64,000 bases of DNA from Patescibacteria group bacterium (GTDB taxonomy: Bacteria > Patescibacteriota > WWE3 > UBA101185 > UBA10185): positions 388,023 through 452,022 of the forward strand of contig JBMORU010000001.1 in NCBI GenBank assembly GCA_049322215.1, given 5' to 3'. The translations under genes and the position numbers were made by a program. Below, in pieces: positions 1 through 64,000 of this stretch. Under the pieces are notes generated by a model. It ran no database searches and was not told the DNA's origin. It saw nothing but the letters and a program-made list of their open reading frames with translations. How positions within the stretch are numbered: position 1 is the first letter of the stretch; each line of letters begins with the position of its first letter.

Positions 1-8
1 CTATTCTT

Positions 9-1166
9 ATGTTTTATATTGTCTTTTCTAAACTTTTTAGCAGGGAAGCTGCTCTATATGGTGTGATTCTATTTGCTTTTCAACCTTTTGTTGCAGGTTT
101 AGTAAGAAACTTTCATGCTGACAGCACCGTAACCTCTTTTATGCTTATGTCTTCTATTACTGCAATTTACTATTTGGAAAAGACCCGTAAAACTAAATAC
201 ATTTTACTTTCAGGTATTTTTGGCGGATTTGCGTTATTAAGTAAATCAGCTGCAATATATTTAATTCCGTACATTGGGTTTTTGCTTCTTATAGATTTGT
301 TGTTTAACTACAAGCCTAAATTTAGTTTTAAGGCGTTTTTACCTTATGCAAAAATTTACTTAATTTGGATTTTGTCTTTAGCTGCCACATTTTTTGTTTC
401 TTTCCCGGCTATGTGGTTAAAACCCATTGAAATTTTAAGGAGGATTTTTATATATGAAGGTTGGTTTTTAGTTACAGAAGGGCGTGGTGGGGTAAATGGC
501 TTTTTATACTATGCAGAACCCATTAGCCGTATTTTAACTCCATTATTTTTACTGTCTTTCTTTATTGGTACTTCAGTTATAGTTGTTAACTTTAAAGGCT
601 ATAGTCACACAAAAAAGAAGAGAATTTTATACGTAGTTGGTTTTGTTGCTTTTTACTTACTGCAAATGTCCCTTGTTAAGCAAAAAATGGATAGGTATTT
701 GCTGCCTATGCTTCCCTTTGTTGCTTTTGTGGGGGGTGTTGGATTAGAGTATTTAAACACCCTTATTAAGAGCCCTATAGTCAAGAAGGCATTTGCTTTG
801 CTGATACTAGCGCTAAACCTTAGCTTTATTTTGTACTTTTTTCCTAATTATTTGCTTTATCCTAGCGAACCCGGAAAAGATCAGTTTGGATGTTCGTTAT
901 GTAGTGATATTGGTGATTATTTTAATGCTAAACCAAACGGGGCAGACTTAAAAATAGCTACAACCTCAAAAAAAGTTCATAGGTTACGTCCTTTTGTTAA
1001 TGGAAAGGTTTACCACGTTGATGAAGCCTTACCTGAGGGGTGGTCTATTGAGTATGTTGTTGCAGCAACTCAAGAGCAACTGCCAGAAAAATATTCTTAC
1101 TGTGTTTTAGAAACAAGTATAGGTTTCAGAGGTACAGAGTATTGGAATATTTATAGTTGCAAATAA
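9..1166 (+). CDS. Polytopic membrane glycosyltransferase, GT39/ArnT/PMT_2-like (C-terminal part). The frame is open to the window edge, so the gene is probably 5'-truncated.
   Basis: Many predicted TM helices followed by a soluble C-terminal domain. The architecture resembles ArnT/PMT-type lipid-linked sugar transferases. There is no upstream in-frame stop before position 1. Confidence 0.4.
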   Translation: MFYIVFSKLFSREAALYGVILFAFQPFVAGLVRNFHADSTVTSFMLMSSITAIYYLEKTRKTKYILLSGIFGGFALLSKSAAIYLIPYIGFLLLIDLLFNYKPKFSFKAFLPYAKIYLIWILSLAATFFVSFPAMWLKPIEILRRIFIYEGWFLVTEGRGGVNGFLYYAEPISRILTPLFLLSFFIGTSVIVVNFKGYSHTKKKRILYVVGFVAFYLLQMSLVKQKMDRYLLPMLPFVAFVGGVGLEYLNTLIKSPIVKKAFALLILALNLSFILYFFPNYLLYPSEPGKDQFGCSLCSDIGDYFNAKPNGADLKIATTSKKVHRLRPFVNGKVYHVDEALPEGWSIEYVVAATQEQLPEKYSYCVLETSIGFRGTEYWNIYSCK

Positions 1167-1288
1167 TTTTCTTCTTACCATGTTTTTATAAAAACTTAAT
1201 TTGTTTCTTAGGATAATTTATAACAATTGATAACGTGATAGTCTTTGCGCTGTATCTAAAAGTTATTTAATTGGAGACGGAGATCTTT

Positions 1289-1612
1289 ATGAATAAATCT
1301 ACTATTAATCATACTGAAATACGTAATTGGGCAGAAAAGCATGCAGGTAACCCTGCTTTAATTACTCCAATAGAAGTAGAAAACGTACCTATTGGAATCA
1401 GAATAAACTTTCCAGAAACAGCAAACGACAATTTTTTAGCATCTACACAATCCAGAAACATTTCATGGGACGAGTTTTTTAGCGTATTTGAAAAACAAGG
1501 ATTAGCCTTTGTTTACAACACCGAACCCAAAACCGTTGACCCAACTTACTGGTATATGTTTGAGAAACGTTCAGTTTCTTACGATGATCTGCCTATTTTG
1601 GTTTTATCTTGA
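1289..1612 (+). CDS. hypothetical protein
   Basis: ORF with GGAGACGGAG about 8 nt upstream of the ATG at 1289. The ORF track starts earlier, at 1271. No recognisable motif. Confidence 0.45.
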   Translation: MNKSTINHTEIRNWAEKHAGNPALITPIEVENVPIGIRINFPETANDNFLASTQSRNISWDEFFSVFEKQGLAFVYNTEPKTVDPTYWYMFEKRSVSYDDLPILVLS

Positions 1613-1654
1613 TGTTGTATGTAGGTTAAAACAAATAGATGGTAGTATATATGT

Positions 1655-2569
1655 ATGCAAAAAATCATTTCACATTTATGGTATGACAAAGAGGCTAAAG
1701 AAGCTGCTGAGTTTTACGTGTCTCTTTTTCCTAAATCAAAAATTACAAACATTTCGAACTTGAACGATACGCCTTCGGGTGATGTGGACATTGTTTCATT
1801 TGAACTTTGGGAACAACCTTTTATGGCTATAAGCGCAGGGCCTTACTTTAAATTTAATCCTTCTATTTCTTTTATGGTAAATTTTGATCCTGCACAAAAT
1901 GAAAGTGCCTCACAGAAAATTGATGAGATTTGGGAAAAACTTTCTGACGAAGGCGAAATTAGAATGCCTATAGGCAAGTACCCTTTTAGTGAACGCTATG
2001 GTTGGGTAGCCGACAAATATGGTTTAAATTGGCAACTTATACTAACAAACCCCAACGGGGAATCACGGCCTCCAATAATACCTTCACTTTTATTTGTAGG
2101 TGATAAGGCTGGTTTGGCAGACGAAGCTAGGAAATTTTACCTTTCGGTATTTAAAGATTCAGAACCTGGAGCGCTTTTTCATTACGGTAAAGATCAAGAA
2201 CCTAACAAAGAAGGTACAGTTATGTTTTCGGATTTTAGACTTTTTAATACTTGGTTTGTAGCAATGGATGGTGGTGGTGAACACAACTTTGATTTTAATG
2301 AGTCAATTTCATTTATTGTTTCATGCAAAAATCAAGAAGAAATAGATTATTACTGGAACAAACTGTCTGCTGTGCCTGAAGCTGAGCAATGTGGTTGGCT
2401 AAAAGATAAGTATGGCGTTTCCTGGCAAATAACTCCTAAAGAAATGGATGAAATGATGAATAAAGGAACTCCGGATCAGATAAACAGAGTTACGCAGGCC
2501 TTTCTTAAAATGAAAAAGTTTGATATTGAAAAGCTTAAAGAGGCATACGAAGGTCAAGTCAGTATTTGA
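1655..2569 (+). CDS. VOC/glyoxalase-superfamily protein, PhnB-like (the family mis-named 3-demethylubiquinone-9 3-methyltransferase), internally duplicated
   Basis: Two homologous ~150-aa halves: ISHLWYDKEAKEAAEFYVSLF... and IIPSLLFVGDKAGLADEARKFYLSVF... Each half ends in a GW..D.YG.SWQ motif typical of PhnB-like VOC domains. Confidence 0.6.
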   Translation: MQKIISHLWYDKEAKEAAEFYVSLFPKSKITNISNLNDTPSGDVDIVSFELWEQPFMAISAGPYFKFNPSISFMVNFDPAQNESASQKIDEIWEKLSDEGEIRMPIGKYPFSERYGWVADKYGLNWQLILTNPNGESRPPIIPSLLFVGDKAGLADEARKFYLSVFKDSEPGALFHYGKDQEPNKEGTVMFSDFRLFNTWFVAMDGGGEHNFDFNESISFIVSCKNQEEIDYYWNKLSAVPEAEQCGWLKDKYGVSWQITPKEMDEMMNKGTPDQINRVTQAFLKMKKFDIEKLKEAYEGQVSI

Positions 2570-2584
2570 TAGTATACTTGTGTT

Positions 2585-3277
2585 GTGGAAAAACTTCATC
2601 CAATTCAAATAAGAATACTTTTTGACTTACTGTTTGTAAAAGACCTAAACTACGCAAGCATCAAACCTGTGTATATGGAAGGCAGCCAGTTTGTGTTTCA
2701 TATGAACCGATTGATAGTAGAAGGTTTAGTAAAAAAGCGAGGTGCAACTTATAAACTGACCGAAATTGGTAAAGAGTATGCAAATAAAATTGATGCAAAT
2801 TCTTTAGAAATTGCACTTCAAGCAAAGAATACTGCTGTATTTTGCGCTGTGAAAAATGAAAATGAGTACCTACTTTATAAAAGGCAAAAAAATCCTTTTT
2901 ATGGGTGTTATGGGTTTCCCACGCAAAAAATTTTGTGGGGAGAATCTGCTTTGGAAACCGCTGTTAAGGGTTTAAAAGAAGAAACCGGTTTAAAAGCTAT
3001 TACACCACCCCAGTTATTTGCTATTCGTCATTACTTAGTACACTTGGAGAACACGGAAATAGTAGAAGACAAGTTCATGTATTGCTTTTTAATTAAAAAT
3101 CCTATTGGCGATTTAGAACCTAATTCTGAAGGGGATTTTTTTTGGGTTCCTGAGGAAAAAGTTAGTTCCGCAGTAAAAAAACCTCAAGAGGAGTTTTTTG
3201 ATATATTTCAAACTCTAAAATCTTACAAAAGTGACATTTCTTTTAAAGAAATATCTGTAGTAACTAAAAACTTTTAG
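2585..3277 (+). CDS. NUDIX hydrolase with N-terminal winged-helix domain (GTG start)
   Basis: Nudix box GESALETAVKGLKEETGL in the C-terminal half. N-terminal HTH-like segment IQIRILFDLL... Confidence 0.6.
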   Translation: MEKLHPIQIRILFDLLFVKDLNYASIKPVYMEGSQFVFHMNRLIVEGLVKKRGATYKLTEIGKEYANKIDANSLEIALQAKNTAVFCAVKNENEYLLYKRQKNPFYGCYGFPTQKILWGESALETAVKGLKEETGLKAITPPQLFAIRHYLVHLENTEIVEDKFMYCFLIKNPIGDLEPNSEGDFFWVPEEKVSSAVKKPQEEFFDIFQTLKSYKSDISFKEISVVTKNF

Positions 3278-3403
3278 CAGGTACTATTCGCTGTGTCTAA
3301 AGCCAATCACATACTTCTAGGTATAGTCTACTTTACTTTTTAATATCTCCTTTCGCTCATAGTATGAACTCATAGTTCAATACTAATCACAAGGAGAGTG
3401 AAA

Positions 3404-3706
3404 ATGAGCACCAAACCAATTACCCCATCAGGAGTTGGAAAAGCCAAATCAGCCAGTTTACCTGATGTAGTTATAGAGGTATTTAATGAGCTAATTGCAC
3501 AAAACTTTTATGGTGGTTCTGCCAGTGTGAAGCAGAAAGATGCTGTTGCTATGCTAGTAGCTAAAGGTCTAGATCGCAACGAAATTTTTAAGAAAGGATG
3601 GCTAGACGTCGAAGAAGTTTACCGTAAAGCCGGTTGGAAAGTTTACTATGATAAGCCGGGCTACAATGAAAGCTATGATGCTTACTTTAGATTTTCGAAA
3701 CGGTAA
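3404..3706 (+). CDS. hypothetical small protein
   Basis: AAGGAGAG SD 5 nt before the ATG at 3404. The ORF track begins at GTG 3398. Followed by an intrinsic terminator. Moderately G+C-elevated relative to neighbours. Confidence 0.55.
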   Translation: MSTKPITPSGVGKAKSASLPDVVIEVFNELIAQNFYGGSASVKQKDAVAMLVAKGLDRNEIFKKGWLDVEEVYRKAGWKVYYDKPGYNESYDAYFRFSKR

Positions 3707-3715
3707 CTTATACAT

Positions 3716-3754
3716 GGCCTTAAAGATTTTATATGAATTTTTAAGGCCTTTTTT
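3716..3754 (+). terminator. rho-independent terminator (GGCCTTAAA / TTTAAGGCC stem followed by TTTTTT)
   Basis: 9-bp perfect inverted repeat, 15-nt loop, T6 tract. Seen directly. Confidence 0.6.
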
Positions 3755-3775
3755 AGCTTATGCTAGACTACTTTT

Positions 3776-4195
3776 ATGAACATGTTTAAGCCAAAAACGG
3801 CTGAAAATCCAAAAGACTACATTAATCAAATTGATGAACCAAGAAAAAGCGAAATAATAAAACTGCATGAATTTATAAAAAACGCACTACCCGAAATGAA
3901 AGTAGAAATGTTTCATAACATAATTGGTTATGGTTCTTATCACTACAAATCTAAGTCTGGATCCGAAGGTGATTGGTTTACTGTAGGTCTTGCTAGCCAA
4001 AAAAGCTATATTTCTGTATATGTATGTGCTGTTGAAGGCAAAGAATATGTTGCTGAAAAACATAAAGACTGGTTTCCTAAAGCCTCTATTGGTAAAAGCT
4101 GTATAAGGTTTAAAAAGGTTGAGGATATAGATTTACAAAAGTTAGAAGAACTGCTACTGCTTGCTAAAAAAGTTGGTTCAATGAATGGTGTTTAG
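3776..4195 (+). CDS. DUF1801 (YdhG-like) domain protein
   Basis: Sequence pattern typical of DUF1801. Leaderless-type promoter TTAAGG-17-TAGACT-6-ATG upstream. Confidence 0.55.
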   Translation: MNMFKPKTAENPKDYINQIDEPRKSEIIKLHEFIKNALPEMKVEMFHNIIGYGSYHYKSKSGSEGDWFTVGLASQKSYISVYVCAVEGKEYVAEKHKDWFPKASIGKSCIRFKKVEDIDLQKLEELLLLAKKVGSMNGV

Positions 4196-4225
4196 TTTGT
4201 GTTGAAGGCGTTTCGTTATTTTACT

Positions 4226-4243
4226 GGTCGGGGTGACAGGACA
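4226..4243 (-). repeat. 18-bp direct copy of the tRNA-Pro 3' end (TGGTCGGGGTGACAGGAC on the plus strand), 136 bp downstream of the tRNA on its own strand
   Basis: Exact match to 4380-4397. Att-core-like duplication. Confidence 0.7.
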
Positions 4244-4379
4244 TGGGGCTTCGTTTCACTCAGCCTCCTTTTTCACTCATTGCATTCGTTCAAAAGAATG
4301 AACCTCAGCTGAAGCTAAGTTTCAATCCACACACCTACGATGCAAATTTGTTCACCACTTTGTGGTAATCAAATTTCCA

Positions 4380-4456
4380 TGGTCGGGGTGACAGGACTTG
4401 AACCTGCGACCTCCCGGCCCCCAGCCGGACGCGCTAGCCAACTGCGCCACACCCCG
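4380..4456 (-). tRNA. tRNA-Pro (anticodon GGG)
   Basis: Reverse complement CGGGGTGTGGCGCAGTTGGCTAGCGCGTCCGGCTGGGGGCCGGGAGGTCGCAGGTTCAAGTCCTGTCACCCCGACCA folds as a cloverleaf. Acceptor stem 7 bp, anticodon stem TCCGG/CCGGG, loop CTGGGGG, GTTCAAG T-loop. CCA is encoded. Confidence 0.85.
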
Positions 4457-4522
4457 TTATTTCAGCTACACTATTTTAGCACCCTGCTGTACATAATTTA
4501 TAACATATGAAAGAATTCACAT

Positions 4523-4936
4523 ATGACAAAAGCATCCGCACCACAAATTCACTATGCGCACTTTGGAACCCGCTTTTTAGCGTTTATTTTTGATATTGTG
4601 TTTACCTCCGTTTTAAGTGGAACTTTGTTAATTTTTATAGCACCCGATGCTAGTCCGCTTAATCCTTTTCCTATGCTATTTTGGTGGGGATATTTAATTT
4701 TTACTGATGTGCACTACGGATACTCTGTTGGTAAACGCATGTTTGGCCTAAAGGTTGTAAACAAAGATACAGGTGAAAAACTAAATTACTTTGAATCCGG
4801 AATAAGAGAGTCTATAGGAAGAATGTTATCTTCAATTGTTTTGGGAATAGGCTACTTATGGATGCTTTTTGATAAAAATAAACAAACCTGGCACGATAAG
4901 CTAAGCAATAGTATTGTAATAACGATGGAAGCTTAA
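4523..4936 (+). CDS. RDD-family membrane protein
   Basis: RDD-like pattern (R..D..D spacing with flanking TM helices). Three predicted TM segments. Confidence 0.55.
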   Translation: MTKASAPQIHYAHFGTRFLAFIFDIVFTSVLSGTLLIFIAPDASPLNPFPMLFWWGYLIFTDVHYGYSVGKRMFGLKVVNKDTGEKLNYFESGIRESIGRMLSSIVLGIGYLWMLFDKNKQTWHDKLSNSIVITMEA

Positions 4937-4969
4937 TATTAGTTTGTATACTAAACTCCCATCATTTTG

Positions 4970-5239
4970 TTATTTGCATTTGAAAAACCACATGTCGTGG
5001 GGCTTACCTACTGCGTCTTTGGGGGCTTTAGCCTGGCCATTTACGTGCTCGTGAAGAAATACATGTGGATGCGCATCTTTTCTTACTACTTCGATGTTTG
5101 GAGGAATTTGCCCGTAAAATACTCCCGATGCTTTGGCTAATGCTGTATTAAGCTTAGTTCCAGCATTAACTGCTTGGTCAACACGCAACCAAAACTTGCT
5201 GTTGTTTCCGTGAAAGACAACAATTTTTGAATTTACCAT
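4970..5239 (-). CDS. hypothetical small protein
   Basis: Strong SD (AAGGAGAG, 5-nt spacer) on the minus strand. G+C moderately elevated. No motif recognised. Confidence 0.5.
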   Translation of the reverse strand: MVNSKIVVFHGNNSKFWLRVDQAVNAGTKLNTALAKASGVFYGQIPPNIEVVRKDAHPHVFLHEHVNGQAKAPKDAVGKPHDMWFFKCK

Positions 5240-5298
5240 TTTTCTCTCCTTATATTCGTAGATAAATTATTAAAATGATACCCTATAAAATTGTATAG

Positions 5299-5937
5299 TC
5301 AACTTTGGAAGATTAGCTTAAACAAGGGTCGTTGTTGCCCATACGCAAGTTTTTTACCCCAAGAAGATTCGACTTTGGACAATTCTTTTTTGTTTAATTC
5401 ATCAATTTGCTTAAGCCTAAAATTTACTTTTTCAAATTCAGGTACAATTTGTTCTAATATTTGTTCTTTATTCAAGTGTTCAAGGTTTAATCTTTCAAAT
5501 TCTGTGGGTTCTGCTTCGTTTGTGTATCCAAAAATTATTTCTAAGGTGCCTCTTGGCTTAAGTAAGTTTTTAATAAAATTTAACTGAGTTTCGTTAGGTT
5601 TTGCTACAGCTTGTAATAAACTACCCCAGGGTAAATTTATAGTTACTGTATCTGCTATATTTTCAAGTTCTTCAGGTAAGTTTTCTAAGCTTGCTAAAAC
5701 AAACATAACATTTTGCACTTTGCTTCTTACTGCTTTTTTTGAATATTCTTGCAATTGTTTTTCATTTGGGTCTATACCTATATAAAGACTATTTTTGTTA
5801 GCTATAGCATTTTTGTACACAAATCTGCCGTTGCCTGTACCCAAATCAATGTGCGTTTTTTGGTACTTTCTTAACGTTTCTCTAAAATTTTCAGGTTTTT
5901 CTTCTATTAGTTTGTTTCCTTTTACTAGTTTAATCAC
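5299..5937 (-). CDS. 16S rRNA (adenine1408-N1)-methyltransferase homologue, Kam/NpmA family (aminoglycoside-resistance-type MTase)
   Basis: Blocks matching NpmA/KamB as I recall them: HIDLGTGNGRFVYKNAIANKNSLYIGIDP, NVMFVLASLENLPEELENIADTVTINLPWGSLLQAVAKPN, and C-terminal SSWGKKLAYGQQRPLF. This includes the two catalytic Trp positions (PWG and SxW). Length 212 aa matches the family. Confidence 0.75.
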   Translation of the reverse strand: MIKLVKGNKLIEEKPENFRETLRKYQKTHIDLGTGNGRFVYKNAIANKNSLYIGIDPNEKQLQEYSKKAVRSKVQNVMFVLASLENLPEELENIADTVTINLPWGSLLQAVAKPNETQLNFIKNLLKPRGTLEIIFGYTNEAEPTEFERLNLEHLNKEQILEQIVPEFEKVNFRLKQIDELNKKELSKVESSWGKKLAYGQQRPLFKLIFQS

Positions 5938-5965
5938 TATAGTATGTTAAATTAATACCGTACTT

Positions 5966-6796
5966 ATGGAATTATCGCACACAAAACCTGAAATAATAGC
6001 AATTTGGCAACCATTTGGTTTTTCTACTCACATTATTACTAAAAAGGTTTCTGAGTTATTACAAACACCCACCTCACATACGGGAACCTTAGATCCCATG
6101 GCTGAAGGTGTAATAGTTGTTCTTACTGGAGAAAACAGGCATAAAAAGTATGAGTATGCCTCTTGGCTAAAAACTTACGAATTCAACCTAGTTTTGGGGG
6201 TTTCTACCGATAGTTATGATGGATTAGGTTTGATGACTTCTAACTTTATAAAACCTAATTTAACCGAAAATCATATAAATTTAGCACTTGTACAAATAAA
6301 ATCTCAAAAACCATATATACAAACAATACCTCCTTATTCTGCAATTAAGGTTAATGGTAAACCTTTGCATTGGTATGCCCGCAGCAATATGCTTGCTGAA
6401 GTTACGCTTCCAACTCGCTCTGGTGAGATTTACGAGTTGTCTTTGGTTAGCCTAAAAGAGGTGAATCTTGAAAGTGCCCTAAAGCTTATAATAAATCGAA
6501 CTAATCTTGTGACGGGGAATTTACGTCAGCCTGTGGTTTTAGCTCAGTGGGAAAAATTTTTAAAAGACGTTGGGAACCTTTCTACATATGAGCTTGTTTT
6601 GAGGGTCAAGTTAACTAAGGGTCTATATGTTCGCTCGTTGAGTCAGGATATTTGCAAACAACTAGATTGTACCGGCTTTGTCTCTAGTATATCTAGAATT
6701 GATAATGGTCTCTACAATAAAAGCAATTGCGTAACCTTAGAGCAATTATTTGGTTCAAATTATAATAGAGATCAAAAGTTTGATTCAATAACGTAA
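5966..6796 (+). CDS. truB: tRNA pseudouridine(55) synthase
   Basis: TruB catalytic motif HTGTLDPMAEGVIVV. Length fits. Confidence 0.8.
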   Translation: MELSHTKPEIIAIWQPFGFSTHIITKKVSELLQTPTSHTGTLDPMAEGVIVVLTGENRHKKYEYASWLKTYEFNLVLGVSTDSYDGLGLMTSNFIKPNLTENHINLALVQIKSQKPYIQTIPPYSAIKVNGKPLHWYARSNMLAEVTLPTRSGEIYELSLVSLKEVNLESALKLIINRTNLVTGNLRQPVVLAQWEKFLKDVGNLSTYELVLRVKLTKGLYVRSLSQDICKQLDCTGFVSSISRIDNGLYNKSNCVTLEQLFGSNYNRDQKFDSIT

Positions 6797-6907
6797 TTTA
6801 GTTCGTCATTTAGGAATCAGGTTTTATTTAACAGCTATAGTACTTGAACTTATTGGCATACCAAACTAAACTGATTGGGCTTAATACTTAATTTTAGGAG
6901 TAATTAA

Positions 6908-7267
6908 ATGACAGAAGAAATGATTATTAAAAGGCTAAAAATAATTGACGATTTGAGCCAAGAACTAAATTCACTTAAAGAAACATTTGAAGGAATGTTA
7001 GAAGATGACCCTCAATATCAGGATTTTCAGGAGGAAGAAAACAAAATAAAAGAAGAGCGTAAAGAAAAAAAAGACAAAATAATGGCAAATAGTGCTTACA
7101 AAGACGTTAACGAGCAACTCAAAGAAAAAAGACAAGATATAAAAGAAAACAAGGAAGCATTGGCTCAAGAATTAGTAGAATACTATAAAGAGACAGGCTC
7201 TTTAGAGTTTACTGATCAATATGGTGAAACTAAAAGATTAAAATTCTCGGTTCGGCTGATTAATTAG
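6908..7267 (+). CDS. hypothetical coiled-coil protein
   Basis: AGGAG SD. Highly charged K/E-rich helical sequence. Confidence 0.45.
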   Translation: MTEEMIIKRLKIIDDLSQELNSLKETFEGMLEDDPQYQDFQEEENKIKEERKEKKDKIMANSAYKDVNEQLKEKRQDIKENKEALAQELVEYYKETGSLEFTDQYGETKRLKFSVRLIN

Positions 7268-7431
7268 TAAGATTCGATAAAGTTTTGTATTTATGTTATC
7301 ATCGCAGCGATATGTCAATTAAGAAAAAGAAAAAAGAATCACAAAAGAATAAAAGTGTTAGACGTAGTAAGAAGAAAACAAAAAGAGTTTGTTAATATTT
7401 TATTCGTTTAGCTCTTTAAACTTGCTGTCCA

Positions 7432-7926
7432 GTGAAATTTAAATTTCCTAGCAAATATAAAATATACGTACTCATTTTACTGTTATTTTTAGCTTACTTA
7501 TTTCCTAGCTTAACGTTTACAGTAGATAATACCTCTGAATTTGTTGTTTCTCGCGTAATAGACGGGGATACAGTTGAATTATCTAACGGTCAAAAAGTAC
7601 GTTATATAGGAATTGATACCCCTGAAAGTGTTAAACCGGGCAGCCCCGTAGAATGTTATGCTCTTGAAGCTAAAGCAAAAAATTCTGAGCTGGTTTTAAA
7701 TAAACATGTAGTTTTAGAAAGGGATGTAAATGAAGCGGACAAGTATGGTAGGTTACTACGCTATGTTTGGGTAGATGGCTTACTAATTAATGAAATTCTG
7801 ATAAAAGAGGGTTTTGCCCATGCGGTTTCTTACCCACCTGACATAAAGTATCAAGAGCAGCTTCGTTTAGCAGAAAGAGAAGCACGTGATTTAAAAAAAG
7901 GTATTTGGGGGGCTAATTGTGACTAA
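7432..7926 (+). CDS. secreted thermonuclease (staphylococcal-nuclease-like)
   Basis: Signal/TM anchor, then SNase-like motifs VIDGDTVEL...YIGIDTPE and RLLRYVWVDG. Confidence 0.75.
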   Translation: MKFKFPSKYKIYVLILLLFLAYLFPSLTFTVDNTSEFVVSRVIDGDTVELSNGQKVRYIGIDTPESVKPGSPVECYALEAKAKNSELVLNKHVVLERDVNEADKYGRLLRYVWVDGLLINEILIKEGFAHAVSYPPDIKYQEQLRLAEREARDLKKGIWGANCD

Positions 7927-7974
7927 AGATCAGCTACTCAACTATTAGATGAACAGCTGATCCTTAACTAAAGG

Positions 7975-8334
7975 CTAAAAAGATTTAGGTTTTCGTTTTA
8001 GCTCAGTGATGAATGCCCTCAACAAAACATGCCAGCGCCATAATGTTAAGCTTTGAGTCAATTCTTCCTCAGCGTCAAAAAATTCTATGTACGCAGATTC
8101 TCTTAAAATATCTTTTGACACAATAGCTATGTCTATGAAAGCAACTGCTTTGTTAAAGTTTTCCCCTCTAAAAACCCTAACTGCTAATACGCTTTTTTGC
8201 TCATCTTTTGGTAGTAGCAATAGTGTTACTGTGTATATTTCATTTCCCGGCCAAAACTTTAAGTGCTGAAACCATTTTCGTTGTGTTTCTATCACTCTAG
8301 TTGTTATAACCTGTATTTCATTTGTTTCGTGCAT
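7975..8334 (-). CDS. hypothetical protein
   Basis: Strong SD AAGGAGAG 6 nt upstream of the ATG on the minus strand. No motif recognised. Confidence 0.5.
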   Translation of the reverse strand: MHETNEIQVITTRVIETQRKWFQHLKFWPGNEIYTVTLLLLPKDEQKSVLAVRVFRGENFNKAVAFIDIAIVSKDILRESAYIEFFDAEEELTQSLTLWRWHVLLRAFITELKRKPKSF

Positions 8335-8445
8335 ATATCTCTCCTTGTAGCGGTTTTGCTTTGCATTATAGGATAAATAACGAGGCTATCCAAACTTCAT
8401 CACTCAAACTAAGCATTGTGTTTGTATTTGTAATATAATTGGCTT

Positions 8446-10167
8446 ATGGAATTAGCGATTGTAGCTTTTTTGGCAGGTGTTTTAACTGTAGTAACACCTT
8501 GTGTGCTCCCAATATTGCCTATAATTTTAGGGGGTACATTAGCTGACTCTCAAGACAAAAAACGCCCATTTATAATTGTGGCCTCTTTAGGGTTATCTGT
8601 ACTGGCTTTTAGCTTATTGCTTAAGTCCTCTACCTTATTAATAAATATTGACCCCTCTTTTTGGAAGTACTTTTCTGGAGGAATAATTTTAATTTTTGGT
8701 ATTTTTACTCTCTTTCCTAATGTTTGGGAGAAAGTTTCTGAAAAAATAGGATTAGGGGGGTTGGGAAATCTTTTGCAACAGTCCCAAGCCAAAGGCGGAC
8801 GTTTAGGTCAGGTTTTAGTGGGTATTTCTCTTGGGCCGGTCTTTTCTAGTTGTAGTCCCACATATGCTGTTATTTTGGCTGTAGTTTTACCCCAAAATTT
8901 TTCGTCTGGTTTACTTAACCTTATTATTTATGTAGTGGGTTTATCTTTAGCCTTACTGACAATTGCTATTTTTGGACAAGGTGCAATTGCAAAGCTTAAA
9001 TGGGCGGCAAATCCCACAGGCTGGTTTAGAAAAGGTTTGGGCGTTTTGTTTGTAGTTGTTGGTGTGGCTATTATAACCGGTTATGAAAAAAAGTTAGAAA
9101 TAGCCTTATTAGATAACGGGTTGTATGATTTTACTCGATTTGACCAGAAGTTGATTGAGCAGGTAGATATGGGAGAAACGAAAAATAAGCCTGCAATATC
9201 CTCAACTGATAAACTTCATCTTGCTGTAGAAGAGCCTTATCCTGCTCCAGAAATTAGAAATATTGCTCACTGGATTAATTCCGATGGTGAAAGCTTGGCA
9301 CAATTAAAGGGAAAAGTAGTTTTAATAGATTTTTGGACTTACAGTTGTATAAATTGTATTCGTACCCTTCCCTATTTGAAGGCGTGGCATGAAAAGTATT
9401 CTGACGATGGGCTAGTAATAATAGGCTTGCATGCGCCTGAATTTGCTTTTGAGCAAAAAGTAGAAAATGTAGAGATGGCTGTAAAAGATTATGAAATCAC
9501 TTACCCTGTTGGGTTAGACAACGACTTTTCAACATGGCGCGCCTATGACAATAGGTACTGGCCCGCCAAATATTTTATAGATAAAAAAGGTAACTTAAGA
9601 CATTATCACTTTGGTGAAGGTGATTATAAAGAAAGTGAAGAAGTACTTCAGTTTTTGTTATCAGAAGATGGTAGTGCTGTGGATGATTCTATTTCTACCA
9701 ATACACAAGATACTCCTCCTACCATTTCAGGACAGTCTCCTGAAACATATTTAGGCTATGAGCGCGCCAAAAATTTTAAAAACGCTGTAAGATTCAAGAG
9801 AGATGTTCCTTTTACTTACGTTCTCAATGTGGACTTAAAGCCAAATGAATGGTCTTTTGAAGGTACATGGGAAGTAAAAAATGAAAAAAGTGTAGTTATT
9901 TCTGATTCAGCAACTCTTGTTTATAACTTTTCAGCTAAAGATGTTTATTTGGTAATGGGTTCTGAGACTTCTGGTGAGGTTAAAGTTGAGGTTTCGGGTT
10001 ATTCTAACGCCTATGGAGACTCTGTTTCTGATGAGGGTATAGTGCAGGTAAACATGTTTAAGTTGTATCATCTTGTGAGCTTGCCTTCCTTTGATAACAA
10101 TGTGACTATGACTCTCACATTTCCAAAAGGTGTAGAAGTACACGCATTCACTTTTGGGTCAAAATAG
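8446..10167 (+). CDS. thiol:disulfide interchange fusion protein: CcdA/DsbD-type membrane domain plus periplasmic thioredoxin-like (TlpA/ResA-like) domain plus C-terminal domain
   Basis: N-terminal TM domain with the paired Cys of CcdA (CVLPILP... and SCSP). Thioredoxin CxxC WTYSCINCIRTLP. Leaderless-type promoter: TATAAT at 8434-8439, 6 nt before the ATG. Confidence 0.7.
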   Translation: MELAIVAFLAGVLTVVTPCVLPILPIILGGTLADSQDKKRPFIIVASLGLSVLAFSLLLKSSTLLINIDPSFWKYFSGGIILIFGIFTLFPNVWEKVSEKIGLGGLGNLLQQSQAKGGRLGQVLVGISLGPVFSSCSPTYAVILAVVLPQNFSSGLLNLIIYVVGLSLALLTIAIFGQGAIAKLKWAANPTGWFRKGLGVLFVVVGVAIITGYEKKLEIALLDNGLYDFTRFDQKLIEQVDMGETKNKPAISSTDKLHLAVEEPYPAPEIRNIAHWINSDGESLAQLKGKVVLIDFWTYSCINCIRTLPYLKAWHEKYSDDGLVIIGLHAPEFAFEQKVENVEMAVKDYEITYPVGLDNDFSTWRAYDNRYWPAKYFIDKKGNLRHYHFGEGDYKESEEVLQFLLSEDGSAVDDSISTNTQDTPPTISGQSPETYLGYERAKNFKNAVRFKRDVPFTYVLNVDLKPNEWSFEGTWEVKNEKSVVISDSATLVYNFSAKDVYLVMGSETSGEVKVEVSGYSNAYGDSVSDEGIVQVNMFKLYHLVSLPSFDNNVTMTLTFPKGVEVHAFTFGSK

Positions 10168-10180
10168 CGCGGAGTTGATT

Positions 10181-11893
10181 TTACCAGCTACCTCCACCTC
10201 CACCTCCTCCAAAGCCTCCTCCTGACCCTCCGCTAAAACCACTTCCATAACCACCTGATGATCGTGTAGCCGACATTGTTTGTGCTACGCTTGTTCCAAA
10301 CGAGTCTATTGTTGAAGCAAATGCTACTGCGTTAAACGCTTGTGTTCCGGTATACCAGTCGGGGATATTTTCTACCGTTAAATCTTTAAACCTATCTGCC
10401 CAGGTTTTTGTAACTTTAAAGGCAATCGCATACGGAAGCAGTTTTTCAAACATGTACCAATTTTGTTCCTGAAACTCTAACTGTGCCTCCTGTGATGATA
10501 AAAACTTTTTAAGACCCTTTGCATGTATTGTTAGTTCAACGCCTTTTTGTGTTTTTCTAGGCATTGCACTTGCCATTAAAAGAGAAATCACTCCAAAAGG
10601 TATATTTACTGTTATAAGACTTCCCATGCCAATTGCTATCCATGTGGTTCTTACTTTATCTGGATTTTTTACGAATACCCCATTGTTGGTTGTATTGCTA
10701 TAAAGCATTTTAGTAAGTTTTTTATAGTAGGTCGCAAATTTGTATTTCAGCTCGCTTGTTTTTATTTCAGTCTTGTCTTCAAATAACTTTTCCAATAAAT
10801 ATTGCTCATGCTCAGCAAGCTTGTACTTATTCTTAGTAAGATGCAAATCGCTTTTTGTTAAAATATAGTCTTTTGTGTTTATTAAACCCAACATTTTGTT
10901 GTTTTCTTCTTTTATTTTTAAAAACCCTCTAATTGCCAAATCTACTATTGTTGCTGAAATGTCGCTTTGATCCACTTCTTCGTCGATTATTAACCCAACC
11001 TCTGCTGGAGTTAGTCTTACATTGTTGTCTTTAGGTTCATCAAAAAAAACTGGCACTGTGTCTATTGTTGGTTTAGGGTCGCGTCCATACTTAAAGTAAT
11101 AAACTAGAACGCCAATAGGAAGTATGACGTACCAAACTAATGTCATTAAAAGGAATAAGGGGTTCACCTCATCAGTATTTACAGGATTATACTTAGTAGA
11201 CACTTTAGGTGTAAGTGAAATTAAATTTTGGTCAAAGCTTAAAACTGTAGAAATACCTTCTCCCTGAGTTAACGGCTCAGCTGTTTCAAAGTAATATTCG
11301 TTAAACTGTTTTTGTGCGCGTAACGTACAATTTGAATCTACAGAACCTAATTTTCCTGTTATACATTTGGTTTTTATTTTTGCAACATCGATTTCTGCAG
11401 GTAAGTGAAAGGTAGCAGTTGCCTTAATAATTGGAACTTTCCATTCATTGCCTGTTACATTCCAATAAATCTCATCGTGATCACTAAACCTTTCTATGGC
11501 GCCTTCCACTTCATAAGAAATTACATATGTATGTACGCCTGAAATTGTTTTATTTGGGTCACCAATTTTTAAGGATACATTTTGTCCTTTTTTTGACTCG
11601 GTATAGCTATAGGGAGTGTTTTTTTCGTTAACAATACTTAATACTTTAAGTGGCGTTTCAAAGTAGTCTCCATCTTCGTTTTCGAATTTTACTTTTATAT
11701 CGCGAAAAATGCCGTGCCTTTGATTTGTTCCAAAGTCATATGTTATTTCTTCTACAACAGTAACTACCCCAGTATTGCTAACAAACAAATTGGCATTAAA
11801 AAGTAATATCTGTTCAGATTCTTCTGCATAGGCGTTTTTGACTAATCCAAAGCTTAAGAGTAGCAATATCAAAAAAACTAGTGTTTTTTTCAT
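10181..11893 (-). CDS. DUF2207-family membrane protein with Gly-rich C-terminal tail
   Basis: Signal peptide, large extracytoplasmic domain, TM helices, and C-terminal GGSGGGFGGGGGGGSW tail. The architecture is typical of DUF2207. Confidence 0.55.
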   Translation of the reverse strand: MKKTLVFLILLLLSFGLVKNAYAEESEQILLFNANLFVSNTGVVTVVEEITYDFGTNQRHGIFRDIKVKFENEDGDYFETPLKVLSIVNEKNTPYSYTESKKGQNVSLKIGDPNKTISGVHTYVISYEVEGAIERFSDHDEIYWNVTGNEWKVPIIKATATFHLPAEIDVAKIKTKCITGKLGSVDSNCTLRAQKQFNEYYFETAEPLTQGEGISTVLSFDQNLISLTPKVSTKYNPVNTDEVNPLFLLMTLVWYVILPIGVLVYYFKYGRDPKPTIDTVPVFFDEPKDNNVRLTPAEVGLIIDEEVDQSDISATIVDLAIRGFLKIKEENNKMLGLINTKDYILTKSDLHLTKNKYKLAEHEQYLLEKLFEDKTEIKTSELKYKFATYYKKLTKMLYSNTTNNGVFVKNPDKVRTTWIAIGMGSLITVNIPFGVISLLMASAMPRKTQKGVELTIHAKGLKKFLSSQEAQLEFQEQNWYMFEKLLPYAIAFKVTKTWADRFKDLTVENIPDWYTGTQAFNAVAFASTIDSFGTSVAQTMSATRSSGGYGSGFSGGSGGGFGGGGGGGSW

Positions 11894-11914
11894 AAATAGA
11901 TAATCACTAAACTA

Positions 11915-12232
11915 CTAAAGTTCTATGTCATTAATTGCAGCTTCTGCCTCTGACTCTGCCTCAATTGATAACATTAAGTCATCTAATTCTTTTACTGTTT
12001 CATTATCTACTTCTTCAGGTGTGCTTGATGATTCCTCTAATTCAGTGAATTCCATTTCAGTTTCCTCTTCCATAACATTTTCTTCTGTTACGGTTTTGGT
12101 TGAAGGCATTAAAGTTCCTTTTAGATCAGATTTTTTAGCATTAAGAATAACTGCTCCGCCCACTGCCAAAGCTAAAACTATTACTAGCATAATAATTCCT
12201 GATATTCCTTTTTGGTTACTAATATTTTTCAT
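11915..12232 (-). CDS. small single-pass membrane protein with acidic C-terminal tail
   Basis: GAGGAGG SD. One TM helix, then an E/D-rich tail. The start codon overlaps the stop of the upstream gene (TAATG). Confidence 0.55.
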   Translation of the reverse strand: MKNISNQKGISGIIMLVIVLALAVGGAVILNAKKSDLKGTLMPSTKTVTEENVMEEETEMEFTELEESSSTPEEVDNETVKELDDLMLSIEAESEAEAAINDIEL

Positions 12233-12852
12233 TATTCCTCCTCATTTAAATTTGCAGCCTGTTCTCTAATATCTTTAATGTGCTCCCTTACGGTGTCACG
12301 GTAGTACTCCATTATTTCACGTCTTTTATTTCGTGCTTCGTGCAACTTATCTTTTGCCTCTAGCACTAAATCTTTGTAAGCCCCGTCTTCGTTTCCACAA
12401 TCTAAAGCTTGAGTATCGGTTAATATATTTATAAATTCAGTGTATAGCACTGTATATTCGTCTACCAAACCTTCTAATACTACTATGTCATTTTCTAAAT
12501 CTGTTGTATCAAAACCCTTATCTTGAAGCTTAGTTACTATTTCGTTTAGTCTGTTTGTGAAATTCTCGTAATTTTTTAGGTGCCTATCTTTATTATCTTC
12601 AAAGGCGCTTATTCTGTTTGATATTCTTTGTGTGGCCAAGTCGCATCGGTTTTGAACTCTTTGCTGTACTTTGTCTTGAGCCTGTTCTTTTAATTCCATT
12701 TTTTCTTCACGAATTGAATTTTTTTCTTCTGTGGTTCTTTTCGGCATTAAAGAATTAGAGTTTTGACCTTGGGCGTTACTGTATCCCGGAAGCAAAAGTA
12801 AACTAAATACAACGGTAAGCGTTATGAGAGTTAGTTTTTTTAAAATAGACAT
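12232..12852 (-). CDS. secreted coiled-coil protein (signal peptide)
   Basis: N-terminal signal peptide ...LLLPGYSNAQG. Charged helical remainder. First gene of a 3-gene minus-strand operon. Confidence 0.5.
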   Translation of the reverse strand: MSILKKLTLITLTVVFSLLLLPGYSNAQGQNSNSLMPKRTTEEKNSIREEKMELKEQAQDKVQQRVQNRCDLATQRISNRISAFEDNKDRHLKNYENFTNRLNEIVTKLQDKGFDTTDLENDIVVLEGLVDEYTVLYTEFINILTDTQALDCGNEDGAYKDLVLEAKDKLHEARNKRREIMEYYRDTVREHIKDIREQAANLNEEE

Positions 12853-12947
12853 AGTAAAAATATAGGCTAAATTCGTGTTTATATCAATATTTGATATAAT
12901 TCGGCCAATTACAAATACACTTGTTCCGGTAAAAAAGGAGAAAAACT

Positions 12948-13502
12948 ATGCTTAATAAGCTAAATGATCGAGTGACAAGTTTGAAACCTTTGGTACATTC
13001 GGTAGTGAAGTTTGCAAAAAAAGTGAAAAGTATCACATTGCAGCTATTGAAAATTAGAGACGTACGCATTGTTTTAGCCTGTATTGCTGGCTATTTTGCG
13101 CTGTTTTTCATTATGCTGAACATCTCTCTAAACGCTTTTAGAACATACGTTTTTTTGAGTGATGTTGTTTATTGGATGTTTCACTTTGCTGCCTTTGCCT
13201 TAATAGAGTACACACTTAAGCACGCTAAGCTTACTCTGCTTTTTATTAGTGTGTCGGTACTAAGCTGGGCGTCTGCAGCTTTGGTTGGTATGACAATTTT
13301 CGATGCATTAGGTAGCTACTTCGCACTTCGCGCATACGGCGAATACTTACCAATTGGGACATACTTAACTCACATATTGGCTCCCTACGGTTTAATATGG
13401 AAACCATTTCATAGTGTAATCATTTTGCTTGGTCTTCCATTTGCCATTGCGCTTGTTTTGCGTTTCAAACGGGGGCACAGTTTAAAAGTTACTTTAAACT
13501 AA
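12948..13502 (+). CDS. integral membrane protein, hypothetical
   Basis: GGAG SD. About 5 predicted TM helices. Followed by a terminator-like hairpin at 13510-13546. Confidence 0.5.
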   Translation: MLNKLNDRVTSLKPLVHSVVKFAKKVKSITLQLLKIRDVRIVLACIAGYFALFFIMLNISLNAFRTYVFLSDVVYWMFHFAAFALIEYTLKHAKLTLLFISVSVLSWASAALVGMTIFDALGSYFALRAYGEYLPIGTYLTHILAPYGLIWKPFHSVIILLGLPFAIALVLRFKRGHSLKVTLN

Positions 13503-13509
13503 AACCATT

Positions 13510-13546
13510 GGGTGCGAAGTTTTTTAAACAATAAAAACTTCCACCC
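13510..13546 (+). terminator. terminator-like hairpin (GGGTGCGAAGTTTTT / AAAAACTTCCACCC)
   Basis: ~13-bp imperfect inverted repeat with a T-rich left arm. Seen directly. Confidence 0.4.
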
Positions 13547-13572
13547 ATTAACTTTGTTAGAATATTCTAGTT

Positions 13573-16164
13573 ATGTCAGATTTTGAAACCCCAATGATGG
13601 TTCAGTATAAAGAAATAAAAGATGCCTATCCTGATTGTCTTTTATTTTTTAGACTAGGTGATTTTTACGAACTTTTTTTAGATGATGCTAAGGTAGGTGC
13701 AAACGTATTAGGTATAACTTTAACATCACGATCTCGAGGAAAAGACGGCCGAATTCCAATGGCGGGAGTTCCTTATCACGCAGTAAATTCCTACTTATCT
13801 AAATTAGTTAAAGCAGGCCACAAAGTTGCTATATGTGAACAAGTTGGTGACACTAAAGGACCTGATTTAGTTAAGCGAGAAGTTGTAAGAGTTGTAACAC
13901 CCGGTACTCTTATAGACCAAAACTCCCTGGATAAATCAAAAAATAATTATGTTGCTGCACTATGTATAGCAAATAACACAATGGGGCTATCTTTTGCAGA
14001 TGTGTCTACAGGACATTTTCACTCTTTTGAAGAAACTACAAATGAAATTCAAAATGTGTTGTTAGATCACTTTTCTAAATACACACCTGCAGAAATTTTG
14101 CTAAATGATGCTACATATAATGACTCTAAAACGCTAAAGTTACTTACTGAACTTGGTATAAGCATTTACAATTATGCGTCATGGTCAAACTATTCTTCTA
14201 AACCAGAAAAACATTTGTTAACCCATTTTAACCTAACAACTTTAGCCAGCTTTGGTATGGGTAACACTCCTTTAGCCACTGAAACTGCTTCAGTTTTGCT
14301 TGGCTATTTAAAGGAAACTCAAAAGGACAAAGTTTCACATATAAATAAAATAAATTTTTCACCTGCATCTGATTATGTTGAGTTAGGAAGATCTACAATT
14401 TTTAATTTGGAATTATTTTCTACAATAAGAGAAGGAGAAAAGTATGGTTCGCTAATTGGCGTTCTAGATGAAACTCTTACCCCTATGGGAGCGCGTTTGC
14501 TACGCAAGTGGATTGCGCGCCCTTTAACAAATATTTCTTCAATTTCTGCCCGCCAAAATTCTGTGTCTGAATTTTTAGAAAATAGGCAACTAAGAAATAA
14601 CTTACTGGGTGTTTTAAAAGAAATAAATGATATAGAAAGAATTCTTTCTAAAATATCAGTAGGCTTGGGAAATGCGCGTGATTTAGTAAACCTTAAAGAT
14701 TCTTTGATCGCTGTTTTAGAAGTTAAGCAAGTTTTGAATTTAGCAAAATCTTCTTTAAATATGAAACTTAAGGGTTCTATTGATTCAAACTTACAAAAAC
14801 TGGTAGATAAGATACATATCACTATTGTTGATGAACCCCCTATAGAACTTAAGCAAGGAAATCTTATAAAACCGGGTGTTTCTTCAAAGCTGGATGATTT
14901 AAAACGAGGAATAAAAACCAGTCAGGAGTGGATATCTTCTTTAGAAGAAAAAGAAAAGGAGCGAACAGGTATTTCAACCCTAAAAGTCGGTTATAACAAG
15001 ATTTTTGGGTATTACATTGAAATAAGTAAATCTAATTTACATCTTGTACCTGAAAGCTATGTGAGGAAGCAGACTTTAGTGAGTGCGGAGCGTTTTATTA
15101 CACAACGCTTAAAAGAAGAAGAAGAACAAGTTTTAGCTGCTGAAGATAAAATTAATGATTTAGAATATGAAATTTTTTCAAGTGTTGTTGATAATGTTTT
15201 GAATGCCTTACCAGCTATACAAGTAGCTGCAGAAGCAGTAGCCGAGCTAGACTGTCTTGTAAACTTTGCTGTTTTAGCAAAAAACTATAATTATTGTAAG
15301 CCTAATATTAGTACTTCAGGAAATATAAAAATTATAAATGGGCGTCACCCAGTAGTTGAAAGGCTTTTACGTGAGGTGCCTTTTGTTCCAAATGATGTTA
15401 ATTTAAACCATGAAGACCATCAGCTAATTCTTATTACTGGACCAAATATGGCAGGTAAGTCTGTATACATAAGGCAGGTGGGTTTAATAACTCTTATGGC
15501 ACAAATGGGCAGTTTTGTTCCTGCAGATTCTGCTGAAATTTCTGTAGTAGATAAAATTTTTGTTAGAAGTGGTGCAAGTGATTTTATTACATCAGGGTTA
15601 TCTACATTTATGGTCGAAATGGTTGAAACTGCACATATTTTAAATAATTCCACAAAAAACAGTTTAATTTTACTTGATGAAATTGGTAGAGGAACCACAA
15701 CTTATGACGGGGTAAGTATTGCTTGGGCAGTTGCTGAGTATTTAGTAAAAAATCAGCAACCCTTTGCGAAAACCATGTTTGCAACTCATTACCACGAACT
15801 TCAAGATCTCGCTAAGGAAAGTTCTTTAGTTAAAAATTATCAGGTGTTGGCAAAAGAAGAATCTGGAAAACCAATATTTTTGCATAAAGTAGCTCCGGGA
15901 GGTGCTTCTCATAGTTATGGTGTGGCGGTAGCACAGCTAGCGGGAATTCCTGACGTGGTTACCACACGTGCTTTAGAAATATTAAGTACTTTACAGGGTA
16001 AAAGCTTTGAAGATTGGTTGCATGAAGATAGCATTGCAACTGATAACGTTTCCAATGAACTGACCGCAAAATTATCCTCAATAGATGTAAATACACTTAC
16101 TCCAATTGAGGCTTTGTTAAAGCTAAAAGAACTTAAAGAAAAGTTGCAAGATCAGGCGGTTTAA
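13573..16164 (+). CDS. mutS: DNA mismatch repair protein MutS
   Basis: MutS N-terminal mismatch domain (PMMVQYKEIKDAYPDCLLFFRLGDFYELF). Walker A GPNMAGKS. Length 863 aa. Confidence 0.9.
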   Translation: MSDFETPMMVQYKEIKDAYPDCLLFFRLGDFYELFLDDAKVGANVLGITLTSRSRGKDGRIPMAGVPYHAVNSYLSKLVKAGHKVAICEQVGDTKGPDLVKREVVRVVTPGTLIDQNSLDKSKNNYVAALCIANNTMGLSFADVSTGHFHSFEETTNEIQNVLLDHFSKYTPAEILLNDATYNDSKTLKLLTELGISIYNYASWSNYSSKPEKHLLTHFNLTTLASFGMGNTPLATETASVLLGYLKETQKDKVSHINKINFSPASDYVELGRSTIFNLELFSTIREGEKYGSLIGVLDETLTPMGARLLRKWIARPLTNISSISARQNSVSEFLENRQLRNNLLGVLKEINDIERILSKISVGLGNARDLVNLKDSLIAVLEVKQVLNLAKSSLNMKLKGSIDSNLQKLVDKIHITIVDEPPIELKQGNLIKPGVSSKLDDLKRGIKTSQEWISSLEEKEKERTGISTLKVGYNKIFGYYIEISKSNLHLVPESYVRKQTLVSAERFITQRLKEEEEQVLAAEDKINDLEYEIFSSVVDNVLNALPAIQVAAEAVAELDCLVNFAVLAKNYNYCKPNISTSGNIKIINGRHPVVERLLREVPFVPNDVNLNHEDHQLILITGPNMAGKSVYIRQVGLITLMAQMGSFVPADSAEISVVDKIFVRSGASDFITSGLSTFMVEMVETAHILNNSTKNSLILLDEIGRGTTTYDGVSIAWAVAEYLVKNQQPFAKTMFATHYHELQDLAKESSLVKNYQVLAKEESGKPIFLHKVAPGGASHSYGVAVAQLAGIPDVVTTRALEILSTLQGKSFEDWLHEDSIATDNVSNELTAKLSSIDVNTLTPIEALLKLKELKEKLQDQAV

Positions 16165-16187
16165 TAACTGTAAATTCGCTCGTGTAA

Positions 16188-16193
16188 TATAAT
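16188..16193 (+). promoter_or_regulatory. -10 hexamer TATAAT placed 6 nt upstream of the mutL ATG (leaderless-type promoter)
   Basis: cgtgtaaTATAATactcatATG. No SD. Confidence 0.4.
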
Positions 16194-16199
16194 ACTCAT

Positions 16200-17861
16200 A
16201 TGGGAAACATTAGAATTTTGCCCAAAAAGGTAGCTTCGAAAATAGCCGCTGGAGAAGTAATTCAACGCCCTGCTGACGTTGTTAAGGAATTGATAGAAAA
16301 TTCCTTAGATGCTGAAGCTTCTAATATACATTTAAAAATATCAGGAGCTGGTTTAGATATTATACAAGTAAGAGACAATGGTGTAGGAATGTCGGTTGAT
16401 GACTTGGAAAAATGTTTTTTGCCTCATGCTACTAGTAAAATCTTTCATGAAGATGATATTTATTCCATTTCTTCTATGGGGTTTCGAGGAGAAGCTTTAA
16501 GTAGTATTGCAGCTATTAGCCGTACAACAATTCAAAGCAAACCAAATTCTTCAACTGAAGGCAACTTGTTAGAACTAACCGGTGGAATGTTAGAGGGTAT
16601 TTCTCCGTGTGGTATGCCTAATGGTACTATTGTAACCGTAGAAAATTTGTTTTTTAATGTTCCCGTTAGAAAAAAGTTTTTAAAATCAACTCAAGTAGAG
16701 TTTGCCGAAATTCTATCTGTTGTAACTTCTTTGGCTTTATCTTTTCCTGAAGTGGGGTTTACGATTGAGAAAGATGAAAAAGTTGTATTATCGTTGCTAA
16801 AAAATTCAGCACTTGATGACAGAATTAGAGACATTTACGGAGAAGATTTATTTGCTCAATTATTGCCTGTAACTTACGAGGGTTCTCATGTAACACTGCA
16901 TGGTTACATATCAAGACCTCAAGTAACTACCACTAGCTCAAGCAAACAAAGCTTGATTATTAACAACAGAGTAGTTTCAGAAAAGGTTTTGCTTTCTGCA
17001 ATTAGAAACGCCTACGGAACTTTATTACAACCAAGAGTATACCCGGCGTTTTTACTGCATCTTAAGTTTCCTCCAGAGCTAGTTGATGTTAATGTTCATC
17101 CGCGTAAACAAGAAGTGAAGTTTATTAATCCAAAACTTGTCACCGAATCAGTCTCAAGTGCAATTAATAAAGCGTTGCAAGTAAATGACTTAACCTACAT
17201 TAAATCTGGTTTTAGTTTTACTAATGAATTTTTGCTAAAAGATGCCGATTACGTTGCAAATTTAAGAAAACATTCTTCTTCTATTGTCTTGGAAGAAATA
17301 ATACAGGTTCATAATCAGTACTTAATTTCAGAATCAGCTAGGGGCATATACTTAATTGATCAACACGCTGCCCACGAACGCATTATTTTTGAGCAATTGT
17401 TTGAAAAATTTAAGACTACTAACAAATCTGAAGCTATTAAGCTTGATTCCCCTCATATTTTTAACTTATCAAATGTAGAGGCTCTTTTATTAAAAGAACA
17501 CTTGTATGTTTTTGAGAGTATTGGTTTTCGCATTCAAGAATTTGGTTCAAATGCATTTAGAGTCACACAGGTTCCTGTTTTTTATCAAGATAGAAACATT
17601 ACAAGTATTTTGTCAGAAATGCTTGATGATTTAGTTAATGAAGGGTTTGTTTCAGATATAGATATTAAGTCTGAGAGAGCACTTTCATATTTGGCTTGCC
17701 GCAGTGCTATAAAAACGGGCGAAGTGCTAAACCTTGAAACCCGAAAAACCCTCTTAGAACAACTAGCAGAAACTAAAACAAAATATACATGTCCACACGG
17801 TAGACCAGTAAAAATCGAAATTTCTTTAAAAGACTTGGATAAATTATTCAAACGCACATAG
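16200..17861 (+). CDS. mutL: DNA mismatch repair protein MutL
   Basis: GHKL ATPase N-terminus (IAAGEVIQRPADVVKELIENSLDA). Length 553 aa. Confidence 0.9.
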   Translation: MGNIRILPKKVASKIAAGEVIQRPADVVKELIENSLDAEASNIHLKISGAGLDIIQVRDNGVGMSVDDLEKCFLPHATSKIFHEDDIYSISSMGFRGEALSSIAAISRTTIQSKPNSSTEGNLLELTGGMLEGISPCGMPNGTIVTVENLFFNVPVRKKFLKSTQVEFAEILSVVTSLALSFPEVGFTIEKDEKVVLSLLKNSALDDRIRDIYGEDLFAQLLPVTYEGSHVTLHGYISRPQVTTTSSSKQSLIINNRVVSEKVLLSAIRNAYGTLLQPRVYPAFLLHLKFPPELVDVNVHPRKQEVKFINPKLVTESVSSAINKALQVNDLTYIKSGFSFTNEFLLKDADYVANLRKHSSSIVLEEIIQVHNQYLISESARGIYLIDQHAAHERIIFEQLFEKFKTTNKSEAIKLDSPHIFNLSNVEALLLKEHLYVFESIGFRIQEFGSNAFRVTQVPVFYQDRNITSILSEMLDDLVNEGFVSDIDIKSERALSYLACRSAIKTGEVLNLETRKTLLEQLAETKTKYTCPHGRPVKIEISLKDLDKLFKRT

Positions 17862-17913
17862 TGCCAAAACTGCTTAAACACTTCATCCGTACTGTATAAT
17901 TGCCCTGTTTACT

Positions 17914-18996
17914 ATGAAAAGTATAACCATAAAAAACAAAGCATATGATTTTCCCATATTTCTACCAGACGCAACTAGAGCGGTAACTAAGAGTATTGAT
18001 TCAAACGATATGGTGTTTGCCGAGGTAAGGGGTTGCGTGGTTAATACCTACCACTTAATGAGCGAACCCGGTGTTTCGGTTTTAAAACACTTTGGAGGAA
18101 TAAAAGGATTTATGAAGTTCGACGGGTTAGTTGTATCAGACTCTGGAGGTTGGCAGGTTTTTTCTTTAATTCATAGAAATAAAAAAGCGGGTACTATAAC
18201 AGACAAAGGTGTTACTTTTTCTTTAGGTGGGGCCAAGAAAAAACTTTTTACCCCGGAAAAATCAATCCAAGTGCAAATGGATATAGGTTCTGATATTGTA
18301 ATTTGTTTAGATGACTTCAGTCCCCCCGAAGGTGATGATATCGCTATTGAAGAAAGTGTTGTGCGAACTACTAAATGGGCAAAGCGTTGTAGAGAAGAAT
18401 TCGATCGTCAGTGTGAAGTGCGAAAGCTTGATGATTCTTCAAGACCTCACTTATTTGCCGTAGTTCAAGGAGCACGCAGTAAACCCATGCGAGACAAAAG
18501 TGCTACAGAATTGCGTGAAATTGGTTTTGACGGCTATGGTTTTGGAGGTTACCTAATTGACGAAGAAGGCAACTTAGATTTAGATATGATGGAATATCTT
18601 GCAAGTATTATTCCCAATGATTTACCTAAATTTGCATTAGGAACCGGTTCTCCACATGAAATTGCTATGTGCTATCAACTGGGTTGGGATATATTTGACT
18701 GTACTTTGCCTACGAGAGATGCTCGTCATCAAAGACTTTACGTTTTTACTGAAGAACCAAATTCCGTTGATGCCCTGCTTAAAGAAGAAACTTATGGCTA
18801 TGTACAAATAAAACGGGAAAAGTATAGACGCGATGAACGTCCTATAAGTGATTTTTGTGATTGCTATACCTGCAAAAACTATTCAAGAGCTTATCTTCAA
18901 CATTTATTTAGCATAAAAGATACTTCTGCTTTTAGATTAGCTACAATTCACAATTTATGGACTTATAACAAGCTAATAAGTTTACTATCAAAATGA
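17914..18996 (+). CDS. tgt: queuine/guanine tRNA-ribosyltransferase (Tgt family)
   Basis: FPIFLPDATRAVTK, NTYHL, GGWQVFSL, and the zinc motif CDCYTCKNYSRAYLQHL. Confidence 0.8.
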   Translation: MKSITIKNKAYDFPIFLPDATRAVTKSIDSNDMVFAEVRGCVVNTYHLMSEPGVSVLKHFGGIKGFMKFDGLVVSDSGGWQVFSLIHRNKKAGTITDKGVTFSLGGAKKKLFTPEKSIQVQMDIGSDIVICLDDFSPPEGDDIAIEESVVRTTKWAKRCREEFDRQCEVRKLDDSSRPHLFAVVQGARSKPMRDKSATELREIGFDGYGFGGYLIDEEGNLDLDMMEYLASIIPNDLPKFALGTGSPHEIAMCYQLGWDIFDCTLPTRDARHQRLYVFTEEPNSVDALLKEETYGYVQIKREKYRRDERPISDFCDCYTCKNYSRAYLQHLFSIKDTSAFRLATIHNLWTYNKLISLLSK

Positions 18997-19787
18997 GTTT
19001 AGAAAACGAGATTTTAAAAGCACAGCAGTCAAAAAAGTATTCTCACATTTCAGAAACAACCATTAAAAATATATTTGAAACTGAATTTCAAAATATAAAA
19101 AACGAAAAACGTGCGTTAGAAAGTGCAAAGAAAAAATTACACAGAGTGGTTGCCGAGTACTTAGGGGATCTTAATTATGATCAAGCTTTTTTAGAGTTGA
19201 AAACCGCTTATGAAACAAAAAAAGTGGAAGAAATCAAAAATGTGTGCATACAGCTTATGAACGCACATTTCACAACACGAGAGCGGTTACCTATTTTAGA
19301 AGATTTTTACAAAAAAATTTTCGAAACTACCGGAGAGGTTAATTCTATTTTAGACTTAGCCTGCGGAATTAATCCTCTTGCTTTGCCTTGGATGCCTCAG
19401 GTTAAACATTACCATGCTTACGATATAAATATACCTCGAGTTGATTTTATAAATAAGTTTTTAAACTTAAACGAACTGCCTGAAGATGCACAGGCTAAAG
19501 ATGTTTTAGCGAATATTCCATCTGAGCAAGGCGATGTGGCATTACTACTAAAAGAAATACACAGAATGTTTGAACGAAACAAGGCACTAACAATAAAGCT
19601 TTTAGAGGAAGTGCAAGTTAAATGGTTAGTAGTTTCTATACCTGTTTCTAATATGAGAAAAGAATGGGCAATGCCCAAAAAGTATGAAGCTGCCGTTTTA
19701 GCTGTAATTGAAGAGCACAAATGGCCTTATTTTGTTTTAGAATTTGATACAGAAAAGGTATTTTTGATTAATAAAGAAGTGTATTAA
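18993..19787 (+). CDS. 16S rRNA (guanine1405-N7)-methyltransferase homologue, FmrO/ArmA/Rmt family (aminoglycoside-resistance-type MTase)
   Basis: Blocks matching ArmA/Rmt as I recall them: QSKKYSHIS.., KKKLHRVVAEY, TTRERLPILEDFY, SAM motif ILDLACGINPLALPW, YHAYDIN. Length 264 aa. The ATG overlaps the tgt stop (ATGA). Confidence 0.7.
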   Translation: MSLENEILKAQQSKKYSHISETTIKNIFETEFQNIKNEKRALESAKKKLHRVVAEYLGDLNYDQAFLELKTAYETKKVEEIKNVCIQLMNAHFTTRERLPILEDFYKKIFETTGEVNSILDLACGINPLALPWMPQVKHYHAYDINIPRVDFINKFLNLNELPEDAQAKDVLANIPSEQGDVALLLKEIHRMFERNKALTIKLLEEVQVKWLVVSIPVSNMRKEWAMPKKYEAAVLAVIEEHKWPYFVLEFDTEKVFLINKEVY

Positions 19788-19869
19788 CAATGTCGTTAAC
19801 CTATAGTATAATTAGAGAGTATCACAATATAATTTAATCAGTTCACAATTCATAAGGAGTAGATAGATC

Positions 19870-20406
19870 ATGAATCAGCCAATGTATATGCGTATGGCCT
19901 ACATTTTGGACGAAAACGGCGATACCTGTGGGTTTGTTAAACATGCACACAGTAGCGCATCCATTTGCCGTTTGGATTTTTCCTGGGTAAACTCGATGAC
20001 GCAAGATTTGTACAAGGCTTTGGTTGCGGTATATGGAATCTACTATCATGACAATGAGGCTATGACTCAAGGTCATGTTGTAATCCCGCTTTTTGATGGG
20101 GAGATCCGCAACAAAAAAGGCTTTGTTATTTCCCAGGCAAATGCGATTCGACGTCGTTTAGAAGCATCTGCAATGGATGAAGTGGTTCGTCGTGCTATGA
20201 CTGCATTATGCTTTACAGAGGACAGAACTGCTGTTTTGACCTCTATCGGACGTTTGTTGCAGACTTTGCACAAAAACCCTGCAGCTTTCGCCCAGGCCAT
20301 AGAAGAAGTTGACAGTACTGTACCTGAAGATTTTGCCCTGCTCGTCGGCGCCCTTTCGTACCCTGATATGGCACATGTTGTTGGAGCAAAAATTACCTCC
20401 ATTTAG
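19870..20406 (+). CDS. hypothetical protein, G+C-anomalous
   Basis: AAGGAG SD with TATAGTATAAT upstream. Coding region visibly G+C-richer (GCC/CTG/CGT codons) than the flanks. No motif recognised. Confidence 0.5.
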   Translation: MNQPMYMRMAYILDENGDTCGFVKHAHSSASICRLDFSWVNSMTQDLYKALVAVYGIYYHDNEAMTQGHVVIPLFDGEIRNKKGFVISQANAIRRRLEASAMDEVVRRAMTALCFTEDRTAVLTSIGRLLQTLHKNPAAFAQAIEEVDSTVPEDFALLVGALSYPDMAHVVGAKITSI

Positions 20407-20417
20407 TGCTCAATTGG

Positions 20418-20471
20418 TCCTTGATACTTGTTTGTCTAAAAAACTTTACAAGTATCTTGGGCCTTTTTTTT
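20418..20471 (+). terminator. rho-independent terminator between convergent genes (stem GATACTTGT / ACAAGTATC, then T9)
   Basis: Seen directly. Confidence 0.55.
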
Positions 20472-20473
20472 TC

Positions 20474-21406
20474 CTATAAATTCTCGAGTATTGTTTTGGC
20501 TTGTTTCTTGCGGTTTGTTAGTATTCCGTCAGGATCTGGTGTATTTATAACCGCACTGGCGTAAACTTCTGCAAGCAAGGGTTTGTTGCTTTTTGCATAA
20601 ACTGCTGCAAAGCCTAGCATTACTCCGCTATTCCAGACTCTAAGTTTTAAATTACCTTGATCTTTATTGCTCATTTCTTCTTCGTAACCAGCAAATAAAG
20701 CTTGTTGTGCTTCTTGCAACGTCTTTAATGCTTTTTCGTATTCCTTAAGCAAAATCAAAGATTTAGCTTTGTTTCCTAATGGCCATGCTTTATGCGCCTT
20801 TGATCCTGGGAAATTTTTTAACGCGTCATCAAAAAGTTTAATAGATTCTTTAAGTTTGTTTTGTTCTTCAGTACCTTTAAATAGCAGTGCCTCGTCAGCA
20901 ATTAAACTTCCCAAATGCACTTTTTGTATTGCTAACGTTCCTGGCTTTATACTTTTGTCTTTTTTACCTAGTTCAAGAGCTTCTTGTGTAGCTTCCTGTG
21001 CTTGATTCATGTGTTCTTTCTTTTTTTGTGCATTGTTAGTTTTTTCTGCCATAGAAACTAGTGTAATTTTTATATGTCCTAAGACATCCATTACATCTTT
21101 TGTTTCGTTTTTAGCTTTTTCCCATTTGTATACTTGTTCAAACATTTCTAGTGCTAATGAGTGCTTTCCTGACTCACGCAATTCAACTGCGGCTTTTTTA
21201 TACTCATCTTTAGCTTTTTTCCCTGACTTTAGGTCTAGTGTTTTGTTTAAACCTTTATTCTTTAAATCGTTAATAATATAACGAGCTCTCTGTGGCGAAA
21301 TGTTATATTTCAAAGCTAGCTTATTAAAAGAAATATCGGTATTGATGTATTCTTCATACATTTTTTTATTTCTTTCTACTTTATAGTCACTTCTAAAGTT
21401 TTCCAT
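20474..21406 (-). CDS. HTH domain plus TPR-like repeat protein, hypothetical regulator
   Basis: N-terminal HTH (ISFNKLALKYNISPQRARYIINDLK). Helical repeat remainder. Confidence 0.45.
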   Translation of the reverse strand: MENFRSDYKVERNKKMYEEYINTDISFNKLALKYNISPQRARYIINDLKNKGLNKTLDLKSGKKAKDEYKKAAVELRESGKHSLALEMFEQVYKWEKAKNETKDVMDVLGHIKITLVSMAEKTNNAQKKKEHMNQAQEATQEALELGKKDKSIKPGTLAIQKVHLGSLIADEALLFKGTEEQNKLKESIKLFDDALKNFPGSKAHKAWPLGNKAKSLILLKEYEKALKTLQEAQQALFAGYEEEMSNKDQGNLKLRVWNSGVMLGFAAVYAKSNKPLLAEVYASAVINTPDPDGILTNRKKQAKTILENL

Positions 21407-21497
21407 GGTTATTCCTATAAATTAATAGATGTCAGCAGTTTATGTTAATACTTATTAGCTGTCAACTACAGATAATTTATTTGCTTACTGCTAACCT

Positions 21498-21526
21498 TTG
21501 ACAATTTTTTACTGTAACCGTAGACT
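21498..21526 (+). promoter_or_regulatory. sigma70-like promoter TTGACA-17-TAGACT with the -10 ending 7 nt before the ATG (leaderless-type)
   Basis: TTGACAattttttactgtaaccgTAGACTaaaatcaATG. Confidence 0.45.
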
Positions 21527-21533
21527 AAAATCA

Positions 21534-23696
21534 ATGTTGCCTGCTGCCTCTGAGAATTTGAATAAACTTTTCAGCCCAAAGTCTATTGCTGTAATAGGTG
21601 CTTCTCGTAACAAAAGGAAACTTGGCTATATAACAGTAAGAAATATAATTGATGCGGGCTTTGAAGGTACCGTTTATCCTGTAAATCCTAAGGCGGATAA
21701 AATCTTAAATTTGCCATGCTATAAATCTGTTAAAGATTTACCTGAAATTCCTGATCTGGCAGTAATTTCTCTTCCAGCTGAGTTAGTTTTAGAAACTCTT
21801 AAAGAGCTCAATGAAAAAAAAGCTAAAAATGTGGTTGTTTATTCTGCCGGTTTCAAAGAAGTAGGTAGTGATGGAAGCAAGCTAGAAAAAGAGGTTATTA
21901 GGTTTGCAAAAAATAATTCCATAAACTTACTAGGCCCCAATTGTTTAGGTTTTGCAAATACTATAGATAAGATCAACGTTACATTTGGTAAAGTAGTTAA
22001 AACTCCGGGAAACTTAAAACTAATTTCTCAATCTGGTGCAATTGCTGCAAGCTTGTTTGACTGGTTTGAGCATGCTGGTATTGGCTTTAGTGATTTTGTA
22101 ACCTTAGGAAACAAGGCAACCATAAATGAAAATACAATTTTAAGTTACTGGTTAGATTATAAGCATGTGGACAAACATCTTGATAATTCGGTAATTTTTT
22201 CAAAATATCAGCCTATTGGCTTATATTTAGAGTCTATAGTTGATGGTCAAAAATTTTTAGATCTAGCTAGTCAAATAACTCCATATAATCCCATGTTTAT
22301 TTTAAAGCCTGGAAAATCTGCGTCAGCAAAAAAAGCTATGCAATCTCACACAGGGGCAATTGCGGGCGAAGATACTGTTTTAAATGTGGCTCTAGAGCAT
22401 GCAGGTATTATTCGTTGTTTTGGTATGGAGGACATGTTTGATTTAGCGCGCTCTTTCGCCTGGATGGAAGCACCTTCAGGATCAAACGTTGCTATAGTTT
22501 CTAATGCAGGAGGTCCTGCAGTAATAAGTGCAGATTTGGTTTCAGAGGCGGGACTAAATTTAATTCAATTAAGTGAAGAAACTAAAAAAACGTTAGAAAC
22601 GCACTTGCCCCGCGCAGCAAGTTTGCTTAATCCTGTAGATGTTTTAGGGGATGCCCTGGCCGATAGGTACAAGTATGCCCTGGAGGCGGTGTTAAGTGAA
22701 AATGATGTTAATGCTGTAATTGTACTACTCACACCACAGATTATGACTGAAATACAGGAAACTGCGGAGGTAATTGGGGACTTAGCAGGAAAATACCAAA
22801 AACCCATATTATGTGCTTTTATTGGTGGAACTGATGTACAAAAGGGAATAGAGGTGCTGAATACGTTTAGAATTCCTTCTTTTCATTTTCCTGAGCGCGC
22901 TGTACGTACCTTAGCCAAAATGTGGTGGTGGCAAAATTGGACAAACACGCATGCTGAAGACGTGGGAAGTTTTATAAAACCCCAGCCAAATGAGTATGTG
23001 TCAAAAGCTACAGAAAGTGTTTTAACAAAGGCGATTGAAAGAAACAGAAAAGTATTAAATAGCTTTGAGGCAAATGACATTTTAAATATTGTTGATATAA
23101 ACACTCCCCCTACGCGCGAAGTGAAAACTTTAGAAGACGCTAAGGATTTTGTAAGTGCTGAAGGGTATCCTGTTGTTTTAAAGCTATCGTCCCCCTTAAT
23201 TTTGCATAAAAAAGACATAGGTGGAGTAATAACTAACATAAATGATGAAAATGCTTTGGTAGAAAATTTTAGTGCAATAAATTCTACTTTAAATTCTTTA
23301 GCTAAAGAGTTTAAGCAAAACACGAGAGTACAAATTCAAAAACAAGTAGCTGCGGGTATAGAAGTAATTGCAGGAATTAAAAAAGATTCTAGCTTTGGCC
23401 ATGTTTTAATGTTTGGTGCTGGAGGTACTCTTGCCGAACTAATTGAAGATAGAAACTTATGCTTAATTCCGGTTTCAAATGTTGCTGCTCAACGTTTAGT
23501 AGCGCAGTCTAAAATTGGAAAAATGTTAGAAGGTTATAGAGGTGATAAACCATACAATTTAGAGGGGCTTTATTCACTTTTAGAAAAATTATCTAACTTA
23601 GCTGTGTCTGTTCCTGATTTGCAGGAATTTGAAATTAATCCCATTATTATTACTCATGAAAACATTTGGGCTGTAGATGGAAAGGGTGTTCTTTGA
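21534..23696 (+). CDS. acetyl-CoA synthetase (ADP-forming), fused alpha/beta (NDP-forming acyl-CoA synthetase)
   Basis: CoA-binding N-terminus SIAVIGASRNKRKLGYIT, a succinyl-CoA-synthetase-like domain, and a C-terminal ATP-grasp domain. The ORF track starts at TTG 21498. ATG 21534 is preferred. Confidence 0.75.
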   Translation: MLPAASENLNKLFSPKSIAVIGASRNKRKLGYITVRNIIDAGFEGTVYPVNPKADKILNLPCYKSVKDLPEIPDLAVISLPAELVLETLKELNEKKAKNVVVYSAGFKEVGSDGSKLEKEVIRFAKNNSINLLGPNCLGFANTIDKINVTFGKVVKTPGNLKLISQSGAIAASLFDWFEHAGIGFSDFVTLGNKATINENTILSYWLDYKHVDKHLDNSVIFSKYQPIGLYLESIVDGQKFLDLASQITPYNPMFILKPGKSASAKKAMQSHTGAIAGEDTVLNVALEHAGIIRCFGMEDMFDLARSFAWMEAPSGSNVAIVSNAGGPAVISADLVSEAGLNLIQLSEETKKTLETHLPRAASLLNPVDVLGDALADRYKYALEAVLSENDVNAVIVLLTPQIMTEIQETAEVIGDLAGKYQKPILCAFIGGTDVQKGIEVLNTFRIPSFHFPERAVRTLAKMWWWQNWTNTHAEDVGSFIKPQPNEYVSKATESVLTKAIERNRKVLNSFEANDILNIVDINTPPTREVKTLEDAKDFVSAEGYPVVLKLSSPLILHKKDIGGVITNINDENALVENFSAINSTLNSLAKEFKQNTRVQIQKQVAAGIEVIAGIKKDSSFGHVLMFGAGGTLAELIEDRNLCLIPVSNVAAQRLVAQSKIGKMLEGYRGDKPYNLEGLYSLLEKLSNLAVSVPDLQEFEINPIIITHENIWAVDGKGVL

Positions 23697-24910
23697 ACAC
23701 AAAGAAAGTAATCATTGTAGGTGGTGGCTTTGGCGGAATTAAGTGTGCTTTAGATTTATCTTCTAAACATTTGTCTAATACTAAAATAATATTAATAAGC
23801 GACAAAAGCCACTTTGAATATCATGCCGCACTATATAGAGTAGTCGCAGGAAGTTCTCCATTAGAAGTTTGTATTCCCCTAAACGACATATTTAAGGGTA
23901 AAAATGTAGAAGTTATTACAGATAAAGTTTTGAGCATAGATTTAGAAAAAAATACTATGTGTGGCCAATCGGATTGCACATATTCTTATGATTATTTAGT
24001 TTTAGCTTTAGGTAGCGAGACTGCTTATTTTGATATCCCAGGACTGCAAGAAAACTCATTTGGAATGAAATCTATTAATGAAGCGCTACGTTTGAATAAG
24101 CATTTACATAATGTGTTTTCAGAATGCGCTTTAAATATAGAAACGGGAGACACTGAGTGTGCGACACACATTGTAGTTGTAGGTGGGGGCGCTACAGGCA
24201 CCGAGTTAGCGGCAGAACTTGCTATTTACACAAGAGAATTAGCTCAAAAGCATGGTTTAGACCCAAGATTAGTTACTATTGATTTAATTGAACTATCTTC
24301 TCATTTGGTGTCTTTATTGCCTGAAGACGCTTCGTTAAAAATTGAAGAACGTATGAGGTCGCTAGGGGTAAATATATTTCTTAACCGCGGTGTAGTAAAA
24401 GAAGAAGTAGAAAAAGTTTATTTAAAAGATATTGAAATGCGTTCTAAAACGGTTATATGGACAGCCGGAACCCGTGCTAACCGATTGTACAAGGATGTTG
24501 GTTTAGAGGTAAATAAAAAGGGGCAGGTTTCTGTAACAAATCATTTACAAGCTGTAGGGCATAATAATGTATTTGTTATTGGAGACGGCGCTGCTACAAA
24601 TTACTCTGGTATGGCACAAACAGCCTTGTTTGATGGCGAATACGTTGCTGATGTCATATATGCGTTGTTTCAGCAAAAAGAGCCAAAAGAGTATTCTGCG
24701 CCCCCTCCGTTTTATTCTATACCCGTAGGTCGTGACTGGGCAGCTTATGTAAACGGCAGTAAACGTTATTACGGTAAAGTTGGTTGGTGGTTACGTAGGT
24801 GGGTGGATTTTCATGTATTTAGCACTATTCTTCCATTTGAAAAGGCTGTAGTAGCATTTCAAGATGGTAGAACAATTAGTGAAACGTGTGATATATGCAG
24901 TAAAAACTAA
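23693..24910 (+). CDS. FAD/NAD(P)-binding oxidoreductase, type II NADH dehydrogenase-like
   Basis: Two Rossmann GxGxxG motifs (VIIVGGGFGG and VVVGGGATGTELAAE). TTG start overlapping the upstream stop, preceded by AAAGGG. The ORF track starts at 23666. Confidence 0.6.
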   Translation: MNTKKVIIVGGGFGGIKCALDLSSKHLSNTKIILISDKSHFEYHAALYRVVAGSSPLEVCIPLNDIFKGKNVEVITDKVLSIDLEKNTMCGQSDCTYSYDYLVLALGSETAYFDIPGLQENSFGMKSINEALRLNKHLHNVFSECALNIETGDTECATHIVVVGGGATGTELAAELAIYTRELAQKHGLDPRLVTIDLIELSSHLVSLLPEDASLKIEERMRSLGVNIFLNRGVVKEEVEKVYLKDIEMRSKTVIWTAGTRANRLYKDVGLEVNKKGQVSVTNHLQAVGHNNVFVIGDGAATNYSGMAQTALFDGEYVADVIYALFQQKEPKEYSAPPPFYSIPVGRDWAAYVNGSKRYYGKVGWWLRRWVDFHVFSTILPFEKAVVAFQDGRTISETCDICSKN

Positions 24911-24964
24911 GTGTTTTGGTTGTCATTACTTTTTTTTGTTTAATATTTCCTTTACAATAAATTA

Positions 24965-26683
24965 ATGTTAACTGCCTCAAAAAACCCCTTTACAATAAAA
25001 ATAGGAGGCGAAGCCGGTTTTGGTGTTATGTCTGCCGGATTGGTTATTTCGAAAGTTGCAACACGTTCTGGATATTATACTTTTGACTATACAGAATACC
25101 CGTCTTTAATTCGTGGTGGTCATAATGTTATGCAGGTTTCTATATCTGCCGAGCCTGTATCCTCTCAGTTTTACTCTACCGAATTTTTAATAGCCTTAAA
25201 TCAAGAAACAATAAATTTACATAAACATGAACTTCACGAAAGTTCTATAGTTTTGTATGATCCTGAAAATAAAATCGAATGCAGTGATTTACCAGACTCT
25301 GTAATTAAAGTAGAGGTTCCTTTACTACAGATTGTGCGTGATGTAGAAGGAACTTTTGTTATGCGCAACACTATTGCAGTAGGAGCAGCTCTTGCCTTAC
25401 TAGGCGGTAACAAACAACATTTACTTGATTTAGTAGAAGAGCAATTTGGGCATAAAAACGAAGCTATTCTTCAAAAAAACCTATTAGCCTGCGAAAAAGC
25501 ATTTAAATACATTGAGACTAATTATGCAGACAAAATTCATGAGATCTTAAAGCAAAAAAGCAAAGTAACTAAGCAAATTGTAGTTACAGGCAATGAAGCA
25601 ATAGGCTTAGGAGCTATTGCAGGTGGAATGACCTTTGCTGCAATTTATCCTATGACACCAACTTCTAATATTTTACATACAATTGCGCCTTACCAAGAAA
25701 AGTACGGCTATATTTATAAACAGCCTGAAGATGAATTATCTGCAGTAAATATGGCAATAGGTGCGAGTTTGGGAGGTGCACGCGCCATGGTTGCTACCTC
25801 TGGGGGCGGTTTTTGTTTAATGGCCGAAGGATATGGCTTAGCGGGCTTAACCGAGACTCCTTTAGTAATTATTGAGGGTATGCGTGGGGCACCTGCAACA
25901 GGGCTTCCAACTTGGACTGAGCAAGGAGACCTTAGATTTGTTTTGCATGCCCATCAAGGGGATTTCCCTAGAATAGTTTTAGCTGCTGGGGATGTGGAAG
26001 AATGTTTTAATTTATCTATGCAAGCCTTTAATTTAGCAGACAGGTATCAAACTCCGGTTGTTCTTTTAGTAGATAAACATGTTTTAGAAAGCCATCAAAG
26101 TGTTGAACCTTTTGACAGTTCGCATTTTGAAGTTGATCGCGGGCGCTTTACTACTAAGGAAGAAAACGATTATGCGCGTTATCGAGACGCTGAAGATGGT
26201 ATTTCTTTAAGAACAGTGCCAGGGGTGGGGAATCATTTTGTTGCAAATTCCGATGAACATGATCAGTTTGGTTATTCTAATGAAGAAATTGACAATAGAA
26301 ACACTCAAATGAGAAAGCGCATGAAAAAGCTTGAAACCTGTGCTCAAAAAGATATGAAACCCCCCACTTTGTTTGGTCCTGAAGACGCTGAAGTAACCAT
26401 AGTATCTTGGGGAAGTAACAAAGGTGCAATATTAGAAGCATTAAAGTATCTGCCTAATACTAACTTTTTGCATATAACATGGCTAAATCCTTTTCCTACT
26501 GAGGAAATAAAACAAGTTTTGCTAAATGCAAAATATTTAATCAATATAGAATGTAACTATTCAGCTCAATTAAGAGGGTTAATTGCAGAAAAAACTGGTG
26601 TGACCATTTTAGACATTTTTCTAAAATATGACGGTAGACCTTTTTATCCGCATGAAATTATAGAAAAGGTTAAAAGTATATGA
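24965..26683 (+). CDS. 2-oxoacid:ferredoxin oxidoreductase, fused gamma-alpha subunit
   Basis: Gamma-like N-terminus (IKIGGEAGFGVMSAG), alpha core VVTGNEAIGLGAIAGGMTFAAIYPMTPTS. Leaderless-type -10 TACAAT 6 nt before the ATG. Confidence 0.75.
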   Translation: MLTASKNPFTIKIGGEAGFGVMSAGLVISKVATRSGYYTFDYTEYPSLIRGGHNVMQVSISAEPVSSQFYSTEFLIALNQETINLHKHELHESSIVLYDPENKIECSDLPDSVIKVEVPLLQIVRDVEGTFVMRNTIAVGAALALLGGNKQHLLDLVEEQFGHKNEAILQKNLLACEKAFKYIETNYADKIHEILKQKSKVTKQIVVTGNEAIGLGAIAGGMTFAAIYPMTPTSNILHTIAPYQEKYGYIYKQPEDELSAVNMAIGASLGGARAMVATSGGGFCLMAEGYGLAGLTETPLVIIEGMRGAPATGLPTWTEQGDLRFVLHAHQGDFPRIVLAAGDVEECFNLSMQAFNLADRYQTPVVLLVDKHVLESHQSVEPFDSSHFEVDRGRFTTKEENDYARYRDAEDGISLRTVPGVGNHFVANSDEHDQFGYSNEEIDNRNTQMRKRMKKLETCAQKDMKPPTLFGPEDAEVTIVSWGSNKGAILEALKYLPNTNFLHITWLNPFPTEEIKQVLLNAKYLINIECNYSAQLRGLIAEKTGVTILDIFLKYDGRPFYPHEIIEKVKSI

Positions 26684-27546
26684 ATAACGAGGAAAATAAA
26701 AAAAACTTAAAAACACCTAACAAGCCTAATTGGTGCCCGGGATGTGGCGATTTAGCTATTTGGACCGCTTTTAAAAATGCTGCAGCTGAAAAAGACTGGA
26801 ATAACCACAACACTGCCTTTGTAGCAGGTGTTGGATGCCATGGGCATATGGTTAATTTTGTACGTTTAACCGCTTTAGAAGGTTTACATGGTCGTGCTTT
26901 ACCTGTTGCAAGTGGACTGAAAATGGCAAATTCTGATTTAAATGTTTTTGTTTTTTCAGGTGATGGTGACGGTTTGGCCGAAGGGGGAAATCATTTTTTA
27001 CACACCGCACGTAGAAATCATGACTTAACTATGCTTTTACATGATAATGCCGTATATGGTTTAACAACCGGACAAACTTCTCCAAGGTCACCAAAAGGCT
27101 ATATTTCAAAGTCTACACCTGATGGCTCTTTTGAAGAGCCTTTGCACCCTTTAACTTTAGCTATTGCCGTTGGGGCTAGTTTTGTTGCACGTGCTTATTC
27201 GGGGGATATAGAATATTTAACCAAGCTAATCATTGAAGCAAATGAGCATAAAGGATTTGCTTTAATTGATATTCTTCAACCTTGTGTAACCTTTAACAAA
27301 ATGTATTCTCATATTTTTTATCAAAGAAACACCTACTATTTAGATGAAAATTACGATTTTACAAATAAAATGGCAGCTTTAGAAAAATCTATGGAATGGG
27401 AAGAAAACAGAATTCCCTTAGGAGTGTTTTACAAAGTAGATGCGCCATCTTACGAGTCACAAATTCCACAAATTAAAGATACTGCTTTAGTAAAGCAGAA
27501 TATGAGTAAAAGAGATATTTCGGAATTGCTTGAAAAGTTAAGTTAG
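26680..27546 (+). CDS. 2-oxoacid:ferredoxin oxidoreductase beta subunit (TPP-binding)
   Basis: CPGCGD and the GDGDG...N TPP motif. Start overlaps the upstream stop (ATGA). Confidence 0.75.
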   Translation: MNNEENKKNLKTPNKPNWCPGCGDLAIWTAFKNAAAEKDWNNHNTAFVAGVGCHGHMVNFVRLTALEGLHGRALPVASGLKMANSDLNVFVFSGDGDGLAEGGNHFLHTARRNHDLTMLLHDNAVYGLTTGQTSPRSPKGYISKSTPDGSFEEPLHPLTLAIAVGASFVARAYSGDIEYLTKLIIEANEHKGFALIDILQPCVTFNKMYSHIFYQRNTYYLDENYDFTNKMAALEKSMEWEENRIPLGVFYKVDAPSYESQIPQIKDTALVKQNMSKRDISELLEKLS

Positions 27547-28004
27547 TTAGAAATTTCTTCTGCTAAAACTGTAGCCCATGCTGCAGCTTTTGCTTCATTG
27601 TTTGTTTGGTCAAAATAATACCCATCAATTTTTAAAGATGGAACAATCTGTACGCAATTAGCCTTTTTAAAGAAATCTTCAAGAATATCTACAGCACCAC
27701 AAAAATGTAAGTAAGAAGTATCCCCACACCCAAAGAAGGCTACTTTTTTTTCGTTAAGCTTTACCTTTTTTAAGGAATCTAAGAATTCTGAAATTGTTTC
27801 ATGTGGTTGACCTTCTGCATCGTTTACCTTCCAGCTTGGAGATCCAACTAGAATTAAGTCGAAACTGTTTATATTTTGCACATTTACATCGACTGCTTTT
27901 AAGCATGTTATGTCAAAGTTAGCAGTCTTAAGTTCGTTTTCAATTATTTTGCTTGTGAGATAAGTGCTTCCTGAATTTGAAGCATAAACAATGAGCAGTT
28001 TCAT
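27543..28004 (-). CDS. flavodoxin
   Basis: LIVYASNSGST FMN-binding N-terminus. 153 aa. Confidence 0.7.
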   Translation of the reverse strand: MKLLIVYASNSGSTYLTSKIIENELKTANFDITCLKAVDVNVQNINSFDLILVGSPSWKVNDAEGQPHETISEFLDSLKKVKLNEKKVAFFGCGDTSYLHFCGAVDILEDFFKKANCVQIVPSLKIDGYYFDQTNNEAKAAAWATVLAEEISN

Positions 28005-28056
28005 ATATACAGTATAAAGGTAATAAGTTTATATTAAAACTTTTAAGTAGAAAAAG

Positions 28057-28092
28057 GGCTACCAAAAAATGAAAAACAATTTTTTGGTAGCC
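28057..28092 (-). terminator. 14-bp perfect hairpin (GGCTACCAAAAAAT / ATTTTTTGGTAGCC) downstream of the GC-rich ORF and followed on the minus strand by a T-rich run
   Basis: Seen directly. Confidence 0.5.
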
Positions 28093-28184
28093 TTGATGTT
28101 TCTAAAGCTTTCTATGTTGCTGTTGCTTGTGACGGCACGTTAGCTGCTTAAAAAAACTTTAAAAACACCACATAGCGACAGGTA

Positions 28185-28556
28185 CTAAACTTGCACGGGC
28201 TGGAGATCGGTGACCCTGATTGCGGTGCGGCCGTTTGCAGAAATTTCCATTGTTGCTTTCGCATAGGCAAAGTCACGGCCATTCATCCATGCGGGTTCTT
28301 TGCTCGGGGTTTCTACCACAACGGGGGAAAGAGGCCCACCATCACCGCGTTTGCGTCGTTGCGTCCATGGAATGTGGATACCATAGTCACGCATGGGGCA
28401 TAAGCGCAGCACGATGGCTTCTTTGTCCTTTTGACGCGTCAGGGTTACAACACCCGTAACTCCTGCAAGCGCTGCTCCATGAGTCACACCAGCCTGGGTC
28501 AAAACTTCGTCCTTCATTTCACTTTTCTGCGAGCTGTGATCAGTAATTACTCTCAT
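28185..28556 (-). CDS. hypothetical protein, strongly G+C-anomalous (roughly 55% by eye versus about one-third background)
   Basis: Clean ORF with a composition unlike its flanks. Divergent from the MarR gene. No motif recognised. Confidence 0.5.
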   Translation of the reverse strand: MRVITDHSSQKSEMKDEVLTQAGVTHGAALAGVTGVVTLTRQKDKEAIVLRLCPMRDYGIHIPWTQRRKRGDGGPLSPVVVETPSKEPAWMNGRDFAYAKATMEISANGRTAIRVTDLQPVQV

Positions 28557-28722
28557 TTTTGTCTCCTTATCGGTTGTTTACTTCAAATCTTCGATCGAAT
28601 ATTTGCCGTCACTATAGTGGGAAGTATACTATACTTAGGGAAAATTATGCAACTAGGGTAAGTACAATAATAGTTATTGTGTGGTATGCTAAAAAAATGA
28701 TATTTATTACTTATCTGCCTAT

Positions 28723-29175
28723 ATGTCGGAGTATCCTGCAATTATAAAAAGCCTCAGACCTTATAACTTTTACTTATTACACGGTAATGCTCATAAATCG
28801 ATGCATAGAGAGCTTGAGTTTGTTTTATCAAAGTATGATTTAACTCCACCAGAATGGACATTACTTGGTCAGTTAGAAGAAATTGGACCATTAAGACTAA
28901 CAAAGCTTGCAGATTTACTAAATGTACGAATGCCCTTTGTAAGTAATTTAGTTGCTACATTGAAAGATAAAGGTTTAGTAGAAATAGTAGATTCAAATAC
29001 TGACAAACGCGTTAAAATTGCATCTCTTTCAGGGGAGTCACGTAGTAAATTGCCTGAGATTGAGGAAAATGTGCTTATGCATATGACTGATTTATTAAAT
29101 GGTGTTTCGTCTTTAGAACTAGCATCTTACGCTAAGGTATTAAAGCTTATTGCAGCAAACTATAGCGAAGATTAA
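28723..29175 (+). CDS. MarR-family transcriptional regulator
   Basis: Winged-helix pattern LTPPEWTLLGQLEEIGPLRLTKLADLL... Length 150 aa. Confidence 0.7.
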   Translation: MSEYPAIIKSLRPYNFYLLHGNAHKSMHRELEFVLSKYDLTPPEWTLLGQLEEIGPLRLTKLADLLNVRMPFVSNLVATLKDKGLVEIVDSNTDKRVKIASLSGESRSKLPEIEENVLMHMTDLLNGVSSLELASYAKVLKLIAANYSED

Positions 29176-29423
29176 TTTAGTAAATCGTTTAGGTTTAGGT
29201 CTTCTTCAGTTTCTGTGTCTATTTCGTAAACAAAGTCTTTTTTTATATCTACAAATTCGTTTTCTACTTCTTTAATTCTTTCTCTACATTGTTTTATTAA
29301 TTCTTTACCTAGTTTTAATTTTTTTAAACCCTCATCTAAGTCGATTTCTTCTTCTTGAAACCACTTATTTATTTCTTCTAAATCTTTTATAGCTTTCGTA
29401 AAATCAAATTTTTTTGCTGTCAT
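29172..29423 (-). CDS. xseB: exodeoxyribonuclease VII small subunit
   Basis: 83-aa helical protein (FTKAIKDLEEINKWFQEEEIDLDEGLKKLKLGKELIKQCRERI) immediately downstream of xseA. Confidence 0.75.
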   Translation of the reverse strand: MTAKKFDFTKAIKDLEEINKWFQEEEIDLDEGLKKLKLGKELIKQCRERIKEVENEFVDIKKDFVYEIDTETEEDLNLNDLLN

Positions 29424-29432
29424 AGTTTTGTT

Positions 29433-30761
29433 TTAATTTTGTACTTTTGAAATTATTTTTCCATTTGCTAATTCGGTATTTAGTATATCACCCTGTTTTA
29501 CTGATTTAGCATTTTTTAGTATTTTTCCGTTGGAATTGCGGGAAATGCTGTAACCCTGCTTTAGTTTAAGTTTAGGATCAGATACTTTTAGTAAGTTGCT
29601 GTGATTTTCTAGCTTTTTATTAATTTCTTTATACCATGTACCAATGCTCACACTTGTAATTGCCGAAAGGTTTTGTAAGTCTTTTTGAAATGAATGTTTC
29701 GCAAAGTTAAATGCGTATATATTTTGCATGTAGTCTTTTTCTAGTGTTTTAAATGTATTTAATACATGTTTAAAACTCATTATTTGTGAGCTAGCCAAGT
29801 TGTTTACACTAATTTTTATGCTATTTAGCTGTCGTTCAAACTGATTTGTGAGTTCTGTTTCTATTGTTTGTAAGTTGTCACATGTTGTTTTTAAAATTCT
29901 TTTAAATTCTCTTACTAGTGCTGTTTCTAACTGTTTTATTGTTGTGCTTAATTCAATCCAAGGTTCTGCCAATATTTTACCTGCATGTGTCGGAGTAGAA
30001 GCTCTTGCATCTGCAACTAAATCGGCTATTGTCACATCGTTTTCATGGCCTATCGCGGAAATCACAGGTATTTTTGATGCCGCAATTGCACGTGCCACCC
30101 CTTCACTATTAAATGCCTGTAAATTTTCTAAACTGCCTCCTCCTCGTGTTAGTACTAAAACATCTATCTTTTCGGGAAATTCGTTAAGGGTTCTAATGGC
30201 ATTTATTATGCTGTCTATTGATTGGTTACCTTCTACTCTTACGTCATGAAAAAGTATTTTGTATCCAAAATTTCCTAAATGAGTTTCAAAGTCTTTTTTT
30301 GCATCGCTTTTGTCCGCGGTTATTAGCCCTACTGTTTTAACATATTGTGGAATAGGTTTTTTACTTTCTATATCAAAGTATCCTTGTTTTTGAAGTTGTT
30401 CCTTTAATTTTTCAAAGGCCTTGCGTAATGCACCTTCTCCTACCGGGATTATGTTATCTGCTACAAAAGTAAATTTTCCGGTACGCACGTAAATGTTGGC
30501 ACTTCCAAAAATTTTTACTTCCATGCCTTCTTCAAGTTCTATACCTAAAGCACTAAACCGGCTTTTCCATATTAAACAACTAATGCTTGCATCATTTTTT
30601 GCATCAGTTAATGTAAAAAAAACTGTGTTGCCTCTATTTGTAAAAGAGCTTATTTCTCCCTGTATATTAAATTTATATTTTCCTATTACGTCGTTTAGTA
30701 ATTCTATAAATTCAGATACTGAGAGCAAGGGCTCTTTGAATCGGTTAGGTAGTTCACCCAT
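29433..30761 (-). CDS. xseA: exodeoxyribonuclease VII large subunit
   Basis: N-terminal OB fold (LSVSEFIELLNDVIG...IQGEISSF...VFFTLTD). 442 aa. Confidence 0.8.
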   Translation of the reverse strand: MGELPNRFKEPLLSVSEFIELLNDVIGKYKFNIQGEISSFTNRGNTVFFTLTDAKNDASISCLIWKSRFSALGIELEEGMEVKIFGSANIYVRTGKFTFVADNIIPVGEGALRKAFEKLKEQLQKQGYFDIESKKPIPQYVKTVGLITADKSDAKKDFETHLGNFGYKILFHDVRVEGNQSIDSIINAIRTLNEFPEKIDVLVLTRGGGSLENLQAFNSEGVARAIAASKIPVISAIGHENDVTIADLVADARASTPTHAGKILAEPWIELSTTIKQLETALVREFKRILKTTCDNLQTIETELTNQFERQLNSIKISVNNLASSQIMSFKHVLNTFKTLEKDYMQNIYAFNFAKHSFQKDLQNLSAITSVSIGTWYKEINKKLENHSNLLKVSDPKLKLKQGYSISRNSNGKILKNAKSVKQGDILNTELANGKIISKVQN

Positions 30762-30875
30762 AAAAACATTATAGCTTACGTTTGTTGTATAATATGCATG
30801 ATTGCTATTGTTTGCTGGTTACTGTAAAATGCCTTTTCGTGTTTAAGAGTAGGCATTCAAAAGGAGACAAAAAAA

Positions 30876-31279
30876 TGACTACAGCAGCATTGCACACTCA
30901 CACTTTGCGATTATTGATAAATTCTAAGCTTCATCGCTCTTGGGATTATGAGACTGCACCAAACGAAGAGCATTTGGACGTTGGTGCTGTGTTAGCGGTA
31001 ATGATTCCTGTGATTCGACGAAACCTCGAAGGTGAAAAAATAACTATTTCGTTGCAGGATTATTGTCCAACAGCACAAGAAGCAGATACCTCAAGGCGAT
31101 TTATTTTCCCTCCGTTTGCGTTAGAGCGTGTAGTTAAAATGGGAGGCTTAGAGCGGGTCGCAAAAGTTTTGTTATTTATGGTAGGGGCGAGCATGAAAGG
31201 CATTAGTTACTGGTTTAGTCAAGACAGCATTTTTGGACTATTTCTGGTACCTTTTGTTTTATTAGCTCGTTCTCGCTAA
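30876..31279 (+). CDS. hypothetical protein (moderately G+C-elevated)
   Basis: AAGGAG SD 8 nt before the ATG at 30876. The ORF track starts at 30782. Followed by a terminator. Confidence 0.5.
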
Positions 31280-31282
31280 TTT

Positions 31283-31327
31283 CTTTGCCAGAGGTCATTG
31301 TATTTTTGATTTCTGGCAAAGTTTTTT
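31283..31327 (+). terminator. rho-independent terminator (CTTTGCCAGA / TCTGGCAAAG, then T6)
   Basis: Seen directly. Confidence 0.6.
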
Positions 31328-31343
31328 AATCTCATACCTGTTA

Positions 31344-32264
31344 TTAAAACATTTTCTTATACATAAATAATAAAGTAAGTATTATTACGACCAATAAAGT
31401 AATTCCGCCAATCCAAGCGTATGCGAGTGCGTTGTTTTGCAAGGGTAAAGGTACATTCATTCCATAAAAGCTAGAAATAATAGTAGGTATAGTTAAAATA
31501 ACAGTTATAGAAGTTAGCCATTTCATTCTTGTGTTTAGGTTGTTACTTGTAATTGTCGTATAGGCCTCCCTGACGTTTGAAATATGCCTTATGCTTGATT
31601 TTGCAATTTCTATTAACTGACCATTACTTAAAGATAAATCTTCAGCTAAATCTTCATCTTCTTCATAAAGTTTAATTGCATTATCGTAAATAATTCTCTC
31701 AAATACTATGCTTGATGGAACAAGTGCTGCTAAAAATGCATTTAGTGTTCTCTCATATTCAACAAATTTTATAATATCTTTGTTTTCTATTTTTTCTAAT
31801 TTTGAGCTAAAGTTTGTAGCTTGTTTGTTTATTTTGTGAATGTACTTTTTATACTCCTGATTTACTAGTAATAGGGTACGCAGTAAAAATTTTGTTTTTT
31901 GGGTGGTATTAAACTCAACTTTGTTATTTAAAAAAAGTTGAAGTGGCGAGCTTTGATTATTGCAAACTGTTAAAACAAAAGAATCTGATATAGCAATCAT
32001 CAAAGGTGCTGTATATATTTTATCGTTTATTTCGTACACATGTCTTGTAAATATGTATATTATCCCATCTTCTTGCTCAAACCTTGGCACTTCATACTCA
32101 TCAGTTGCATCTCTAATAAGACCTTCTTCGAGGCCATACTTTTTTACAAGCTTCTCAATATCTTTTTCTGTAGGATTGCTAACATATAACCAACTACCCT
32201 TTTTAAATTGTTTGATTTCTTGCAATTCTATATTTCTAATGTTTTTGTAATAAATCTTAAACAT
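31344..32264 (-). CDS. corA: CorA-family magnesium transporter
   Basis: FYGMNVPLP (GMN motif) preceding the two C-terminal TM helices. Confidence 0.8.
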   Translation of the reverse strand: MFKIYYKNIRNIELQEIKQFKKGSWLYVSNPTEKDIEKLVKKYGLEEGLIRDATDEYEVPRFEQEDGIIYIFTRHVYEINDKIYTAPLMIAISDSFVLTVCNNQSSPLQLFLNNKVEFNTTQKTKFLLRTLLLVNQEYKKYIHKINKQATNFSSKLEKIENKDIIKFVEYERTLNAFLAALVPSSIVFERIIYDNAIKLYEEDEDLAEDLSLSNGQLIEIAKSSIRHISNVREAYTTITSNNLNTRMKWLTSITVILTIPTIISSFYGMNVPLPLQNNALAYAWIGGITLLVVIILTLLFMYKKMF

Positions 32265-32346
32265 CGTTTGAAAATTATATTAAACCTATAGAAAAAAAGC
32301 AAACTTTCACACATTTACACGTTTACATTTAGTAAAAAACTACTGT

Positions 32347-32402
32347 ATGATAAATACAACGGGTAGTTAACTTTTAAGATAAAATTGATAGGTTAACTAC
32401 CC
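32347..32402 (+). promoter_or_regulatory. putative attenuator in the ABC-F leader: 7-codon upstream ORF (MINTTGS, 32347-32370) whose last codons lie in the left arm of a perfect 11-bp hairpin (GGGTAGTTAAC 32361-32371 / GTTAACTACCC 32392-32402)
   Basis: Seen directly in the 220-bp leader between divergent corA and the ABC-F gene. Confidence 0.4.
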
Positions 32403-32485
32403 ACTTTGCGTTTTAGACCCTATAAATAACGAAAAAGCTTATTGCTAATTCGTAATATGCTCCTGTTTAGTGATAAAATCAGCCG

Positions 32486-33919
32486 GTGATAATAGGAAAA
32501 AACATATCAAAAACTTATATAGATTCTCCTATATTATCCAACATAGACTTTAAAATAGGTAACGGTATTAAGGTAGGTTTGGTTGGTAAGAATGGTTGTG
32601 GCAAAACTACTTTATTTAGGGTAATAAGTGGTATTGAGGCGTGCGATAGTGGTTCTATAGAGTATGAAAATGAAAAAATTGGTTACTTACCCCAGGAGTT
32701 TAACTTCCCCAATATTTTAGTGGGGGAATTTTTGAAGCAAAAATTAGATTTAACTTGGGAAATGTATAAAGTGGAAAAACTGGTTAGTCAGTTAGAATTT
32801 GTAAACTTTGATATATATCAAGAAATTTATACCTTAAGTGAAGGCCAAAAAATGAAACTAATGTTGCTCAACCTACTTTTAGATAACCCCACAACGCTGC
32901 TTATTGACGAACCAACTAATCATTTAGATATAGAAGGTATTTTGTGGTTTGAAAATTATATAAAAACCTTACAAAAGTCTGTTGTAATGATTTCCCACGA
33001 TAGACAGTTTTTAAATAGTACTGTTAATGAAATTTGGGAAATAGAGAACAGCCAACTTTTAAAGTTTGTAGGAGATTATGATGCGTATAAAGAAAGTAAG
33101 CTTAAGTTAGTAAATAAATGGAATGAAGAATATGTGCGATTTTTAAAAAGAAAAACCCAACTTGAAAACTTACTATCTAGATCGAGAGAAAAAAACATTA
33201 GTCGTAGTGGAAAAGGGGTCCAATCAGTTAAGAAACGTATTGAGCGTGAAATAACCTCTAAAAAGAAAGAAAAGTACGTAAGCAGCAAAATGAATAAAGT
33301 GACTTTTGCTACAGATGTGCGTTCTCAAAAGCTCATGCTTAGTTTTGAAGATGTTACAAAAAGCTACGGAAACAAGCTTGTTTTTGAGAATTTAAACTTT
33401 GAAGTACGTGGGCAAGATAGAGTTTGGCTTTATGGCTCAAACGGTGCGGGTAAAACAACGTTAGTTAAAATAATCATGGCGGAAGAAAAGCCGTCTTCAG
33501 GCCAAGTTACTATCGGAAACAATATTAAAATTGGTTATTTTGCTCAAAAGCAGACACATTTAGATTTTAAAACAAACGTGTTTGATTACTTTATGTCAGA
33601 AACCGGGTGTCCTTATGAAAAGACATTCGGTGCTTTAAAAAGATTTTTGTTTGATGAAACCGATATAAAAAAAAGGGTAGGGGATTTAAGCCCTGGTGAA
33701 AGAGCCCGATTTGCTTTTGCTATTTTCTCTTACAAAGATTATGATTTGCTAATATTAGATGAACCTACAAATCACCTGGATATAGAGACAAAAGAGGTTA
33801 TCGAGGAAAGTTTACTAGAATTTAAGGGTACGCTCATTTTAGTTTCTCACGACAGGTTTTTTGTTGAACGACTTAACATGGATAAAATGTTTAATCTTAA
33901 AGAAATGACTTTTTATTAG
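32486..33919 (+). CDS. ABC-F family ATPase (two ABC cassettes, no TM domain), GTG start
   Basis: Two Walker A motifs (GKNGCGKTT and GSNGAGKTT). Two signatures (LSEGQKMKL and LSPGERARF). Two Walker B motifs (LLIDEPTNHLD and LILDEPTNHLD). Charged interdomain linker. Confidence 0.75.
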   Translation: MIIGKNISKTYIDSPILSNIDFKIGNGIKVGLVGKNGCGKTTLFRVISGIEACDSGSIEYENEKIGYLPQEFNFPNILVGEFLKQKLDLTWEMYKVEKLVSQLEFVNFDIYQEIYTLSEGQKMKLMLLNLLLDNPTTLLIDEPTNHLDIEGILWFENYIKTLQKSVVMISHDRQFLNSTVNEIWEIENSQLLKFVGDYDAYKESKLKLVNKWNEEYVRFLKRKTQLENLLSRSREKNISRSGKGVQSVKKRIEREITSKKKEKYVSSKMNKVTFATDVRSQKLMLSFEDVTKSYGNKLVFENLNFEVRGQDRVWLYGSNGAGKTTLVKIIMAEEKPSSGQVTIGNNIKIGYFAQKQTHLDFKTNVFDYFMSETGCPYEKTFGALKRFLFDETDIKKRVGDLSPGERARFAFAIFSYKDYDLLILDEPTNHLDIETKEVIEESLLEFKGTLILVSHDRFFVERLNMDKMFNLKEMTFY

Positions 33920-33939
33920 GAATTAATTACACTTTCATT

Positions 33940-34494
33940 ATGCTACTGGACATAGGATTAAGTTTAATTTATGTAAAGGTTTTTGCTGAAATTTTTTCGG
34001 TGGAGCTTTCAGGACTCTATGTAGCTTTAAGCGTATTTTTTGGCTTACTTCCCGATATTGACACTCCCATAGAACTTTTACAGCGTGGTCGTATTGGAGG
34101 TAAGGTGCAGGGATTTCATAGAGAGTTAACACATTACCCTCTTTTATACATTCCACTCATTATTTTTGCTTACTTTTACTTTGGTATATTTTGGTTCAGT
34201 TTGTTAACTATAAATATTGTATCTCATTTTATTCACAATAGTGTGTGGACAGGTTGGGGTATAAAATGGTTAGCGCCCTTTTCTCAAATGCGCTATAAAT
34301 TTTTTGCAGATTCAAACGATGGAGAACCAAGCACCAATTTTGTTGCAAGGTGGACACCCCAAGAACTTGAAAAAGTATCCGCAGAATTTGGTAATGACAA
34401 CTGGTTTAAAGAGCAGTATTTAAGTTTGAGTCCCATATTACTAACAGACCTAGCGGTACTTCTTATTGGAATTGCTGTTTTACTACTTCTTTAA
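33940..34494 (+). CDS. integral membrane protein, possibly a membrane-bound metal-dependent hydrolase (DUF457-like)
   Basis: Multiple TM helices with conserved His (HRELTHYP, HFIHNS). Confidence 0.35.
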   Translation: MLLDIGLSLIYVKVFAEIFSVELSGLYVALSVFFGLLPDIDTPIELLQRGRIGGKVQGFHRELTHYPLLYIPLIIFAYFYFGIFWFSLLTINIVSHFIHNSVWTGWGIKWLAPFSQMRYKFFADSNDGEPSTNFVARWTPQELEKVSAEFGNDNWFKEQYLSLSPILLTDLAVLLIGIAVLLLL

Positions 34495-35356
34495 CAAATT
34501 CTAATTTATGTCTTGGTGCACAAATTTCTTCCAAGTTATTTAAATCTGCTGTAGTAACAGCATTGGTGTTAGATGCTGTAAAGTACATAATGGAATTCGG
34601 ATTTTTATTGTGTTCTACGCCTAAAGCATGCCCAAACTCGTGGGCGAGAACATGTATTAGTTCTTCTTTACTACCAAAAATGTATACATCTATCTCCATT
34701 CTATTGGGGTCAAAAATTCCGCCCTCGGGCTTAATTGCGAGCAGGTCATTAAAGGTGTCCACATTGCTGTTTAATTCATTTACTTGTGAGTTAAATGCGT
34801 CAGTTTTAGAATTGAGTTTTTGTGCATTGGCATTTACTTCGTGAACCTCATTTTTAATTTCCTCCTGCCTGTTTATTAAGTCTTCATATACATTTTCAGG
34901 AGCTCCTCCTTTATCATTCCATTCTTTTATTTCGTTGTTTAAAGCGACAAGCTTGTTATTTAGCTCTTCAACTTTTTTTTCGTGTTCTTGTGTTTGGCTA
35001 ATAATTTGCTCTCTGTCATTTACTAATGCTTGCTCAGTTGAGTCTATTGAAGTTACAAGTGATTGTCTTTCGTCATAAACTAAATTCACCTTTAGTTGCG
35101 CATTAATATCTTCTTTAATTAGTGTTTTAGCTAGCGCACTATTCCATATATCACTAGCTTCTTTAGTATTATTTCTAAATTCTTCTTTAGAAATATCAAA
35201 TTCCTTATCTATAACGCCCATTTTATATGTTATTGGTTCATCACAAACAGAATAGTAAGCATGGTTTTTATAAAATTGTTTAATTTGAGTGGGATACAAA
35301 AAATATCCAACGACAGTAACAGAAAGCATTGTTATAAGTAAAAGCAATCTTTTCAT
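34463..35356 (-). CDS. membrane-anchored zinc metalloprotease, metzincin (matrixin-like)
   Basis: HEFGHALGVEHN (HExxHxxGxxH), with Met-turn SIMY downstream. N-terminal TM anchor and a long coiled-coil. Confidence 0.65.
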   Translation of the reverse strand: MKRLLLLITMLSVTVVGYFLYPTQIKQFYKNHAYYSVCDEPITYKMGVIDKEFDISKEEFRNNTKEASDIWNSALAKTLIKEDINAQLKVNLVYDERQSLVTSIDSTEQALVNDREQIISQTQEHEKKVEELNNKLVALNNEIKEWNDKGGAPENVYEDLINRQEEIKNEVHEVNANAQKLNSKTDAFNSQVNELNSNVDTFNDLLAIKPEGGIFDPNRMEIDVYIFGSKEELIHVLAHEFGHALGVEHNKNPNSIMYFTASNTNAVTTADLNNLEEICAPRHKLEFVKEVVKQQFQ

Positions 35357-35456
35357 ACATTAAGATATTAACATATTTCGTTATTATGTCGCTTTACTTC
35401 TAAAAAGCTATGGGGTATAATCTGGCTCAAATCTTTACAATACAAAGGAGATAGCA

Positions 35457-35726
35457 ATGACATTTAAATGTTCTGTAATTCATAACACGCACAAAGCAAA
35501 TGGAGCGTTAAAGAAAAGAGAAACAGACGTTGTACTTATGCGCAAAGGCCAGAATGCTTTTTTAATTCGGCTCTTGGGTTCAGGAAATGGCAAAATTGAT
35601 CGGCAGTTGGCTCGGTTAAATGGGGTAACAAGAGTTGAAGAGGGAATGTTTACCACCTACGAGTTTAAAGGCGGTTTCAAAACACTTCAGCGCTCAATTC
35701 AACAGTTAGGCGGAAATTTTGGCTAA
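35457..35726 (+). CDS. hypothetical small protein
   Basis: AAAGGAG SD. Strong terminator downstream. Confidence 0.5.
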   Translation: MTFKCSVIHNTHKANGALKKRETDVVLMRKGQNAFLIRLLGSGNGKIDRQLARLNGVTRVEEGMFTTYEFKGGFKTLQRSIQQLGGNFG

Positions 35727-35734
35727 CACCTTTT

Positions 35735-35789
35735 AGCTACTGTGCAAATTTAACATTTACAATTTGTGCAGTAGCTCTATTTTTTTTTA
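35735..35789 (+). terminator. rho-independent terminator (16-bp perfect stem AGCTACTGTGCAAATT / AATTTGTGCAGTAGCT, then T9)
   Basis: Seen directly. Confidence 0.75.
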
Positions 35790-35856
35790 TACAAAGAAAA
35801 GACACCTTTCGGTGCCTTTTCTAGTAATTCTCCTGTCCTAGCGTTTATCTATCTTA

Positions 35857-36303
35857 TTAATGCATCCAGCCGCGCCCTTCACCCATGTGTTTTGGACCAC
35901 GTCCTAAATCTAAGTCTTGCAAGTCAATTCCTTCAGATTCAGCCCAAGTTCTTAGTGCATCATTTCCTTGTCTAAAGTTATTTTGCATTTCCCCTCTGGT
36001 AGCATGCATTTCTTCCATTTTTGCAAGAATTGTGCTTTTTTGTTCTTCGGTAAGTTTGCCTTCTTGTACAGCTGCGTTTAGTCTAGTTTCTAGTTCTTGT
36101 CTGCGTTCTGCATGCATGGTTTCGCGTTCCTCTTCCATAAAAGTTTGTACTTCATTAGCATCTAGACCGAATCTTTCAGTTAATCTTTGAACAAAAGGTG
36201 GTAGAGTCTCTGCTGTTTCTGCGGCTACTGTTTTTAATCCTGCAGAGCCTAGTAAACCAATTGAACTTAGTACTAGTATTGGTATAACAATTTTTTTATT
36301 CAT
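35857..36303 (-). CDS. periplasmic LTXXQ-motif stress protein (CpxP/Spy-like)
   Basis: GGAGGTG SD, 6-nt spacer, ATG. Signal peptide. LTEEQ (LTXXQ) motif. Located downstream of a two-component system. The ORF track starts at TTG 36318. Confidence 0.55.
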   Translation of the reverse strand: MNKKIVIPILVLSSIGLLGSAGLKTVAAETAETLPPFVQRLTERFGLDANEVQTFMEEERETMHAERRQELETRLNAAVQEGKLTEEQKSTILAKMEEMHATRGEMQNNFRQGNDALRTWAESEGIDLQDLDLGRGPKHMGEGRGWMH

Positions 36304-36369
36304 GTTATTCACCTCCAAAATGTTAATTAATTACTGGATATAATTTACTAAAGGTAGCTGAGAAACTGC

Positions 36370-37392
36370 TTAAATTTTTTGAGGTATTTCTATAGTGAAG
36401 GTGGTACCTTTGTTTAGTTCACTTGTTACGCTTATAGAACCTTTGTGTAATTTCACTATTTCGTTAGCAATGGCTAGTCCTAGACCAAACCCATGCTTTT
36501 TTCCAGAGTTTCTTGATTTATCTGCTCTATAAAATCTTTCAAATATATGTGGTAAGTCTTCTTTTGAAATTCCTATACCTTTGTCAGAGATCTCTATCTT
36601 TAAATTCCTTTTTTCTTTTGATGTTTTTACAGTAATTGAAGTATTTGGTTTACTGTACTTGACAGCATTGTCCACCACTATAGTGATTAACTGGAGTAAC
36701 CTGGTTTCATTTCCGTATAATTGTGTTTGGTTAATATGTTTGGTTAGGGTAATATTTTTTTCTTTAAGTTTTCCATTTAAGCTTTTTTCTATACTATCAA
36801 TTAGGTTTGTTATATCAAGTAGCTGAAAACTTTCCTTATTAAGTGCTTCTAACTGGCTTTCTTCTAGTAGCGTATTTGATAACAAAGTTAGTTTGTCAGT
36901 TTCCTCAACAACATTTTGTAAGGTTTCTTTTGCTTGTTTTATATTTAGGTTTTTGTCTCTTAGTGTTACTTCTACATCTGTTTTCATGGCGGTAAGAGGT
37001 GTTTTTAACTCGTGCGCTGCGTCAGAGGCAAATCTTTTTTGCTTAATAACAGTTTCTTCTATTGGTGCCAGTGTTTTTCCGGCTAAAAAGTAACCAATGC
37101 TACCAACAGATGCAACTATGATTATATTTATTGCGCTTAGTGTTATTAGTAATTTTTCACTAATGTCTTTTAGAGTCTGTTCTTTTATTTCTTTTTCTAA
37201 TTCCGGAGGTAACCTATTTGGACCATCTCTTAGCTGCCTTAACCTGCTTTGCATTCTAACTTCATGAAAATCTAATGCTCTATTTGTAGCACTCATAACA
37301 CCTGTATAAACGAACATACTAAAACCTAGTGTTATGCCTAGTATTGTTACCATATACCAAAGAGTTAATTTTAATCTTGCTTTTTTAAACAT
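36370..37392 (-). CDS. sensor histidine kinase
   Basis: Two TM helices. H-box [14 protein letters not shown]-lid G-box [13 protein letters not shown]. Confidence 0.8.
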
Positions 37393-37425
37393 TAATTATT
37401 GCTTTCCCTTTTAAGAAAACACACT

Positions 37426-38100
37426 TTATGTGTTGCACTGCAATACATAACCAAATCCTCTAACAGTCTTAATGGTTTTTGTTTTATATGGTTTATCGAT
37501 TTTGTTTCTTAAATAACCAATGTAAACCTCAACTGTATTTGGCAAAACATTTGCATCGTAGCTCCATACGTGTTCAATTATTTGGTCTTTAGTAATTGTT
37601 TTTCCTTTATTTCTAATTAAATACTCTAATAGAGCATATTCCTTTTTAGAAAGATCAACTTTGTCTGTTCCTACTGTTGCAGTGTAATTTAGGGTATCCA
37701 GTTTTATACTACCGCATTCCAGAGTTACACTTTGTGTTTCACTGGGGCGTCTTAGTAGTGCCCTTATTCTTGCTAAAAGTTCCTCAAAAGAAAACGGTTT
37801 AACCAAATAGTCATCTGCACCACAGTTTAAACCTTTTACTTTGTCTTCAGTGGTGACTTTTGCTGTGAGCATTATTATTGGGGTTTTAACATTTTCTTCT
37901 CTTAGAATACTACAAACTTTTATACCATCAATTTTAGGAAGCATTAAATCTAGTACGATTACGTCATAAGGTTCGGTGCTTGCCATATCTAAACCAGTTT
38001 GACCATCAAATACTATATCTACAGAAAATGTTTCTTGTTCTAACCCCCTTTTTAAAGCTTTAGCTATTTTTATTTCGTCTTCAATTATTAACACACGCAT
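37426..38100 (-). CDS. OmpR-family response regulator
   Basis: Receiver MRVLIIEDE...DLMLP and a winged-helix C-terminal domain. Confidence 0.85.
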   Translation of the reverse strand: MRVLIIEDEIKIAKALKRGLEQETFSVDIVFDGQTGLDMASTEPYDVIVLDLMLPKIDGIKVCSILREENVKTPIIMLTAKVTTEDKVKGLNCGADDYLVKPFSFEELLARIRALLRRPSETQSVTLECGSIKLDTLNYTATVGTDKVDLSKKEYALLEYLIRNKGKTITKDQIIEHVWSYDANVLPNTVEVYIGYLRNKIDKPYKTKTIKTVRGFGYVLQCNT

Positions 38101-38141
38101 TTGTCCTATTATAGTAAAGTTTCTGAGAATTTGCTGAGGGC

Positions 38142-38741
38142 TTAAAATTTTTCTGTTCTATTTATATATTCTGATTCTACAAAACCTAATAAAAGCGCAA
38201 AAATGTAGTAGACTGGAGCACCAAAGATTAAAGCAGTAATAAAAGGAAAATTTTCTAAGATAATAATAATTTCCTCCTTAAAACCAATTAGTGGGGCTAT
38301 AGAAATTGCTAAAAGCGTCCAATACAAGCTATAGTTTTTTGCCATTTTAGTAGCAAAAGTAAGTATAGCCACATAAGCTATTATAATAGTTAAATTTGGT
38401 AAGATTTTATCAATTGGTATTTGTGCTGATTCGAAGTTTTTAGGGTAATATTTTTGAATTAAATTGAATTTTTCAAAGATTGTTGCAAATAAGCTAGCTA
38501 CAATTGTACTTAGTATAAAAAATGTTATTTCTTTCCCATTTATAAACTTCTTTTTTTTTAACTTCCTACTTGTGAATGAAATTAAATAGGCGAGTAACCA
38601 AAGAAAAACAAAAGACCAGTTACCTTTCATAATACTTTCCGTAGCAAACATGATTCCTACAATCATAAGCGAAATTATTAAAGCCCCATCTATTATTATG
38701 CTTAAGTTAGAATTATTTTGCTTCATTTCTTGTTTCATCAC
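38142..38741 (-). CDS. integral membrane protein of the ABC-transporter operon, hypothetical
   Basis: About 5 TM helices. Overlaps the upstream ATPase gene end. Confidence 0.45.
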   Translation of the reverse strand: MMKQEMKQNNSNLSIIIDGALIISLMIVGIMFATESIMKGNWSFVFLWLLAYLISFTSRKLKKKKFINGKEITFFILSTIVASLFATIFEKFNLIQKYYPKNFESAQIPIDKILPNLTIIIAYVAILTFATKMAKNYSLYWTLLAISIAPLIGFKEEIIIILENFPFITALIFGAPVYYIFALLLGFVESEYINRTEKF

Positions 38742-39399
38742 TTACTAATTTTCCATCTGCTAGTACTATATTACGATCAGCAATTTTTGCATATTCAGGT
38801 TCATGAGTTACCATTACTAAAGTAAGTCCTTCATTATTTAATTGTTGCAAGGCATCTAATACCACTTTTGAGGTTTGTGAATCTAGGTTTGCTGTGGGCT
38901 CATCTGCAAAAAGTATTTTTGGATTATTTACAATTGCACGTGCAATACTGACTCTTTGTTGTTCTCCGCCTGACATTTGGCTTGGTAGATTATTTATTCT
39001 TTCTTTAAGTCCCAACATACTTAAGGCTTCTTCTGCTTTTTCTTTGGCATCCTTCATGCCGCTGCCTTGCATTAGTAAAGGTAAAAGTACGTTTTCACTA
39101 GCTGTAAGTGTAGGAAGAAGGGCGTAGTCTTGAAAAATATACCCAAGATTTTTTAATCTGTACAAAGTTCTTTCGCTTTTTTGCAAATGAGTTACCTCAA
39201 TGCCTGCTATAAAAACTTTTCCTTCTGTTGGATGGTCTAATAAGCCTAATTGATGCAGTAGTGTGCTTTTTCCAGATCCTGACATTCCTGTTATGGCAAC
39301 AAATTCCCCTTCTTGTATTTCCAGTGTTACATTGTTTAAGGCTGTTAAGCTTCTTGGCCCAATTTTGTATATGCGTGTTAAGTTAGTTGCTTTTACCAT
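38713..39399 (-). CDS. ABC transporter ATP-binding protein (MacB/LolD-type)
   Basis: GMSGSGKSTLL, LSGGEQQRVSIARA, ILFADEPT. Confidence 0.85.
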   Translation of the reverse strand: MVKATNLTRIYKIGPRSLTALNNVTLEIQEGEFVAITGMSGSGKSTLLHQLGLLDHPTEGKVFIAGIEVTHLQKSERTLYRLKNLGYIFQDYALLPTLTASENVLLPLLMQGSGMKDAKEKAEEALSMLGLKERINNLPSQMSGGEQQRVSIARAIVNNPKILFADEPTANLDSQTSKVVLDALQQLNNEGLTLVMVTHEPEYAKIADRNIVLADGKLVSDETRNEAK

Positions 39400-39402
39400 G
39401 TG

Positions 39403-40653
39403 TCATCTTCCCAAAATTGCATCTAATGTATTTTGACTTACTATGTACCGTGCAGGCAAGTAGCCTGCTACTATAGTTGCAATAAATAACGTAATAGTTC
39501 TATTTATGGTTTCGCTATATTCTGCTACTAGTATTCCGTCAGAAAACGGAAAATCTATTGGATTTGCATTAAAGTATGGAACAAGAAATCCATACAAAAT
39601 AATTAAACCGATTGCAGAACCTACTGTTGCATAAAATAAAGACTGAAACACATACGAAATTTCGATTGCTAGCGATGAAATGCCTATTCCTTTAAGAATG
39701 CCAATAAACTTTCGTTTTGTTACAGCTGTTACAAAAATTACTATAAATATTGTAATTGATGCCACAATCAACCCAATTGTCCCAATAACATCACCTAAAA
39801 TTGCGAATGTGGTGACTATATCTTCTACAAAACTAGGTTGATACTCGCTGGGTGTTTCAATTTTTGCAAAGGCACCTACTCCTTTATTTAGGAGTGCTAT
39901 TTTTGTTTGATTGTGTTCGTTTTTTCCTTCGAGACGCAGTACAATTTCTGCTGGTTTAAAATCTTCGTTGCTAACAAACTCTTTAAATAAAGTTTGTGAC
40001 ATTAAAACTCTACTATCTATTTCTCCAACTTTAGCGTTCGCAAAACCAATTACTTTTACTTTCTTAGTAATATTGTTAATCGTAATTTCAACCTCATCAC
40101 CTATATCTACTGTATCTAATGTTGCAGAACTGTCTGATCCGGGGCTTGCAAACTTGCTTACTAAGTCTATGCCAAGTACTATTTCGTTAGTAGAGTCGGA
40201 TTTAAATAATTCACCTTCTCTTATATGGGCGTTTAAATTGATTGTTGTTATTTCTTTAGAGGGATTAATTCCTAACGCTGTTGCAGATATAGAGTCTAGT
40301 TTTTCATCAGACTTTACTCGTTCATTAAAGTTTCCAACCACAACTGATCTCACGGCATATCTTGACGTATAACTTTTCACGTTATTTAGTGTGCTAATTG
40401 CCTCAAGGACTTCACTGTCCTTTTCTATATACTTTTTTGTGCTGAGAGTAGAGATATAAATATCACCGTAGTAGTTTCTTTCATTAGCATTTATAGCGCC
40501 TTGAGGTAATCCAATTAGTATTCCACGAACAAATAAGAGATTTAGAAATGTCAAAACCATTATGAAAATTACGAGTAAATTAGTCAAAATGCTGGACCTT
40601 GTTATTCTTTTGTAAGCAAGAAAATATCCTACTCTTATTGTTGTGAGTTTCAC
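39403..40653 (-). CDS. ABC transporter permease, FtsX/MacB-like
   Basis: N-terminal TM, large periplasmic domain, and a C-terminal 3-TM FtsX-like bundle. Confidence 0.7.
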   Translation of the reverse strand: MKLTTIRVGYFLAYKRITRSSILTNLLVIFIMVLTFLNLLFVRGILIGLPQGAINANERNYYGDIYISTLSTKKYIEKDSEVLEAISTLNNVKSYTSRYAVRSVVVGNFNERVKSDEKLDSISATALGINPSKEITTINLNAHIREGELFKSDSTNEIVLGIDLVSKFASPGSDSSATLDTVDIGDEVEITINNITKKVKVIGFANAKVGEIDSRVLMSQTLFKEFVSNEDFKPAEIVLRLEGKNEHNQTKIALLNKGVGAFAKIETPSEYQPSFVEDIVTTFAILGDVIGTIGLIVASITIFIVIFVTAVTKRKFIGILKGIGISSLAIEISYVFQSLFYATVGSAIGLIILYGFLVPYFNANPIDFPFSDGILVAEYSETINRTITLFIATIVAGYLPARYIVSQNTLDAILGR

Positions 40654-40675
40654 ACCGTAAATTATAACTCAATAA

Positions 40676-40924
40676 TTAGTTTTTTGGTCTTGCTTCAGAT
40701 ACTCTGATACTTCTACCGTCTATTTCTGTTCCATCCATTTCGGATATAGCTTGATCTGCTTGTGCATCATCTTCTAGTTCAACAAAGCCAAAGCCTTTGC
40801 TTCTGCCTGTATTTCTATCAGTAATAACACTTGCGGATACAACTGTACCGTAGTTAGAGAATAGTGATTTAAGACTATCATCAGTAGTACTGTAAGGTAA
40901 GTTACCTATATAAAGTTTTTTCAT
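40676..40924 (-). CDS. RNA-binding protein, RRM domain
   Basis: RNP-2 LYIGNL and RNP-1 KGFGFVE. Confidence 0.8.
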   Translation of the reverse strand: MKKLYIGNLPYSTTDDSLKSLFSNYGTVVSASVITDRNTGRSKGFGFVELEDDAQADQAISEMDGTEIDGRSIRVSEARPKN

Positions 40925-41017
40925 TTTTTTACACCTCCTAAATTAATGTAAGTTAGTACGGTTACTCATTCTAATTTAGAAAGCGTAACATGCGGTATTT
41001 TAGCATAACCACAGAAT

Positions 41018-42556
41018 TTATCTATCAATCAAACTTCTTCCTGTCATATCTTGTGGTTTTTCAAGCCCCATTAAGTCTAATACTGTGGGAGCTACATCAG
41101 CCAATTTACCTCTTGGATATAACCAATATTTCTCTTCAGATATTACAACTAAATTAACAGGTTGGGTAGTATGTGCTGTGTGCGGTTCTTTAGTTTTTTC
41201 GTTAATCATTACTTCACAGTTACCGTGATCTGCTGTAACCAATGCTACACCACCTTTAGCTAGTATTGCACTAACTAATTTTTCTACACATTCGTCTGTT
41301 GTTTCTACGGCTTTAATACCTGCTTCTAAAACTCCAGTGTGTCCAACCATATCGGGGTTTGCATAGTTGACCAAAACAAAACTATAGTCATTTTCTTTAA
41401 TTGCTTTTTCGACTTTTTCTGTAACTTCGTATGCACTCATTTCTGGCTGTAAATCGTAGGTAGCTACTTTTGGTGAATTTACCAATATTCTATCTTCGCC
41501 TTCAAAAGGTGTTTCACGACCGCCATTAAAAAAATATGTAACATGCGGATATTTTTCTGTTTCTGCAGAGTGCAATTGCTTCAAACCGTTTTTGCTTATT
41601 ACTTCTGCTAATGGATTTTTTACTATTTCATATGGAAAAACTATATCGGAGACGTTTAGTCCTTCGTCGTATTCGGTCATAATTACTACATTTAGTTTAT
41701 TTCCAATGTAGTTACGTTTAAATCCACTAAAGTTAGGATCGGTTAAAGCATATACTATTTGACGCATTCTATCTGCTCTAAAATTGAAGAATAAAACTCC
41801 ATCGCCTTCGTCAAAAGTAACTTTTGATTTATTCTCGATTAATGCTGGAAGTATAAATTCATCTGTTATGTCGTTGGCGTGTGAAGCTTTTACTGCATCA
41901 ACTGCTGAAGGAGCTTTTAACTCACAATCTCTTTCGAAAATAGCTTTGTATGCTTTTTCAGTTCTTTCCCATCGTTTATCTCTATCCATAGCAAAATATC
42001 TTCCGCTCACTGTGGCAATTGCTCCACTTCCTAGTGCATTTAGTTTGTCTTGCAGTTTTTTTAAAAATCCTTCGGCACTGTAGGGTGACGCATCTCTTCC
42101 ATCTGTTAGTGCGTGAACAACTACTTGAATATTATTGGCTGTGGCAATGTCTAAAAGTGCAAATAAATGATTTATGTGGCTGTGAACACCCCCATTGCTT
42201 ACAAGACCAATTAAATGCAGTTTTTTATGGGAGCTTTTTAATTTTGAAAATAAATTTGTAAGTGCTGGGTTGTTTTTTAGCGTATCTTTTTCTATGGCCA
42301 TATTAATTTTAGTTATATCTTGATAAACAACTCTTCCACCGCCCAAATTTAAGTGCCCTACTTCTGAGTTTCCCATTTGGTCTTGAGGTAAGCCTACAGC
42401 GGTTCCAGAGGCATCAAGTACCGCCCGTTCATACGTTTTCAACCAATGTGAGAAGTTAGGTGTTTTGGCCTGTGCAATGGCATTGCCGTGTTTTCTAGCT
42501 CTTAAGCCCCAACCATCTAAAATAAACAATCCTACAAGACGCGTTTTTTTGTTCAC
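41018..42556 (-). CDS. gpmI: 2,3-bisphosphoglycerate-independent phosphoglycerate mutase
   Basis: iPGM N-terminus [12 protein letters not shown]. 512 aa. Confidence 0.85.
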
Positions 42557-43860
42557 TTGTTAGCTCCAAATTGCGTAAATGGATTTTTGTATGTTGCTTC
42601 GGTGCCAAGCTCGTGTTCTATTTGTATTAGCCTGTTATATTTGCTGACTCTATCACTTCTACAGGGAGCGCCCGTTTTTATTTGTCCCGTTCCTGATGCT
42701 ACCACTAAGTCTGCAATATAAGAGTCTTCTGTTTCTCCTGACCTGTGGGATATAATAGCCGTCATTTTATTTTTTATTGCAAGGTCTATTGTTTCAACTG
42801 TTTCGGTTAAAGTTCCTATTTGATTTACTTTTACTAGTATTGAGTTTGCAGCTTTCAGGTCTATTCCTTTTTGCAAAAACTTTTTGTTAGTTACAAATAA
42901 ATCATCTCCTACAATTTGCAGTTTATTTTCTAACTTTTGCATCATGAGTTTAAAACCGTCCCAGTCATTTTCTGCCAAGCCATCTTCTATAGAAACAATT
43001 GGATATTTATTTATCCAATCCTCGTATAAGTTCACCATTTGTTCTGAATTTAAAGATTTTCCTTCTGTTTTTAATTCATACTTATCATTTGTATAAACTT
43101 CTGAGGCAGCTGGGTCTAGCGCCAATGAAATTTGTTCGCCTGGTATATAGCCTGCTTTTGAAATTGCTTCTACAAGCATGTCTAATGCTTCTTCATGAGA
43201 TTTAAGCTTTGGCATAAATCCACCTTCGTCTCCAACACCTACTGGTAAATTTTTTTCGAGGAGGATTTTTTTAAGCTTGTGATAAACTTCTGAACCCCAC
43301 CGTATGGCTTCTGCAATGTTTGTTGCGCCGATTGGCATTATCATAAACTCTTGTAAGTCTATTGAGCCAATAGCATGTTTACCTCCGTTTAAAACATTCA
43401 TCATTGGGGTAGGTAATAGCCATTCCTTGTTTTGAGGCCAGTAAAGATTTCGTAAGTATTTGTATAGCGGAATATTTTTTGAGTTTGCAGCTGCTCTGCT
43501 TATAGCAAGAGAAACCGATAAAATAGCATTAGCGCCTAAGTTAGATTTATTTTCAGTACCGTCAACTTCTATCATGGCATAATCTAATGTTTTTTGATCA
43601 AAAGGATTTTGTGTTTTTAAACCTTCTGCAATTTTTAAATTTACATTTCTAACTGCGTTTAAAACACCTTTTCCATTGTATCTTTTACTATCATTGTCTC
43701 TTAATTCTAAAGCCTCATTTGTACCGGTTGAGGCTCCTGATGGTACTAAGGATTCGCCTTTGCTACCGTCAGATAAGTGCACTGTAGTTAAAATTGTTGG
43801 ATTTCCTCTAGAATCTAAAACTTCTATAGCTTTTATTTTTTCAATAGTGACATTGGGCAT
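42553..43860 (-). CDS. eno: enolase
   Basis: [18 protein letters not shown]-terminus. 435 aa. Confidence 0.9.
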
Positions 43861-43947
43861 ACACCAAGTATATTTCAGTTGAGATGCCTTGGCAATTTAT
43901 GCAAATATTTGCTATTCGCGCATGTTATTATATAGATCATCATCAAT

Positions 43948-44295
43948 ATGAATGAGCAACATTTGTTTCAACAATTGCATAACTTTTTTACTAACGTATC
44001 ACAAAATAATGATGCGGGACTTGAAAAGTACTTGCAAAAATTTATTCCTAGCGATTTAGAGCCCAAGGATGAGTGTTGTTTAAAATATTGTGAAAGACCC
44101 AATGGAAGATATTGTCATACGTGCCCTAACCACCCCTTGAGGTCATCTAACATTAACTTTTTACATCCAAAGTACGTTGAGGCAAGTGAGCTCATAAACA
44201 AAAAAGACTATGTAATGTACATAATGTTTTTGTATGTAAATAATTTACCGTATCCTCGAGTGAGCGAACTTTACGAAGTTATTTTAAGTAGTTAG
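43948..44295 (+). CDS. hypothetical Cys-rich small protein (uncertain)
   Basis: ORF in the eno/SulP intergenic gap with a CC..YC...C..C..H cluster. No SD. Overlaps the SulP 3' end by 17 nt. Confidence 0.25.
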   Translation: MNEQHLFQQLHNFFTNVSQNNDAGLEKYLQKFIPSDLEPKDECCLKYCERPNGRYCHTCPNHPLRSSNINFLHPKYVEASELINKKDYVMYIMFLYVNNLPYPRVSELYEVILSS

Positions 44296-46075
44296 TTAGT
44301 TTTTCGTAATAGTAGGCAGTTCTATTTCGACTTATTTTTTTTGCGGTCATAGATTCAACATCTACTTTAGTGTAATGTTCCAAAGGGCAATGTTCTTTAT
44401 CTGTATGAAGATGTAATTTCTCAAGATTACTAGTTATATGCCCTAAAGCCTGACTAGTTGTAGCATAAAAATTTTTTCCGCCAACTTTGTTATAAAAGCC
44501 ACTTTCTTTTATAGTTGCAAGCACTGGATTTTTTAAAGCAGAAAAGTAAATTCGCTTTTTTGCTTGCTTCAAATGATTTACAAGTTCTTCTAGCAAATCT
44601 TCACCAGTTGCATCAATTTCGTTTATTCCTGTTCCTACAAATAAAATGTCTGTTATTTTTTTATGTGACTCTAAATATCTAGTTACTTCATCTTCAAAAA
44701 ACTGGGCGTTTGCAAAAAACAACGGTGCATCTAATCTTACAACTGCAATATTTTCGCACACATCTAAATGAAAAGCCTCAGCATTATGTAAATGTTTGTC
44801 TTTATACAATGATAAAAAAGCTACCTTTGGTTTAGTGTTTTTATAAAAAAAGTATCCTACAGAAAAGAAAACTCCTATTATTACACCTTTTTCAAGCTCA
44901 GGGGCAAAATATAAAGTAGTTATAAAAGTAATTATTGCAGCCCAGGCATCGTATCGATTTATGTGCCACATGACTACAATTTTTTTGAAGTCAAACAAAC
45001 CCACTATAGAAATTAAAATCACTGCGGAAAGCGCAACTTTTGGCAAGTAGTAAATTAAGTCAGTAAAAAAAACAATTGATACCAAAACAGTCAAACTAGT
45101 AAATAAACTCGATAGCCATGACTTAGCACCCGCATCAAAGTTAATGGCAGTTCTTGAAAGTGATCCTGACGTTGGATAGCTATTACCCAAAGCGCCAATT
45201 ATATTTGCTAGTCCTTGCCCTACTAATTCTTTATTTGGGTTAAATTTTTGCTTTGTTTTTAAGGCAATGACTTCTGCTACTGAAATTGCTTCTGTAAAGC
45301 CAATTAGCGCCATAATTGCAGCAGATTCTACTAATGTTTCTAGTACCTTTGCGTTAACCTCAACTTTTGATAAGGGGGTGAAGCCAGAAGGTATTTGTCC
45401 AACAATAGGTGTTTGGTACCTGGTTACCCAAGTAAAAAGTGTACTTAATATTAGCGCTATCAATACATATGGAACTTTTTTGTCTATTTTTCGTAGCATA
45501 TACATGAAACCAAAAATAGCTATGCCGAAATATAGAGTATTAAAATTTGTACCTTGCTGAGCTTTATTAATGACCTCTATAACAGTTTTATATAGACGAT
45601 CTTGATTTTGTACAGTGATTCCAAAAAAAGCTGAGAGTTGCGTGGCGACTATTACCAAGGCGGCGGCGTTAGTGAATCCGTAAATTACTGGGTGAGACAA
45701 AAAATTAGAGAAATACCCAAGTTTGAAAACTCCTGTTATAAGTAAAATTACGCCCATTACAAATGCTAATAGAACAGCATATGTAATGTATTCTTGTGTT
45801 CCCGGTGCTGCTAAGGGGGTTATTGCCGCGAGGGTCATTATAGACATTAATGCTGCGGGTCCTGTAGCTAATTGGGGGCATGATCCAAATAAAGCAGCTA
45901 TAACAGGGGGAAGTAATGCGGCATAAAGACCGTATTGCGGAGGAAGTCCTGCTAATGTTGCATGGGCAAGCGACTGCGGGACAAGTAACAAAGCTACTGT
46001 TATTCCCGCAATCAAATCGTTTTTTACAAAAAATGTATCTATTTTGAATTTTTTAGCTAAAGTACCTTTTCTCAT
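44279..46075 (-). CDS. SulP-family anion transporter with C-terminal STAS domain
   Basis: SulP TM core and a STAS-like C-terminus. 598 aa. Confidence 0.8.
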   Translation of the reverse strand: MRKGTLAKKFKIDTFFVKNDLIAGITVALLLVPQSLAHATLAGLPPQYGLYAALLPPVIAALFGSCPQLATGPAALMSIMTLAAITPLAAPGTQEYITYAVLLAFVMGVILLITGVFKLGYFSNFLSHPVIYGFTNAAALVIVATQLSAFFGITVQNQDRLYKTVIEVINKAQQGTNFNTLYFGIAIFGFMYMLRKIDKKVPYVLIALILSTLFTWVTRYQTPIVGQIPSGFTPLSKVEVNAKVLETLVESAAIMALIGFTEAISVAEVIALKTKQKFNPNKELVGQGLANIIGALGNSYPTSGSLSRTAINFDAGAKSWLSSLFTSLTVLVSIVFFTDLIYYLPKVALSAVILISIVGLFDFKKIVVMWHINRYDAWAAIITFITTLYFAPELEKGVIIGVFFSVGYFFYKNTKPKVAFLSLYKDKHLHNAEAFHLDVCENIAVVRLDAPLFFANAQFFEDEVTRYLESHKKITDILFVGTGINEIDATGEDLLEELVNHLKQAKKRIYFSALKNPVLATIKESGFYNKVGGKNFYATTSQALGHITSNLEKLHLHTDKEHCPLEHYTKVDVESMTAKKISRNRTAYYYEKLTNYLK

Positions 46076-46093
46076 GTTTAATGTGTTTAATTT

Positions 46094-46864
46094 TTAGGCT
46101 CTTGCTAAAGCATGTACTGTTGGGGGTAATTTTCCTGTTACGGAGCCTGTTTCTAGCATATCAATTGCTTGTTGCAGTCTTTGTTGTATTTCAACAGCAC
46201 TTAATTCTTTAAATGCTGCTATATTTTTTGCAAAGTCAGTTTCTAACCGCAGCGCTAATCTTTTAAGTCTCGCAAGCACCATATCACGAGACATTTCGTT
46301 TTGTTCCTGTTCTCCATTATTGTAACTGCTTTCATTAGAGTAACTTAAATAAGATTCGTTAAAGTGGGTGTAGTCAGTTAAAACTTCTGCAAAGTCATGT
46401 GTGCTTTCTGCAAAAGCCGCGCTTAGTTTTGACACTGACTGTTCTTCATTACCCATGCTTGCTAAAACTTCAATACTTTCTAATTTTCGCATATTGGTAT
46501 CAAATTCTTCTAATGCCTCAGTTCCCATTTCTTGGTTGACCCTTTTTCTAGTTGATTCGTAGTTGTACATTTGTCCGCTAAAAACGTCTAACCTTATTGC
46601 TTCTATCTTATCTTCTTTACTAATTTCATCCCCATAGCGCTCAGTATAAAAATCGTAAGCACTTTGAAGCATTTCCTTTGATATTCCTTCTTTATCAAGC
46701 TCATACTGTTCATTGATTTCGTTGTAGAATGCAGAAAACTCAGGGTCAGAGTCAGTTTCATTATTAGGTACAAGGGGTTCGTTTGTTAATGTTTCTTTTG
46801 TATCTGGTTGATTACTTGTTAAGGGTAACTCACTTAAATGTTCTTCATTTTCAGTAATATCCAT
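46094..46864 (-). CDS. hypothetical acidic protein
   Basis: ORF only. E/D/S/N-rich. Confidence 0.4.
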   Translation of the reverse strand: MDITENEEHLSELPLTSNQPDTKETLTNEPLVPNNETDSDPEFSAFYNEINEQYELDKEGISKEMLQSAYDFYTERYGDEISKEDKIEAIRLDVFSGQMYNYESTRKRVNQEMGTEALEEFDTNMRKLESIEVLASMGNEEQSVSKLSAAFAESTHDFAEVLTDYTHFNESYLSYSNESSYNNGEQEQNEMSRDMVLARLKRLALRLETDFAKNIAAFKELSAVEIQQRLQQAIDMLETGSVTGKLPPTVHALARA

Positions 46865-46885
46865 GGAAAAATCATATAGGCTGTG

Positions 46886-47128
46886 TTATGCGTTTGCAAG
46901 CTTAATCTTTTGCTGTCTACTTAATTTCTTAATTTTGTATTCTTCTTTCATAGCTTCTCTTTTTGTATCAAACTTTTTTATGAAAATTAGTTTCACGGGT
47001 AATCTTGGTTTAGTATACTTAGCGCCTTTGCCTTTGTTGTGTATTTCTACACGCATGTAGGGATTTGTAGAATATCCTGTATATAAGGTTGTGTCTTTAC
47101 ATTCAACTATGTAAACGTAGTGTGCCAT
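46886..47128 (-). CDS. GIY-YIG nuclease-family small protein
   Basis: YVYIVEC...LYTGYS (GIY-YIG). Confidence 0.7.
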   Translation of the reverse strand: MAHYVYIVECKDTTLYTGYSTNPYMRVEIHNKGKGAKYTKPRLPVKLIFIKKFDTKREAMKEEYKIKKLSRQQKIKLANA

Positions 47129-47203
47129 ATTTACTTATTTTACATGCTCACAAATTTTAGTATTTAATTTATGTACTAAGCAAACCTATAGAAGTGTGTT
47201 ACA

Positions 47204-48466
47204 ATGGTTAACGCTCTTTGGAAAAAGTATATGAAAGAAAGAAATACAAGAAAAACAGGGAATTCGAAATATTCTCATAATAGTAAATACAGAACTTCTA
47301 ATAATAAGAAGCAAAAATCGTATGGAAAAGGAAACCGCTTTAAAGAAAAAATAGCGCATCACAAATATATTTCAAAAGTAACCTCTTCACAGCCTGAACC
47401 AAACTATGTACCTTCTAAAAATTTTTACGATTTTGGTTTTGATTCTAAGTTAGAACAAAATATTTTAAACCGTGGTTACATTAATCCAACAAAAATACAA
47501 GATCAAACTATTCCACATATTTTAAAAGGCAAAGATGTTTTAGGTATTGGAAGTACTGGTTCGGGAAAAACTGGTGCGTTTTTAATTCCAACTATAAATA
47601 GTGCCCTTAAAGATAAAAAAATGCGCACTTTAATTTTGAGCCCTACCCGAGAACTTGCTAGTCAAATTTATGCAGAGTTTCGTGAATTTGCACAGGACAC
47701 CCCGTTACGTATGGTATTGATAATTGGTGGGGCAAGTATACGAGACCAGGTTCGTTTATTAAAAAATAGACCTGCATTTGTAGTAGCTACACCCGGTCGT
47801 TTAATGGATATAGAAGAAAGAAACAGCATAAACCTTAGTGATTTTAACTGTGTGATTTTAGATGAGGTAGACCAAATGTTAGCAATGGGTTTTGTAGAAG
47901 ATATAAGGGGTATTATTGCCAAACTACCCGCAAAAAAACAAGCCTTGTTTTTTTCAGCAACCATGGGTGTAAAAGAAGAAGCTATTGCGAATAGTTTATT
48001 AAATACTCCAGTAAAAGTTGAAACATATAGGCAGTCTCCATTAAAAACAATTGATCAGGATGTTGTTAAAGTAAAAAACAAAGAGCATAAAATCACCGTT
48101 TTGTATGAACTTTTACAAAAAAGTGAATTTCATAAAGTATTAGTATTTTCGGGAACAAAAGTTGGTGCTGACATGATTTCAGATAAATTACGAAAAAGAG
48201 GTGTAAAAATAGATTCTTTACATGGGGATAAATCACAACACAAAAGGTCTAGAGTTTTGTCTAAGTTTAGACAAGATAAAATAGATGTTTTAGTAGCTAC
48301 TGATGTTGCCGCCCGTGGAATTGATATTCCCGATATTTCACATGTTATAAACTTTGATGAGCCCGCAAGTTATAACGATTATATTCATCGTATAGGTCGT
48401 ACTGGAAGAATAGGTAAAAAAGGTGTTGCTTTAACTTTTGTTTACGATAACTCTAATCGTAGCTAA
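47204..48466 (+). CDS. DEAD-box ATP-dependent RNA helicase with a basic N-terminal extension
   Basis: GSTGSGKT (motif I), DEVD (motif II), SAT, and HRIGRTGR (motif VI). The true start may be the in-frame ATG at 47231. Confidence 0.85.
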   Translation: MVNALWKKYMKERNTRKTGNSKYSHNSKYRTSNNKKQKSYGKGNRFKEKIAHHKYISKVTSSQPEPNYVPSKNFYDFGFDSKLEQNILNRGYINPTKIQDQTIPHILKGKDVLGIGSTGSGKTGAFLIPTINSALKDKKMRTLILSPTRELASQIYAEFREFAQDTPLRMVLIIGGASIRDQVRLLKNRPAFVVATPGRLMDIEERNSINLSDFNCVILDEVDQMLAMGFVEDIRGIIAKLPAKKQALFFSATMGVKEEAIANSLLNTPVKVETYRQSPLKTIDQDVVKVKNKEHKITVLYELLQKSEFHKVLVFSGTKVGADMISDKLRKRGVKIDSLHGDKSQHKRSRVLSKFRQDKIDVLVATDVAARGIDIPDISHVINFDEPASYNDYIHRIGRTGRIGKKGVALTFVYDNSNRS

Positions 48467-49545
48467 AGCTCGCGTTCAATTACCCACTGCGCTGATTGTA
48501 TAAAAAAATCTACTGCTTCTTTATTATAATTCGTCCAACTTTTTGCTTCATTTATAGCCTTTAGAGCGTATGTTTCTGCCTCATTTTGAGCGAAAACATC
48601 TGCTTTGTGCTTTTTCATTATTTCCTTAACTCTATCAATTTGTTTTTTAGTAGATTTTTTGTTTCCCAATATGCTATTTATTTCTTTTTCTTCTGCGGTA
48701 GAACATTTACTCAAAGTATATTTCACTAGTGCTGTTTTTTTCCCTTCTCTTATATCTGATAAAGTAGATTTTCCCAATTTTTTCTCATTTCCAAAAACAC
48801 CAAGTAAGTCGTCTTGCATTTGAAACGCTATTCCCGCTAAAGAAGCGTACTTTCCTATTTTTTTAAAATCTGCTTCAGTTCCATTTGCAATTATTAAACC
48901 TAAATACATAGGGGATATTACTGTGTAGTTGGCCGTTTTAAGATTTGCAAGTTCTGTAATCATTTTTAAAGTTATATCTTTAATTGGATTCGCATCTCTT
49001 TCTAAATCATAAATTTGCCCGGCAAAGGTATTTAAACCTGTTTCAATTTGATTTTGTATAAGCTTTAATTTAATGGGTTCGTTAATTTTTGCCTTTTGAA
49101 GTACTTGCAAGGTTAAGTATGCGGCTATATCTCCTGTCATTATTGCCATTCCTAACGCATCTTTTTCAGAGCCCGTCATTTCTTTAAGGCTATAGTATGT
49201 TGAATTCATACCACGTCTTATTGGTGCGTCGTCTACTATGTCGTCATGAATTAACAAATGTGCTTGTAGTAACTCAATACTTATAGATGCGCTTAATAGC
49301 GCGTCAGTGTCGTGCTTGCTGGTTTTATTTTTCAAAAGTTTGTAGGATTCATATACAAATGCAACTCTTTGCCTTTTTCCTCCGTTTAAAGCTAAATTTT
49401 CAAGCAGTCTTAAACAAGCAGGAATTTGTTTACTGTTTTTTGTTGGAATAAATTCTTTTTTTAGATTATTAAAATACTGAGTAAAATGTGGTTCAAAGCT
49501 TTGCTGATATTTAGTTATTTTCTGGGCAATGGAAGCATCATGCAT
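48463..49545 (-). CDS. polyprenyl diphosphate synthase (trans-isoprenyl diphosphate synthase family)
   Basis: First Asp-rich motif LIHDDIVDD. Second motif FQMQDDLLG. Confidence 0.8.
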   Translation of the reverse strand: MHDASIAQKITKYQQSFEPHFTQYFNNLKKEFIPTKNSKQIPACLRLLENLALNGGKRQRVAFVYESYKLLKNKTSKHDTDALLSASISIELLQAHLLIHDDIVDDAPIRRGMNSTYYSLKEMTGSEKDALGMAIMTGDIAAYLTLQVLQKAKINEPIKLKLIQNQIETGLNTFAGQIYDLERDANPIKDITLKMITELANLKTANYTVISPMYLGLIIANGTEADFKKIGKYASLAGIAFQMQDDLLGVFGNEKKLGKSTLSDIREGKKTALVKYTLSKCSTAEEKEINSILGNKKSTKKQIDRVKEIMKKHKADVFAQNEAETYALKAINEAKSWTNYNKEAVDFFIQSAQWVIEREL

Positions 49546-50300
49546 TAATGTCCTCCACCAAAACGACGTTGGCGGTTAAAGTATGCATCATAAGCATGTT
49601 TCAGTTTTGCTTCATCAAAGTCTGGAAAAAAACAGGGTTCAAAATAAAACTCTGAGTATGCGGCTTGAATTGGCATTAAACCACTTAATCTAATTTCCCC
49701 CGAAGTTCTAATAACGTAGTCTACGTAAGGATTCTGCTGTCCGCTAGTATCTAAATAGCTATTAAAAACGTATTCCTTTAGTTTGGCATCTTTATTGCCT
49801 ACAATCTTTCCTATATCCTCAACAGTTAGCTTGCCGTCTTTAACGTCTTGAGCTATTTTTTGCGTTGCTCTAATAATTTCATCTACACCGCCATAATCGA
49901 GCGCTAGATTTAACACGTAATTAATATTGCTTTCTGTTTTTTGTGCAATTTCAGCTAGTTTTTCTACTAGTTTAGTTGGAAGTCTGTCTTTTCGGCCTAA
50001 GTGATAAATTCTTACTCCTTCTTTCATAGCATCTCCAACAAATTCATCAATGGCATCCATTAACAAATTTACAATGAAATCTAACTCAAGTTTTGGTCTA
50101 TGTAACCAGTTTTCAGTGGATAATCCCCAAATAGTTAGGGTGTGAATGTTTAGTTTTTTTGAGGCTTTGGTTAATTCTATAATTCGGTTCATGCCCTTTT
50201 TGTAACCTTCTGTTGCCTTTACACCATTGGCATCTGCCCATCGAGAATTGCCATCGGGGATCACTGCTAAGTGATTAAGGTTTTGTTTTTCTTTTGCCAT
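49545..50300 (-). CDS. uppS: isoprenyl transferase (undecaprenyl-diphosphate synthase family)
   Basis: HLAVIPDGNSRWA cis-prenyltransferase motif. Overlaps the downstream polyprenyl synthase start. Confidence 0.8.
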   Translation of the reverse strand: MAKEKQNLNHLAVIPDGNSRWADANGVKATEGYKKGMNRIIELTKASKKLNIHTLTIWGLSTENWLHRPKLELDFIVNLLMDAIDEFVGDAMKEGVRIYHLGRKDRLPTKLVEKLAEIAQKTESNINYVLNLALDYGGVDEIIRATQKIAQDVKDGKLTVEDIGKIVGNKDAKLKEYVFNSYLDTSGQQNPYVDYVIRTSGEIRLSGLMPIQAAYSEFYFEPCFFPDFDEAKLKHAYDAYFNRQRRFGGGH

Positions 50301-50351
50301 AACTGCGATGTTAGCAGTTTTAAACTAAAAGTTCAATTTGCATATGCTTAC

Positions 50352-51041
50352 TTATCTTATACCGCAGTATTCAACATTTTTTGTAACGTGACTTGCAATT
50401 TGGCTTAGTTCTTCGTCTGTATATGTAGTGTAATTTTTGTATTTTGAATTTAATGTTTTGGTTGGAACAAACTTTTGCAAGTAGTATTTTTTTGCACCTA
50501 AGATTAAGTTGCTTATTTCGTATATGTCTGCTGGAGATAAGTCTTCTTTTACAACAGTAGTCCTAAACTCATAAGATATATTTGATTTCATTATCAATTG
50601 TATACTTGTAGTTATTTTTGCTTTTATGCCAAGTTCTTTGGTTAAGGTTTTATATGTTGTTAGTGGTGTTTTTATATCCATAGCAACATAGTCAATTAGT
50701 TTGTCATCAATAAGCTGCTTTAGTGTATTTGGATTAGACCCTTGAGTATCAAGCTTTACCATATATCCTAAGTCTTTGATTTTTTTAATAAACACTATTA
50801 AGTCTTTATGTAAGGTAGGTTCCCCTCCTGTTATTACTACTCCGTCTAGTTTACCCTTTCTTGTGTGCAAAAAGTCAAAGAATTCGTTTTCAGGTATTAT
50901 TTTTGCTATTTTACGTGCGTCTAGTAGCTCTGGATTATGGCAATACCCACAGGCAAAATTACAACCTACTGTGAATACAGTACATGCAACTTTACCTGGG
51001 AAATCGATCAAAGTGGTTTTTTGTAATCCGCCTATAATCAT
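50352..51041 (-). CDS. nrdG: anaerobic ribonucleotide reductase activating protein (radical SAM)
   Basis: CNFACGYCHN radical-SAM cluster motif. Overlaps nrdD by 4 nt. Confidence 0.8.
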   Translation of the reverse strand: MIIGGLQKTTLIDFPGKVACTVFTVGCNFACGYCHNPELLDARKIAKIIPENEFFDFLHTRKGKLDGVVITGGEPTLHKDLIVFIKKIKDLGYMVKLDTQGSNPNTLKQLIDDKLIDYVAMDIKTPLTTYKTLTKELGIKAKITTSIQLIMKSNISYEFRTTVVKEDLSPADIYEISNLILGAKKYYLQKFVPTKTLNSKYKNYTTYTDEELSQIASHVTKNVEYCGIR

Positions 51042-53131
51042 TTTTGTTGAACATTAAAGCTTTTTCTACGTACATATTCAGCTTGTTTCCCATCGTTCCA
51101 TTGTGCTAGTGGCCTTAAATATCCTACTATTCTGGAGTAAACTTCACACACGCTATCACATTTTTCACAAGTTACGTGCTCTCCGCTTAAGTACCCATGC
51201 TCTGGGCATACACTAAATGTGGGTGTAATACTAAAGTAAGGAAGTTTATAATTATTGCAAACATTTTTAACGAGCGACTTTACTGATTCCAAGTCGTTTA
51301 TTTTTTCTCCAACGAATAAGTGCACTACTGTACCTCCGGTATATTTAGTTTGAAGATTATCTTGCAAATCTAAATAACCAAATATGTCATCTGTAAAATT
51401 TACAGGTAAATGGGTGGAGTTTGTATAAAACGGAGTGTTAGCTTCGTGTGCAATTCCCGCGGCTGTTACTATGTCGGGGTATCTTAAAGCATCAGCCTTA
51501 GATAGTCTGTACGATGTACTTTCGGCGGGGGTTGCTTCTAAATTGTAGTTGTGTCCAGTGTCTTCAATGTAATGATCTAGTTTATCAAGCATAAAGTTCA
51601 TTACTTCTTCTGCAAATGCGTTTCCTTCAGGTGTAGTTATATCTTTACCTAAAAAGTTTACACATGCTTCGTTCATACCAACTAAACCAATTGTAGAAAA
51701 GTGATTACTCCAGTATTCGCCAAATTTTTTGTGGATATTTCTCAAATAAAACTTTGTGTATGGGTACAAATCTTTTTCTGTAAACTTTTCTAGCGTATGC
51801 CTCTTAATTTCTAGAGATTCTTTTGCTATATCCATTATTTCTTCAAGTAGTTCCAAAAACTCTTTTTTAGTTTTTGCTTTATAGCCAATTCTCGGCATAT
51901 TAATGGTTACAACACCTACTGATCCTGTAAGCGGGTTGGCTCCAAATAAACCACCTCCTCTTACTTTCAGTTTAGTATTGTCTATTCTTAAGCGACAGCA
52001 CATTGATCTTGCATCTTCAGGGTTTAAACTTGAATTAATAAAGTTACTGAAGTAGGGGATTCCATATTTCGCAGTAACTTCCCATAGTGAATTCAGGTTT
52101 TTATTATCCCAATCAAAGTCGTTTGTAATGTTTATTGTAGGGATTGGAAACGTAAACACTCGCCCCGAATTATCACCTTCTGCCATTAGTTCTAATAAAC
52201 ATTTGTTTAACATGTCCATTTCTTTTTGAAAGTCTCCATAAGTTTCACTTTTGTATTCACCACCTACTACAACATTTTGGTCTTTGTAAATTCCTGGAAC
52301 TTTCAAATCTAGAGTAATATTAGTAAAAGGTGTTTGAAACCCTACTCTAGTTGGAACATTAACATTAAACAAAAATTCTTGTAGAGCCTGACGAACCTCT
52401 TTTTCACCTAAGTTGTCGTATCTAATAAAAGGGGCAAGTAAAGTGTCAAAGTTTGATAGCGCTTGCGCGCCTGCCGCCTCTCCCTGTAATGTGTAAAAAA
52501 AGTTTACTACTTGCCCTAGTGCACTTCTAAAGTGTTTAGCAGGGGCGCTTTCAATTTTTCCTGCAACACCCTTAAAACCTGATAACAGTAAATCCATTAA
52601 ATCCCAACCAACACAATAAACTGCAAGTAAGTTTAAGTCGTGAATGTGATAATCGCCATTTAAGTGAGCATCTCTTACGTCTTCAGGATAAATTTTGTTT
52701 AACCAGTAAGTTTTTGTTACTTCAGAGGAAACATAGTTATTTAGACCTTGCAATGAATATCCCATATTGCTGTTTTCTTTTACTTGCCAGTCTAGTCTAT
52801 CAAGGTATTGATCCATTAATGTTGTAGAAAATTTTGAGGTTATTTCTCTAAGTTGGCGTCTTTGCTCTCTGTATAAGATATACGCCTTTGCGGTTTGTTT
52901 AAACGATGATGCAAGTAATACTTCTTCTACTATGTCTTGTATTTGCTCAACTGAAGGAGTTTTTTCTTTAATTGTTTCTTGAGCTATGTTTAGTGTTTTT
53001 AAAGCTAGTGTTCTTGCTTTTGCGCTCTCAAACTCTCCGGTTGCTTCGCCTGCTCGTGTAATAGCATTTACAAGTTTTTCAAAATCAAATTTATTAACTC
53101 TGCCATCTCTTTTTTTGATAGTTTTATACAT
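51038..53131 (-). CDS. nrdD: anaerobic ribonucleoside-triphosphate reductase (class III) with N-terminal ATP-cone
   Basis: ATP-cone N-terminus. C-terminal Zn Cys cluster and glycyl-radical motif CEVYSRIVGYLRP. Confidence 0.85.
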   Translation of the reverse strand: MYKTIKKRDGRVNKFDFEKLVNAITRAGEATGEFESAKARTLALKTLNIAQETIKEKTPSVEQIQDIVEEVLLASSFKQTAKAYILYREQRRQLREITSKFSTTLMDQYLDRLDWQVKENSNMGYSLQGLNNYVSSEVTKTYWLNKIYPEDVRDAHLNGDYHIHDLNLLAVYCVGWDLMDLLLSGFKGVAGKIESAPAKHFRSALGQVVNFFYTLQGEAAGAQALSNFDTLLAPFIRYDNLGEKEVRQALQEFLFNVNVPTRVGFQTPFTNITLDLKVPGIYKDQNVVVGGEYKSETYGDFQKEMDMLNKCLLELMAEGDNSGRVFTFPIPTINITNDFDWDNKNLNSLWEVTAKYGIPYFSNFINSSLNPEDARSMCCRLRIDNTKLKVRGGGLFGANPLTGSVGVVTINMPRIGYKAKTKKEFLELLEEIMDIAKESLEIKRHTLEKFTEKDLYPYTKFYLRNIHKKFGEYWSNHFSTIGLVGMNEACVNFLGKDITTPEGNAFAEEVMNFMLDKLDHYIEDTGHNYNLEATPAESTSYRLSKADALRYPDIVTAAGIAHEANTPFYTNSTHLPVNFTDDIFGYLDLQDNLQTKYTGGTVVHLFVGEKINDLESVKSLVKNVCNNYKLPYFSITPTFSVCPEHGYLSGEHVTCEKCDSVCEVYSRIVGYLRPLAQWNDGKQAEYVRRKSFNVQQK

Positions 53132-53250
53132 CTAATAGCTCCTAAATAAATCATTTACTTGTAAGTTTGGGCAGTATTGTTTTTTGGATTTTGACCAAAA
53201 GTTGTAAGTTATTTAAGATTACGCTAGTTCTTTTTTTTAAAAAAGGGTTT

Positions 53251-53703
53251 TTATAAAGAAGATATAGAAACAAGGTGGTTAAGGAATAAAAACAAAGTTC
53301 CCCACCAGCCAAAAAAAGAAATTATAAAACTAAGTGTTATAGAAATTTGCATAGAAGTTGGAAGTAGCTCTTCTGCTCTTCCATCCCTTTCTTGTTTTAA
53401 AAGTTTTGGGCTAATCCAAAAACTTAAAAAGCAGCCATTTAAAATTAACAGTGCAAAAATCCCCCAGTGAATGTAGGCTACATGTGTAATTCCTGTTAAG
53501 TTGTAGAACAGAGTGGCTCCAATTAGTGCTAAGATAGTTCCTAGCCATATAAGAGGTTTAGTCACTTTGTGGGCAGTTATGGTGGCGCGTGTCCAGTAGG
53601 GTGAGTTTCTGCCCAAAAACCCGTGAGTATCAATTACAGTTACAGCGCCTAGTCCTACAATATAGCCACCTATTAAAATAAACAAACTGATTACTTCTTC
53701 CAT
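53251..53703 (-). CDS. integral membrane protein, hypothetical (tandem paralogue)
   Basis: 4 TM helices. Shares a GLGA.TV.D...T.H........LNG.F pattern with the adjacent gene. Confidence 0.45.
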   Translation of the reverse strand: MEEVISLFILIGGYIVGLGAVTVIDTHGFLGRNSPYWTRATITAHKVTKPLIWLGTILALIGATLFYNLTGITHVAYIHWGIFALLILNGCFLSFWISPKLLKQERDGRAEELLPTSMQISITLSFIISFFGWWGTLFLFLNHLVSISSL

Positions 53704-54266
53704 TTGCCCATTCTATAAATGTTTTTCTCTAGCAGGAAACAAAAGGCTGTTCCTGCAAATAGTACTAAAAAGTACACACTCATAATTTGAATATAGTTGT
53801 ATCCATAGCCTTTGTTTATGGCTAAGAATAAAGCAGAATACCAGGAGGTTAAAGAAATAGCACCCGCTATTAATGTTTTTAGTCTTATCGCATGCTCTTT
53901 TTTGCTTATTTCTTTGTTAAAGCTGATTTTTCTAAGATTAGGTATTATTTTTTTATGCATAAAAATGCCGTTTAAAACTACAATGGCTACTATTGTTACT
54001 TTAGCTAAAAAACTGTCTGCATGTAGAAGATGTTCCATATTTGCATAAAACATTGTTAGTCCTGATAAGGTGAATAGCGCTATACCTGCCCATACCAAAT
54101 GTGTAACTGCCGTAATTGTATTGTACTCACTTTCTGTTATTTTTAAGTCTTTTATTGATCTAATAAACAAATAGTCAGAAACTGTAGCAGCGCCTAATCC
54201 TATTATAAACCCTATGAAATGAACTTTAAGAAATAGTGCGTAATTGCTTAGTATTACTTCTTGCAT
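53691..54266 (-). CDS. integral membrane protein, hypothetical (tandem paralogue)
   Basis: See 53251-53703. Overlapping start/stop. Confidence 0.45.
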   Translation of the reverse strand: MQEVILSNYALFLKVHFIGFIIGLGAATVSDYLFIRSIKDLKITESEYNTITAVTHLVWAGIALFTLSGLTMFYANMEHLLHADSFLAKVTIVAIVVLNGIFMHKKIIPNLRKISFNKEISKKEHAIRLKTLIAGAISLTSWYSALFLAINKGYGYNYIQIMSVYFLVLFAGTAFCFLLEKNIYRMGKWKK

Positions 54267-54273
54267 TATTTAA

Positions 54274-55074
54274 TTATAAATTACTTTTTTCTATATTTAA
54301 GCTTTGAATGAATTTAACTATGCCATTTGCAATTCCTTGTGCGGGTACTTCTGGGCTATTTATTAGCATTGTTGCCTCTTTGTAATTTGTCATAAATCCT
54401 GTTTCAACTAAAACTCCTGGCGTCATGGGGTGTATTGCGTGCTCGTATCTTCTGGAATTAAATGCATAATATCTAGTCATATTTCTTGTTATGTTTGGGT
54501 CTACGGGCAAGTTGGTTATTTTCCCATATTCCTCTTGAAGATAATTTGAGAGTTTTTGAGCATTTCCTGTGCGATCTCTTTGATATGCGGCGGTTTTGTA
54601 ACCATTAACAATTGGGTTTACGTTTCCATCAGCGTGTATTGATATAAAAGCATCTGCCCAGTAATCTACTGGAACAGTAGCTGGGAGTATGTCTACTATA
54701 TAGCCTTGCTCTTCTAAAATTTTGGCTGTTTCTTCAGCTATTTTTAAAACTACCTTCCACTCTGCAACTCCCTGGCCACTAGTTCCTCCTCCATTTTTTC
54801 TTATTCTTGTTTGTTCTTCTGGCATTTCATCGGTTTTCCAGTGCCCTGCTTGCAAGCCTATTTTAATAGGGCCGTTTGGGCGGGTCCAATTATAGTACTC
54901 ATCAAAAAAATTAGTTGGGGTTTCGCTTTCTTGAATATCTTCAACATATGGTGGTGCTCCGTAGTCTTTGGCATTTTTATACAGGCCAAAAGCCCAAATT
55001 GCCCCTAGTATAAAAGTTATGGCAAAAAATAAGGTTAGTAGTTTATTCATGAAGTAAAAATAGTCTTTGGGCAT
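54274..55074 (-). CDS. N-acetylmuramoyl-L-alanine amidase (Amidase_3-like), membrane-anchored
   Basis: N-terminal TM. GLQAGHW...SIHADGN pattern resembling the Zn-ligand positions of Amidase_3. Confidence 0.5.
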   Translation of the reverse strand: MPKDYFYFMNKLLTLFFAITFILGAIWAFGLYKNAKDYGAPPYVEDIQESETPTNFFDEYYNWTRPNGPIKIGLQAGHWKTDEMPEEQTRIRKNGGGTSGQGVAEWKVVLKIAEETAKILEEQGYIVDILPATVPVDYWADAFISIHADGNVNPIVNGYKTAAYQRDRTGNAQKLSNYLQEEYGKITNLPVDPNITRNMTRYYAFNSRRYEHAIHPMTPGVLVETGFMTNYKEATMLINSPEVPAQGIANGIVKFIQSLNIEKSNL

Positions 55075-55167
55075 TATACCATTATACTTTTTTAGAGTAG
55101 CAGCTCTTACAAAGTTCTTACCTGATGTTACTTAAATTTTAACTGCTTTTTCTTATCGTTACAGTGT

Positions 55168-55812
55168 ATGAGCAGTAGTTTTAGTCAAAAAAGACAAAGC
55201 ATGGTAGCTAAACAACTTATTTGCAGGGGAATATCCGATAAGCGTGTTTTAGAAGCTATGCAAAAAATTCCCAGGGAAGAATTTGTTCCTAATGTTCATA
55301 GAGATTTAGCTTACGAAGATGCTCCTTTAGAGATTGGGTTTGGCCAAACTATATCTCAGCCCTATGTTGTTGCGCGCATGTGTGAACTTTTAAATCTTAA
55401 AGGTGATGAAAAAGTTTTAGATATTGGTTCTGGGTCAGGCTATCAAGCTGCCGTCTTATCTAAAATAGCGGATCAAGTTTTTGCTGTTGAAGTTATTCCA
55501 GAGCTTGTGTCTTCAGCCAAAAATGTTTTTTCCAAGTTAAATTATGACAACATAACTGTTGTGGTAAAAAATGGAAGGTTAGGTTTAAGTGAGTATGCTC
55601 CTTTTGATGCTATTAAATCTGCTGCTGCCTCAAATGGGGTACCTGAAATTTGGTTTACCCAACTTAAAGTTGGGGGTCGCATAGTTGCCCCCATAGGAAA
55701 AAGCTTCCATCAAAATATTGTGAAATACACTAAAACAGAAACCGGAGTACACGAGGAAATATTTGAGGGTGTAAGGTTTGTCCCTTTAATAAATACTAAC
55801 AAAAGCTTATAA
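55168..55812 (+). CDS. pcm: protein-L-isoaspartate O-methyltransferase
   Basis: VLDIGSGSGYQAAVL SAM motif. LKVGGRIVAPIG. Confidence 0.8.
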   Translation: MSSSFSQKRQSMVAKQLICRGISDKRVLEAMQKIPREEFVPNVHRDLAYEDAPLEIGFGQTISQPYVVARMCELLNLKGDEKVLDIGSGSGYQAAVLSKIADQVFAVEVIPELVSSAKNVFSKLNYDNITVVVKNGRLGLSEYAPFDAIKSAAASNGVPEIWFTQLKVGGRIVAPIGKSFHQNIVKYTKTETGVHEEIFEGVRFVPLINTNKSL

Positions 55813-55870
55813 GTCTGATTTGAAGAAAAGAGTTGCTAACTAATTTTTAGAATTTTATTACAGCATAAAG

Positions 55871-55905
55871 GGGTGCATAAGTACTGTGAAAGTTCTTAAG
55901 CACCC
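55871..55905 (+). terminator. hairpin between convergent genes (GGGTGCATAAG / CTTAAGCACCC)
   Basis: Seen directly. Confidence 0.4.
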
Positions 55906-55914
55906 GGTATTTAG

Positions 55915-56271
55915 TTAAGGCATTGGTGTAGGTGGTTTATTGCCTTTGAAAGCCTTAATCCATGCTTCAAAGTTTTCAGGTGAACACGAGTAAAAATCTC
56001 GTGATTCGTCCCATTCTCCAGGAGCGTATTCCCATACAATTTTAAGCTTTGCACGTGGATGTGGTGTTTTATACTTGTTCCAATGTTCAAGTGCTGCCTT
56101 TGGACCTCCCCAGAATGCTGCGACAATAACGTCAACGACACCTTTTGCTTCTACCCCTTCAACCAATATCCTAACTTTTTCACCAAACTTAAGGCTTTCA
56201 GGCTTTCTTCCAACTACCACTACTTTAGCCTGTGATCCGTTTGGTTCTTGTCGTGTGTGAAAAGTACCCAT
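55915..56271 (-). CDS. hypothetical protein (moderately G+C-elevated)
   Basis: ORF only. Confidence 0.4.
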   Translation of the reverse strand: MGTFHTRQEPNGSQAKVVVVGRKPESLKFGEKVRILVEGVEAKGVVDVIVAAFWGGPKAALEHWNKYKTPHPRAKLKIVWEYAPGEWDESRDFYSCSPENFEAWIKAFKGNKPPTPMP

Positions 56272-56349
56272 TTATGTAACTCTCCTTTTTAATATGTTGA
56301 TTTGTGGGGGTATTGTATTACTTTAGTTAGTGGTTAGCAAACTAAAGGA

Positions 56350-57108
56350 CTACTCTTTTATATAGGTTGTTTGAATTGAAATAGCAATAACAAACTGGTT
56401 TTGTTTTGTTATGCCTTCAAAAACCTCATAAACATCTTTGAGGTCTTTTTCTTCATATGTTACTTCTACTCCGGCAGTTCCCGATGTTTCTTTTTGTGTA
56501 TATTCAAAACTCTTTAAATCATGTGTAGCTTTTTCTGCTAAATTTATTTCTAGTGTTTGTCCAACTTTTAAGTAAGTTGCAATTGAAGAGGGTAAGTTTG
56601 ATACGTAATATGTGCCTTCGCTATTTATAAGTTTTGCGCCGTGGTTTTTATCGTAATATTCCATAAGTGATTCCATGGGATATTTGTCGGTATGTGGAAG
56701 ATACTTCCAACCTAAATTAACAAGACCGTCTTCAAAGCTAAACATAGTTTCTTTAAAATCCTCGTTAAAACCATAAAATTTGGTTATTTTATAAACACAT
56801 GTGTTTGAGTATGCATCTGTTCTTTTCCAGCTACTTTTTCCTTTGTGGCATCTATCATGTGAAGATGTTGCATATTCAGTAAACAGTTTTAAATCATTTA
56901 TTTCAGCAAAAGTTTTATAAATATTTTGTCTTGCCGTCGCACGTTGTGTTATTGCTTGTTTTCCATAAGGATTAATTGGAGGTTTAAGGTTTTGGATTGC
57001 GCCTTTAATGCCACCGTTAAAAGCGATCAATGCTAAAGCGTAGATAAGGGCACAAACCAAAAGAATTGTGATAGCAATTACTAAAGGTAGTTTGATTTTC
57101 TTTGGCAT
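56350..57108 (-). CDS. membrane-anchored hypothetical protein
   Basis: N-terminal TM anchor. No motif. Confidence 0.45.
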   Translation of the reverse strand: MPKKIKLPLVIAITILLVCALIYALALIAFNGGIKGAIQNLKPPINPYGKQAITQRATARQNIYKTFAEINDLKLFTEYATSSHDRCHKGKSSWKRTDAYSNTCVYKITKFYGFNEDFKETMFSFEDGLVNLGWKYLPHTDKYPMESLMEYYDKNHGAKLINSEGTYYVSNLPSSIATYLKVGQTLEINLAEKATHDLKSFEYTQKETSGTAGVEVTYEEKDLKDVYEVFEGITKQNQFVIAISIQTTYIKE

Positions 57109-57150
57109 TGTGGATTACTTTAGCCTTTCTTTATTTATTTACTATTTCAG

Positions 57151-57855
57151 CTACTGCTCTACAATTTTTTCTAACGTTTTTTGCTTTACGCCAGGTACAT
57201 CGGGATATTTTTTGTGTTGGTAGTATTCGTATGCAATTGGAATAAAAGAGAGACCAATAATTGCAAATACGGCATAGTGAAAATTTTCTTGAATTATTGG
57301 CAAATTACCAAAAAAGTATCCAAGAAGAGTAAACAAAGTTACCCATAAAATTCCTCCGGTGACATTATATGTTATAAATTTACTGTAATGCATGTTTCCA
57401 ACACCGGCTACAAATGGTGCAAATGTGCGTATAATAGGTACAAAGCGAGCAAGCATAATTGTTTTGGCTCCATGTTTTTTATAAAATTGCTCTGTCTTAT
57501 CTATATGTTCTTGATTTATAAACTTTATCTTAGGATTATCTACAATTTTGCGTCCAAATGTGTGTCCAATCCAATAGTTTGCGGCGTCGCCTAAAACGGC
57601 TGCAATAATTAAAAGAAGAATAATTCCTAAAATATTAAAAGATCCCAATGAAGCAATAGCTCCTGCGGCGAATAATAGCGAGTCCCCAGGAAGAAATGGT
57701 GTTACGACAAGACCTGTTTCTGCGAATACTATTAAAAACAGAATCCCATAGGTTAAGGTTCCATATTGGTTTACAAGCTCTATTAAATGAGTATCCAGGT
57801 GCAATATAAAATCGATAGCGTTTTGAAAGTACTCCATGGTAAGTAATAATAGCAC
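57151..57855 (-). CDS. DedA-family membrane protein
   Basis: VTPFLPGDSLLFAAG and ARFVPIIRTFAPFVAG DedA signatures. Confidence 0.75.
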   Translation of the reverse strand: MLLLLTMEYFQNAIDFILHLDTHLIELVNQYGTLTYGILFLIVFAETGLVVTPFLPGDSLLFAAGAIASLGSFNILGIILLLIIAAVLGDAANYWIGHTFGRKIVDNPKIKFINQEHIDKTEQFYKKHGAKTIMLARFVPIIRTFAPFVAGVGNMHYSKFITYNVTGGILWVTLFTLLGYFFGNLPIIQENFHYAVFAIIGLSFIPIAYEYYQHKKYPDVPGVKQKTLEKIVEQ

Positions 57856-57863
57856 TTTGTTTA

Positions 57864-58352
57864 TTATAAAAATAGATAACTAATTATTGAAGCTGCGACT
57901 ATAGTAAGAAAATTATATGTAAAATGTGCAAGCACACATTTTTTGTAGCCGTTGTTTTCTCTTATGAACCTCCAAAGAAATATTCCTAAAGCCAGTTGGG
58001 GAAATCCCAGATTTATTCCTGGGGTTCCTAGTGAATGCATTAACGAAAATACTACTGCAATTAAAGTTCCAAATAACCAGTAGTCAATTTGGGCTAATTT
58101 CTTTTTCCATAACTTATAAGGAATTAACCTAAATAACAGTTCTTCTACAGCAACAACAACTAACCCGTAGGTGATCATTGTTATAAATACCATTAAATAA
58201 TTACCTTCAGTTATAAGGTTAACTATTTTTTCATTTCCACTTTTGGGCAGAAAAAAATCAATTTTAAAATAAAGTAAGATATATGAAATTGATAAAACAA
58301 TAGTTGTAAATAAAACAGTTTTATACAAAGTTTTCAAATAAGTGGTTTCCAT
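57864..58352 (-). CDS. CPBP-family intramembrane metalloprotease (CAAX protease / Abi)
   Basis: EELLFR motif and a downstream FxxxH in TM helices. Confidence 0.65.
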   Translation of the reverse strand: METTYLKTLYKTVLFTTIVLSISYILLYFKIDFFLPKSGNEKIVNLITEGNYLMVFITMITYGLVVVAVEELLFRLIPYKLWKKKLAQIDYWLFGTLIAVVFSLMHSLGTPGINLGFPQLALGIFLWRFIRENNGYKKCVLAHFTYNFLTIVAASIISYLFL

Positions 58353-58411
58353 ATTTTATAATAGTAGCATTCTTCTTTTTTAATTTAATGAGTTACTGAT
58401 ATATTGTTTAT

Positions 58412-59971
58412 ATGGAGTTAAATAACAATGTAAACGATGCTAAAGAAAGTACTTTTAATACGACTGCAAATATTGATAACTTAAACATTCCTATTCCAGG
58501 CCCTCCTAGCAATAACTCTGGTCTAAAATTTAAAAAAAGAAAAACTTTTATATTAGTTCTTCTAGTAAGCGTATTTGCAATTTGGCTTATAAAAAATTTT
58601 TCACAAAAACAAAATAATTCAACAAAGGTTGGTAGTCCTGCATTTACCTCTGATAGCGCGAACAACGCTGCAAAAGAAGATATATCTTTTTCTACCAAGC
58701 CACAAAATGACTACAATGCTACTCAAGTAAGTTTTGTACAAAAACAACAAACTCGTTCGAGCCCGATTAAATATAATACTGTGAGTGTTAATACTAATGT
58801 ACCTTCTATAAAAAACCGAGTAATTCCTGCTAATGAAATAAGTTTCATTGTTTTAAACAATATGGTTTTGCTAAGGTCATCACTTAACGCATTAGAAAAA
58901 GCTAATTGGCCTATGAATGGTGATTACGCCAAACCTATTAATATAACCTACAAAGATTTGGATCTTTCCGTAGACCAGCTTCGAGAAGTAATTGTTGTAG
59001 AAAAAGCAAAAGCACAAGAAAGAGAGCTTCCCCCGGAGCTTGAGAGTTTATACACATCGGCAGCAGCTTCCCGTGAATTAAACGCCTTAACAAAAAAAGC
59101 ATATGCAGAATATTTGTCTTATTTGCAAGCTGTTGGTGTGAATTCAATTTATATAGATGAAATGCAAAATATTGTACCTAACACAAACGAAAGAATATAC
59201 TTTATTGACAATTTGCAAATACCCTCAAGCTCGTTTGCTATGCAAGATTCCTCAGGTGCTGTTGAAGATTATTCTAAGCGTGTAATTGAAATCACTAGCG
59301 GTAGTTTATTTAATAACACAAAGTTTTTATATAACTCTCGCGTTTTAGGTGAAGTTCCTACTAATTCTACTGATTTAAATTTTTACTATAAAGAGTTACG
59401 TGACATGGCTCTTAGATTAAGTGTTTATCATGAAGCTACACATGTTTTGCAACGCGCTTACATGACTGTTCATGCCCCCATAGAAGCACGTAAAGGTCAG
59501 CATATTTACTTAGATGCAAATAAAACATTAATGGATTTAGATAAAGCAGACAAATGGCAGTGGTCAAAATATCCACGCGAAAAAGAATTTGAGGAACTAA
59601 CGCGTACTCAAGAAAGCCAAGCTGATGGAATAGCTTTTGAAGTTTTAACCAACGTATATGATATGAATACCAAGCAGCGAGATGCTCTTTGGACACATTT
59701 TTTTAGTAGACTCGACCCTACTTGGGAAATCATACAAGACATTAAGGTGTTATTTGAGCAAAACTGGCCCGATATGAGCTACAAAGTTGGAATAGGTGGT
59801 TCACTAGATGACGCCTTATTTAACTCATTTCCTGGAAGCTTAGAAGATAAAACAGTGTTGAAGCAAACTTTACGCTCTTCATCAAGTTTAGACAAAGACG
59901 CCGGCTATAATGACCCTTTACGCCCTGAAGAGACTTATGCTTTTTGGGAACTTTTAAAGGTTTTCGAATAG
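58412..59971 (+). CDS. membrane-anchored protein with HExxH motif (putative zinc metallopeptidase)
   Basis: TM near residue 45. YHEATHVLQ (HExxH). Leaderless-type -10 TATATT 6 nt before the ATG. Confidence 0.5.
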   Translation: MELNNNVNDAKESTFNTTANIDNLNIPIPGPPSNNSGLKFKKRKTFILVLLVSVFAIWLIKNFSQKQNNSTKVGSPAFTSDSANNAAKEDISFSTKPQNDYNATQVSFVQKQQTRSSPIKYNTVSVNTNVPSIKNRVIPANEISFIVLNNMVLLRSSLNALEKANWPMNGDYAKPINITYKDLDLSVDQLREVIVVEKAKAQERELPPELESLYTSAAASRELNALTKKAYAEYLSYLQAVGVNSIYIDEMQNIVPNTNERIYFIDNLQIPSSSFAMQDSSGAVEDYSKRVIEITSGSLFNNTKFLYNSRVLGEVPTNSTDLNFYYKELRDMALRLSVYHEATHVLQRAYMTVHAPIEARKGQHIYLDANKTLMDLDKADKWQWSKYPREKEFEELTRTQESQADGIAFEVLTNVYDMNTKQRDALWTHFFSRLDPTWEIIQDIKVLFEQNWPDMSYKVGIGGSLDDALFNSFPGSLEDKTVLKQTLRSSSSLDKDAGYNDPLRPEETYAFWELLKVFE

Positions 59972-60001
59972 TTTTGTATATTGGCAAAAATCTAGTACTC
60001 T

Positions 60002-60793
60002 ATGCACATGCAAAACATGGAAAAAAATTTGAAGACCGTTATGGAGCTTACCAAAGTAGATAAAAAGTATGTTGTAAACGAGTGTTTATCAAAGTTCAAT
60101 AGTATAAATTTAGACCTTGATGCTTTGACTGAAAACTTGCGTAAAAAACATCCTGCGTTATTTAGTAGATCTGTTTCGCAACAGTCAACAGAACAAAACA
60201 AAGCAAATATTCAAACTACATTGACTTCACATGCAAAATTAATTGGTAATTTTAAAAATACTTCCGAAATTGAAAGTTATTTAGAAAATGCGCATGCCAC
60301 AAAGGTGTCCATAGAAGTAGAATTAAAAAGTTTTATTGATAAAGAGAATATATGTATTAGCAGTAGAGTAAAGTCACCAGAAAGCATTAAAAAAAACATT
60401 GAAAATGAAAATCCTTTTACACTAACTGATGTAGTTGGTTTTAGATTAATTCCTGTTTCTAATGAGCATTTTGTTAACCTTTTAAGTGACCTAGAAACTA
60501 AACTTTCTAAGCTTTTATTTAAAATAAACATACTTTCATATTCAAAAGAGGAGGCTATACAAAACATTGGTGAAAATTCTGTTCACTACAAAAGCATTCA
60601 TTATCATATTGTTGAAGGTAACTACATGTGTGAAATTCAAGTTCGTGGGAAATATACTGATATATGGAGTGAACTTTGTCATATTGGACTATATAAACCA
60701 CAGGTTGATTTAACCTCAAAACAGTCAAAAGCTTTGTTAGATTTTGGCTATATTACCAATACCGTTGATTTCTTTGAGTTTTTAAATAGCTAA
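60002..60793 (+). CDS. RelA/SpoT-homologue small alarmone synthetase (synthetase-only RSH)
   Basis: Syn motifs RVKSPESIKK, DVVGFRLI, YKSIHYHI and EIQVRG...IWSELCHIGLYK. N-terminal ~105-aa extension. The start could be ATG 60008 or 60017. Confidence 0.75.
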   Translation: MHMQNMEKNLKTVMELTKVDKKYVVNECLSKFNSINLDLDALTENLRKKHPALFSRSVSQQSTEQNKANIQTTLTSHAKLIGNFKNTSEIESYLENAHATKVSIEVELKSFIDKENICISSRVKSPESIKKNIENENPFTLTDVVGFRLIPVSNEHFVNLLSDLETKLSKLLFKINILSYSKEEAIQNIGENSVHYKSIHYHIVEGNYMCEIQVRGKYTDIWSELCHIGLYKPQVDLTSKQSKALLDFGYITNTVDFFEFLNS

Positions 60794-60810
60794 TATTAAA
60801 TAAAAGATAA

Positions 60811-60848
60811 AAGGGGAACATTTTTTTAAGAATATTCCCCTTGTTTTG
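60811..60848 (+). terminator. hairpin between convergent synthetase and hydrolase genes (AAGGGGAA / TTCCCCTT, T-rich tail)
   Basis: Seen directly. Confidence 0.45.
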
Positions 60849-61295
60849 CTAAAAACCTAATCTAAGGGTGCGCATGGTTGTAAGAAAGAATTTTTCACGT
60901 TTATACATAGCTATTCTTTTTAAATGCCACTTTTCGGGTTTGGGGATTCGCGTTATGTCAATGTTATGTGTTAAGTCTGCAATTTTAACGTTTAATGCCA
61001 TTTTGGGTCCAAAGGCAATTTTCAAAATGTATGAAATGCGAGATTCCGCTTCTGCCTTTGTGAGCAAACCAAGTGCGTGTATTATTTCTAATGAAAACCC
61101 AGCATCCAAAAGATTTTGTGGTGTTATTTGAGTATCTTCAATAACATCATGTAAAACTGCGCAGATTTTTGTACTTGTGCCTTCCACATGATTCATAACC
61201 CATAAAACGTGATGTATGTAAGGATTACCCCCTAAGTCGGTTTGCCCCTCGTGTAGCTTTTTAGCTAAGACAATAGCTTTATCAAGTGTGCTCAT
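60849..61295 (-). CDS. HD-domain small alarmone hydrolase, (p)ppGpp hydrolase-type
   Basis: KLHEGQTDLGGNPYIHH, AVLHDVIEDT and KIADLTHNI match the Rel/SpoT hydrolase domain. AAGGAGAG SD. Confidence 0.75.
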   Translation of the reverse strand: MSTLDKAIVLAKKLHEGQTDLGGNPYIHHVLWVMNHVEGTSTKICAVLHDVIEDTQITPQNLLDAGFSLEIIHALGLLTKAEAESRISYILKIAFGPKMALNVKIADLTHNIDITRIPKPEKWHLKRIAMYKREKFFLTTMRTLRLGF

Positions 61296-61503
61296 TGCTA
61301 ACTCTCCTTGGTATTGGAAAAGCCTCTTTTTATATTTGTTTGATTGAGTTTACGAAATCTTATAGCACGATGTTGGTAGTGTCAAATGTGCATACTTGCT
61401 ACTTTGCTGGTATTCGTATTGCTTCTTTTAAAAAGGCTTTTAGAGGGTGTGGTTATTTGGTTAAAAATGTAATAAAGCGATAACCTTTGTTAGTTTTATT
61501 AAT

Positions 61504-62256
61504 GTGTATTATTCTTTAACTATGCAGAAAGGTTTTACACCTCTTATTATAGTTTTGTTAATTACCCTCGTTTTGGGCACTCTGGTTTTGTTGTATAAAC
61601 TTTTGCCTAATGCACACACTACTCCTGAGGTGAATAACACCATAGTTTTTAAAGAAACGCCTCCAGAGCCCCTAAAGCAGGAACTTCTTGAATTTAAGGC
61701 ATCTGATTTTAAATTTCCCTCAGAAAAAATTAACTCAATATCTTCTGTTGAATCATGTGGCACAGGGTGTCATTCAAAGTATGCAGTCGAAATAGTAGAC
61801 GGAATAATTACAAAAACAAATTCCTCTAGAGTAGCAAGCAATGAAACAAAGAATAATTACACTTGTACTATAAATGAAGATGCTTTGAATAAGTTAAATT
61901 TATTATTTAACCAGGCTAGTGCTGATATTAAAATGTCAGAAAGTGATGTTAGTTTATCTTGTTATCAGGGAGGATTTGGAAAATGTTTTGACTTAGCTAT
62001 TGGAGAAGATCAATATAAATTTTATGTTGACGCTCAAAGTAATTTAACTTCTTTTTCATGTTTTGACCCTAGTAAATGCAAAAGTGCTGAAGGTTATTTA
62101 TATACTTATGACGAAAATGGGCGTATTAAGTATAGAAGCTATGCATTCGAAAACTTTGAGTTTGGGGAGTTTATACAAGATCTTATTATGGGTGCTGGGG
62201 AAGACGCAAACAACTACTGCATAAGTGACTCAGTTAAACTAGATATAGTTCAGTAA
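61504..62256 (+). CDS. membrane-anchored Cys-rich extracytoplasmic protein, hypothetical
   Basis: N-terminal TM. 9+ Cys in the soluble part. The start may be 61525. Confidence 0.45.
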   Translation: MYYSLTMQKGFTPLIIVLLITLVLGTLVLLYKLLPNAHTTPEVNNTIVFKETPPEPLKQELLEFKASDFKFPSEKINSISSVESCGTGCHSKYAVEIVDGIITKTNSSRVASNETKNNYTCTINEDALNKLNLLFNQASADIKMSESDVSLSCYQGGFGKCFDLAIGEDQYKFYVDAQSNLTSFSCFDPSKCKSAEGYLYTYDENGRIKYRSYAFENFEFGEFIQDLIMGAGEDANNYCISDSVKLDIVQ

Positions 62257-62328
62257 CGGTAGGGAAAAGCCTAAGTTAATCTAAGCTGAGTATTTCGGTT
62301 AAGCGGCATTAAGCACACCTTTTGTGAT

Positions 62329-62646
62329 TTAGTTACCCCAATTTGTAAAAACACCTACAGCAAGTTCTGCCCATACCCAAAGGAATAACAGAATTAATAG
62401 AATCCCTAAAGCTAACCTATACTTTTTTGAAACTTTTCTTGCAATTAGAACAAATGTGCCTCCCGCGCCAAATATAAGAGTACCCATTACTACAAAGTCA
62501 AAAATATCCCAATTAAGCACTTCGTAGCTACTTCCAGGATCGAGTAAAGGTATTTTGAATGACATTAGTAAAAAAGGAATTGTAAGTAATAGAATTGTTA
62601 AAAGAGCTACCCAAATGAGTTTTTTGTTTGTGCTGGGTTTATTCAT
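62329..62646 (-). CDS. small integral membrane protein, hypothetical
   Basis: 3 TM helices. Confidence 0.4.
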   Translation of the reverse strand: MNKPSTNKKLIWVALLTILLLTIPFLLMSFKIPLLDPGSSYEVLNWDIFDFVVMGTLIFGAGGTFVLIARKVSKKYRLALGILLILLFLWVWAELAVGVFTNWGN

Positions 62647-62886
62647 ATGAGTATATTATAGCAATTATAAGTGTATAGACTGATCCGGCACGAATCAGAT
62701 TAAATTTTTCTTTTTAAGTTCTTCTTTAATGCTTTTGGGCATATCCCTGCATTTACAATGCTTAAAATGTTCAAAATGCCATTTTACTCTGTCTTCAAAT
62801 GTGGGGTTTTGAGGCATTTTATTGTTAAGATGCCATTTTTTATTAAGTTTCATAAATTTAGTATAAGCTGTTTTTTTAGGGTAAGT

Positions 62887-62960
62887 TGGCTGGGGAACAG
62901 GGAGTCGAACCCCAATTTCCGCATCCAGAGTGCGGCGTGCTACCATTACACCATTCCCCA
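62887..62960 (-). tRNA. tRNA-Gln (anticodon CTG)
   Basis: Reverse complement TGGGGAATGGTGTAATGGTAGCACGCCGCACTCTGGATGCGGAAATTGGGGTTCGACTCCCTGTTCCCCAGCCA. U1-A72 acceptor typical of tRNA-Gln. Anticodon stem CCGCA/TGCGG with loop CTCTGGA. CCA encoded. Confidence 0.8.
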
Positions 62961-63068
62961 ATAAATACATTGTGGAATGATGGTAGCAAAGCGTCACACC
63001 ATTCCCCAATAAGCACTAGAATTCTAGCATAAAACTAAGTTTTATTTGGTAACCTGCTTTTATGGGTT

Positions 63069-64000
63069 TTAGGAGTTTTTTGCGTTTCTTAGCGCTCTGT
63101 ATCTTTGAGTGGGGTCCAGTAGTTTTTTACGAAGTCTCAAGCTTTCAGGAGTAATTTCAAGTAACTCATCATCTTCTAAAAAGTTTAGTGCTTGCTCTAA
63201 ACTTAACTTAAGTGGGGGAGTTAAAATTATTGCTTCATCTTCACCTGAAGATCTTGTATTTGTAAGGTTTTTACCTTTACACACATTTATTTCTAAATCT
63301 TGTTCGCGTCCGTTTATCCCCACTATCATTCCACCATAAACCATTTCTTGTGGACCTATAAATAATGGGCCTTTTTCTTGCGCTACGTTTAATCCGTAAG
63401 ACATTGCTTTTCCTTTTTCAGTTGCAATTAAAACTCCTTTTCTAAGTTTTTTAGGGGTACCTTGCATGTGTTCGTATCTTAAAAAGCTTGAGTTAACTAT
63501 TGCTGTTCCTTTAGATATTGTCATTAGTGTACTTCTTAAGCCTAATAAATTACGTGTGGAAATTTCGAATATTAATCGTGTGTATCCAGTTTCATCCATA
63601 TCATGTGAAATCATTTGTGCGCGTCTTTTACCTAATTCGCTATTAATTCCACCTACGTATTCTTCTTCTACATCAATTGTTAACTCTTCAATTGGTTCCA
63701 TTTCTACACCATCTATTTTTTTTGTTATTACTTGAGGTTTTCCAACTTCTATTTCAAAGCCTTCGCGTCTCATATTTTCTAAAAATACTGATAAATGCAA
63801 TTCTCCTCGTCCTGATAAAATATATTGTCCGTTTGCATCTATTTCAAACTTCATTGCTACATTAGTTTGAAGTTCTTTTTCTATTCTGTTTAAAATTTGT
63901 CTGCTTGTTAAAAATTGACCTTCTGTACCCTTTAGTGGAGAAGTATTGGCTCCCATTGAAATGCTTAAAGTTGGTTCTGCAATTTTCATTGAGGGTAAAG
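63069..64000 (-). CDS. typA: translational GTPase TypA/BipA, C-terminal portion. The gene continues past the window end.
   Basis: EF-G-like domains III-V and the BipA C-terminal domain. No in-frame stop before position 64000. Confidence 0.7.
   Translation of the reverse strand, partial: LPSMKIAEPTLSISMGANTSPLKGTEGQFLTSRQILNRIEKELQTNVAMKFEIDANGQYILSGRGELHLSVFLENMRREGFEIEVGKPQVITKKIDGVEMEPIEELTIDVEEEYVGGINSELGKRRAQMISHDMDETGYTRLIFEISTRNLLGLRSTLMTISKGTAIVNSSFLRYEHMQGTPKKLRKGVLIATEKGKAMSYGLNVAQEKGPLFIGPQEMVYGGMIVGINGREQDLEINVCKGKNLTNTRSSGEDEAIILTPPLKLSLEQALNFLEDDELLEITPESLRLRKKLLDPTQRYRALRNAKNS

Follow-up and report, generated by a model that had tools for sequence, protein, structure and literature searches.

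A Kam/NpmA-type 16S rRNA methyltransferase homologue in a WWE3-type Patescibacteria genome: chromosomal setting and indications of vertical inheritance

The closest described systems to the gene reported here are the 16S rRNA methyltransferases of the Kam/NpmA family. NpmA (E. coli pARS3) methylates N1 of A1408 in the intact 30S subunit, and the npmA gene is carried on mobile elements, with npmA2 located on Tn7734/ICE Tn7740 in C. difficile and E. faecium (PMC12271512). The origin of npmA is undetermined and anaerobic Gram-positive gut commensals are suspected (PMC12271512), in agreement with the first-pass annotation of the present DNA, which had called the donor lineage of npmA-like genes poorly known. 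NpmB1 (PDB 7ehf) and WarA of Nocardia (NCBIfam NF051863) belong to the same family. KamB of an aminoglycoside producer, Kmr of Sorangium and CacKam of Catenulispora are chromosomal and intrinsic, not acquired, as is the gene described here. In a 2014 BBA study, Witek and Conn reportedly characterised four hypothetical Kam enzymes, all four of which are said to have conferred resistance and modified A1408. Another member was deposited as PDB 7jlz under the title '30S ribosomal A1408 methyltransferase from an uncultured bacterium (UncKam)' and released in 2021; its sequence is recorded as '16S rRNA methylase [uncultured bacterium]', and our literature search found no paper naming 7JLZ or UncKam. 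For Patescibacteria (CPR), a July 2026 preprint (bioRxiv 10.64898/2026.07.13.738296) describes a survey of resistance-type methyltransferases in 12,552 CPR genomes. Its authors also put two CPR genes, one npmA-like and the other grm-like, into E. coli BL21 on pET-22b and found the aminoglycoside MIC unchanged; the npmA-like gene encodes a protein other than ours.

We analysed a 64,000-nucleotide stretch of a Patescibacteria contig (the window) that carries a methyltransferase gene whose features are collected in Table 1. The ORF was full length and undisrupted, and a (+)-strand ORF overlapping it at 5291-5587 was treated as a shadow ORF. The NCBI entry for the identical protein is a class I SAM-dependent methyltransferase from a Patescibacteria group bacterium MAG, on a contig of 1,112,869 bp, and a Logan contig of 176,755 bp carries the identical protein, with its genes in the same order.

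When the protein was searched against profile libraries, Pfam PF24675 (NpmA) gave a score of 193.6 bits (cutoff 60; E 3.5e-57), spanning residues 4-204 of 212 in the query and 2-206 of 214 in the model, while generic methyltransferase Pfam models reached at most 52 bits. The top NCBIfam ranks were NpmA (146 bits), WarA (125 bits), NpmB (120 bits) and KamB (76 bits). All four scores lay far under the allele-level cutoffs of these models (470, 305, 460 and 350, respectively), which places the query in the Kam/NpmA family and makes it none of the named resistance alleles. BLASTP gave 37.1% identity to NpmA over 210 aa (E 1.6e-48). Among PDB sequences, phmmer ranked 7jlz first (198 bits, 1e-57; 45% identity over 209 aa), followed by NpmA (148 bits, 3e-42), NpmB1 (123 bits) and then Kmr, CacKam and KamB, and the nearest protein outside the family was TrmB at E 0.013. 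The first-pass annotation had proposed a Kam/NpmA-type homologue and a BLASTP or HMM comparison as its check; specific family matches outranked generic SAM methyltransferases in that comparison, and together with the structural neighbours described below they make the assignment to the Kam/NpmA family secure. The three NpmA motif strings that it had listed were found at query residues 29-57, 76-108 and 191-200 as well as in NpmA from PDB 3p2e, an agreement far outside what chance would give.

The predicted fold was in accordance with this. An AF2 model built from 11 aligned sequences had a mean pLDDT of 91.2 and a pTM of 0.89, and low confidence was confined to residues 194-200, in the beta6/7 linker just past W193. 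For Kmr and CacKam, this linker has been described as mobile, extended or disordered (PMC4705659). The model has the class I SAM methyltransferase core of the family with its augmented beta5/6 and beta6/7 linkers, and strands at residues 2-6 and 9-13 formed the N-terminal beta-hairpin extension. In a Foldseek search of the PDB, the 19 highest-ranking matches were all A1408 methyltransferases (TM 0.75-0.90, E 1e-22 to 5e-17), and generic methyltransferases ranked next at E about 1e-10 and TM about 0.6. The superposition on NpmA that had been suggested earlier gave TM 0.90 and an rmsd of 2.3 A against NpmA-SAM (3mte_A). NpmB1 aligned at TM 0.85 and 34% identity. KamB, Kmr and CacKam shared the fold and the Trp pair with the query (TM 0.75-0.88) but differed from it in being only 22-28% identical, in coming from high-GC organisms and in having different linkers.

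Functional residues of NpmA were taken from a summary of the NpmA-30S structure (PMC4705659) and mapped onto the query and 81 full-length homologues. We found that the residues known to be critical in NpmA were all kept, save one Arg that was shifted by one position. D31, G33, G35 and G37 were invariant in the 81 homologues, and D30, the NpmA counterpart of D31, is essential in both NpmA and KamB (PMC4705659). Together with D56 and E85 (= NpmA E88), these SAM-binding residues were kept in 74-81 of 81 homologues. The two catalytic Trp positions noted in the first-pass annotation were confirmed: W104, with P103 (= NpmA P106) and G105, was present in 81/81 homologues, and W193 in 80/81. In NpmA, residues of the beta6/7 linker hold the flipped base in position and grip its phosphate; their counterparts S191 and K196 were near-invariant across the 81 homologues, and R203 was kept in 79/81. 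E143 was kept in 79/81 homologues and in 70 of 71 CPR-type sequences.

The differences from NpmA lay in the linkers that contact the ribosome. The beta2/3 linker, which has a role in docking of NpmA on 16S rRNA (PMC4705659), was 4 residues shorter in the query and had Ser72 at the position of NpmA K71, although K67, K68, R71 and K73 keep it basic; in NpmA the positive charge of the linker comes from K66, K67, K70 and K71. In the beta5/6 linker, the column of NpmA R153 held Leu150 in the query and Leu in 69/71 CPR-type sequences, whereas NpmA-type sequences had Arg there in 8/10. Arg149, one position before L150, was present in 70/71 CPR-type sequences, so that R149, judged from the alignment, may make the same rRNA contact as NpmA R153 with the basic residue shifted by one position. 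A contact of R153 with rRNA has been described for NpmA only, its counterparts in KamB and Kmr being unclear (PMC4705659). Leu150 at the R153 column, Ser72 in place of K71 and the shorter beta2/3 linker suggest that recognition of the 30S subunit may differ from that of NpmA.

Table 1. Positions of the methyltransferase gene, its mapped functional elements and its neighbours in the window.
Feature	Position	Strand	Remark
Methyltransferase CDS, 212 aa	5299..5937	(-)	GTG start at 5937; stop codon 5299-5301
SAM-binding motif D31-L-G-T-G-N-G37	5827..5847	(-)	= NpmA D30 + GxGxG
D56, second SAM-binding Asp	5770..5772	(-)	= NpmA D55; Asp in 79/81 homologues
Basic beta2/3 linker K67-K68-A-V-R71-S-K73	5719..5739	(-)	predicted 16S rRNA docking surface
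W104 in P-W-G motif	5626..5628	(-)	= NpmA W107
beta5/6 linker E143-P-T-E146-F-E-R149	5491..5511	(-)	E143 = NpmA E146
beta6/7 linker S191-S-W193-G-K195-K196 ... R203	5329..5367	(-)	= NpmA S195, W197, K199, R200, R207
RDD-family membrane protein, downstream neighbour	4523..4936	(+)	PF06271, 84 bits
Divergent intergenic region, 28 bp	5938..5965	.	between methyltransferase GTG and truB ATG
truB (tRNA pseudouridine-55 synthase), divergent neighbour	5966..6796	(+)	PF01509, 83 bits
119-aa helical protein, no known family	6908..7267	(+)	neighbour commonest beside methyltransferase

We then considered the surroundings of the gene. The position next to truB on the chromosome, claimed in the earlier annotation, was borne out by the TruB match. 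Six of the 10 flanking ORFs matched known families (NUDIX, DUF1801, RDD, TruB, an SNase-like nuclease and a thioredoxin/DsbD-like protein), with a tRNA-Pro also nearby, and the other four, all small, had no Pfam match. None of the 10 matched a mobile-element family. The other window genes that were scanned were housekeeping genes, namely mutS, mutL, tgt, pyruvate:ferredoxin oxidoreductase, exonuclease VII, CorA, enolase and iPGM. The 119-aa neighbour had no match in Pfam, NCBIfam or the PDB, and its AF2 model, obtained from a single sequence, showed long helices with a pTM of 0.30. GC content was uniform along the window at about 35%. Compared with 53 other window ORFs, the methyltransferase gene had a GC of 0.310 (z -1.3) and a GC3 of 0.231 (z -0.8), and its codon-adaptation index was 48th of 54 ORFs, above average. 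The AT-rich codon usage previously described as native is therefore typical of the window.

No Shine-Dalgarno sequence was visible in the intergenic stretch between the methyltransferase gene and truB, which is too short to hold a leader or an attenuator. Scanned over its whole length with Rfam, the window yielded two tRNAs only, so there is no sign of a riboswitch or leader near the gene. A search of 4300-7400 for promoters and terminators gave no more than chance matches and was uninformative. With 28 bp upstream and no leader, the methyltransferase gene is probably expressed constitutively, and its transcript could possibly be leaderless.

To place the gene among its relatives, we used a genome scan with one genome per GTDB species and a narrow alignment as the query. 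It found 330 relatives, of which the best 80 were analysed as loci. Forty-nine of these 80 were CPR-labelled (candidate division WWE3, or MAGs labelled Saccharibacteria or Patescibacteria); with 2 more that were labelled only 'bacterium' and clustered with them, they made up a CPR set of 51, whose proteins were 37-53% identical to the query. The other 29 of the best 80 were 31-40% identical and came from Bacillota, Acidobacteriota, Chloroflexota, Melainabacteria, Dependentiae and Actinomycetota. The best-80 loci were searched with the neighbouring proteins of the window. truB was found in 27 loci, all of them CPR, and in 25 it was the direct neighbour in divergent orientation. Of the CPR loci, 33/51 carried the 119-aa protein, in 13 of them without truB in between, and the RDD protein in 10 CPR loci. 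In all, truB and/or the 119-aa protein flanked the gene in 40/51 CPR loci, with methyltransferases 41-53% identical; the closed genome CP006914 (RAAC2_WWE3_1) was among the 40. None of the three neighbours was found in the 29 non-CPR loci among the best 80 of 330.

Furthermore, Nei-Gojobori dN/dS was 0.07-0.18 in the 14 CPR pairs with unsaturated dS, which points to strong purifying selection on the CPR methyltransferases. No family member turned up when 72,556 plasmids were searched by tblastn. Gene order kept at 41-53% identity, native composition and purifying selection together argue for long vertical inheritance. We rejected recent horizontal acquisition because the composition is native, the synteny is conserved, no neighbour belongs to a mobile-element family and no plasmid matched, and the gene does not have the features by which acquired or mobile 16S methyltransferase genes are recognised. 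Collectively, these data indicate that this Kam/NpmA-family gene belongs to the chromosome of a WWE3-type Patescibacteria (CPR) bacterium and has been passed on vertically.

When 103 sequences were placed in a neighbour-joining tree with 200 bootstraps, all CPR sequences, including the query and UncKam, fell in one clade, though with a support of only 138/200 (69%). Within it, UncKam (P0183) and the methyltransferase of the CPR-labelled locus L018 were separated by a branch of near-zero length, and a protein 76% identical to UncKam is known from candidate division WWE3 bacterium RIFCSPHIGHO2_12_FULL_38_15. UncKam resembles the query in its length (214 aa), in having the same short beta2/3 linker and in the same Arg-Leu signature of the beta5/6 linker, and its clade-mate locus L018 carries the 119-aa neighbour, as does the query locus; it differs in having Glu, not Ser, at the position of NpmA K71. 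As 7jlz falls inside the CPR clade, a member of this clade has already been recognised and crystallised. The clade of CPR relatives is thus already known, with UncKam in it and CPR npmA-like genes surveyed before, and the novelty implied by the first-pass annotation was overstated. Our analysis adds that the synteny is conserved, that the linkers carry a signature specific to the clade, and that an FmrO-type gene, described below, lies in the same window.

The same tree bears on the clinical gene. NpmA and its close relatives formed a separate clade (192/200, 96%) that excluded all CPR sequences and was nested in a larger group that also holds Bacillota-labelled sequences. With NpmA as the query, a 92% cluster representative, itself named NpmA, came from a Clostridia MAG, and further relatives were graded from 64 to 45%, the sole named one among these (52%) also being labelled Clostridia. 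CPR proteins appeared in the NpmA search at no more than 40% identity. It had been proposed that the lineage is a possible reservoir for npmA-like genes. npmA is AT-rich, as is this genome, and this likeness was counted in favour of reading the gene as a recently acquired mobile resistance gene or its lineage as the direct donor or reservoir of clinical npmA. The still undetermined origin of npmA (PMC12271512) was counted likewise. However, the query is only 37% identical to NpmA, closer relatives of NpmA are Clostridia where their source is named, and the two groups sit in separate clades, so that a reservoir role is unsupported. An acquired gene is also hard to reconcile with flanking ORFs of which 0/10 are of mobile type, with native composition, with synteny kept across the CPR clade and with the absence of a copy in the plasmids searched. 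We regard the mobile or reservoir reading as very improbable and effectively refuted. In contrast to mobile npmA, the present gene is chromosomal, syntenic and compositionally native. Our result does not tell where clinical npmA came from.

On our analysis, the protein itself most likely uses SAM to methylate N1 of A1408 in the 30S subunits of its own cell, a function that we consider probable; as in NpmA, the predicted target would be A1408 in the intact 30S subunit. Intrinsic methylation of A1408, as put forward in the first-pass annotation, is therefore plausible on the conserved residues. We infer the target nucleotide, the activity on the host ribosome, the expression and the phenotype of the enzyme, and the mechanism was derived by homology with the NpmA-30S structure. 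SAM would be bound through D31, the GxGxG motif, D56 and E85, and the enzyme would dock on the assembled 30S subunit via K67, K68, R71 and K73 of the basic beta2/3 linker. A1408 of helix 44 would be flipped into a pocket formed by W104 and W193, and R203, backed by E143, would clamp the phosphate of the flipped nucleotide, while the clade-specific R149 probably takes over the rRNA contact of NpmA R153. The methyl group would then be passed to N1 of A1408. The enzyme, probably expressed constitutively, would in this way modify the cell's own ribosomes, and the methylated ribosomes would be insensitive to aminoglycosides of the kanamycin, neomycin and apramycin types. A 3' end of 16S rRNA, where A1408 would lie, was not found in the window or in the 80 loci.

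Homologues of both aminoglycoside-resistance 16S methyltransferase families, each beside a tRNA-modification gene, are present in the window. The second is an FmrO/Rmt-type (G1405) homologue of 264 aa at 18993-19787 (+), about 13 kb from the Kam-type gene. It scored 127 bits with Pfam FmrO, where the cutoff is 27, and 166.6 bits with the general NCBIfam Rmt m7G1405 model, under the cutoff of 250, and its best PDB matches were Sgm (E 3e-25), RmtC, RmtB and ArmA. Its ATG overlaps the stop codon of tgt by 4 bp. When metagenomes were scanned with this protein alone no match was found, and a scan with an alignment including Sgm gave 77 loci with FmrO-type relatives at 26-45% identity. In 48/77 of these loci a tgt homologue lay no more than about 1.1 kb from the FmrO-type gene, and in roughly 30 the two abutted. 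The 77 contigs spanned 42-74% GC, unlike the composition of this window, and no Kam-type gene lay within 10 kb of the FmrO-type gene in any of them. The pairing of FmrO-type genes with tgt fits native RNA-modification genes better than resistance islands, and this pattern is the main reason why a housekeeping reading is given substantial probability.

Such a reading takes the protein as a Kam fold with another job, either a housekeeping RNA methyltransferase whose substrate is not A1408 or an enzyme that tunes the ribosome at A1408 with no link to antibiotics, its neighbours being a set of RNA-modification genes. The divergent pairing with truB across deep divergence speaks for it, as do the FmrO/Rmt homologue right after tgt in the same window with its recurrence near tgt in the metagenome loci, the clade-specific changes in the linkers that contact the 30S subunit, and fusions of the NpmA domain with DUF371 that have no evident link to resistance. 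The unchanged MIC of E. coli carrying a CPR npmA-like gene has also been counted here (bioRxiv 10.64898/2026.07.13.738296). The authors of that preprint hold that the CPR genes have not evolved mainly for aminoglycoside resistance and that fermentative CPR cells would take up aminoglycosides poorly, which weakens the case for selection by drug protection. However, the accessible part of the text mentions no check of expression or methylation and the accession labels of the two genes look swapped in its methods, so that the negative MIC result is weak but real. Against a different target stand the residues of the adenine pocket and the clamp (the two Trp, Arg203 and Glu143), whose invariance or near-invariance argues for the same target chemistry, and the name of 30S A1408 methyltransferase given to the clade member 7jlz by its depositors. 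The version in which the ribosome is tuned at A1408 differs in purpose only and is compatible with N1 methylation of A1408 as the best explanation. Taken together, we judge another job for the fold to be unlikely, though well short of negligible.

By comparison, it is scarcely credible that the gene is a relic, in decay or without catalytic activity. The CPR homologue with no phenotype in E. coli (bioRxiv 10.64898/2026.07.13.738296) would agree with a relic, as would the GTG start and the lack of a visible Shine-Dalgarno sequence. A relic would nevertheless not be expected to have an intact, full-length ORF with all SAM-binding and catalytic residues in place, the low dN/dS that marks strong purifying selection in the clade, or a gene kept in very small genomes, including a closed genome of 878 kb.

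If N1 methylation of A1408 is the correct function, the purpose it serves can still be read in more than one way, as protection from drugs or as tuning of the ribosome. We entertain as a tentative possibility, which we doubt somewhat more than we believe, that in WWE3-type CPR m1A1408, and possibly m7G1405 via the FmrO-type gene, is a constitutive housekeeping modification of the decoding centre, made by methyltransferase genes that are vertically inherited and set among RNA-modification genes. If true, a whole lineage of non-producers would have natively 'resistance-methylated' ribosomes, and the ancestral role of both enzyme families would be ribosome tuning, not antibiotic defence. If native m1A1408 were demonstrated, it would follow that a modification counted as 'resistance' can serve as a housekeeping trait of an entire lineage. 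The gene also adds an example of the NpmA/Kam family as an old, chromosomally fixed gene in ultra-small uncultured bacteria. In metagenomic 'resistome' counts such genes are scored as aminoglycoside-resistance determinants; here they look like native ribosome-modification genes, distant from mobilised npmA and with no sign of mobility.

We also looked at the extent of the family. Among 1.84 billion cluster representatives at 50% identity there were 477 matches at E <= 1e-10 and 50 at E <= 1e-30, so that the Kam/NpmA family is small. When nine longer family proteins were scanned, seven consisted of an N-terminal NpmA-type domain followed by DUF371, and one combined such a domain with an alpha/beta hydrolase.

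A second candidate methyltransferase gene was found in the window, beside the tRNA-modification gene tgt and about 13 kb from the Kam-type gene. The protein that it encodes scored 127 bits against Pfam PF07091 and 166.6 bits against the general Rmt model of NCBIfam, which is below that model's cutoff of 250, and its top PDB match was Sgm (E = 3e-25). Together with the Kam-type gene, this FmrO-type homologue means that both families of aminoglycoside-resistance 16S methyltransferases are represented by homologues in the window. The stop of tgt and the start of the FmrO-type gene share 4 bp.

Features of the window around the Kam-type and FmrO-type genes
Feature	Position	Strand	Remarks
89-aa ORF	4970-5239	-	same strand as the methyltransferase, 59 bp downstream of it
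Divergent gap	5938-5965		methyltransferase GTG to truB ATG, 28 bp
119-aa protein	6908-7267	+	mostly helical; no family match
tgt	17914-18996	+	
FmrO/Rmt/Sgm-family homologue	18993-19787	+	264 aa; 16S rRNA m7G1405 methyltransferase family; Pfam PF07091, NCBIfam, PDB

When 77 metagenome loci with FmrO-type relatives (L082-L158) were examined, a tgt homologue lay within about 1.1 kb of the FmrO-type gene in 48, and in roughly 30 of the 77 the two genes abutted directly. The contigs with tgt near the FmrO-type gene had 42-74% GC, a composition unlike that of the 35%-GC window, a pattern that suggests a widespread tgt-linked FmrO subgroup, housekeeping in appearance. None of the 77 contigs carried a Kam-type gene within 10 kb.

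At the Kam-type gene itself, no Shine-Dalgarno sequence was seen before the GTG in the gap shared with truB, and TAACAT was found at -12 to -7, so that, judging from these bases, a leaderless methyltransferase transcript is possible. Similarly short gaps, about 17-100 bp, recurred across the related loci. The commonest neighbour of the Kam-type gene was the 119-aa protein, present in 33 of the 51 CPR loci within the best 80 of 330 relatives; in 13 of those 33 it stood beside the Kam-type gene without an intervening truB. Searches of Pfam, NCBIfam and PDB with this protein gave no matches, and its single-sequence AF2 model was uninformative (pTM 0.30). On the other side, AAGGAGAG precedes the 89-aa ORF, which appears by sequence comparison to be specific to the source genome, since it matched no family and none of the 80 related loci (best 80 of 330) contained a homologue.

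Npm­A-like and grm-like CPR genes have been put into E. coli; in the Methods of the study (bioRxiv 10.64898/2026.07.13.738296), the accession and annotation strings of the tested CPR 'npmA' and 'grm' are seemingly swapped between WWE3 and Parcubacteria assemblies, leaving the source genome of the npmA-like construct ambiguous from that text.

Outside the window, the NpmA-type domain also occurred in fusions. Among the homologous proteins, P0305 (509 aa) had an N-terminal region without known identity, and P0270 was a single alpha/beta-hydrolase-NpmA fusion. A recurrent arrangement, with an N-terminal NpmA-type domain (171-237 bits) and a C-terminal DUF371 in proteins of 343-380 aa, was found in P0297, P0298, P0330, P0346, P0347, P0355, P0376 and P0131.

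Follow-up and report, generated by a model that had tools for sequence, protein, structure and literature searches.

Two families of 16S rRNA methyltransferases are the closest described systems for the locus studied here. NpmA, KamB, CacKam, Kmr, NpmB and WarA (Pfam PF24675) form the A1408 group, and Sgm, KgmB and GrmA together with ArmA and RmtA-H form the G1405 group. Every characterised member of both families confers resistance: m7G1405 blocks all 4,6-DOS drugs and no 4,5-DOS drugs, and the protection given by m1A1408 is broader and variable (PMC12391297, PMC2760815). One genome with both classes has been described. Streptoalloteichus tenebrarius, an aminoglycoside producer, carries KgmB (G1405) and KamB (A1408), and the pair gives self-resistance (PMC2760815). 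Razzouk et al. 2026 made a survey of npmA-like and grm-like genes in CPR bacteria (bioRxiv 10.64898/2026.07.13.738296). Expression of a single CPR gene of each kind in E. coli left the aminoglycoside MIC unchanged; the two belong to the same families as the genes described below but came from two genomes (one WWE3, one Parcubacteria). In the accessible part of the preprint we found no discussion of the co-occurrence of both families in one genome.

A chromosomal locus with both families

The window analysed here is a 64-kb stretch of ordinary chromosome from a WWE3-type Patescibacteria (CPR) host. An earlier note on this DNA had described homologues of the A1408 and G1405 classes within about 15 kb in a low-GC core chromosome, and our analysis agreed with it. 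The limits given there were exact, 5299 being the 3' end of the NpmA-like ORF and 19787 the stop of the FmrO-like ORF. Both genes (Table 1) passed the Pfam thresholds, with 193.6 bits to NpmA PF24675 (gathering 60) and 127.3 bits to FmrO PF07091 (gathering 27), and the gap between them was 13,055 bp. The family assignment of both proteins was upheld by proper homology searches and by superposition on the structures of NpmA and Sgm. Both scored below the curated NCBIfam cutoffs (NpmA 146 against 470 and WarA 125 against 305 for the NpmA-like protein; Rmt_gen 166.6 against 250 for the FmrO-like protein), and therefore they are family members and not equivalogs of the known resistance genes.

Table 1. 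Features of the window around the two methyltransferase genes
Feature	Coordinates	Strand	Remarks
RDD-family membrane protein gene	4523..4936	+	Pfam RDD 84 bits; syntenic flank on the other side of the NpmA-like gene
NpmA/Kam-family 16S rRNA methyltransferase gene (NpmA-like)	5299..5937	-	212 aa, GTG start; predicted m1A1408 enzyme
Divergent intergenic spacer, NpmA-like gene / truB	5938..5965	.	28 bp
truB (tRNA pseudouridine-55 synthase)	5966..6796	+	Pfam TruB_N 83 bits; conserved divergent neighbour
h119a, 119-aa uncharacterised protein	6908..7267	+	most constant Patescibacteria neighbour of the NpmA-like gene
mutS	13573..16164	+	Pfam; upstream of mutL and tgt
mutL	16200..17861	+	Pfam; gaps of 35 nt (mutS-mutL) and 52 nt (mutL-tgt)
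tgt (tRNA-guanine transglycosylase)	17914..18996	+	Pfam TGT 305.7 bits
FmrO/Kgm/Rmt-family 16S rRNA methyltransferase gene (FmrO-like)	18993..19787	+	264 aa; predicted N7-guanine methyltransferase at or near G1405
Best promoter-like site of the region, TTAACA-17-TATAAT	19784..19812	+	match to consensus only
h178, ORFan	19870..20406	+	directly downstream of the FmrO-like gene; atypical composition

The GC content was uniform over the 64 kb (0.32-0.385), and GC3 was host-typical in both methyltransferase genes. Pfam annotation covered 10 kb on either side of both genes plus every ORF of at least 140 aa elsewhere in the window, and in this scope the annotated neighbours were housekeeping genes only and no transposase, integrase or phage gene was found, as the note had also said of mobile-element signatures. 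No close plasmid relative of the NpmA-like protein was found either, and the plasmid-side relative of the FmrO-like protein, RmtB, is not close (27-28% identity). The window annotation placed no aminoglycoside biosynthesis, drug-modifying or efflux gene near either methyltransferase gene. It is different from S. tenebrarius, where the pair protects a producer; here the pair lies amid housekeeping genes for RNA modification and repair. Neither the window nor the relatives' loci examined contained a 16S rRNA gene.

The premise that such enzymes normally occur singly, in producers or on plasmids, was too narrow. S. tenebrarius has both KgmB and KamB, and the two families are widespread in uncultured environmental bacteria: an NpmA-like protein was encoded by 294 species representatives, and FmrO-like proteins occurred on more than 432 metagenome stretches and in 991 protein clusters. 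The novelty that had been expected is also reduced by the CPR genes surveyed and tested in the preprint and by an existing crystal structure from the NpmA-like clade (7JLZ); both window proteins are new members of families already known in CPR bacteria. Furthermore, the implied functional pairing found no counterpart elsewhere, since none of the 80 NpmA-like loci had an FmrO gene within 10 kb and none of the 86 FmrO loci had an NpmA-like gene within 6 kb. The two look like genes with separate histories that lie close together by accident of gene order. In two relatives (L033 and L039), the order NpmA-like-truB-h119a...mutS-mutL-tgt was repeated within 10 kb. The 13-kb spacing is thus a legacy of the ancestral gene order of the lineage, in which the truB and mutS-mutL-tgt blocks lie next to each other, and does not reflect a resistance island. 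Lineage conservation, which the note had left to a comparison of relatives, applied to only one of the genes: the NpmA-like gene was conserved and syntenic in WWE3-type genomes, but conservation of the pair did not extend beyond the species level. Both methyltransferase genes recurred, with the local order unchanged, in a sister strain found in a second sample. We favour, with a probability of roughly 60%, the reading that both enzymes are intrinsic modifiers of helix 44 (h44) in housekeeping neighbourhoods, that their spacing is ancestral and that their histories differ.

The NpmA-like gene

Among solved structures, the NpmA-like protein matched 7JLZ (1e-57, HMMER) and NpmA (3e-42), both A1408 methyltransferases. 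Its AlphaFold model (pLDDT 94.0) had the single-domain class I fold common to the PF24675 enzymes, with a TM-score of 0.92 to NpmA (3MTE), at 34-37% identity to NpmA in structural alignments. UncKam, the named A1408 methyltransferase of PDB 7JLZ, is a fellow member of the same Patescibacteria clade (about 45% BLAST identity), and its sequence is 100% identical to the copy at locus L014 of our set. In the alignment, NpmA D30, D55, E88, W107, E146, W197, K199 and R207 corresponded to D31, D56, E85, W104, E143, W193, K195 and R203 of the window protein. The SAM-binding acids, the two target-stacking tryptophans, the R207 equivalent and the basic residues of the beta2/3 linker, all shared with the NpmA/KamB group, were thus retained (residue roles from PMC4705659, 10.1101/712810 and PMC10054953). 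However, the beta2/3 linker was four residues shorter than in the known A1408 resistance enzymes, and in motif I the D that is nearly invariant in the family was replaced by N36. The reading frame was intact at full family length, and all invariant residues except this one (D36N) were present.

The gene order around it was also conserved. Of 39 related loci from Patescibacteria, 19 had the head-to-head arrangement with truB, and in 26 a homologue of h119a, which had no significant Pfam match, lay within 1.5 kb upstream. Either or both of them stood directly upstream of the NpmA-like gene in 30/39 Patescibacteria loci versus 0/37 loci from other phyla. The RDD gene was near it in 8 of 33 related loci. 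The top NCBIfam match of the truB product was TruB TIGR00431, at 100 bits and under the cutoff of 151. The NpmA-like protein was conserved over about 40 species and differed by a single residue between the window and the sister strain. Unlike the A1408 genes of plasmids and biosynthesis clusters, the window gene lies in the chromosome, is conserved in its lineage and forms a divergent pair with truB; it is vertically inherited, and WWE3-type Patescibacteria have kept both the gene and its synteny well.

The FmrO-like gene and its linkage to tgt

The FmrO-like protein matched the G1405 methyltransferases Sgm (3e-25) and RmtC (2e-22) among solved structures. Its AlphaFold model (pLDDT 90.8; TM 0.83-0.84 to Sgm) showed the two-domain build of the Sgm and Rmt enzymes, helical N1/N2 followed by a Rossmann C-terminal domain, although identity to Sgm was 26-30%. 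RmtC K20, Y21, R50, H54, Y60, R111, D134, D160, D188 and K204 aligned with K15, Y16, K46, H50, Y56, R98, D121, D144, D170 and K187 of the window protein. Retained in common with the Sgm/Rmt enzymes (RmtC numbering) were K20, Y21, R50 and H54, which dock on h45, Y60 and K204, which position the base, and R111, D160 and D188, which bind SAM (roles from 10.1101/712810 and PMC10054953); most of these residues were invariant in the clade. The frame was intact in the window at full family length, with the invariant residues present. It differed from these enzymes in lacking an equivalent of RmtC K236, which touches the G1405 base (PMC10054953) and is replaced by S219, and in a divergent 237-246 loop that was one residue shorter.

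In contrast to the Sgm and Rmt genes, the window gene is translationally coupled to tgt: the tgt stop codon overlaps its start by 4 nt (ATGA), and no promoter-like site was found between the two. The candidate promoter in Table 1 may be the boundary at which the tgt/FmrO-like transcription unit ends and a separate one for h178 begins. h178 had no Pfam match, its sole homologue was in the sister strain, and its composition (GC 0.451, GC3 0.43 versus 0.31-0.38 in the neighbours) was unusual; it probably lies outside the system, yet bears on the history of the FmrO-like gene. The window Tgt was 56-64% identical to that of WWE3-type relatives versus 41-45% to Anaerolineae-type Tgt; the window tgt is native to the WWE3-type lineage.

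The nearest relatives of the FmrO-like protein (36-45% identity) were the F2 proteins of Anaerolineae-type genomes, which have FmrO paralogues in tandem (F1, then F2) within a conserved rsmI-tgt-F1-F2-rsmF/rsmE cluster. Among the loci of the closest FmrO relatives, tgt immediately preceded F1 in 25 of 29 and F1 immediately preceded F2 in 38 of 56; rsmF or rsmE followed F2 directly in 47 of 54, and rsmI was often adjacent. In the NJ tree, the window protein grouped with F2 in 62 of 100 replicates and with F1 in 1, and F1 grouped with Sgm in 94. The window protein thus seems to belong with the uncharacterised F2 clade and not with F1 and Sgm, with moderate support. This grouping makes the neofunctionalised paralogue, which the earlier note had proposed as the alternative to double modification of h44, a real if tentative possibility for this gene: like F2, it might methylate a nucleotide other than G1405, either a decoding-centre guanine or another RNA, so that the organism would not carry the double 1405 and 1408 modification. 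The upkeep of tandem F1 and F2 implies non-redundant roles. S219 and the shortened loop point the same way, F1 proteins keeping the K/R-SLGGRxKGM loop, and so do the Rmt_gen scores, lowest for the window protein (166.6), then 181-186 for F2 and 214-223 for F1. However, RmtC K20, Y21, R50, H54, Y60 and K204 are invariant across the F2 clade and the window protein; with the N-terminal fixing residues and the catalytic-site Y60 and K204 all kept, the 30S docking geometry is probably the same. Moreover, RmtC Met245 may be Leu in true homologues (PMC10054953); at this position F2 has L or V and the window protein M227.

In three family-level relatives (L017, L022 and L037), no FmrO-like gene followed tgt. 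The window gene could for this reason be a sporadic accessory gene acquired horizontally from a Chloroflexota-type donor, so that its co-occurrence with the NpmA-like gene would be accidental. The low identity to its nearest relatives, whose contigs have a GC of 0.39-0.71 (most above 0.5) and names such as Anaerolineae and Ardenticatenaceae, the compositionally foreign h178 directly downstream and the elevated divergence between the sister strains would all fit. Nevertheless we regard such a transfer as rather doubtful. The GC (0.327) and GC3 (0.272) of the gene fit the host, and the protein formed a long basal branch in the NJ tree and was not nested within the Anaerolineae-type sequences. 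The gene overlaps a native tgt and so repeats a linkage seen in another phylum; random insertion would hardly produce it, since the donors place F1 between tgt and F2. There were no mobile genes in the 64 kb. Any transfer would be ancient. We consider a relic more probable than an old transfer: the gene would be a long-resident one kept only within the species-level lineage of the window, and it retains a tgt linkage that belongs to the decoding-centre methyltransferase cluster of Anaerolineae-type genomes.

The FmrO-like gene was the most diverged gene between the sister strains (dN/dS 0.22 versus 0.06 for tgt), and in the sister strain its start had changed from ATG to CTG and the family-invariant P132 to L. 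These changes suggest weak constraint. Together with the loss of the gene in relatives, D36N in motif I of the NpmA-like protein and the missing E. coli phenotype in the preprint (bioRxiv 10.64898/2026.07.13.738296), they could mean that one or both genes are inactive and being lost from a reduced genome. This is improbable, since both window frames are complete and otherwise keep their invariant residues, both AlphaFold models are confident and complete, the NpmA-like protein is nearly identical between the strains and conserved across species, and a dN/dS of 0.22 still means purifying selection.

Predicted methylation of helix 44

For the favoured reading, that of two intrinsic h44 modifiers, the substrates, modified nucleotides, expression, activity and phenotype given here are what we infer for both enzymes. 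Both are SAM-dependent methyltransferases of kinds that use the mature 30S subunit as their docking site and would methylate h44 at its top, in the decoding centre. Most likely, the NpmA-like enzyme would flip out A1408, stack it between W104 and W193 and methylate N1. The FmrO-like enzyme would most likely dock with its N-terminal domain on h45/h44, distort h44 and methylate N7 of G1405 or of a neighbouring guanine. The cell's own ribosomes would be the target of both, and the modifications would be intrinsic and constitutively encoded. If so, aminoglycoside insensitivity would be a consequence of both. The unchanged MIC reported in the preprint suggests that the CPR enzymes were inactive on E. 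coli 30S or that the constructs were not expressed.

The same chemistry might instead have been selected for antibiotic self-protection, both methylases being kept, as in the producer S. tenebrarius, for their complementary resistance spectra; the host may be an episymbiont that lives on aminoglycoside producers or in their midst. The KgmB and KamB pair, the resistance conferred by all characterised members and the mention of a streptomycin-tolerant CPR co-culture (PMC8651080) are in favour. We find this unlikely. The neighbours are tRNA and rRNA modification and repair genes without biosynthesis, drug-modifying or efflux genes nearby, the NpmA-like gene is conserved throughout the lineage whatever the habitat, and the FmrO-like gene is under relaxed constraint in the sister strain. 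In the preprint there was no MIC shift, and fermentative CPR cells were argued to be poor at aminoglycoside uptake (bioRxiv 10.64898/2026.07.13.738296). A role in DNA restriction-modification, favoured by its authors, was unsupported by the synteny with truB, tgt and rsmI/F/E.

The 64-kb window itself encodes no rsmI, rsmF or rsmE. The FmrO paralogues of Anaerolineae-type genomes are flanked by the genes of RsmI (Cm1402), RsmF (m5C1407) and RsmE (m3U1498), which belong to different protein families but act on the same few h44 nucleotides as the FmrO enzymes. In E. coli, resistance methylases interfere with RsmI and RsmF (PMC3923132).

Family assignment and conserved residues

The earlier note had placed homologues of the A1408 and G1405 classes of 16S rRNA methyltransferase at 5299-19787, and our searches agreed with it down to the outer ends of the two ORFs; Pfam, solved structures and Foldseek all gave the families that it had named. 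The NpmA-like protein matched Pfam PF24675 (NpmA) with 193.6 bits (gathering threshold 60) over residues 4-204. However, its NCBIfam scores missed the resistance cutoffs for NpmA (146 vs. 470), NpmB (120 vs. 460), WarA (125 vs. 305) and KamB (76 vs. 350). It belongs to the Kam/NpmA family but is no equivalog of any resistance gene so far known. Its relatives among solved structures were exclusively A1408 methyltransferases: 7JLZ (1e-57), NpmA (3e-42), NpmB, Kmr, CacKam and KamB. The AlphaFold model (pLDDT 94.0) matched NpmA 3MTE in Foldseek with E = 7e-24 and TM 0.92, and the top 19 matches were all A1408 methyltransferases.

The SAM-binding acids D30/D55/E88 of NpmA (D36/D61/E94 of CacKam) and the tryptophans W107/W197 that sandwich A1408 (PMC4705659, with the acids in its Table 1; PMC10054953 for the tryptophans also) corresponded to D31/D56/E85 and W104/W193. 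Among 25 homologues D31 and both tryptophans were invariant, while D56 and E85 were conserved in at least 90%. The basic beta2/3 linker, which docks on h24/h27/h45 (10.1101/712810), carries K66, K67, K70 and K71 in NpmA; here it was four residues shorter, with K67, K68 and R71 and no counterpart of NpmA K71. R207 of the NpmA beta6/7 linker was matched by an invariant R203. A role for NpmA R207 was reportedly described by Dunkle et al. in 2014. As judged from the alignment, every residue known to be needed in the Kam/NpmA family is present, and m1A1408 would be the product, which we regard as near-certain in kind. Motif I read DLGTGNG and not the family's DLGTGDG: the Asp at position 36 was conserved in at least 90% of homologues, and Asn stood there in the window and its sister strain.

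The clade already has a member in the structural literature. The title of PDB entry 7JLZ is 'A1408 methyltransferase from an uncultured bacterium (UncKam)', and over 209 residues the protein matched the copy of one Patescibacteria MAG (locus L014) at 100% identity; a WWE3 copy (locus L010) was 76% identical. The title's 'uncultured bacterium' is thus a member of the CPR. UncKam was probably characterised by Witek and Conn in 2014.

The FmrO-like protein matched Pfam PF07091 (FmrO) with 127.3 bits (gathering threshold 27) over residues 13-255. The generic Rmt equivalog NF000466 of NCBIfam was not reached (166.6 vs. a cutoff of 250); the first and second tandem FmrO paralogues of Anaerolineae-type genomes (F1 and F2) scored 214-223 and 181-186, respectively. 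Solved-structure relatives were exclusively G1405 methyltransferases, namely Sgm (3e-25), RmtC (2e-22), RmtB, RmtF and ArmA. The AlphaFold model (pLDDT 90.8) matched Sgm 3LCV with E = 2.5e-15 and TM 0.83-0.84, and the top 16 Foldseek matches were all G1405 methyltransferases.

RmtC has residues with roles in h45 docking, SAM binding and G1405 positioning (10.1101/712810; PMC10054953). The essential docking residues of its N1 subdomain, K20/Y21/R50/H54, corresponded to K15/Y16/K46/H50 in the FmrO-like protein, with K15, Y16 and H50 invariant among 22 homologues. The SAM-binding R111/D160/D188 (here R98/D144/D170) and the base-positioning Y60/K204 (here Y56/K187) were invariant or nearly so. Since all three groups are kept, the enzyme very probably docks on the 30S subunit as RmtC does. 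In the RmtC loop, K236 contacts the G1405 base and R241 contacts U1495; a Met (M245) or Leu packs on A1408 (PMC10054953). RmtC reaches A1408 through M245, T207, N248 and R211. The equivalent of K236 was S219 in the FmrO-like protein, K or R in F1 and Sgm, and variable in F2. The loop, SNMRKE-WAM (RmtC 237-246), was one residue shorter and carried the basic R222 and K223, with M227 aligned to M245; the GxR motif was missing, in a block where model confidence is low (pLDDT 64). F1 and Sgm shared the pattern K/R-S-L-G-x-R-x-K-G-M, and the F2 loop was one residue shorter and ended in L or V; F1 looks canonical with its Sgm-like loop, and F2 is divergent. A neighbour-joining tree (distance tree, 262 columns; moderate support) joined F1 with Sgm in 94/100 replicates, the window protein with F2 in 62/100 and the window protein with F1 in 1/100; it did not group the FmrO-like protein with the experimentally characterised G1405 enzymes. 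The product is likely N7-methylguanine at or near 1405. That this F2-type enzyme has been neofunctionalised is possible, though we lean against it. Both window proteins are distant homologues of resistance methyltransferases and not known resistance alleles; they are new, distant members of known families.

Coordinates of the features discussed (window positions unless a locus of a relative is named)
Feature	Location	Strand	Remarks
NpmA-like gene	5299..5937	-	212 aa; GTG start
FmrO-like gene	18993..19787	+	264 aa
h119a	6908..7267	+	119 aa
h178	19870..20406	+	178 aa
tRNA-Pro(GGG)	4380..4456	-	about 850 bp from the NpmA-like gene
Small ORF downstream of the NpmA-like gene	4970..5239		
Spacer between NpmA-like and truB start codons	5938..5965		28 bp
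Codon of N36, NpmA-like motif I	5830..5832		
Promoter-like site upstream of h178	19784..19812		near-consensus
PCMT gene	55168..55812	+	
Sister-strain copies	L083 1482..2276 and L170 2901..3539		Logan ERR15087771; both genes present
NpmA-like gene identical to 7JLZ	L014 1517..2143		CAZEAL010000168.1
rsmI-tgt-F1-F2-rsmF-like-rsmE cluster	L084 5054..11174; L086; L088; L090-L169		several junctions overlap

Genomic setting of the two genes

Pfam annotation covered 10 kb on each side of the genes and, elsewhere in the window, ORFs from 140 aa upward. The annotated genes were housekeeping only (NUDIX, glycosyltransferases, mutS, mutL, tgt, ADP-forming acetyl-CoA synthetase, 2-oxoacid:ferredoxin oxidoreductase, exonuclease VII, enolase, iPGM, NrdD/G, UppS and BipA, among others), and no transposase, integrase, IS, plasmid or phage gene was found in the 64 kb. 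GC was 0.32-0.385 throughout, and the NpmA-like (GC 0.310, GC3 0.230) and FmrO-like (0.327, 0.272) genes were typical of their neighbours. The earlier note's view that mobile-element signatures are lacking was thus borne out. In a plasmid collection the NpmA-like protein had no match, and the best match of the FmrO-like protein was RmtB at 27-28% identity. With no mobile genes, host-typical GC and GC3 and no close plasmid relatives, we rejected a mobile or acquired resistance island; the neighbouring ORF h178 was compositionally atypical.

A producer's self-resistance pair of the KgmB and KamB type was also rejected, since no aminoglycoside biosynthetic genes were identified in the window and the host has a CPR genome of 1.1 Mb. 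The two classes had been described as normally found singly. However, the producer Streptoalloteichus tenebrarius carries both KgmB and KamB (PMC2760815). Both families in CPR bacteria, and both classes in one organism, are already known. The co-occurrence within about 15 kb is real but was over-interpreted; it is neither a paired system nor mobile.

Relatives of the NpmA-like gene were present in at least 294 species when one genome per GTDB species was scanned with a homologue alignment, a minimum, since the window's own DLGTGNG variant would itself escape the search pattern. The comparison used the 40 best loci from Patescibacteria (33-50% identity), which carry the labels WWE3, 'Saccharibacteria' or Patescibacteria. 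Among the 39 with enough upstream sequence, truB stood head-to-head with the NpmA-like gene within 400 nt in 19, a homologue of h119a lay within 1.5 kb in 26, and one or both were beside it in 30. In 37 loci of other phyla, among them Acidobacteriota, Melainabacteria, Dehalococcoidia and Planctomycetota, neither was beside it, and no shared neighbourhood was found among non-CPR NpmA-like genes. The NpmA-like gene is lineage-conserved in WWE3-type Patescibacteria.

The most constant of its neighbours (loci L003-L040) was h119a, a highly charged protein without a Pfam family, whose gene sometimes adjoins the NpmA-like gene directly with no truB between; a functional partnership is possible. The small ORF 3' of the NpmA-like gene was rejected as a conserved partner, as it had no homologue in any related locus. 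The start codons of the NpmA-like gene and truB diverge across so short a spacer that their promoters must lie inside the neighbouring coding sequences or further off. Genes for tRNAs are common integration sites of islands, and a tRNA-Pro(GGG) gene lies near the NpmA-like gene. A tRNA-linked genomic island was rejected because the synteny of RDD, truB and h119a runs across tRNA-Pro in relatives. Rfam found two tRNAs only in the window and no 16S rRNA, and a regular expression for the decoding-site sequence found no 16S rRNA in the compared loci.

The FmrO-like gene did not share this conservation, and the pair as a whole is conserved no further than the species level. No FmrO homologue occurred in the 80 NpmA-like loci, and other genes were found after tgt in the three relatives where the region 3' of tgt is visible (L017, L022 and L037). 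Gene order in relatives accounts for the proximity of the two genes. In L033 and L039, the NpmA-like gene, truB and h119a are followed by mutS, mutL and tgt inside 10 kb, and in L017, L022 and L037 some 5 kb separates tgt from the NpmA-like gene. These orders make the truB and tgt blocks ancestral neighbours in the lineage, and therefore any gene attached to tgt falls within about 15 kb of the NpmA-like gene. The 10-kb flanks of the other NpmA-like genes held no FmrO gene, and the 6-kb flanks of 86 FmrO loci held no NpmA-like gene; both flanks are shorter than the 13-kb spacing in the window. Nothing suggests a functional cluster of the two genes.

The FmrO-like gene and the tgt-linked cluster of Anaerolineae-type genomes

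The start of the FmrO-like gene overlaps the tgt stop codon (ATGA), with mutS and mutL upstream on the same strand at short gaps, and the first good promoter-like site comes past the FmrO-like stop codon. Given this arrangement, the FmrO-like gene is probably co-transcribed with tgt. The window Tgt was 56-64% identical to those of WWE3-type relatives and 41-45% to those of the Anaerolineae-type group, identities by which tgt is judged to be native.

Beyond the sister strain, the nearest relatives of the FmrO-like protein were only 36-45% identical; the few that were named came from Anaerolineae or Ardenticatenaceae, and their contigs had a GC of 0.39-0.71, most above 0.5. On Anaerolineae-type contigs these relatives belonged to a recurrent cluster of rsmI, tgt, F1, F2 and then an rsmF-like gene and/or rsmE, with the relative of the window gene at the F2 position. 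NCBIfam supported RsmI (221 vs. 168) and the RsmE family, and RsmF was the best match of the m5C enzyme. Counting only loci with enough flank, F1 was directly upstream of F2 in 38/56, tgt directly upstream of F1 in 25/29, and rsmF or rsmE directly downstream of F2 in 47/54. Two low-GC FmrO loci (L163 and L101) were considered as CPR and rejected, since their Tgt was 57-60% identical to the Anaerolineae type vs. 41-44% to that of the window; they therefore cannot serve as evidence that other CPR have the cluster.

The G1405 family was already known to have uncharacterised homologues in Chloroflexi (10.1101/712810). Neither the tandem F1/F2 arrangement nor the tgt linkage was described in the literature searched, a partial collection. 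In E. coli, resistance methylases interfere with RsmI or RsmF (PMC3923132); in that light it is noteworthy that the paralogues of Anaerolineae-type genomes are co-operonic with rsmI, rsmF and rsmE. These tandem G1405-class paralogues inside a decoding-centre methyltransferase cluster, which lie outside the coordinates first noted, are the more useful lead: they suggest that the G1405 resistance family had a housekeeping origin, and they draw attention to F2, a paralogue not yet characterised.

An old horizontal origin of the FmrO-like gene would fit with its being missing from relatives and with the foreign-looking ORFan h178 that adjoins it. However, the gene has a native composition, follows a native tgt, sits on a basal branch and shares the tgt linkage, all of which speak for a relic of an ancient cluster linked to tgt; we hold the horizontal origin to be the less likely account. 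The ORF h178, directly 3' of the FmrO-like gene, had a GC of 0.451 and a GC3 of 0.43 vs. 0.31-0.38 for all neighbours. It is preceded by its own promoter-like site and an AAGGAG ribosome-binding site, it had no Pfam match, and its only homologue among 5.8 billion proteins was in the sister strain.

This strain comes from a different sample, has 96-100% nucleotide identity and was alone in sharing the order mutL-tgt-FmrO-h178; the same sample has the truB/NpmA-like block. The exact NpmA-like protein of the window was also on a 176-kb Logan contig, besides the source contig of 1,112,869 bp with its protein records MFZ5424567.1 and MFZ5424580.1. Between the sister strains the FmrO-like gene was the most diverged (94.7% amino-acid identity, 14 amino-acid changes), with 15 non-synonymous and 16 synonymous changes and a dN/dS of 0.22, while that of tgt was 0.06. 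In the sister-strain copy CTG replaces the ATG start, and the family-invariant P132 is Leu. The NpmA-like copies differed at one residue with zero synonymous differences, so that dN/dS is not computable. These small numbers point to weaker constraint on the FmrO-like gene. It is quite unlikely that the genes are inactive in this strain.

Probable role on the cell's own ribosome

Both enzymes would best be explained as resident, intrinsic 30S methyltransferases that act on the cell's own helix 44, with aminoglycoside insensitivity as a by-product of that methylation. We put this whole reading at about 60%, and its NpmA-like part higher. If both are active, the decoding centre of the organism would be intrinsically aminoglycoside-proof; for m1A1408 this would hold for a whole CPR lineage. 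It would bear on the enrichment and cultivation of CPR bacteria and on the origin of NpmA, the Rmt enzymes and similar clinical 16S methylases.

Antibiotic protection as the selected function is a rival, and under it the chemistry would be the same. The two classes have complementary resistance spectra (PMC12391297), and the producer S. tenebrarius pairs KgmB with KamB (PMC2760815). However, the gene context here is housekeeping. Furthermore, in the preprint of Razzouk et al. (bioRxiv 10.64898/2026.07.13.738296), where npmA-like and grm-like CPR genes have already been surveyed and tested, one gene of each kind gave no MIC change in E. coli, and the authors argue that CPR cells take up aminoglycosides poorly. 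In its Methods, the accessions and product annotations of the 'npmA' and 'grm' constructs appear crossed: the 'npmA' sequence is annotated as a G1405-N7 methyltransferase and the 'grm' sequence as an A1408-N1 methyltransferase, which makes the negative MIC result harder to use. The role in restriction-modification that the same text proposes was rejected for the two window genes, as there are no restriction or hsd genes near them and their conserved residues are rRNA contacts.

Intrinsic methylation of helix 44 could be taken further, as a tentative proposal that we would not bet on. In it, m1A1408 would be a constitutive housekeeping modification of the WWE3-type lineage, to which this species would add a second, F2-type methylation of helix 44, giving a doubly methylated native ribosome. 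Both clinical families would have arisen from decoding-centre enzymes with housekeeping roles in uncultured lineages of Terrabacteria type. The patterns in support are the NpmA-like/truB pairing of WWE3 and, in Anaerolineae-type genomes, the rsmI-tgt-F1-F2-rsmF/rsmE cluster. F2 would make an undescribed 16S modification.

As a resistance-gene finding the pair is modest, the homologues being distant and non-mobile and the one published CPR test negative. Its value is in the hint that uncultured lineages probably put 'resistance' methylations to housekeeping use, and in the uncharacterised FmrO paralogue to which it leads. A protein-L-isoaspartate O-methyltransferase (PCMT, 211 bits) is also encoded in the window; its weak second match to the rRNA adenine dimethylase family (RrnaAD, 34.6 bits) probably reflects shared Rossmann-fold similarity.

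Follow-up and report, generated by a model that had tools for sequence, protein, structure and literature searches.

A Patescibacteria MAG with a genome of 1.11 Mb carries, directly downstream of its tRNA-guanine transglycosylase gene tgt, a full-length gene of the FmrO methyltransferase family, here called fmrO. Our preferred reading, held with moderate confidence, is that fmrO encodes a B-type FmrO methyltransferase that acts on the 30S subunit and is predicted to be active, that it is an accessory gene gained by transfer, and that it tunes the ribosome rather than confers resistance. The B-type subfamily was defined here from Chloroflexota tgt-A-B operons, in which two FmrO paralogs, A and B, stand in tandem; its signature is K-E-x-[HP]-R after the catalytic Lys. 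The window, that is, the whole stretch of DNA analysed, is 64 kb long, and its features in and around fmrO are as follows.

13573..16164, + strand: mutS, 863 aa, opening the run of same-strand genes (Pfam domains MutS_I-V in its identical copy at locus L001; NCBI name MutS)
16200..17861, + strand: mutL, 553 aa (Pfam HATPase_c_3, DNA_mis_repair and MutL_C)
17914..18996, + strand: tgt, tRNA-guanine transglycosylase (Pfam TGT, 5.7e-91)
18993..18996, + strand: ATGA junction, a 4-nt overlap of the fmrO ATG (18993-18995) and the tgt TGA (18994-18996), read from the sequence
18993..19787, + strand: fmrO, B-type FmrO-family SAM-dependent methyltransferase, 264 aa, ATG start (PF07091); N-terminal helical domain about residues 1-113, Rossmann domain about residues 114-264
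19347..19376, + strand: SAM-binding motif I, ILDLACGINP, residues 119-128, by alignment to RmtC
19551..19580, + strand: catalytic Lys and B-type beta4/beta5 loop, KEIHRMFERN, residues 187-196, in place of canonical LK.LP.LE.Q
19647..19673, + strand: equivalent of RmtC Loop237-246, SNMRKEWAM, residues 219-227, one residue shorter than canonical
19784..19812, + strand: best sigma-70-like site of the region, an 11/12 match, by consensus only, just 3' of the fmrO stop
19870..20406, + strand: orf178, product without assigned function, GC 45% and GC3 43% against 35% for the window
20474..21406, - strand: TPR-repeat protein, 310 aa, sub-threshold TPR matches

The tgt-fmrO junction and its neighbours

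The mutS, mutL and tgt genes all lie upstream of fmrO on the same strand, with gaps of 35 nt between mutS and mutL and 52 nt between mutL and tgt. The tgt/fmrO junction reads ...atcaaaATGAgt..., and from the sequence we take the overlap to indicate translational coupling. We propose that fmrO is the last gene of a transcription unit with mutS, mutL and tgt and would be expressed by termination-reinitiation at the tgt stop. The original prediction had placed the fmrO start within the tgt stop in such a run and had called the codon usage of fmrO native, and it was right on both points: GC3 is 0.27 against 0.22-0.26 in the neighbours, and the RSCU distance of fmrO ranks 40 among 54 genes.

The tgt gene is, as judged from its sequence, native to the host lineage. 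Its product keeps the catalytic DSGG and FDC motifs and the zinc site CxCxxC..H (CDCxxC..H), and scored 301.2 on TIGR00430, for which the cutoff is 306.75. It is of a Patescibacteria/Chloroflexota subtype marked by FLPDAT, GGY/W and an insertion of about 15 aa relative to E. coli Tgt, and it has GGYLI where GGL(A)V would be expected. This subtype is the standard TGT in Patescibacteria, where orthologues are 55-75% identical to the window protein, and in an NJ tree the window TGT fell outside the Chloroflexota TGT clade. Entry of fmrO through recombination within tgt would be expected to leave a foreign 3' end on tgt, and none was seen. A mosaic tgt was rejected, as sliding identity was Patescibacteria-like throughout, at 0.67 versus 0.48 over the last 40 residues. 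Also rejected was the idea that this TGT is a DpdA-like or defence enzyme, as PADLOC gave no match for TGT, orf178 or the TPR protein; on FmrO it gave two chance-level matches only.

The sigma-70-like site past the fmrO stop suggests that orf178 is transcribed separately. The codon usage of orf178 is the most deviant of the 54 genes, and searches with Pfam, PHROGs and PADLOC and among the 176 other loci gave it no match and no homologue; it is probably a separate, more recent acquisition into the same variable slot as fmrO. The TPR gene is the third gene of this lineage-specific segment, which lies between tgt and the gene for ADP-forming acetyl-CoA synthetase (ACS). It is absent from L092, L094 and L095, where other small ORFs lie between tgt and ACS. 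A phage or mobile origin of the fmrO-orf178-TPR segment is unsupported, with no meaningful PHROGs match, and the short repeats nearby (a 15-nt pair, D8, around the TPR gene and a 14-nt pair, D11, at the start and end of tgt) are, by our estimate, of chance-level length and number. The 64-kb window contains two tRNA genes and no rRNA genes, and holds neither a second TGT nor a second, A-type, FmrO.

Family, fold and the B-type branch

An HMM search with Pfam FmrO (PF07091) gave 127.3 bits against a cutoff of 27 (E = 8.9e-37), with residues 13-255 aligned to positions 2-251 of the 255 in the model. PDB sequence matches were to Sgm (3e-25) and RmtC (2e-22), and also to RmtB, RmtF and ArmA. The AlphaFold (AF2) model has a pLDDT of 92.6 and a pTM of 0.88, and a Foldseek search with it returned Sgm at a TM of 0.85, RmtC, RmtB and RmtF at 0.75-0.81, and a partial chain of ArmA at a TMq of 0.57; the best 16 matches were all to one of these five enzymes. 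In the model and its Foldseek matches, the protein has the two-domain architecture of helical N1/N2 plus class-I Rossmann domain. The ORF is a genuine full-length homologue of the FmrO/Kgm-Arm-Rmt family, with a match far beyond chance, so that the two-domain FmrO-family protein originally proposed is borne out. The five ArmA-like motifs named in that proposal are likewise all present in the order given: SKKYSHIS (13-20), KKKLHRVVAEY (46-56), ERLPILEDFY (97-106), ILDLACGINPLAL (119-131) and YHAYDI (140-145). They agree with the ArmA of plasmid pNDM-1_Dok01, which has SKKYENLD, KKKLHQIWGSY, ERVATLNDFY, ILDFGCGFNPLAL and YHAYDI.

Sgm, a Kgm-family enzyme of aminoglycoside producers (PDB 3LCU/3LCV), is thus the best match in both sequence and structure, and the SAM-binding Arg and Asp residues, catalytic Lys, and N1 His and Tyr are common to both proteins. 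Identity is only 26%, however, and the window host is no producer. Identities to ArmA, RmtB, RmtC (PDB 6PQB; 30S complex 8GHU) and RmtF are 24-28%, and RmtG is 29% identical over a shorter match. On NF000466, the NCBIfam equivalog model for the Rmt family, the window protein scored 166.6 bits, under the curated cutoff of 250; Chloroflexota A proteins scored 217-230, B proteins 168-211, and the single-copy protein of locus L091 scored 247. The Rmt-specific NCBIfam models gave 52-77 bits each against cutoffs of 500-550, and PGAP names the product 'hypothetical protein'.

Comparison with the Chloroflexota paralogs indicates, at the sequence level, that the window FmrO belongs to the B-type branch otherwise typical of that phylum. 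BLASTP gave 221 and 203 bits to B paralogs versus 152 and 151 to A, and at ten columns that discriminate A from B, six residues are B-like (including E188 and R191) and two A-like. In trees built by NJ with bootstrap, in which deep branching order is weakly resolved, the window protein grouped with the B clade in 93/100 replicates and stood at its base; monophyly of the Chloroflexota B proteins without it had a bootstrap of 38/100. The environmental A+B clade split from Sgm and the acquired enzymes at 87/100. The original suggestion of kinship with the progenitor of armA/rmt was too strong, given the low identity to the acquired enzymes, the separate clade, the B-type placement and the score below 250 bits. 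The window fmrO is not a direct ancestor of the clinical resistance genes and, unlike acquired rmt and armA, is chromosomal, native in composition and off mobile elements.

Residues were mapped against the functional residues of RmtC (10.1101/712810, PMC10054953). The 30S-docking N1 residues are kept, RmtC K20, Y21, R50, H54 and Y60 corresponding to K15, Y16, K46, H50 and Y56 of the window protein, as are those of the SAM site (R111, D134, D160 and D188, corresponding to R98, D121, D144 and D170) and K204, R211 and M245 (K187, R195 and M227). In motif I, D121, C124, N127 and P128 match RmtC D134, C137, N140 and P141 and are at least 92% conserved in the A and B clades, while K15, Y16, K46, H50, Y56 and K187 are invariant or nearly so across the B clade. 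RmtC K204, the equivalent of K187, contacts N7 of G1405 (PMC10054953). In the mechanism that we propose, the helical N-terminal domain would dock on the assembled 30S at h44/h45/h24/h27 through Lys15-Tyr16, Lys46, His50 and Tyr56, the Rossmann domain would bind SAM through Arg98, Asp121, Asp144 and Asp170, and the invariant Lys187 would position the N7 atom of a flipped guanine in the uppermost part of helix 44, with G1405 as the default target.

The canonical elements that distort h44 (LK.LP.LE/D.Q, and K/R236, G/S239, R241 and M245 of Loop237-246) are not matched as a set in the window protein. Where Sgm has LKTLPCLETQ and TFPTKSLGQRSKGMFQNY, the window FmrO has LKEIHRMFERN and SIPVSNMRKEWAMPKKY. 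In the first loop, conservation of E188 and R191 is 100% in B, and neither A proteins nor the known enzymes have them; the positions of RmtC T207 and Q212 are altered, the Q212 equivalent being Asn196 or Arg195, by alignment. In the second loop, shortened by one residue, S219 takes the K236 position, M227 that of M245 and Y231 that of Y249. Only M227 and Y231 are kept there; R222/K223 lie near the canonical loop residues but are not aligned with them, and pLDDT in the AF2 model dips to 69 at residues 221-230. A-type proteins keep LKTLPCLEQ and SFPxRSLGGRxKGMxxNY, like Sgm, whereas the B-type has KE.HR.E.R and the shorter loop. At residues 227, 231 and 258 the window protein has Met, Tyr and Leu, against the Leu, variable residues and Cys usual in B. 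Because the two loops that open h44 in RmtC are rebuilt in the B-type, we can only infer the target, which would be G1405 or could be a neighbouring base instead.

A first alternative is that the window FmrO would be a canonical m7G1405 resistance or self-protection enzyme like Sgm, ArmA and Rmt, kept against 4,6-deoxystreptamine aminoglycosides met in the habitat or host. The conserved docking residues, SAM site, catalytic Lys and Met245 equivalent favour such an enzyme, as do the fit of the full-length fold to Sgm and RmtC and the retention of Met227 and Tyr231, ancestral residues that Leu replaces in most B proteins of Chloroflexota. The B-type loops nevertheless differ at the very elements that flip G1405, and in Chloroflexota the canonical A type coexists with B. 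Together with the evidence on distribution, constraint and drug uptake given below, these points make a canonical enzyme unlikely.

A second possibility is that the B-type is a neofunctionalised paralog that docks on the 30S like Rmt but modifies another nucleotide near the top of h44/h45, or acts at another assembly stage, and so makes an undescribed rRNA modification. The Sgm-like loops of A beside the rebuilt loops of B, and the lower range of B on the Rmt model, point that way, and the tandem retention of A and B in at least 50 Chloroflexota-type species argues for non-redundant roles. Yet with the N7-contacting Lys and the docking residues unchanged, a similar active-site geometry toward h44 would be expected, and known homologues tolerate a Leu in place of Met245 (PMC10054953). 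Moreover, we infer the alternative target from sequence, and the window B protein stands without an A partner in the 64-kb window. We regard this second possibility as tentative.

Homologues linked to tgt and the history of the window gene

A scan of genome contigs found FmrO homologues in more than 546 species, mostly Chloroflexota; it was therefore an overstatement to call a member of the family in a non-producer lineage unusual. Clustered at 50% identity, the homologues (E ≤ 0.001) number 1,356 clusters. Chloroflexi homologues had already been drawn in a 2019 tree (10.1101/712810), and tgt upstream of rmtG had likewise been published (PMC3904158, PMC9311965). Among 80 Chloroflexota-dominated loci, tgt was present in 50 and the order tgt->A->B in 43; in Ornatilinea apprima (L028) there are 4-nt overlaps at both the tgt/A and A/B junctions. 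The presence of B beside a more canonical A in these operons argues against B as a mere second source of m7G1405. The window FmrO is an orthologue of the operon B member, with 37-44% identity, and shares with it the KE.HR signature, the short loop and ATGA-type gene overlaps. It differs in host phylum, in GC content (46-68% in the operon hosts, 35% in the window), and in following tgt directly with no A in the 64-kb window, an order seen only in the window species.

The gene orders seen were tgt->A->B, B->tgt->A, fmrO->tgt (L127), tgt->B (the window) and, on plasmids, tgt->rmtG. This recurring adjacency, in several orders and with plasmid rmtG, is to us the most intriguing point of the case. 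It is conceivable, though we think it quite improbable, that the adjacency reflects a functional link by which queuosine-type modification of tRNA is coupled to N7-guanine methylation in the decoding centre, with the B-type making an undescribed 16S modification distinct from m7G1405 and the coupling re-created after acquisition. At L098 and L127, loci of low GC that are unrelated to each other, APH-family kinase genes adjoin fmrO, which counts in favour of the canonical resistance reading.

In the mobile rmtG unit (and reportedly that of rmtD), tgt lies directly upstream with an 8-nt overlap on pEc09, compared to 4 nt in the window. The Tgt of this unit is of the same subtype (FFPDAT, GGWP and the insertion); its identity is 41% with the window TGT and 47-48% with the TGTs of Chloroflexota operons. 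This tgt is plasmid-borne, whereas that of the window is a native Patescibacteria gene, and RmtG is a canonical-type protein of the RmtB/F/G clade, whereas the window FmrO is B-type. The rmtG gene was mobilised on plasmids by ISCR2 and IS91 elements (PMC9311965).

In Patescibacteria, fmrO is a lineage-specific accessory gene. The three closest Patescibacteria tgt loci, with TGTs 68-75% identical to that of the window, lack it. A further 45 Patescibacteria-type tgt loci have space for a gene after tgt, and in none of them does fmrO follow. In L092, L094 and L095 the flanking synteny is kept and fmrO is absent. FmrO identity falls from 94% straight to about 41-45% for the nearest non-conspecific homologue. 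The description of fmrO as conserved and operon-embedded thus fails within its own lineage, and applies instead to the linkage of tgt and fmrO in phyla other than Patescibacteria, chiefly Chloroflexota.

One history that would fit the position of the gene is that a tgt-fmrO pair in a common ancestor of Patescibacteria and Chloroflexota was kept only in the window lineage and lost elsewhere through genome reduction. The window TGT and FmrO both branch either basally to the Chloroflexota clades or outside them (41-45% and 37-44% identity, respectively), the place directly 3' of native tgt with an ATGA overlap looks ancestral, and the composition is fully host-like. Such a relic would nonetheless require many independent losses, including in relatives with closely similar TGTs and intact flanking synteny, and the 45 loci offer no second Patescibacteria-type tgt->fmrO case. 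The A/B duplication would also have to be older than the divergence of the two phyla, and the window-Chloroflexota distance for B, 1.16, is small against the 1.02 for TGT, B evolving about 1.7 times faster within Chloroflexota. Vertical descent is, we think, rather unlikely.

We favour instead acquisition by horizontal transfer, most likely long ago and with a Chloroflexota-like organism bearing a tgt-fmrO_A-fmrO_B operon as the donor. The host-like composition of fmrO led us to reject a recent transfer from a high-GC donor, and A/B operons also occur at low GC (34-38%), in L089, L096 and L098. Against a transfer we count the precise ATGA junction with a native tgt, which is awkward for a random insertion.

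Comparison with a sister strain showed that fmrO is under relaxed constraint. There the tgt/fmrO junction reads CTGA, so that the ATG start has become CTG, and the FmrO protein carries P132L, a change at a position that does not vary in the homologue alignment. Between the two strains, dN/dS is 0.22 for fmrO and 0.05-0.06 for mutL and tgt, and dN of fmrO is 2- to 18-fold above that of neighbouring genes. These changes, and the absence of fmrO from relatives, might suggest a decaying or functionless passenger. The window ORF is intact, however, with every catalytic and SAM-binding residue present, the sister-strain ORF is also uninterrupted, and a dN/dS of 0.22 still amounts to purifying selection; a passenger is very improbable.

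Role and significance

The mutated start codon and relaxed constraint in the sister strain, and the absence of fmrO from related Patescibacteria, also count against a canonical resistance enzyme. It has been argued that aminoglycoside uptake is poor in fermentative CPR bacteria, and a "grm-like" gene of CPR origin, not identified with the window fmrO, left aminoglycoside MICs unchanged in E. coli (10.64898/2026.07.13.738296). Both points tell against drug resistance as the reason for keeping the gene, and the second counts against our preferred reading as well. Under the transfer reading that we prefer, the role of fmrO would probably be a ribosome-tuning modification, and not primarily drug resistance.

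The family matters well beyond this genome. Nearly all aminoglycosides in clinical use lose their activity in the face of methyltransferases that form m7G1405, and we know of no established environmental origin for the acquired rmt and armA genes. There is a very large environmental reservoir of FmrO homologues organised as tgt-linked operons, and the mobile rmtG unit carries a tgt of the subtype found in that reservoir, which narrows the field in which progenitors should be sought. If the B-type makes m7G1405, it would be a new resistance-capable lineage missed by the curated AMR models (166-211 bits against 250); if it modifies another base, it would be a new rRNA modification enzyme. In either case, the coupling of fmrO to a native tgt in a reduced Patescibacteria genome, and its decay in a sister strain, present a natural case of gain and loss, one in which the value of such a modification to a minimal ribosome could be studied.

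Locus and family of the window protein

The fmrO product of the window is best explained as a predicted B-type FmrO-family 30S guanine-N7 methyltransferase translationally coupled to tgt, B being the divergent member of a pair of paralogs, A and B, found in Chloroflexota operons. The genes of the locus are as follows.

13573-16164 (+): mutS, with a 35-nt gap to mutL
16200-17861 (+): mutL, with a 52-nt gap to tgt
17914-18996 (+): tgt (tRNA-guanine transglycosylase, TGT), 360 codons, directly 5' of fmrO with a 4-base overlap
18993-19787 (+): fmrO, an intact ORF of 264 codons
19870-20406 (+): orf178
21498-27546 (+): one block of ADP-forming acetyl-CoA synthetase, Pyr_redox_2 oxidoreductase and both 2-oxoacid:ferredoxin oxidoreductase subunits

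At the junction atcaaaATGAgt, the fmrO ATG and the tgt TGA share four bases, and the predicted overlap, 3' of mutS-mutL-tgt on the same strand, is confirmed. The composition of fmrO is host-like (GC3 0.27; codon-usage distance rank 40/54), in agreement with the native codon usage originally described; window GC is 35% throughout.

A variable slot (18993-21406) between tgt and acetyl-CoA synthetase consists of fmrO, orf178 and a TPR gene. No gene of the window deviates more in composition than orf178 (GC 45% and GC3 43% vs about 35% and 25% elsewhere; codon-usage distance rank 54/54), which is flanked 5' by the best promoter-like site of the region (19784-19812, 11/12, predicted) and 3' by a convergent hairpin (20416-20463). 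It had no match in Pfam, PHROGs or PADLOC and a homologue in 0/176 other loci; it appears to be a recent insertion from a foreign source. A 15-nt direct repeat, TT[T/A]TTCCTATAAATT (20468-20482 and 21409-21423; 14/15 identical), encloses the TPR310 gene nearly exactly; repeats of this length are within the chance range for AT-rich DNA here. The synteny of the block at 21498-27546 is shared with the relative L092, and the block fits fermentative Patescibacteria metabolism.

The five motifs on which the family assignment had been based are all present in the window protein and align with those of genuine ArmA from plasmid pNDM-1_Dok01, and the Pfam FmrO model (PF07091) is matched over its full length with 127 bits (cutoff 27). 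By sequence, the best relatives of solved structure were the producer enzyme Sgm (3e-25) and the acquired methyltransferases RmtC (2e-22), RmtB, RmtF and ArmA. An AlphaFold2 model made with 31 homologues as input (mean pLDDT 92.6) gave only these five among its top 16 Foldseek matches in the PDB, with TM scores of 0.85 for Sgm and 0.75-0.81 for RmtC and RmtB. Because the protein scores 166.6 bits, below the 250-bit cutoff of the NCBI curated Rmt-type m7G1405 equivalog model, PGAP labels it (MFZ5424580.1) "hypothetical". An exact sequence match puts fmrO on a 1.11-Mb contig of a Patescibacteria group bacterium MAG.

Paralogs A and B and their linkage to tgt

A word-indexed protein search found 994 homologues of the window protein, with identity falling from 93-94% for the conspecific copy to 45% or less. 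When 1.84 billion cluster representatives were scanned exhaustively with HMMER, 1,356 clusters matched (E ≤ 0.001), the next best being 41% identical, and more than 546 loci came from a one-genome-per-species scan. Of these loci, the best 80 are nearly all from Chloroflexota (Anaerolineae, Ardenticatenia, Herpetosiphonaceae). In the loci examined the usual setting is two tandem FmrO paralogs 3' of tgt, the homologue of fmrO being one of the pair, and in the best 80 A is directly 3' of tgt wherever both occur.

Gene orders in the best 80 loci
tgt→A→B: 43/80
B→tgt→A: 3/80
tgt present, any order: 50/80
A→B, tgt not within reach (some at contig ends): 6/80
B by itself within ±6 kb: 23/80

In cultured Ornatilinea apprima (L028) the tgt/A and A/B overlaps are both 4 nt, as at the window tgt/fmrO junction, and start and stop codons of tgt, A and B often overlap across the Chloroflexota-dominated loci L003-L082 (e.g. 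L004 4030-6789; L028 1105-3832). Chloroflexota A, canonical-looking, and B, divergent, both fall under the NCBI Rmt equivalog cutoff.

The window protein is assigned as a B-type orthologue on three counts: bit scores of 221 and 203 with B paralogs vs 152 and 151 with A paralogs; a neighbor-joining (NJ) bootstrap of 93/100 for the grouping of the window protein with B; and B-like residues at 6/10 A/B-discriminating columns. These include Glu188 and Arg191, which are invariant in B (100%) and occur in neither A nor any characterised enzyme. The environmental A+B clade stands apart from Sgm, RmtB/F/G and ArmA/RmtC (NJ, 87/100), and fmrO is not the direct progenitor of armA or rmt genes.

The TGTs adjoining fmrO genes form a distinct subtype (FLPDAT, GGW/Y, a ~15-aa insertion; 293-337 bits vs the TIGR00430 cutoff of 306.75); this is simply the TGT that Patescibacteria and Chloroflexota have as standard. 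A Tgt of this subtype lies 5' of the acquired rmtG on plasmid pEc09, with an 8-nt overlap, and is 47-48% identical to Chloroflexota operon TGTs and 41% to the window TGT; the tgt-rmtG linkage was published previously (PMC3904158; PMC9311965). On pEc09 (L088, NZ_MH325468.1) the overlapping unit is in duplicate (3879-5757 and 7891-9769), and its Tgt is 51.6% identical to the TGT of L098, a metagenome contig at 34% GC. These relationships hint at the type of organism behind the mobilisation of the rmtG unit. An APH-family (phosphotransferase) gene adjoins fmrO/tgt in L098 (2138-5816) and L127 (410-3236), unrelated low- to mid-GC metagenome contigs; in L127 an ArmA-like fmrO is directly 5' of a TGT gene (51% identical to the window TGT), the reverse of the window order. 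Nine loci among L165-L175 (metagenome contigs, GC 65-75%) have a TGT with DSGGWQ/FDCTLPTR and an adjoining A-like FmrO gene, 3' of tgt in eight and 5' in L174; the pairing therefore occurs in at least one more high-GC lineage.

Because tgt and fmrO occur in at least four gene orders, one combining a native tgt with a probably imported fmrO, their co-expression seems to be under selection. RsmI-, RsmE- and RsmB-like 16S methyltransferase genes flank the Chloroflexota loci, and a conservative interpretation is that of a shared "translation-machinery modification" operon.

Origin of fmrO in the lineage

The window tgt is native to the lineage: its TGT is Patescibacteria-like over its whole length, with many orthologues at 55-75% identity (WWE3, Moranbacteria, Nomurabacteria and others). 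The fmrO gene is not native to it. Surrounding synteny is preserved in the closest relatives, which lack fmrO: L094 (TGT 70% identical; DUF2207…mutS-mutL…tgt), L092 (75%; tgt…ACS-Pyr_redox-POR) and L095 (68%; tgt, then an opposite-strand glycosyltransferase). In a survey of 65 metagenome loci with Patescibacteria-type tgt, fmrO was 3' of tgt in 0 of the 45 with downstream room and 5' in one of the 48 with upstream room (L127). The original interpretation holds in part: it is borne out for family and fold and not for nativeness in the lineage, and kinship to an armA/rmt progenitor was put too strongly.

In the sister strain L002 (ERR15087771) the fmrO allele (1482-2276) starts with CTG vs ATG in the window and carries Pro132→Leu, at a position invariant in the 31-sequence homologue alignment. 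The two strains differ by 15 nonsynonymous changes in the 264 codons of fmrO and three in the 360 of adjacent tgt; dN is 0.024 for fmrO vs 0.001-0.012 for neighbour genes, and dN/dS 0.22 vs 0.05-0.06 for mutL and tgt. Selection on fmrO is purifying yet clearly weaker, the pattern expected of an accessory gene, and the L002 allele is possibly the start of gene loss.

Our preferred explanation is that fmrO was acquired horizontally, long ago, from a Chloroflexota-like carrier; A/B operons are also found in low-GC carriers (L089, L096, L098). A vertical relic, in which fmrO was inherited here and lost many times elsewhere, is kept alive by the basal position of both window FmrO and TGT in trees and by the exact ATGA junction with a native tgt. 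On the favoured reading of acquisition, fmrO is probably a horizontally acquired accessory gene.

Predicted activity and wider meaning

Window residues were compared with RmtC functional residues known from mutagenesis and the 30S-RmtC cryo-EM structure (10.1101/712810; PMC10054953). Docking and positioning residues are kept (K20→K15, Y21→Y16, R50→K46, H54→H50, Y60→Y56, RmtC→window), as are the SAM ligands (R111→R98, D160→D144, D188→D170), motif I, M245→M227 and K204→K187, a universally conserved Lys in contact with N7 of G1405 (10.1101/712810; PMC10054953). With phmmer R211 aligns to R195, and with MAFFT the alignment is shifted by one residue. In RmtC, h44 is distorted and G1405 flipped by a "pincer" comprising the beta4/beta5 loop, Loop237-246 and His54 (10.1101/712810; PMC10054953). 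The beta4/beta5 loop of the window protein reads LKEIHRMFERN vs LK.LP.LE.Q in Sgm, Rmt enzymes and A paralogs, and the counterpart of Loop237-246 has one residue fewer and a Ser where RmtC has K236. A paralogs retain the canonical LKTLPCLEQ and SFPxRSLGGRxKGMxxNY. From these kept docking, SAM and Lys residues, set against the changed loops, the window protein looks catalytically competent and 30S-directed, and its target may be G1405 or one of the neighbouring bases. That A and B persist stably side by side in a single operon throughout a phylum argues against B being merely redundant with A.

Loose surveys of "16S methyltransferase-like" genes in CPR bacteria exist, and one "grm-like" CPR gene left the MIC of E. 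coli unchanged (n=1 gene) (PMC8651080; 10.64898/2026.07.13.738296). We found no description in the literature of a split into A and B paralogs, of the signature of B-type proteins or of a B-type gene coupled to a tgt native to Patescibacteria. The locus offers a lead on the reservoir of aminoglycoside-resistance methyltransferases in the environment and on their operon context, and possibly on a new rRNA modification.
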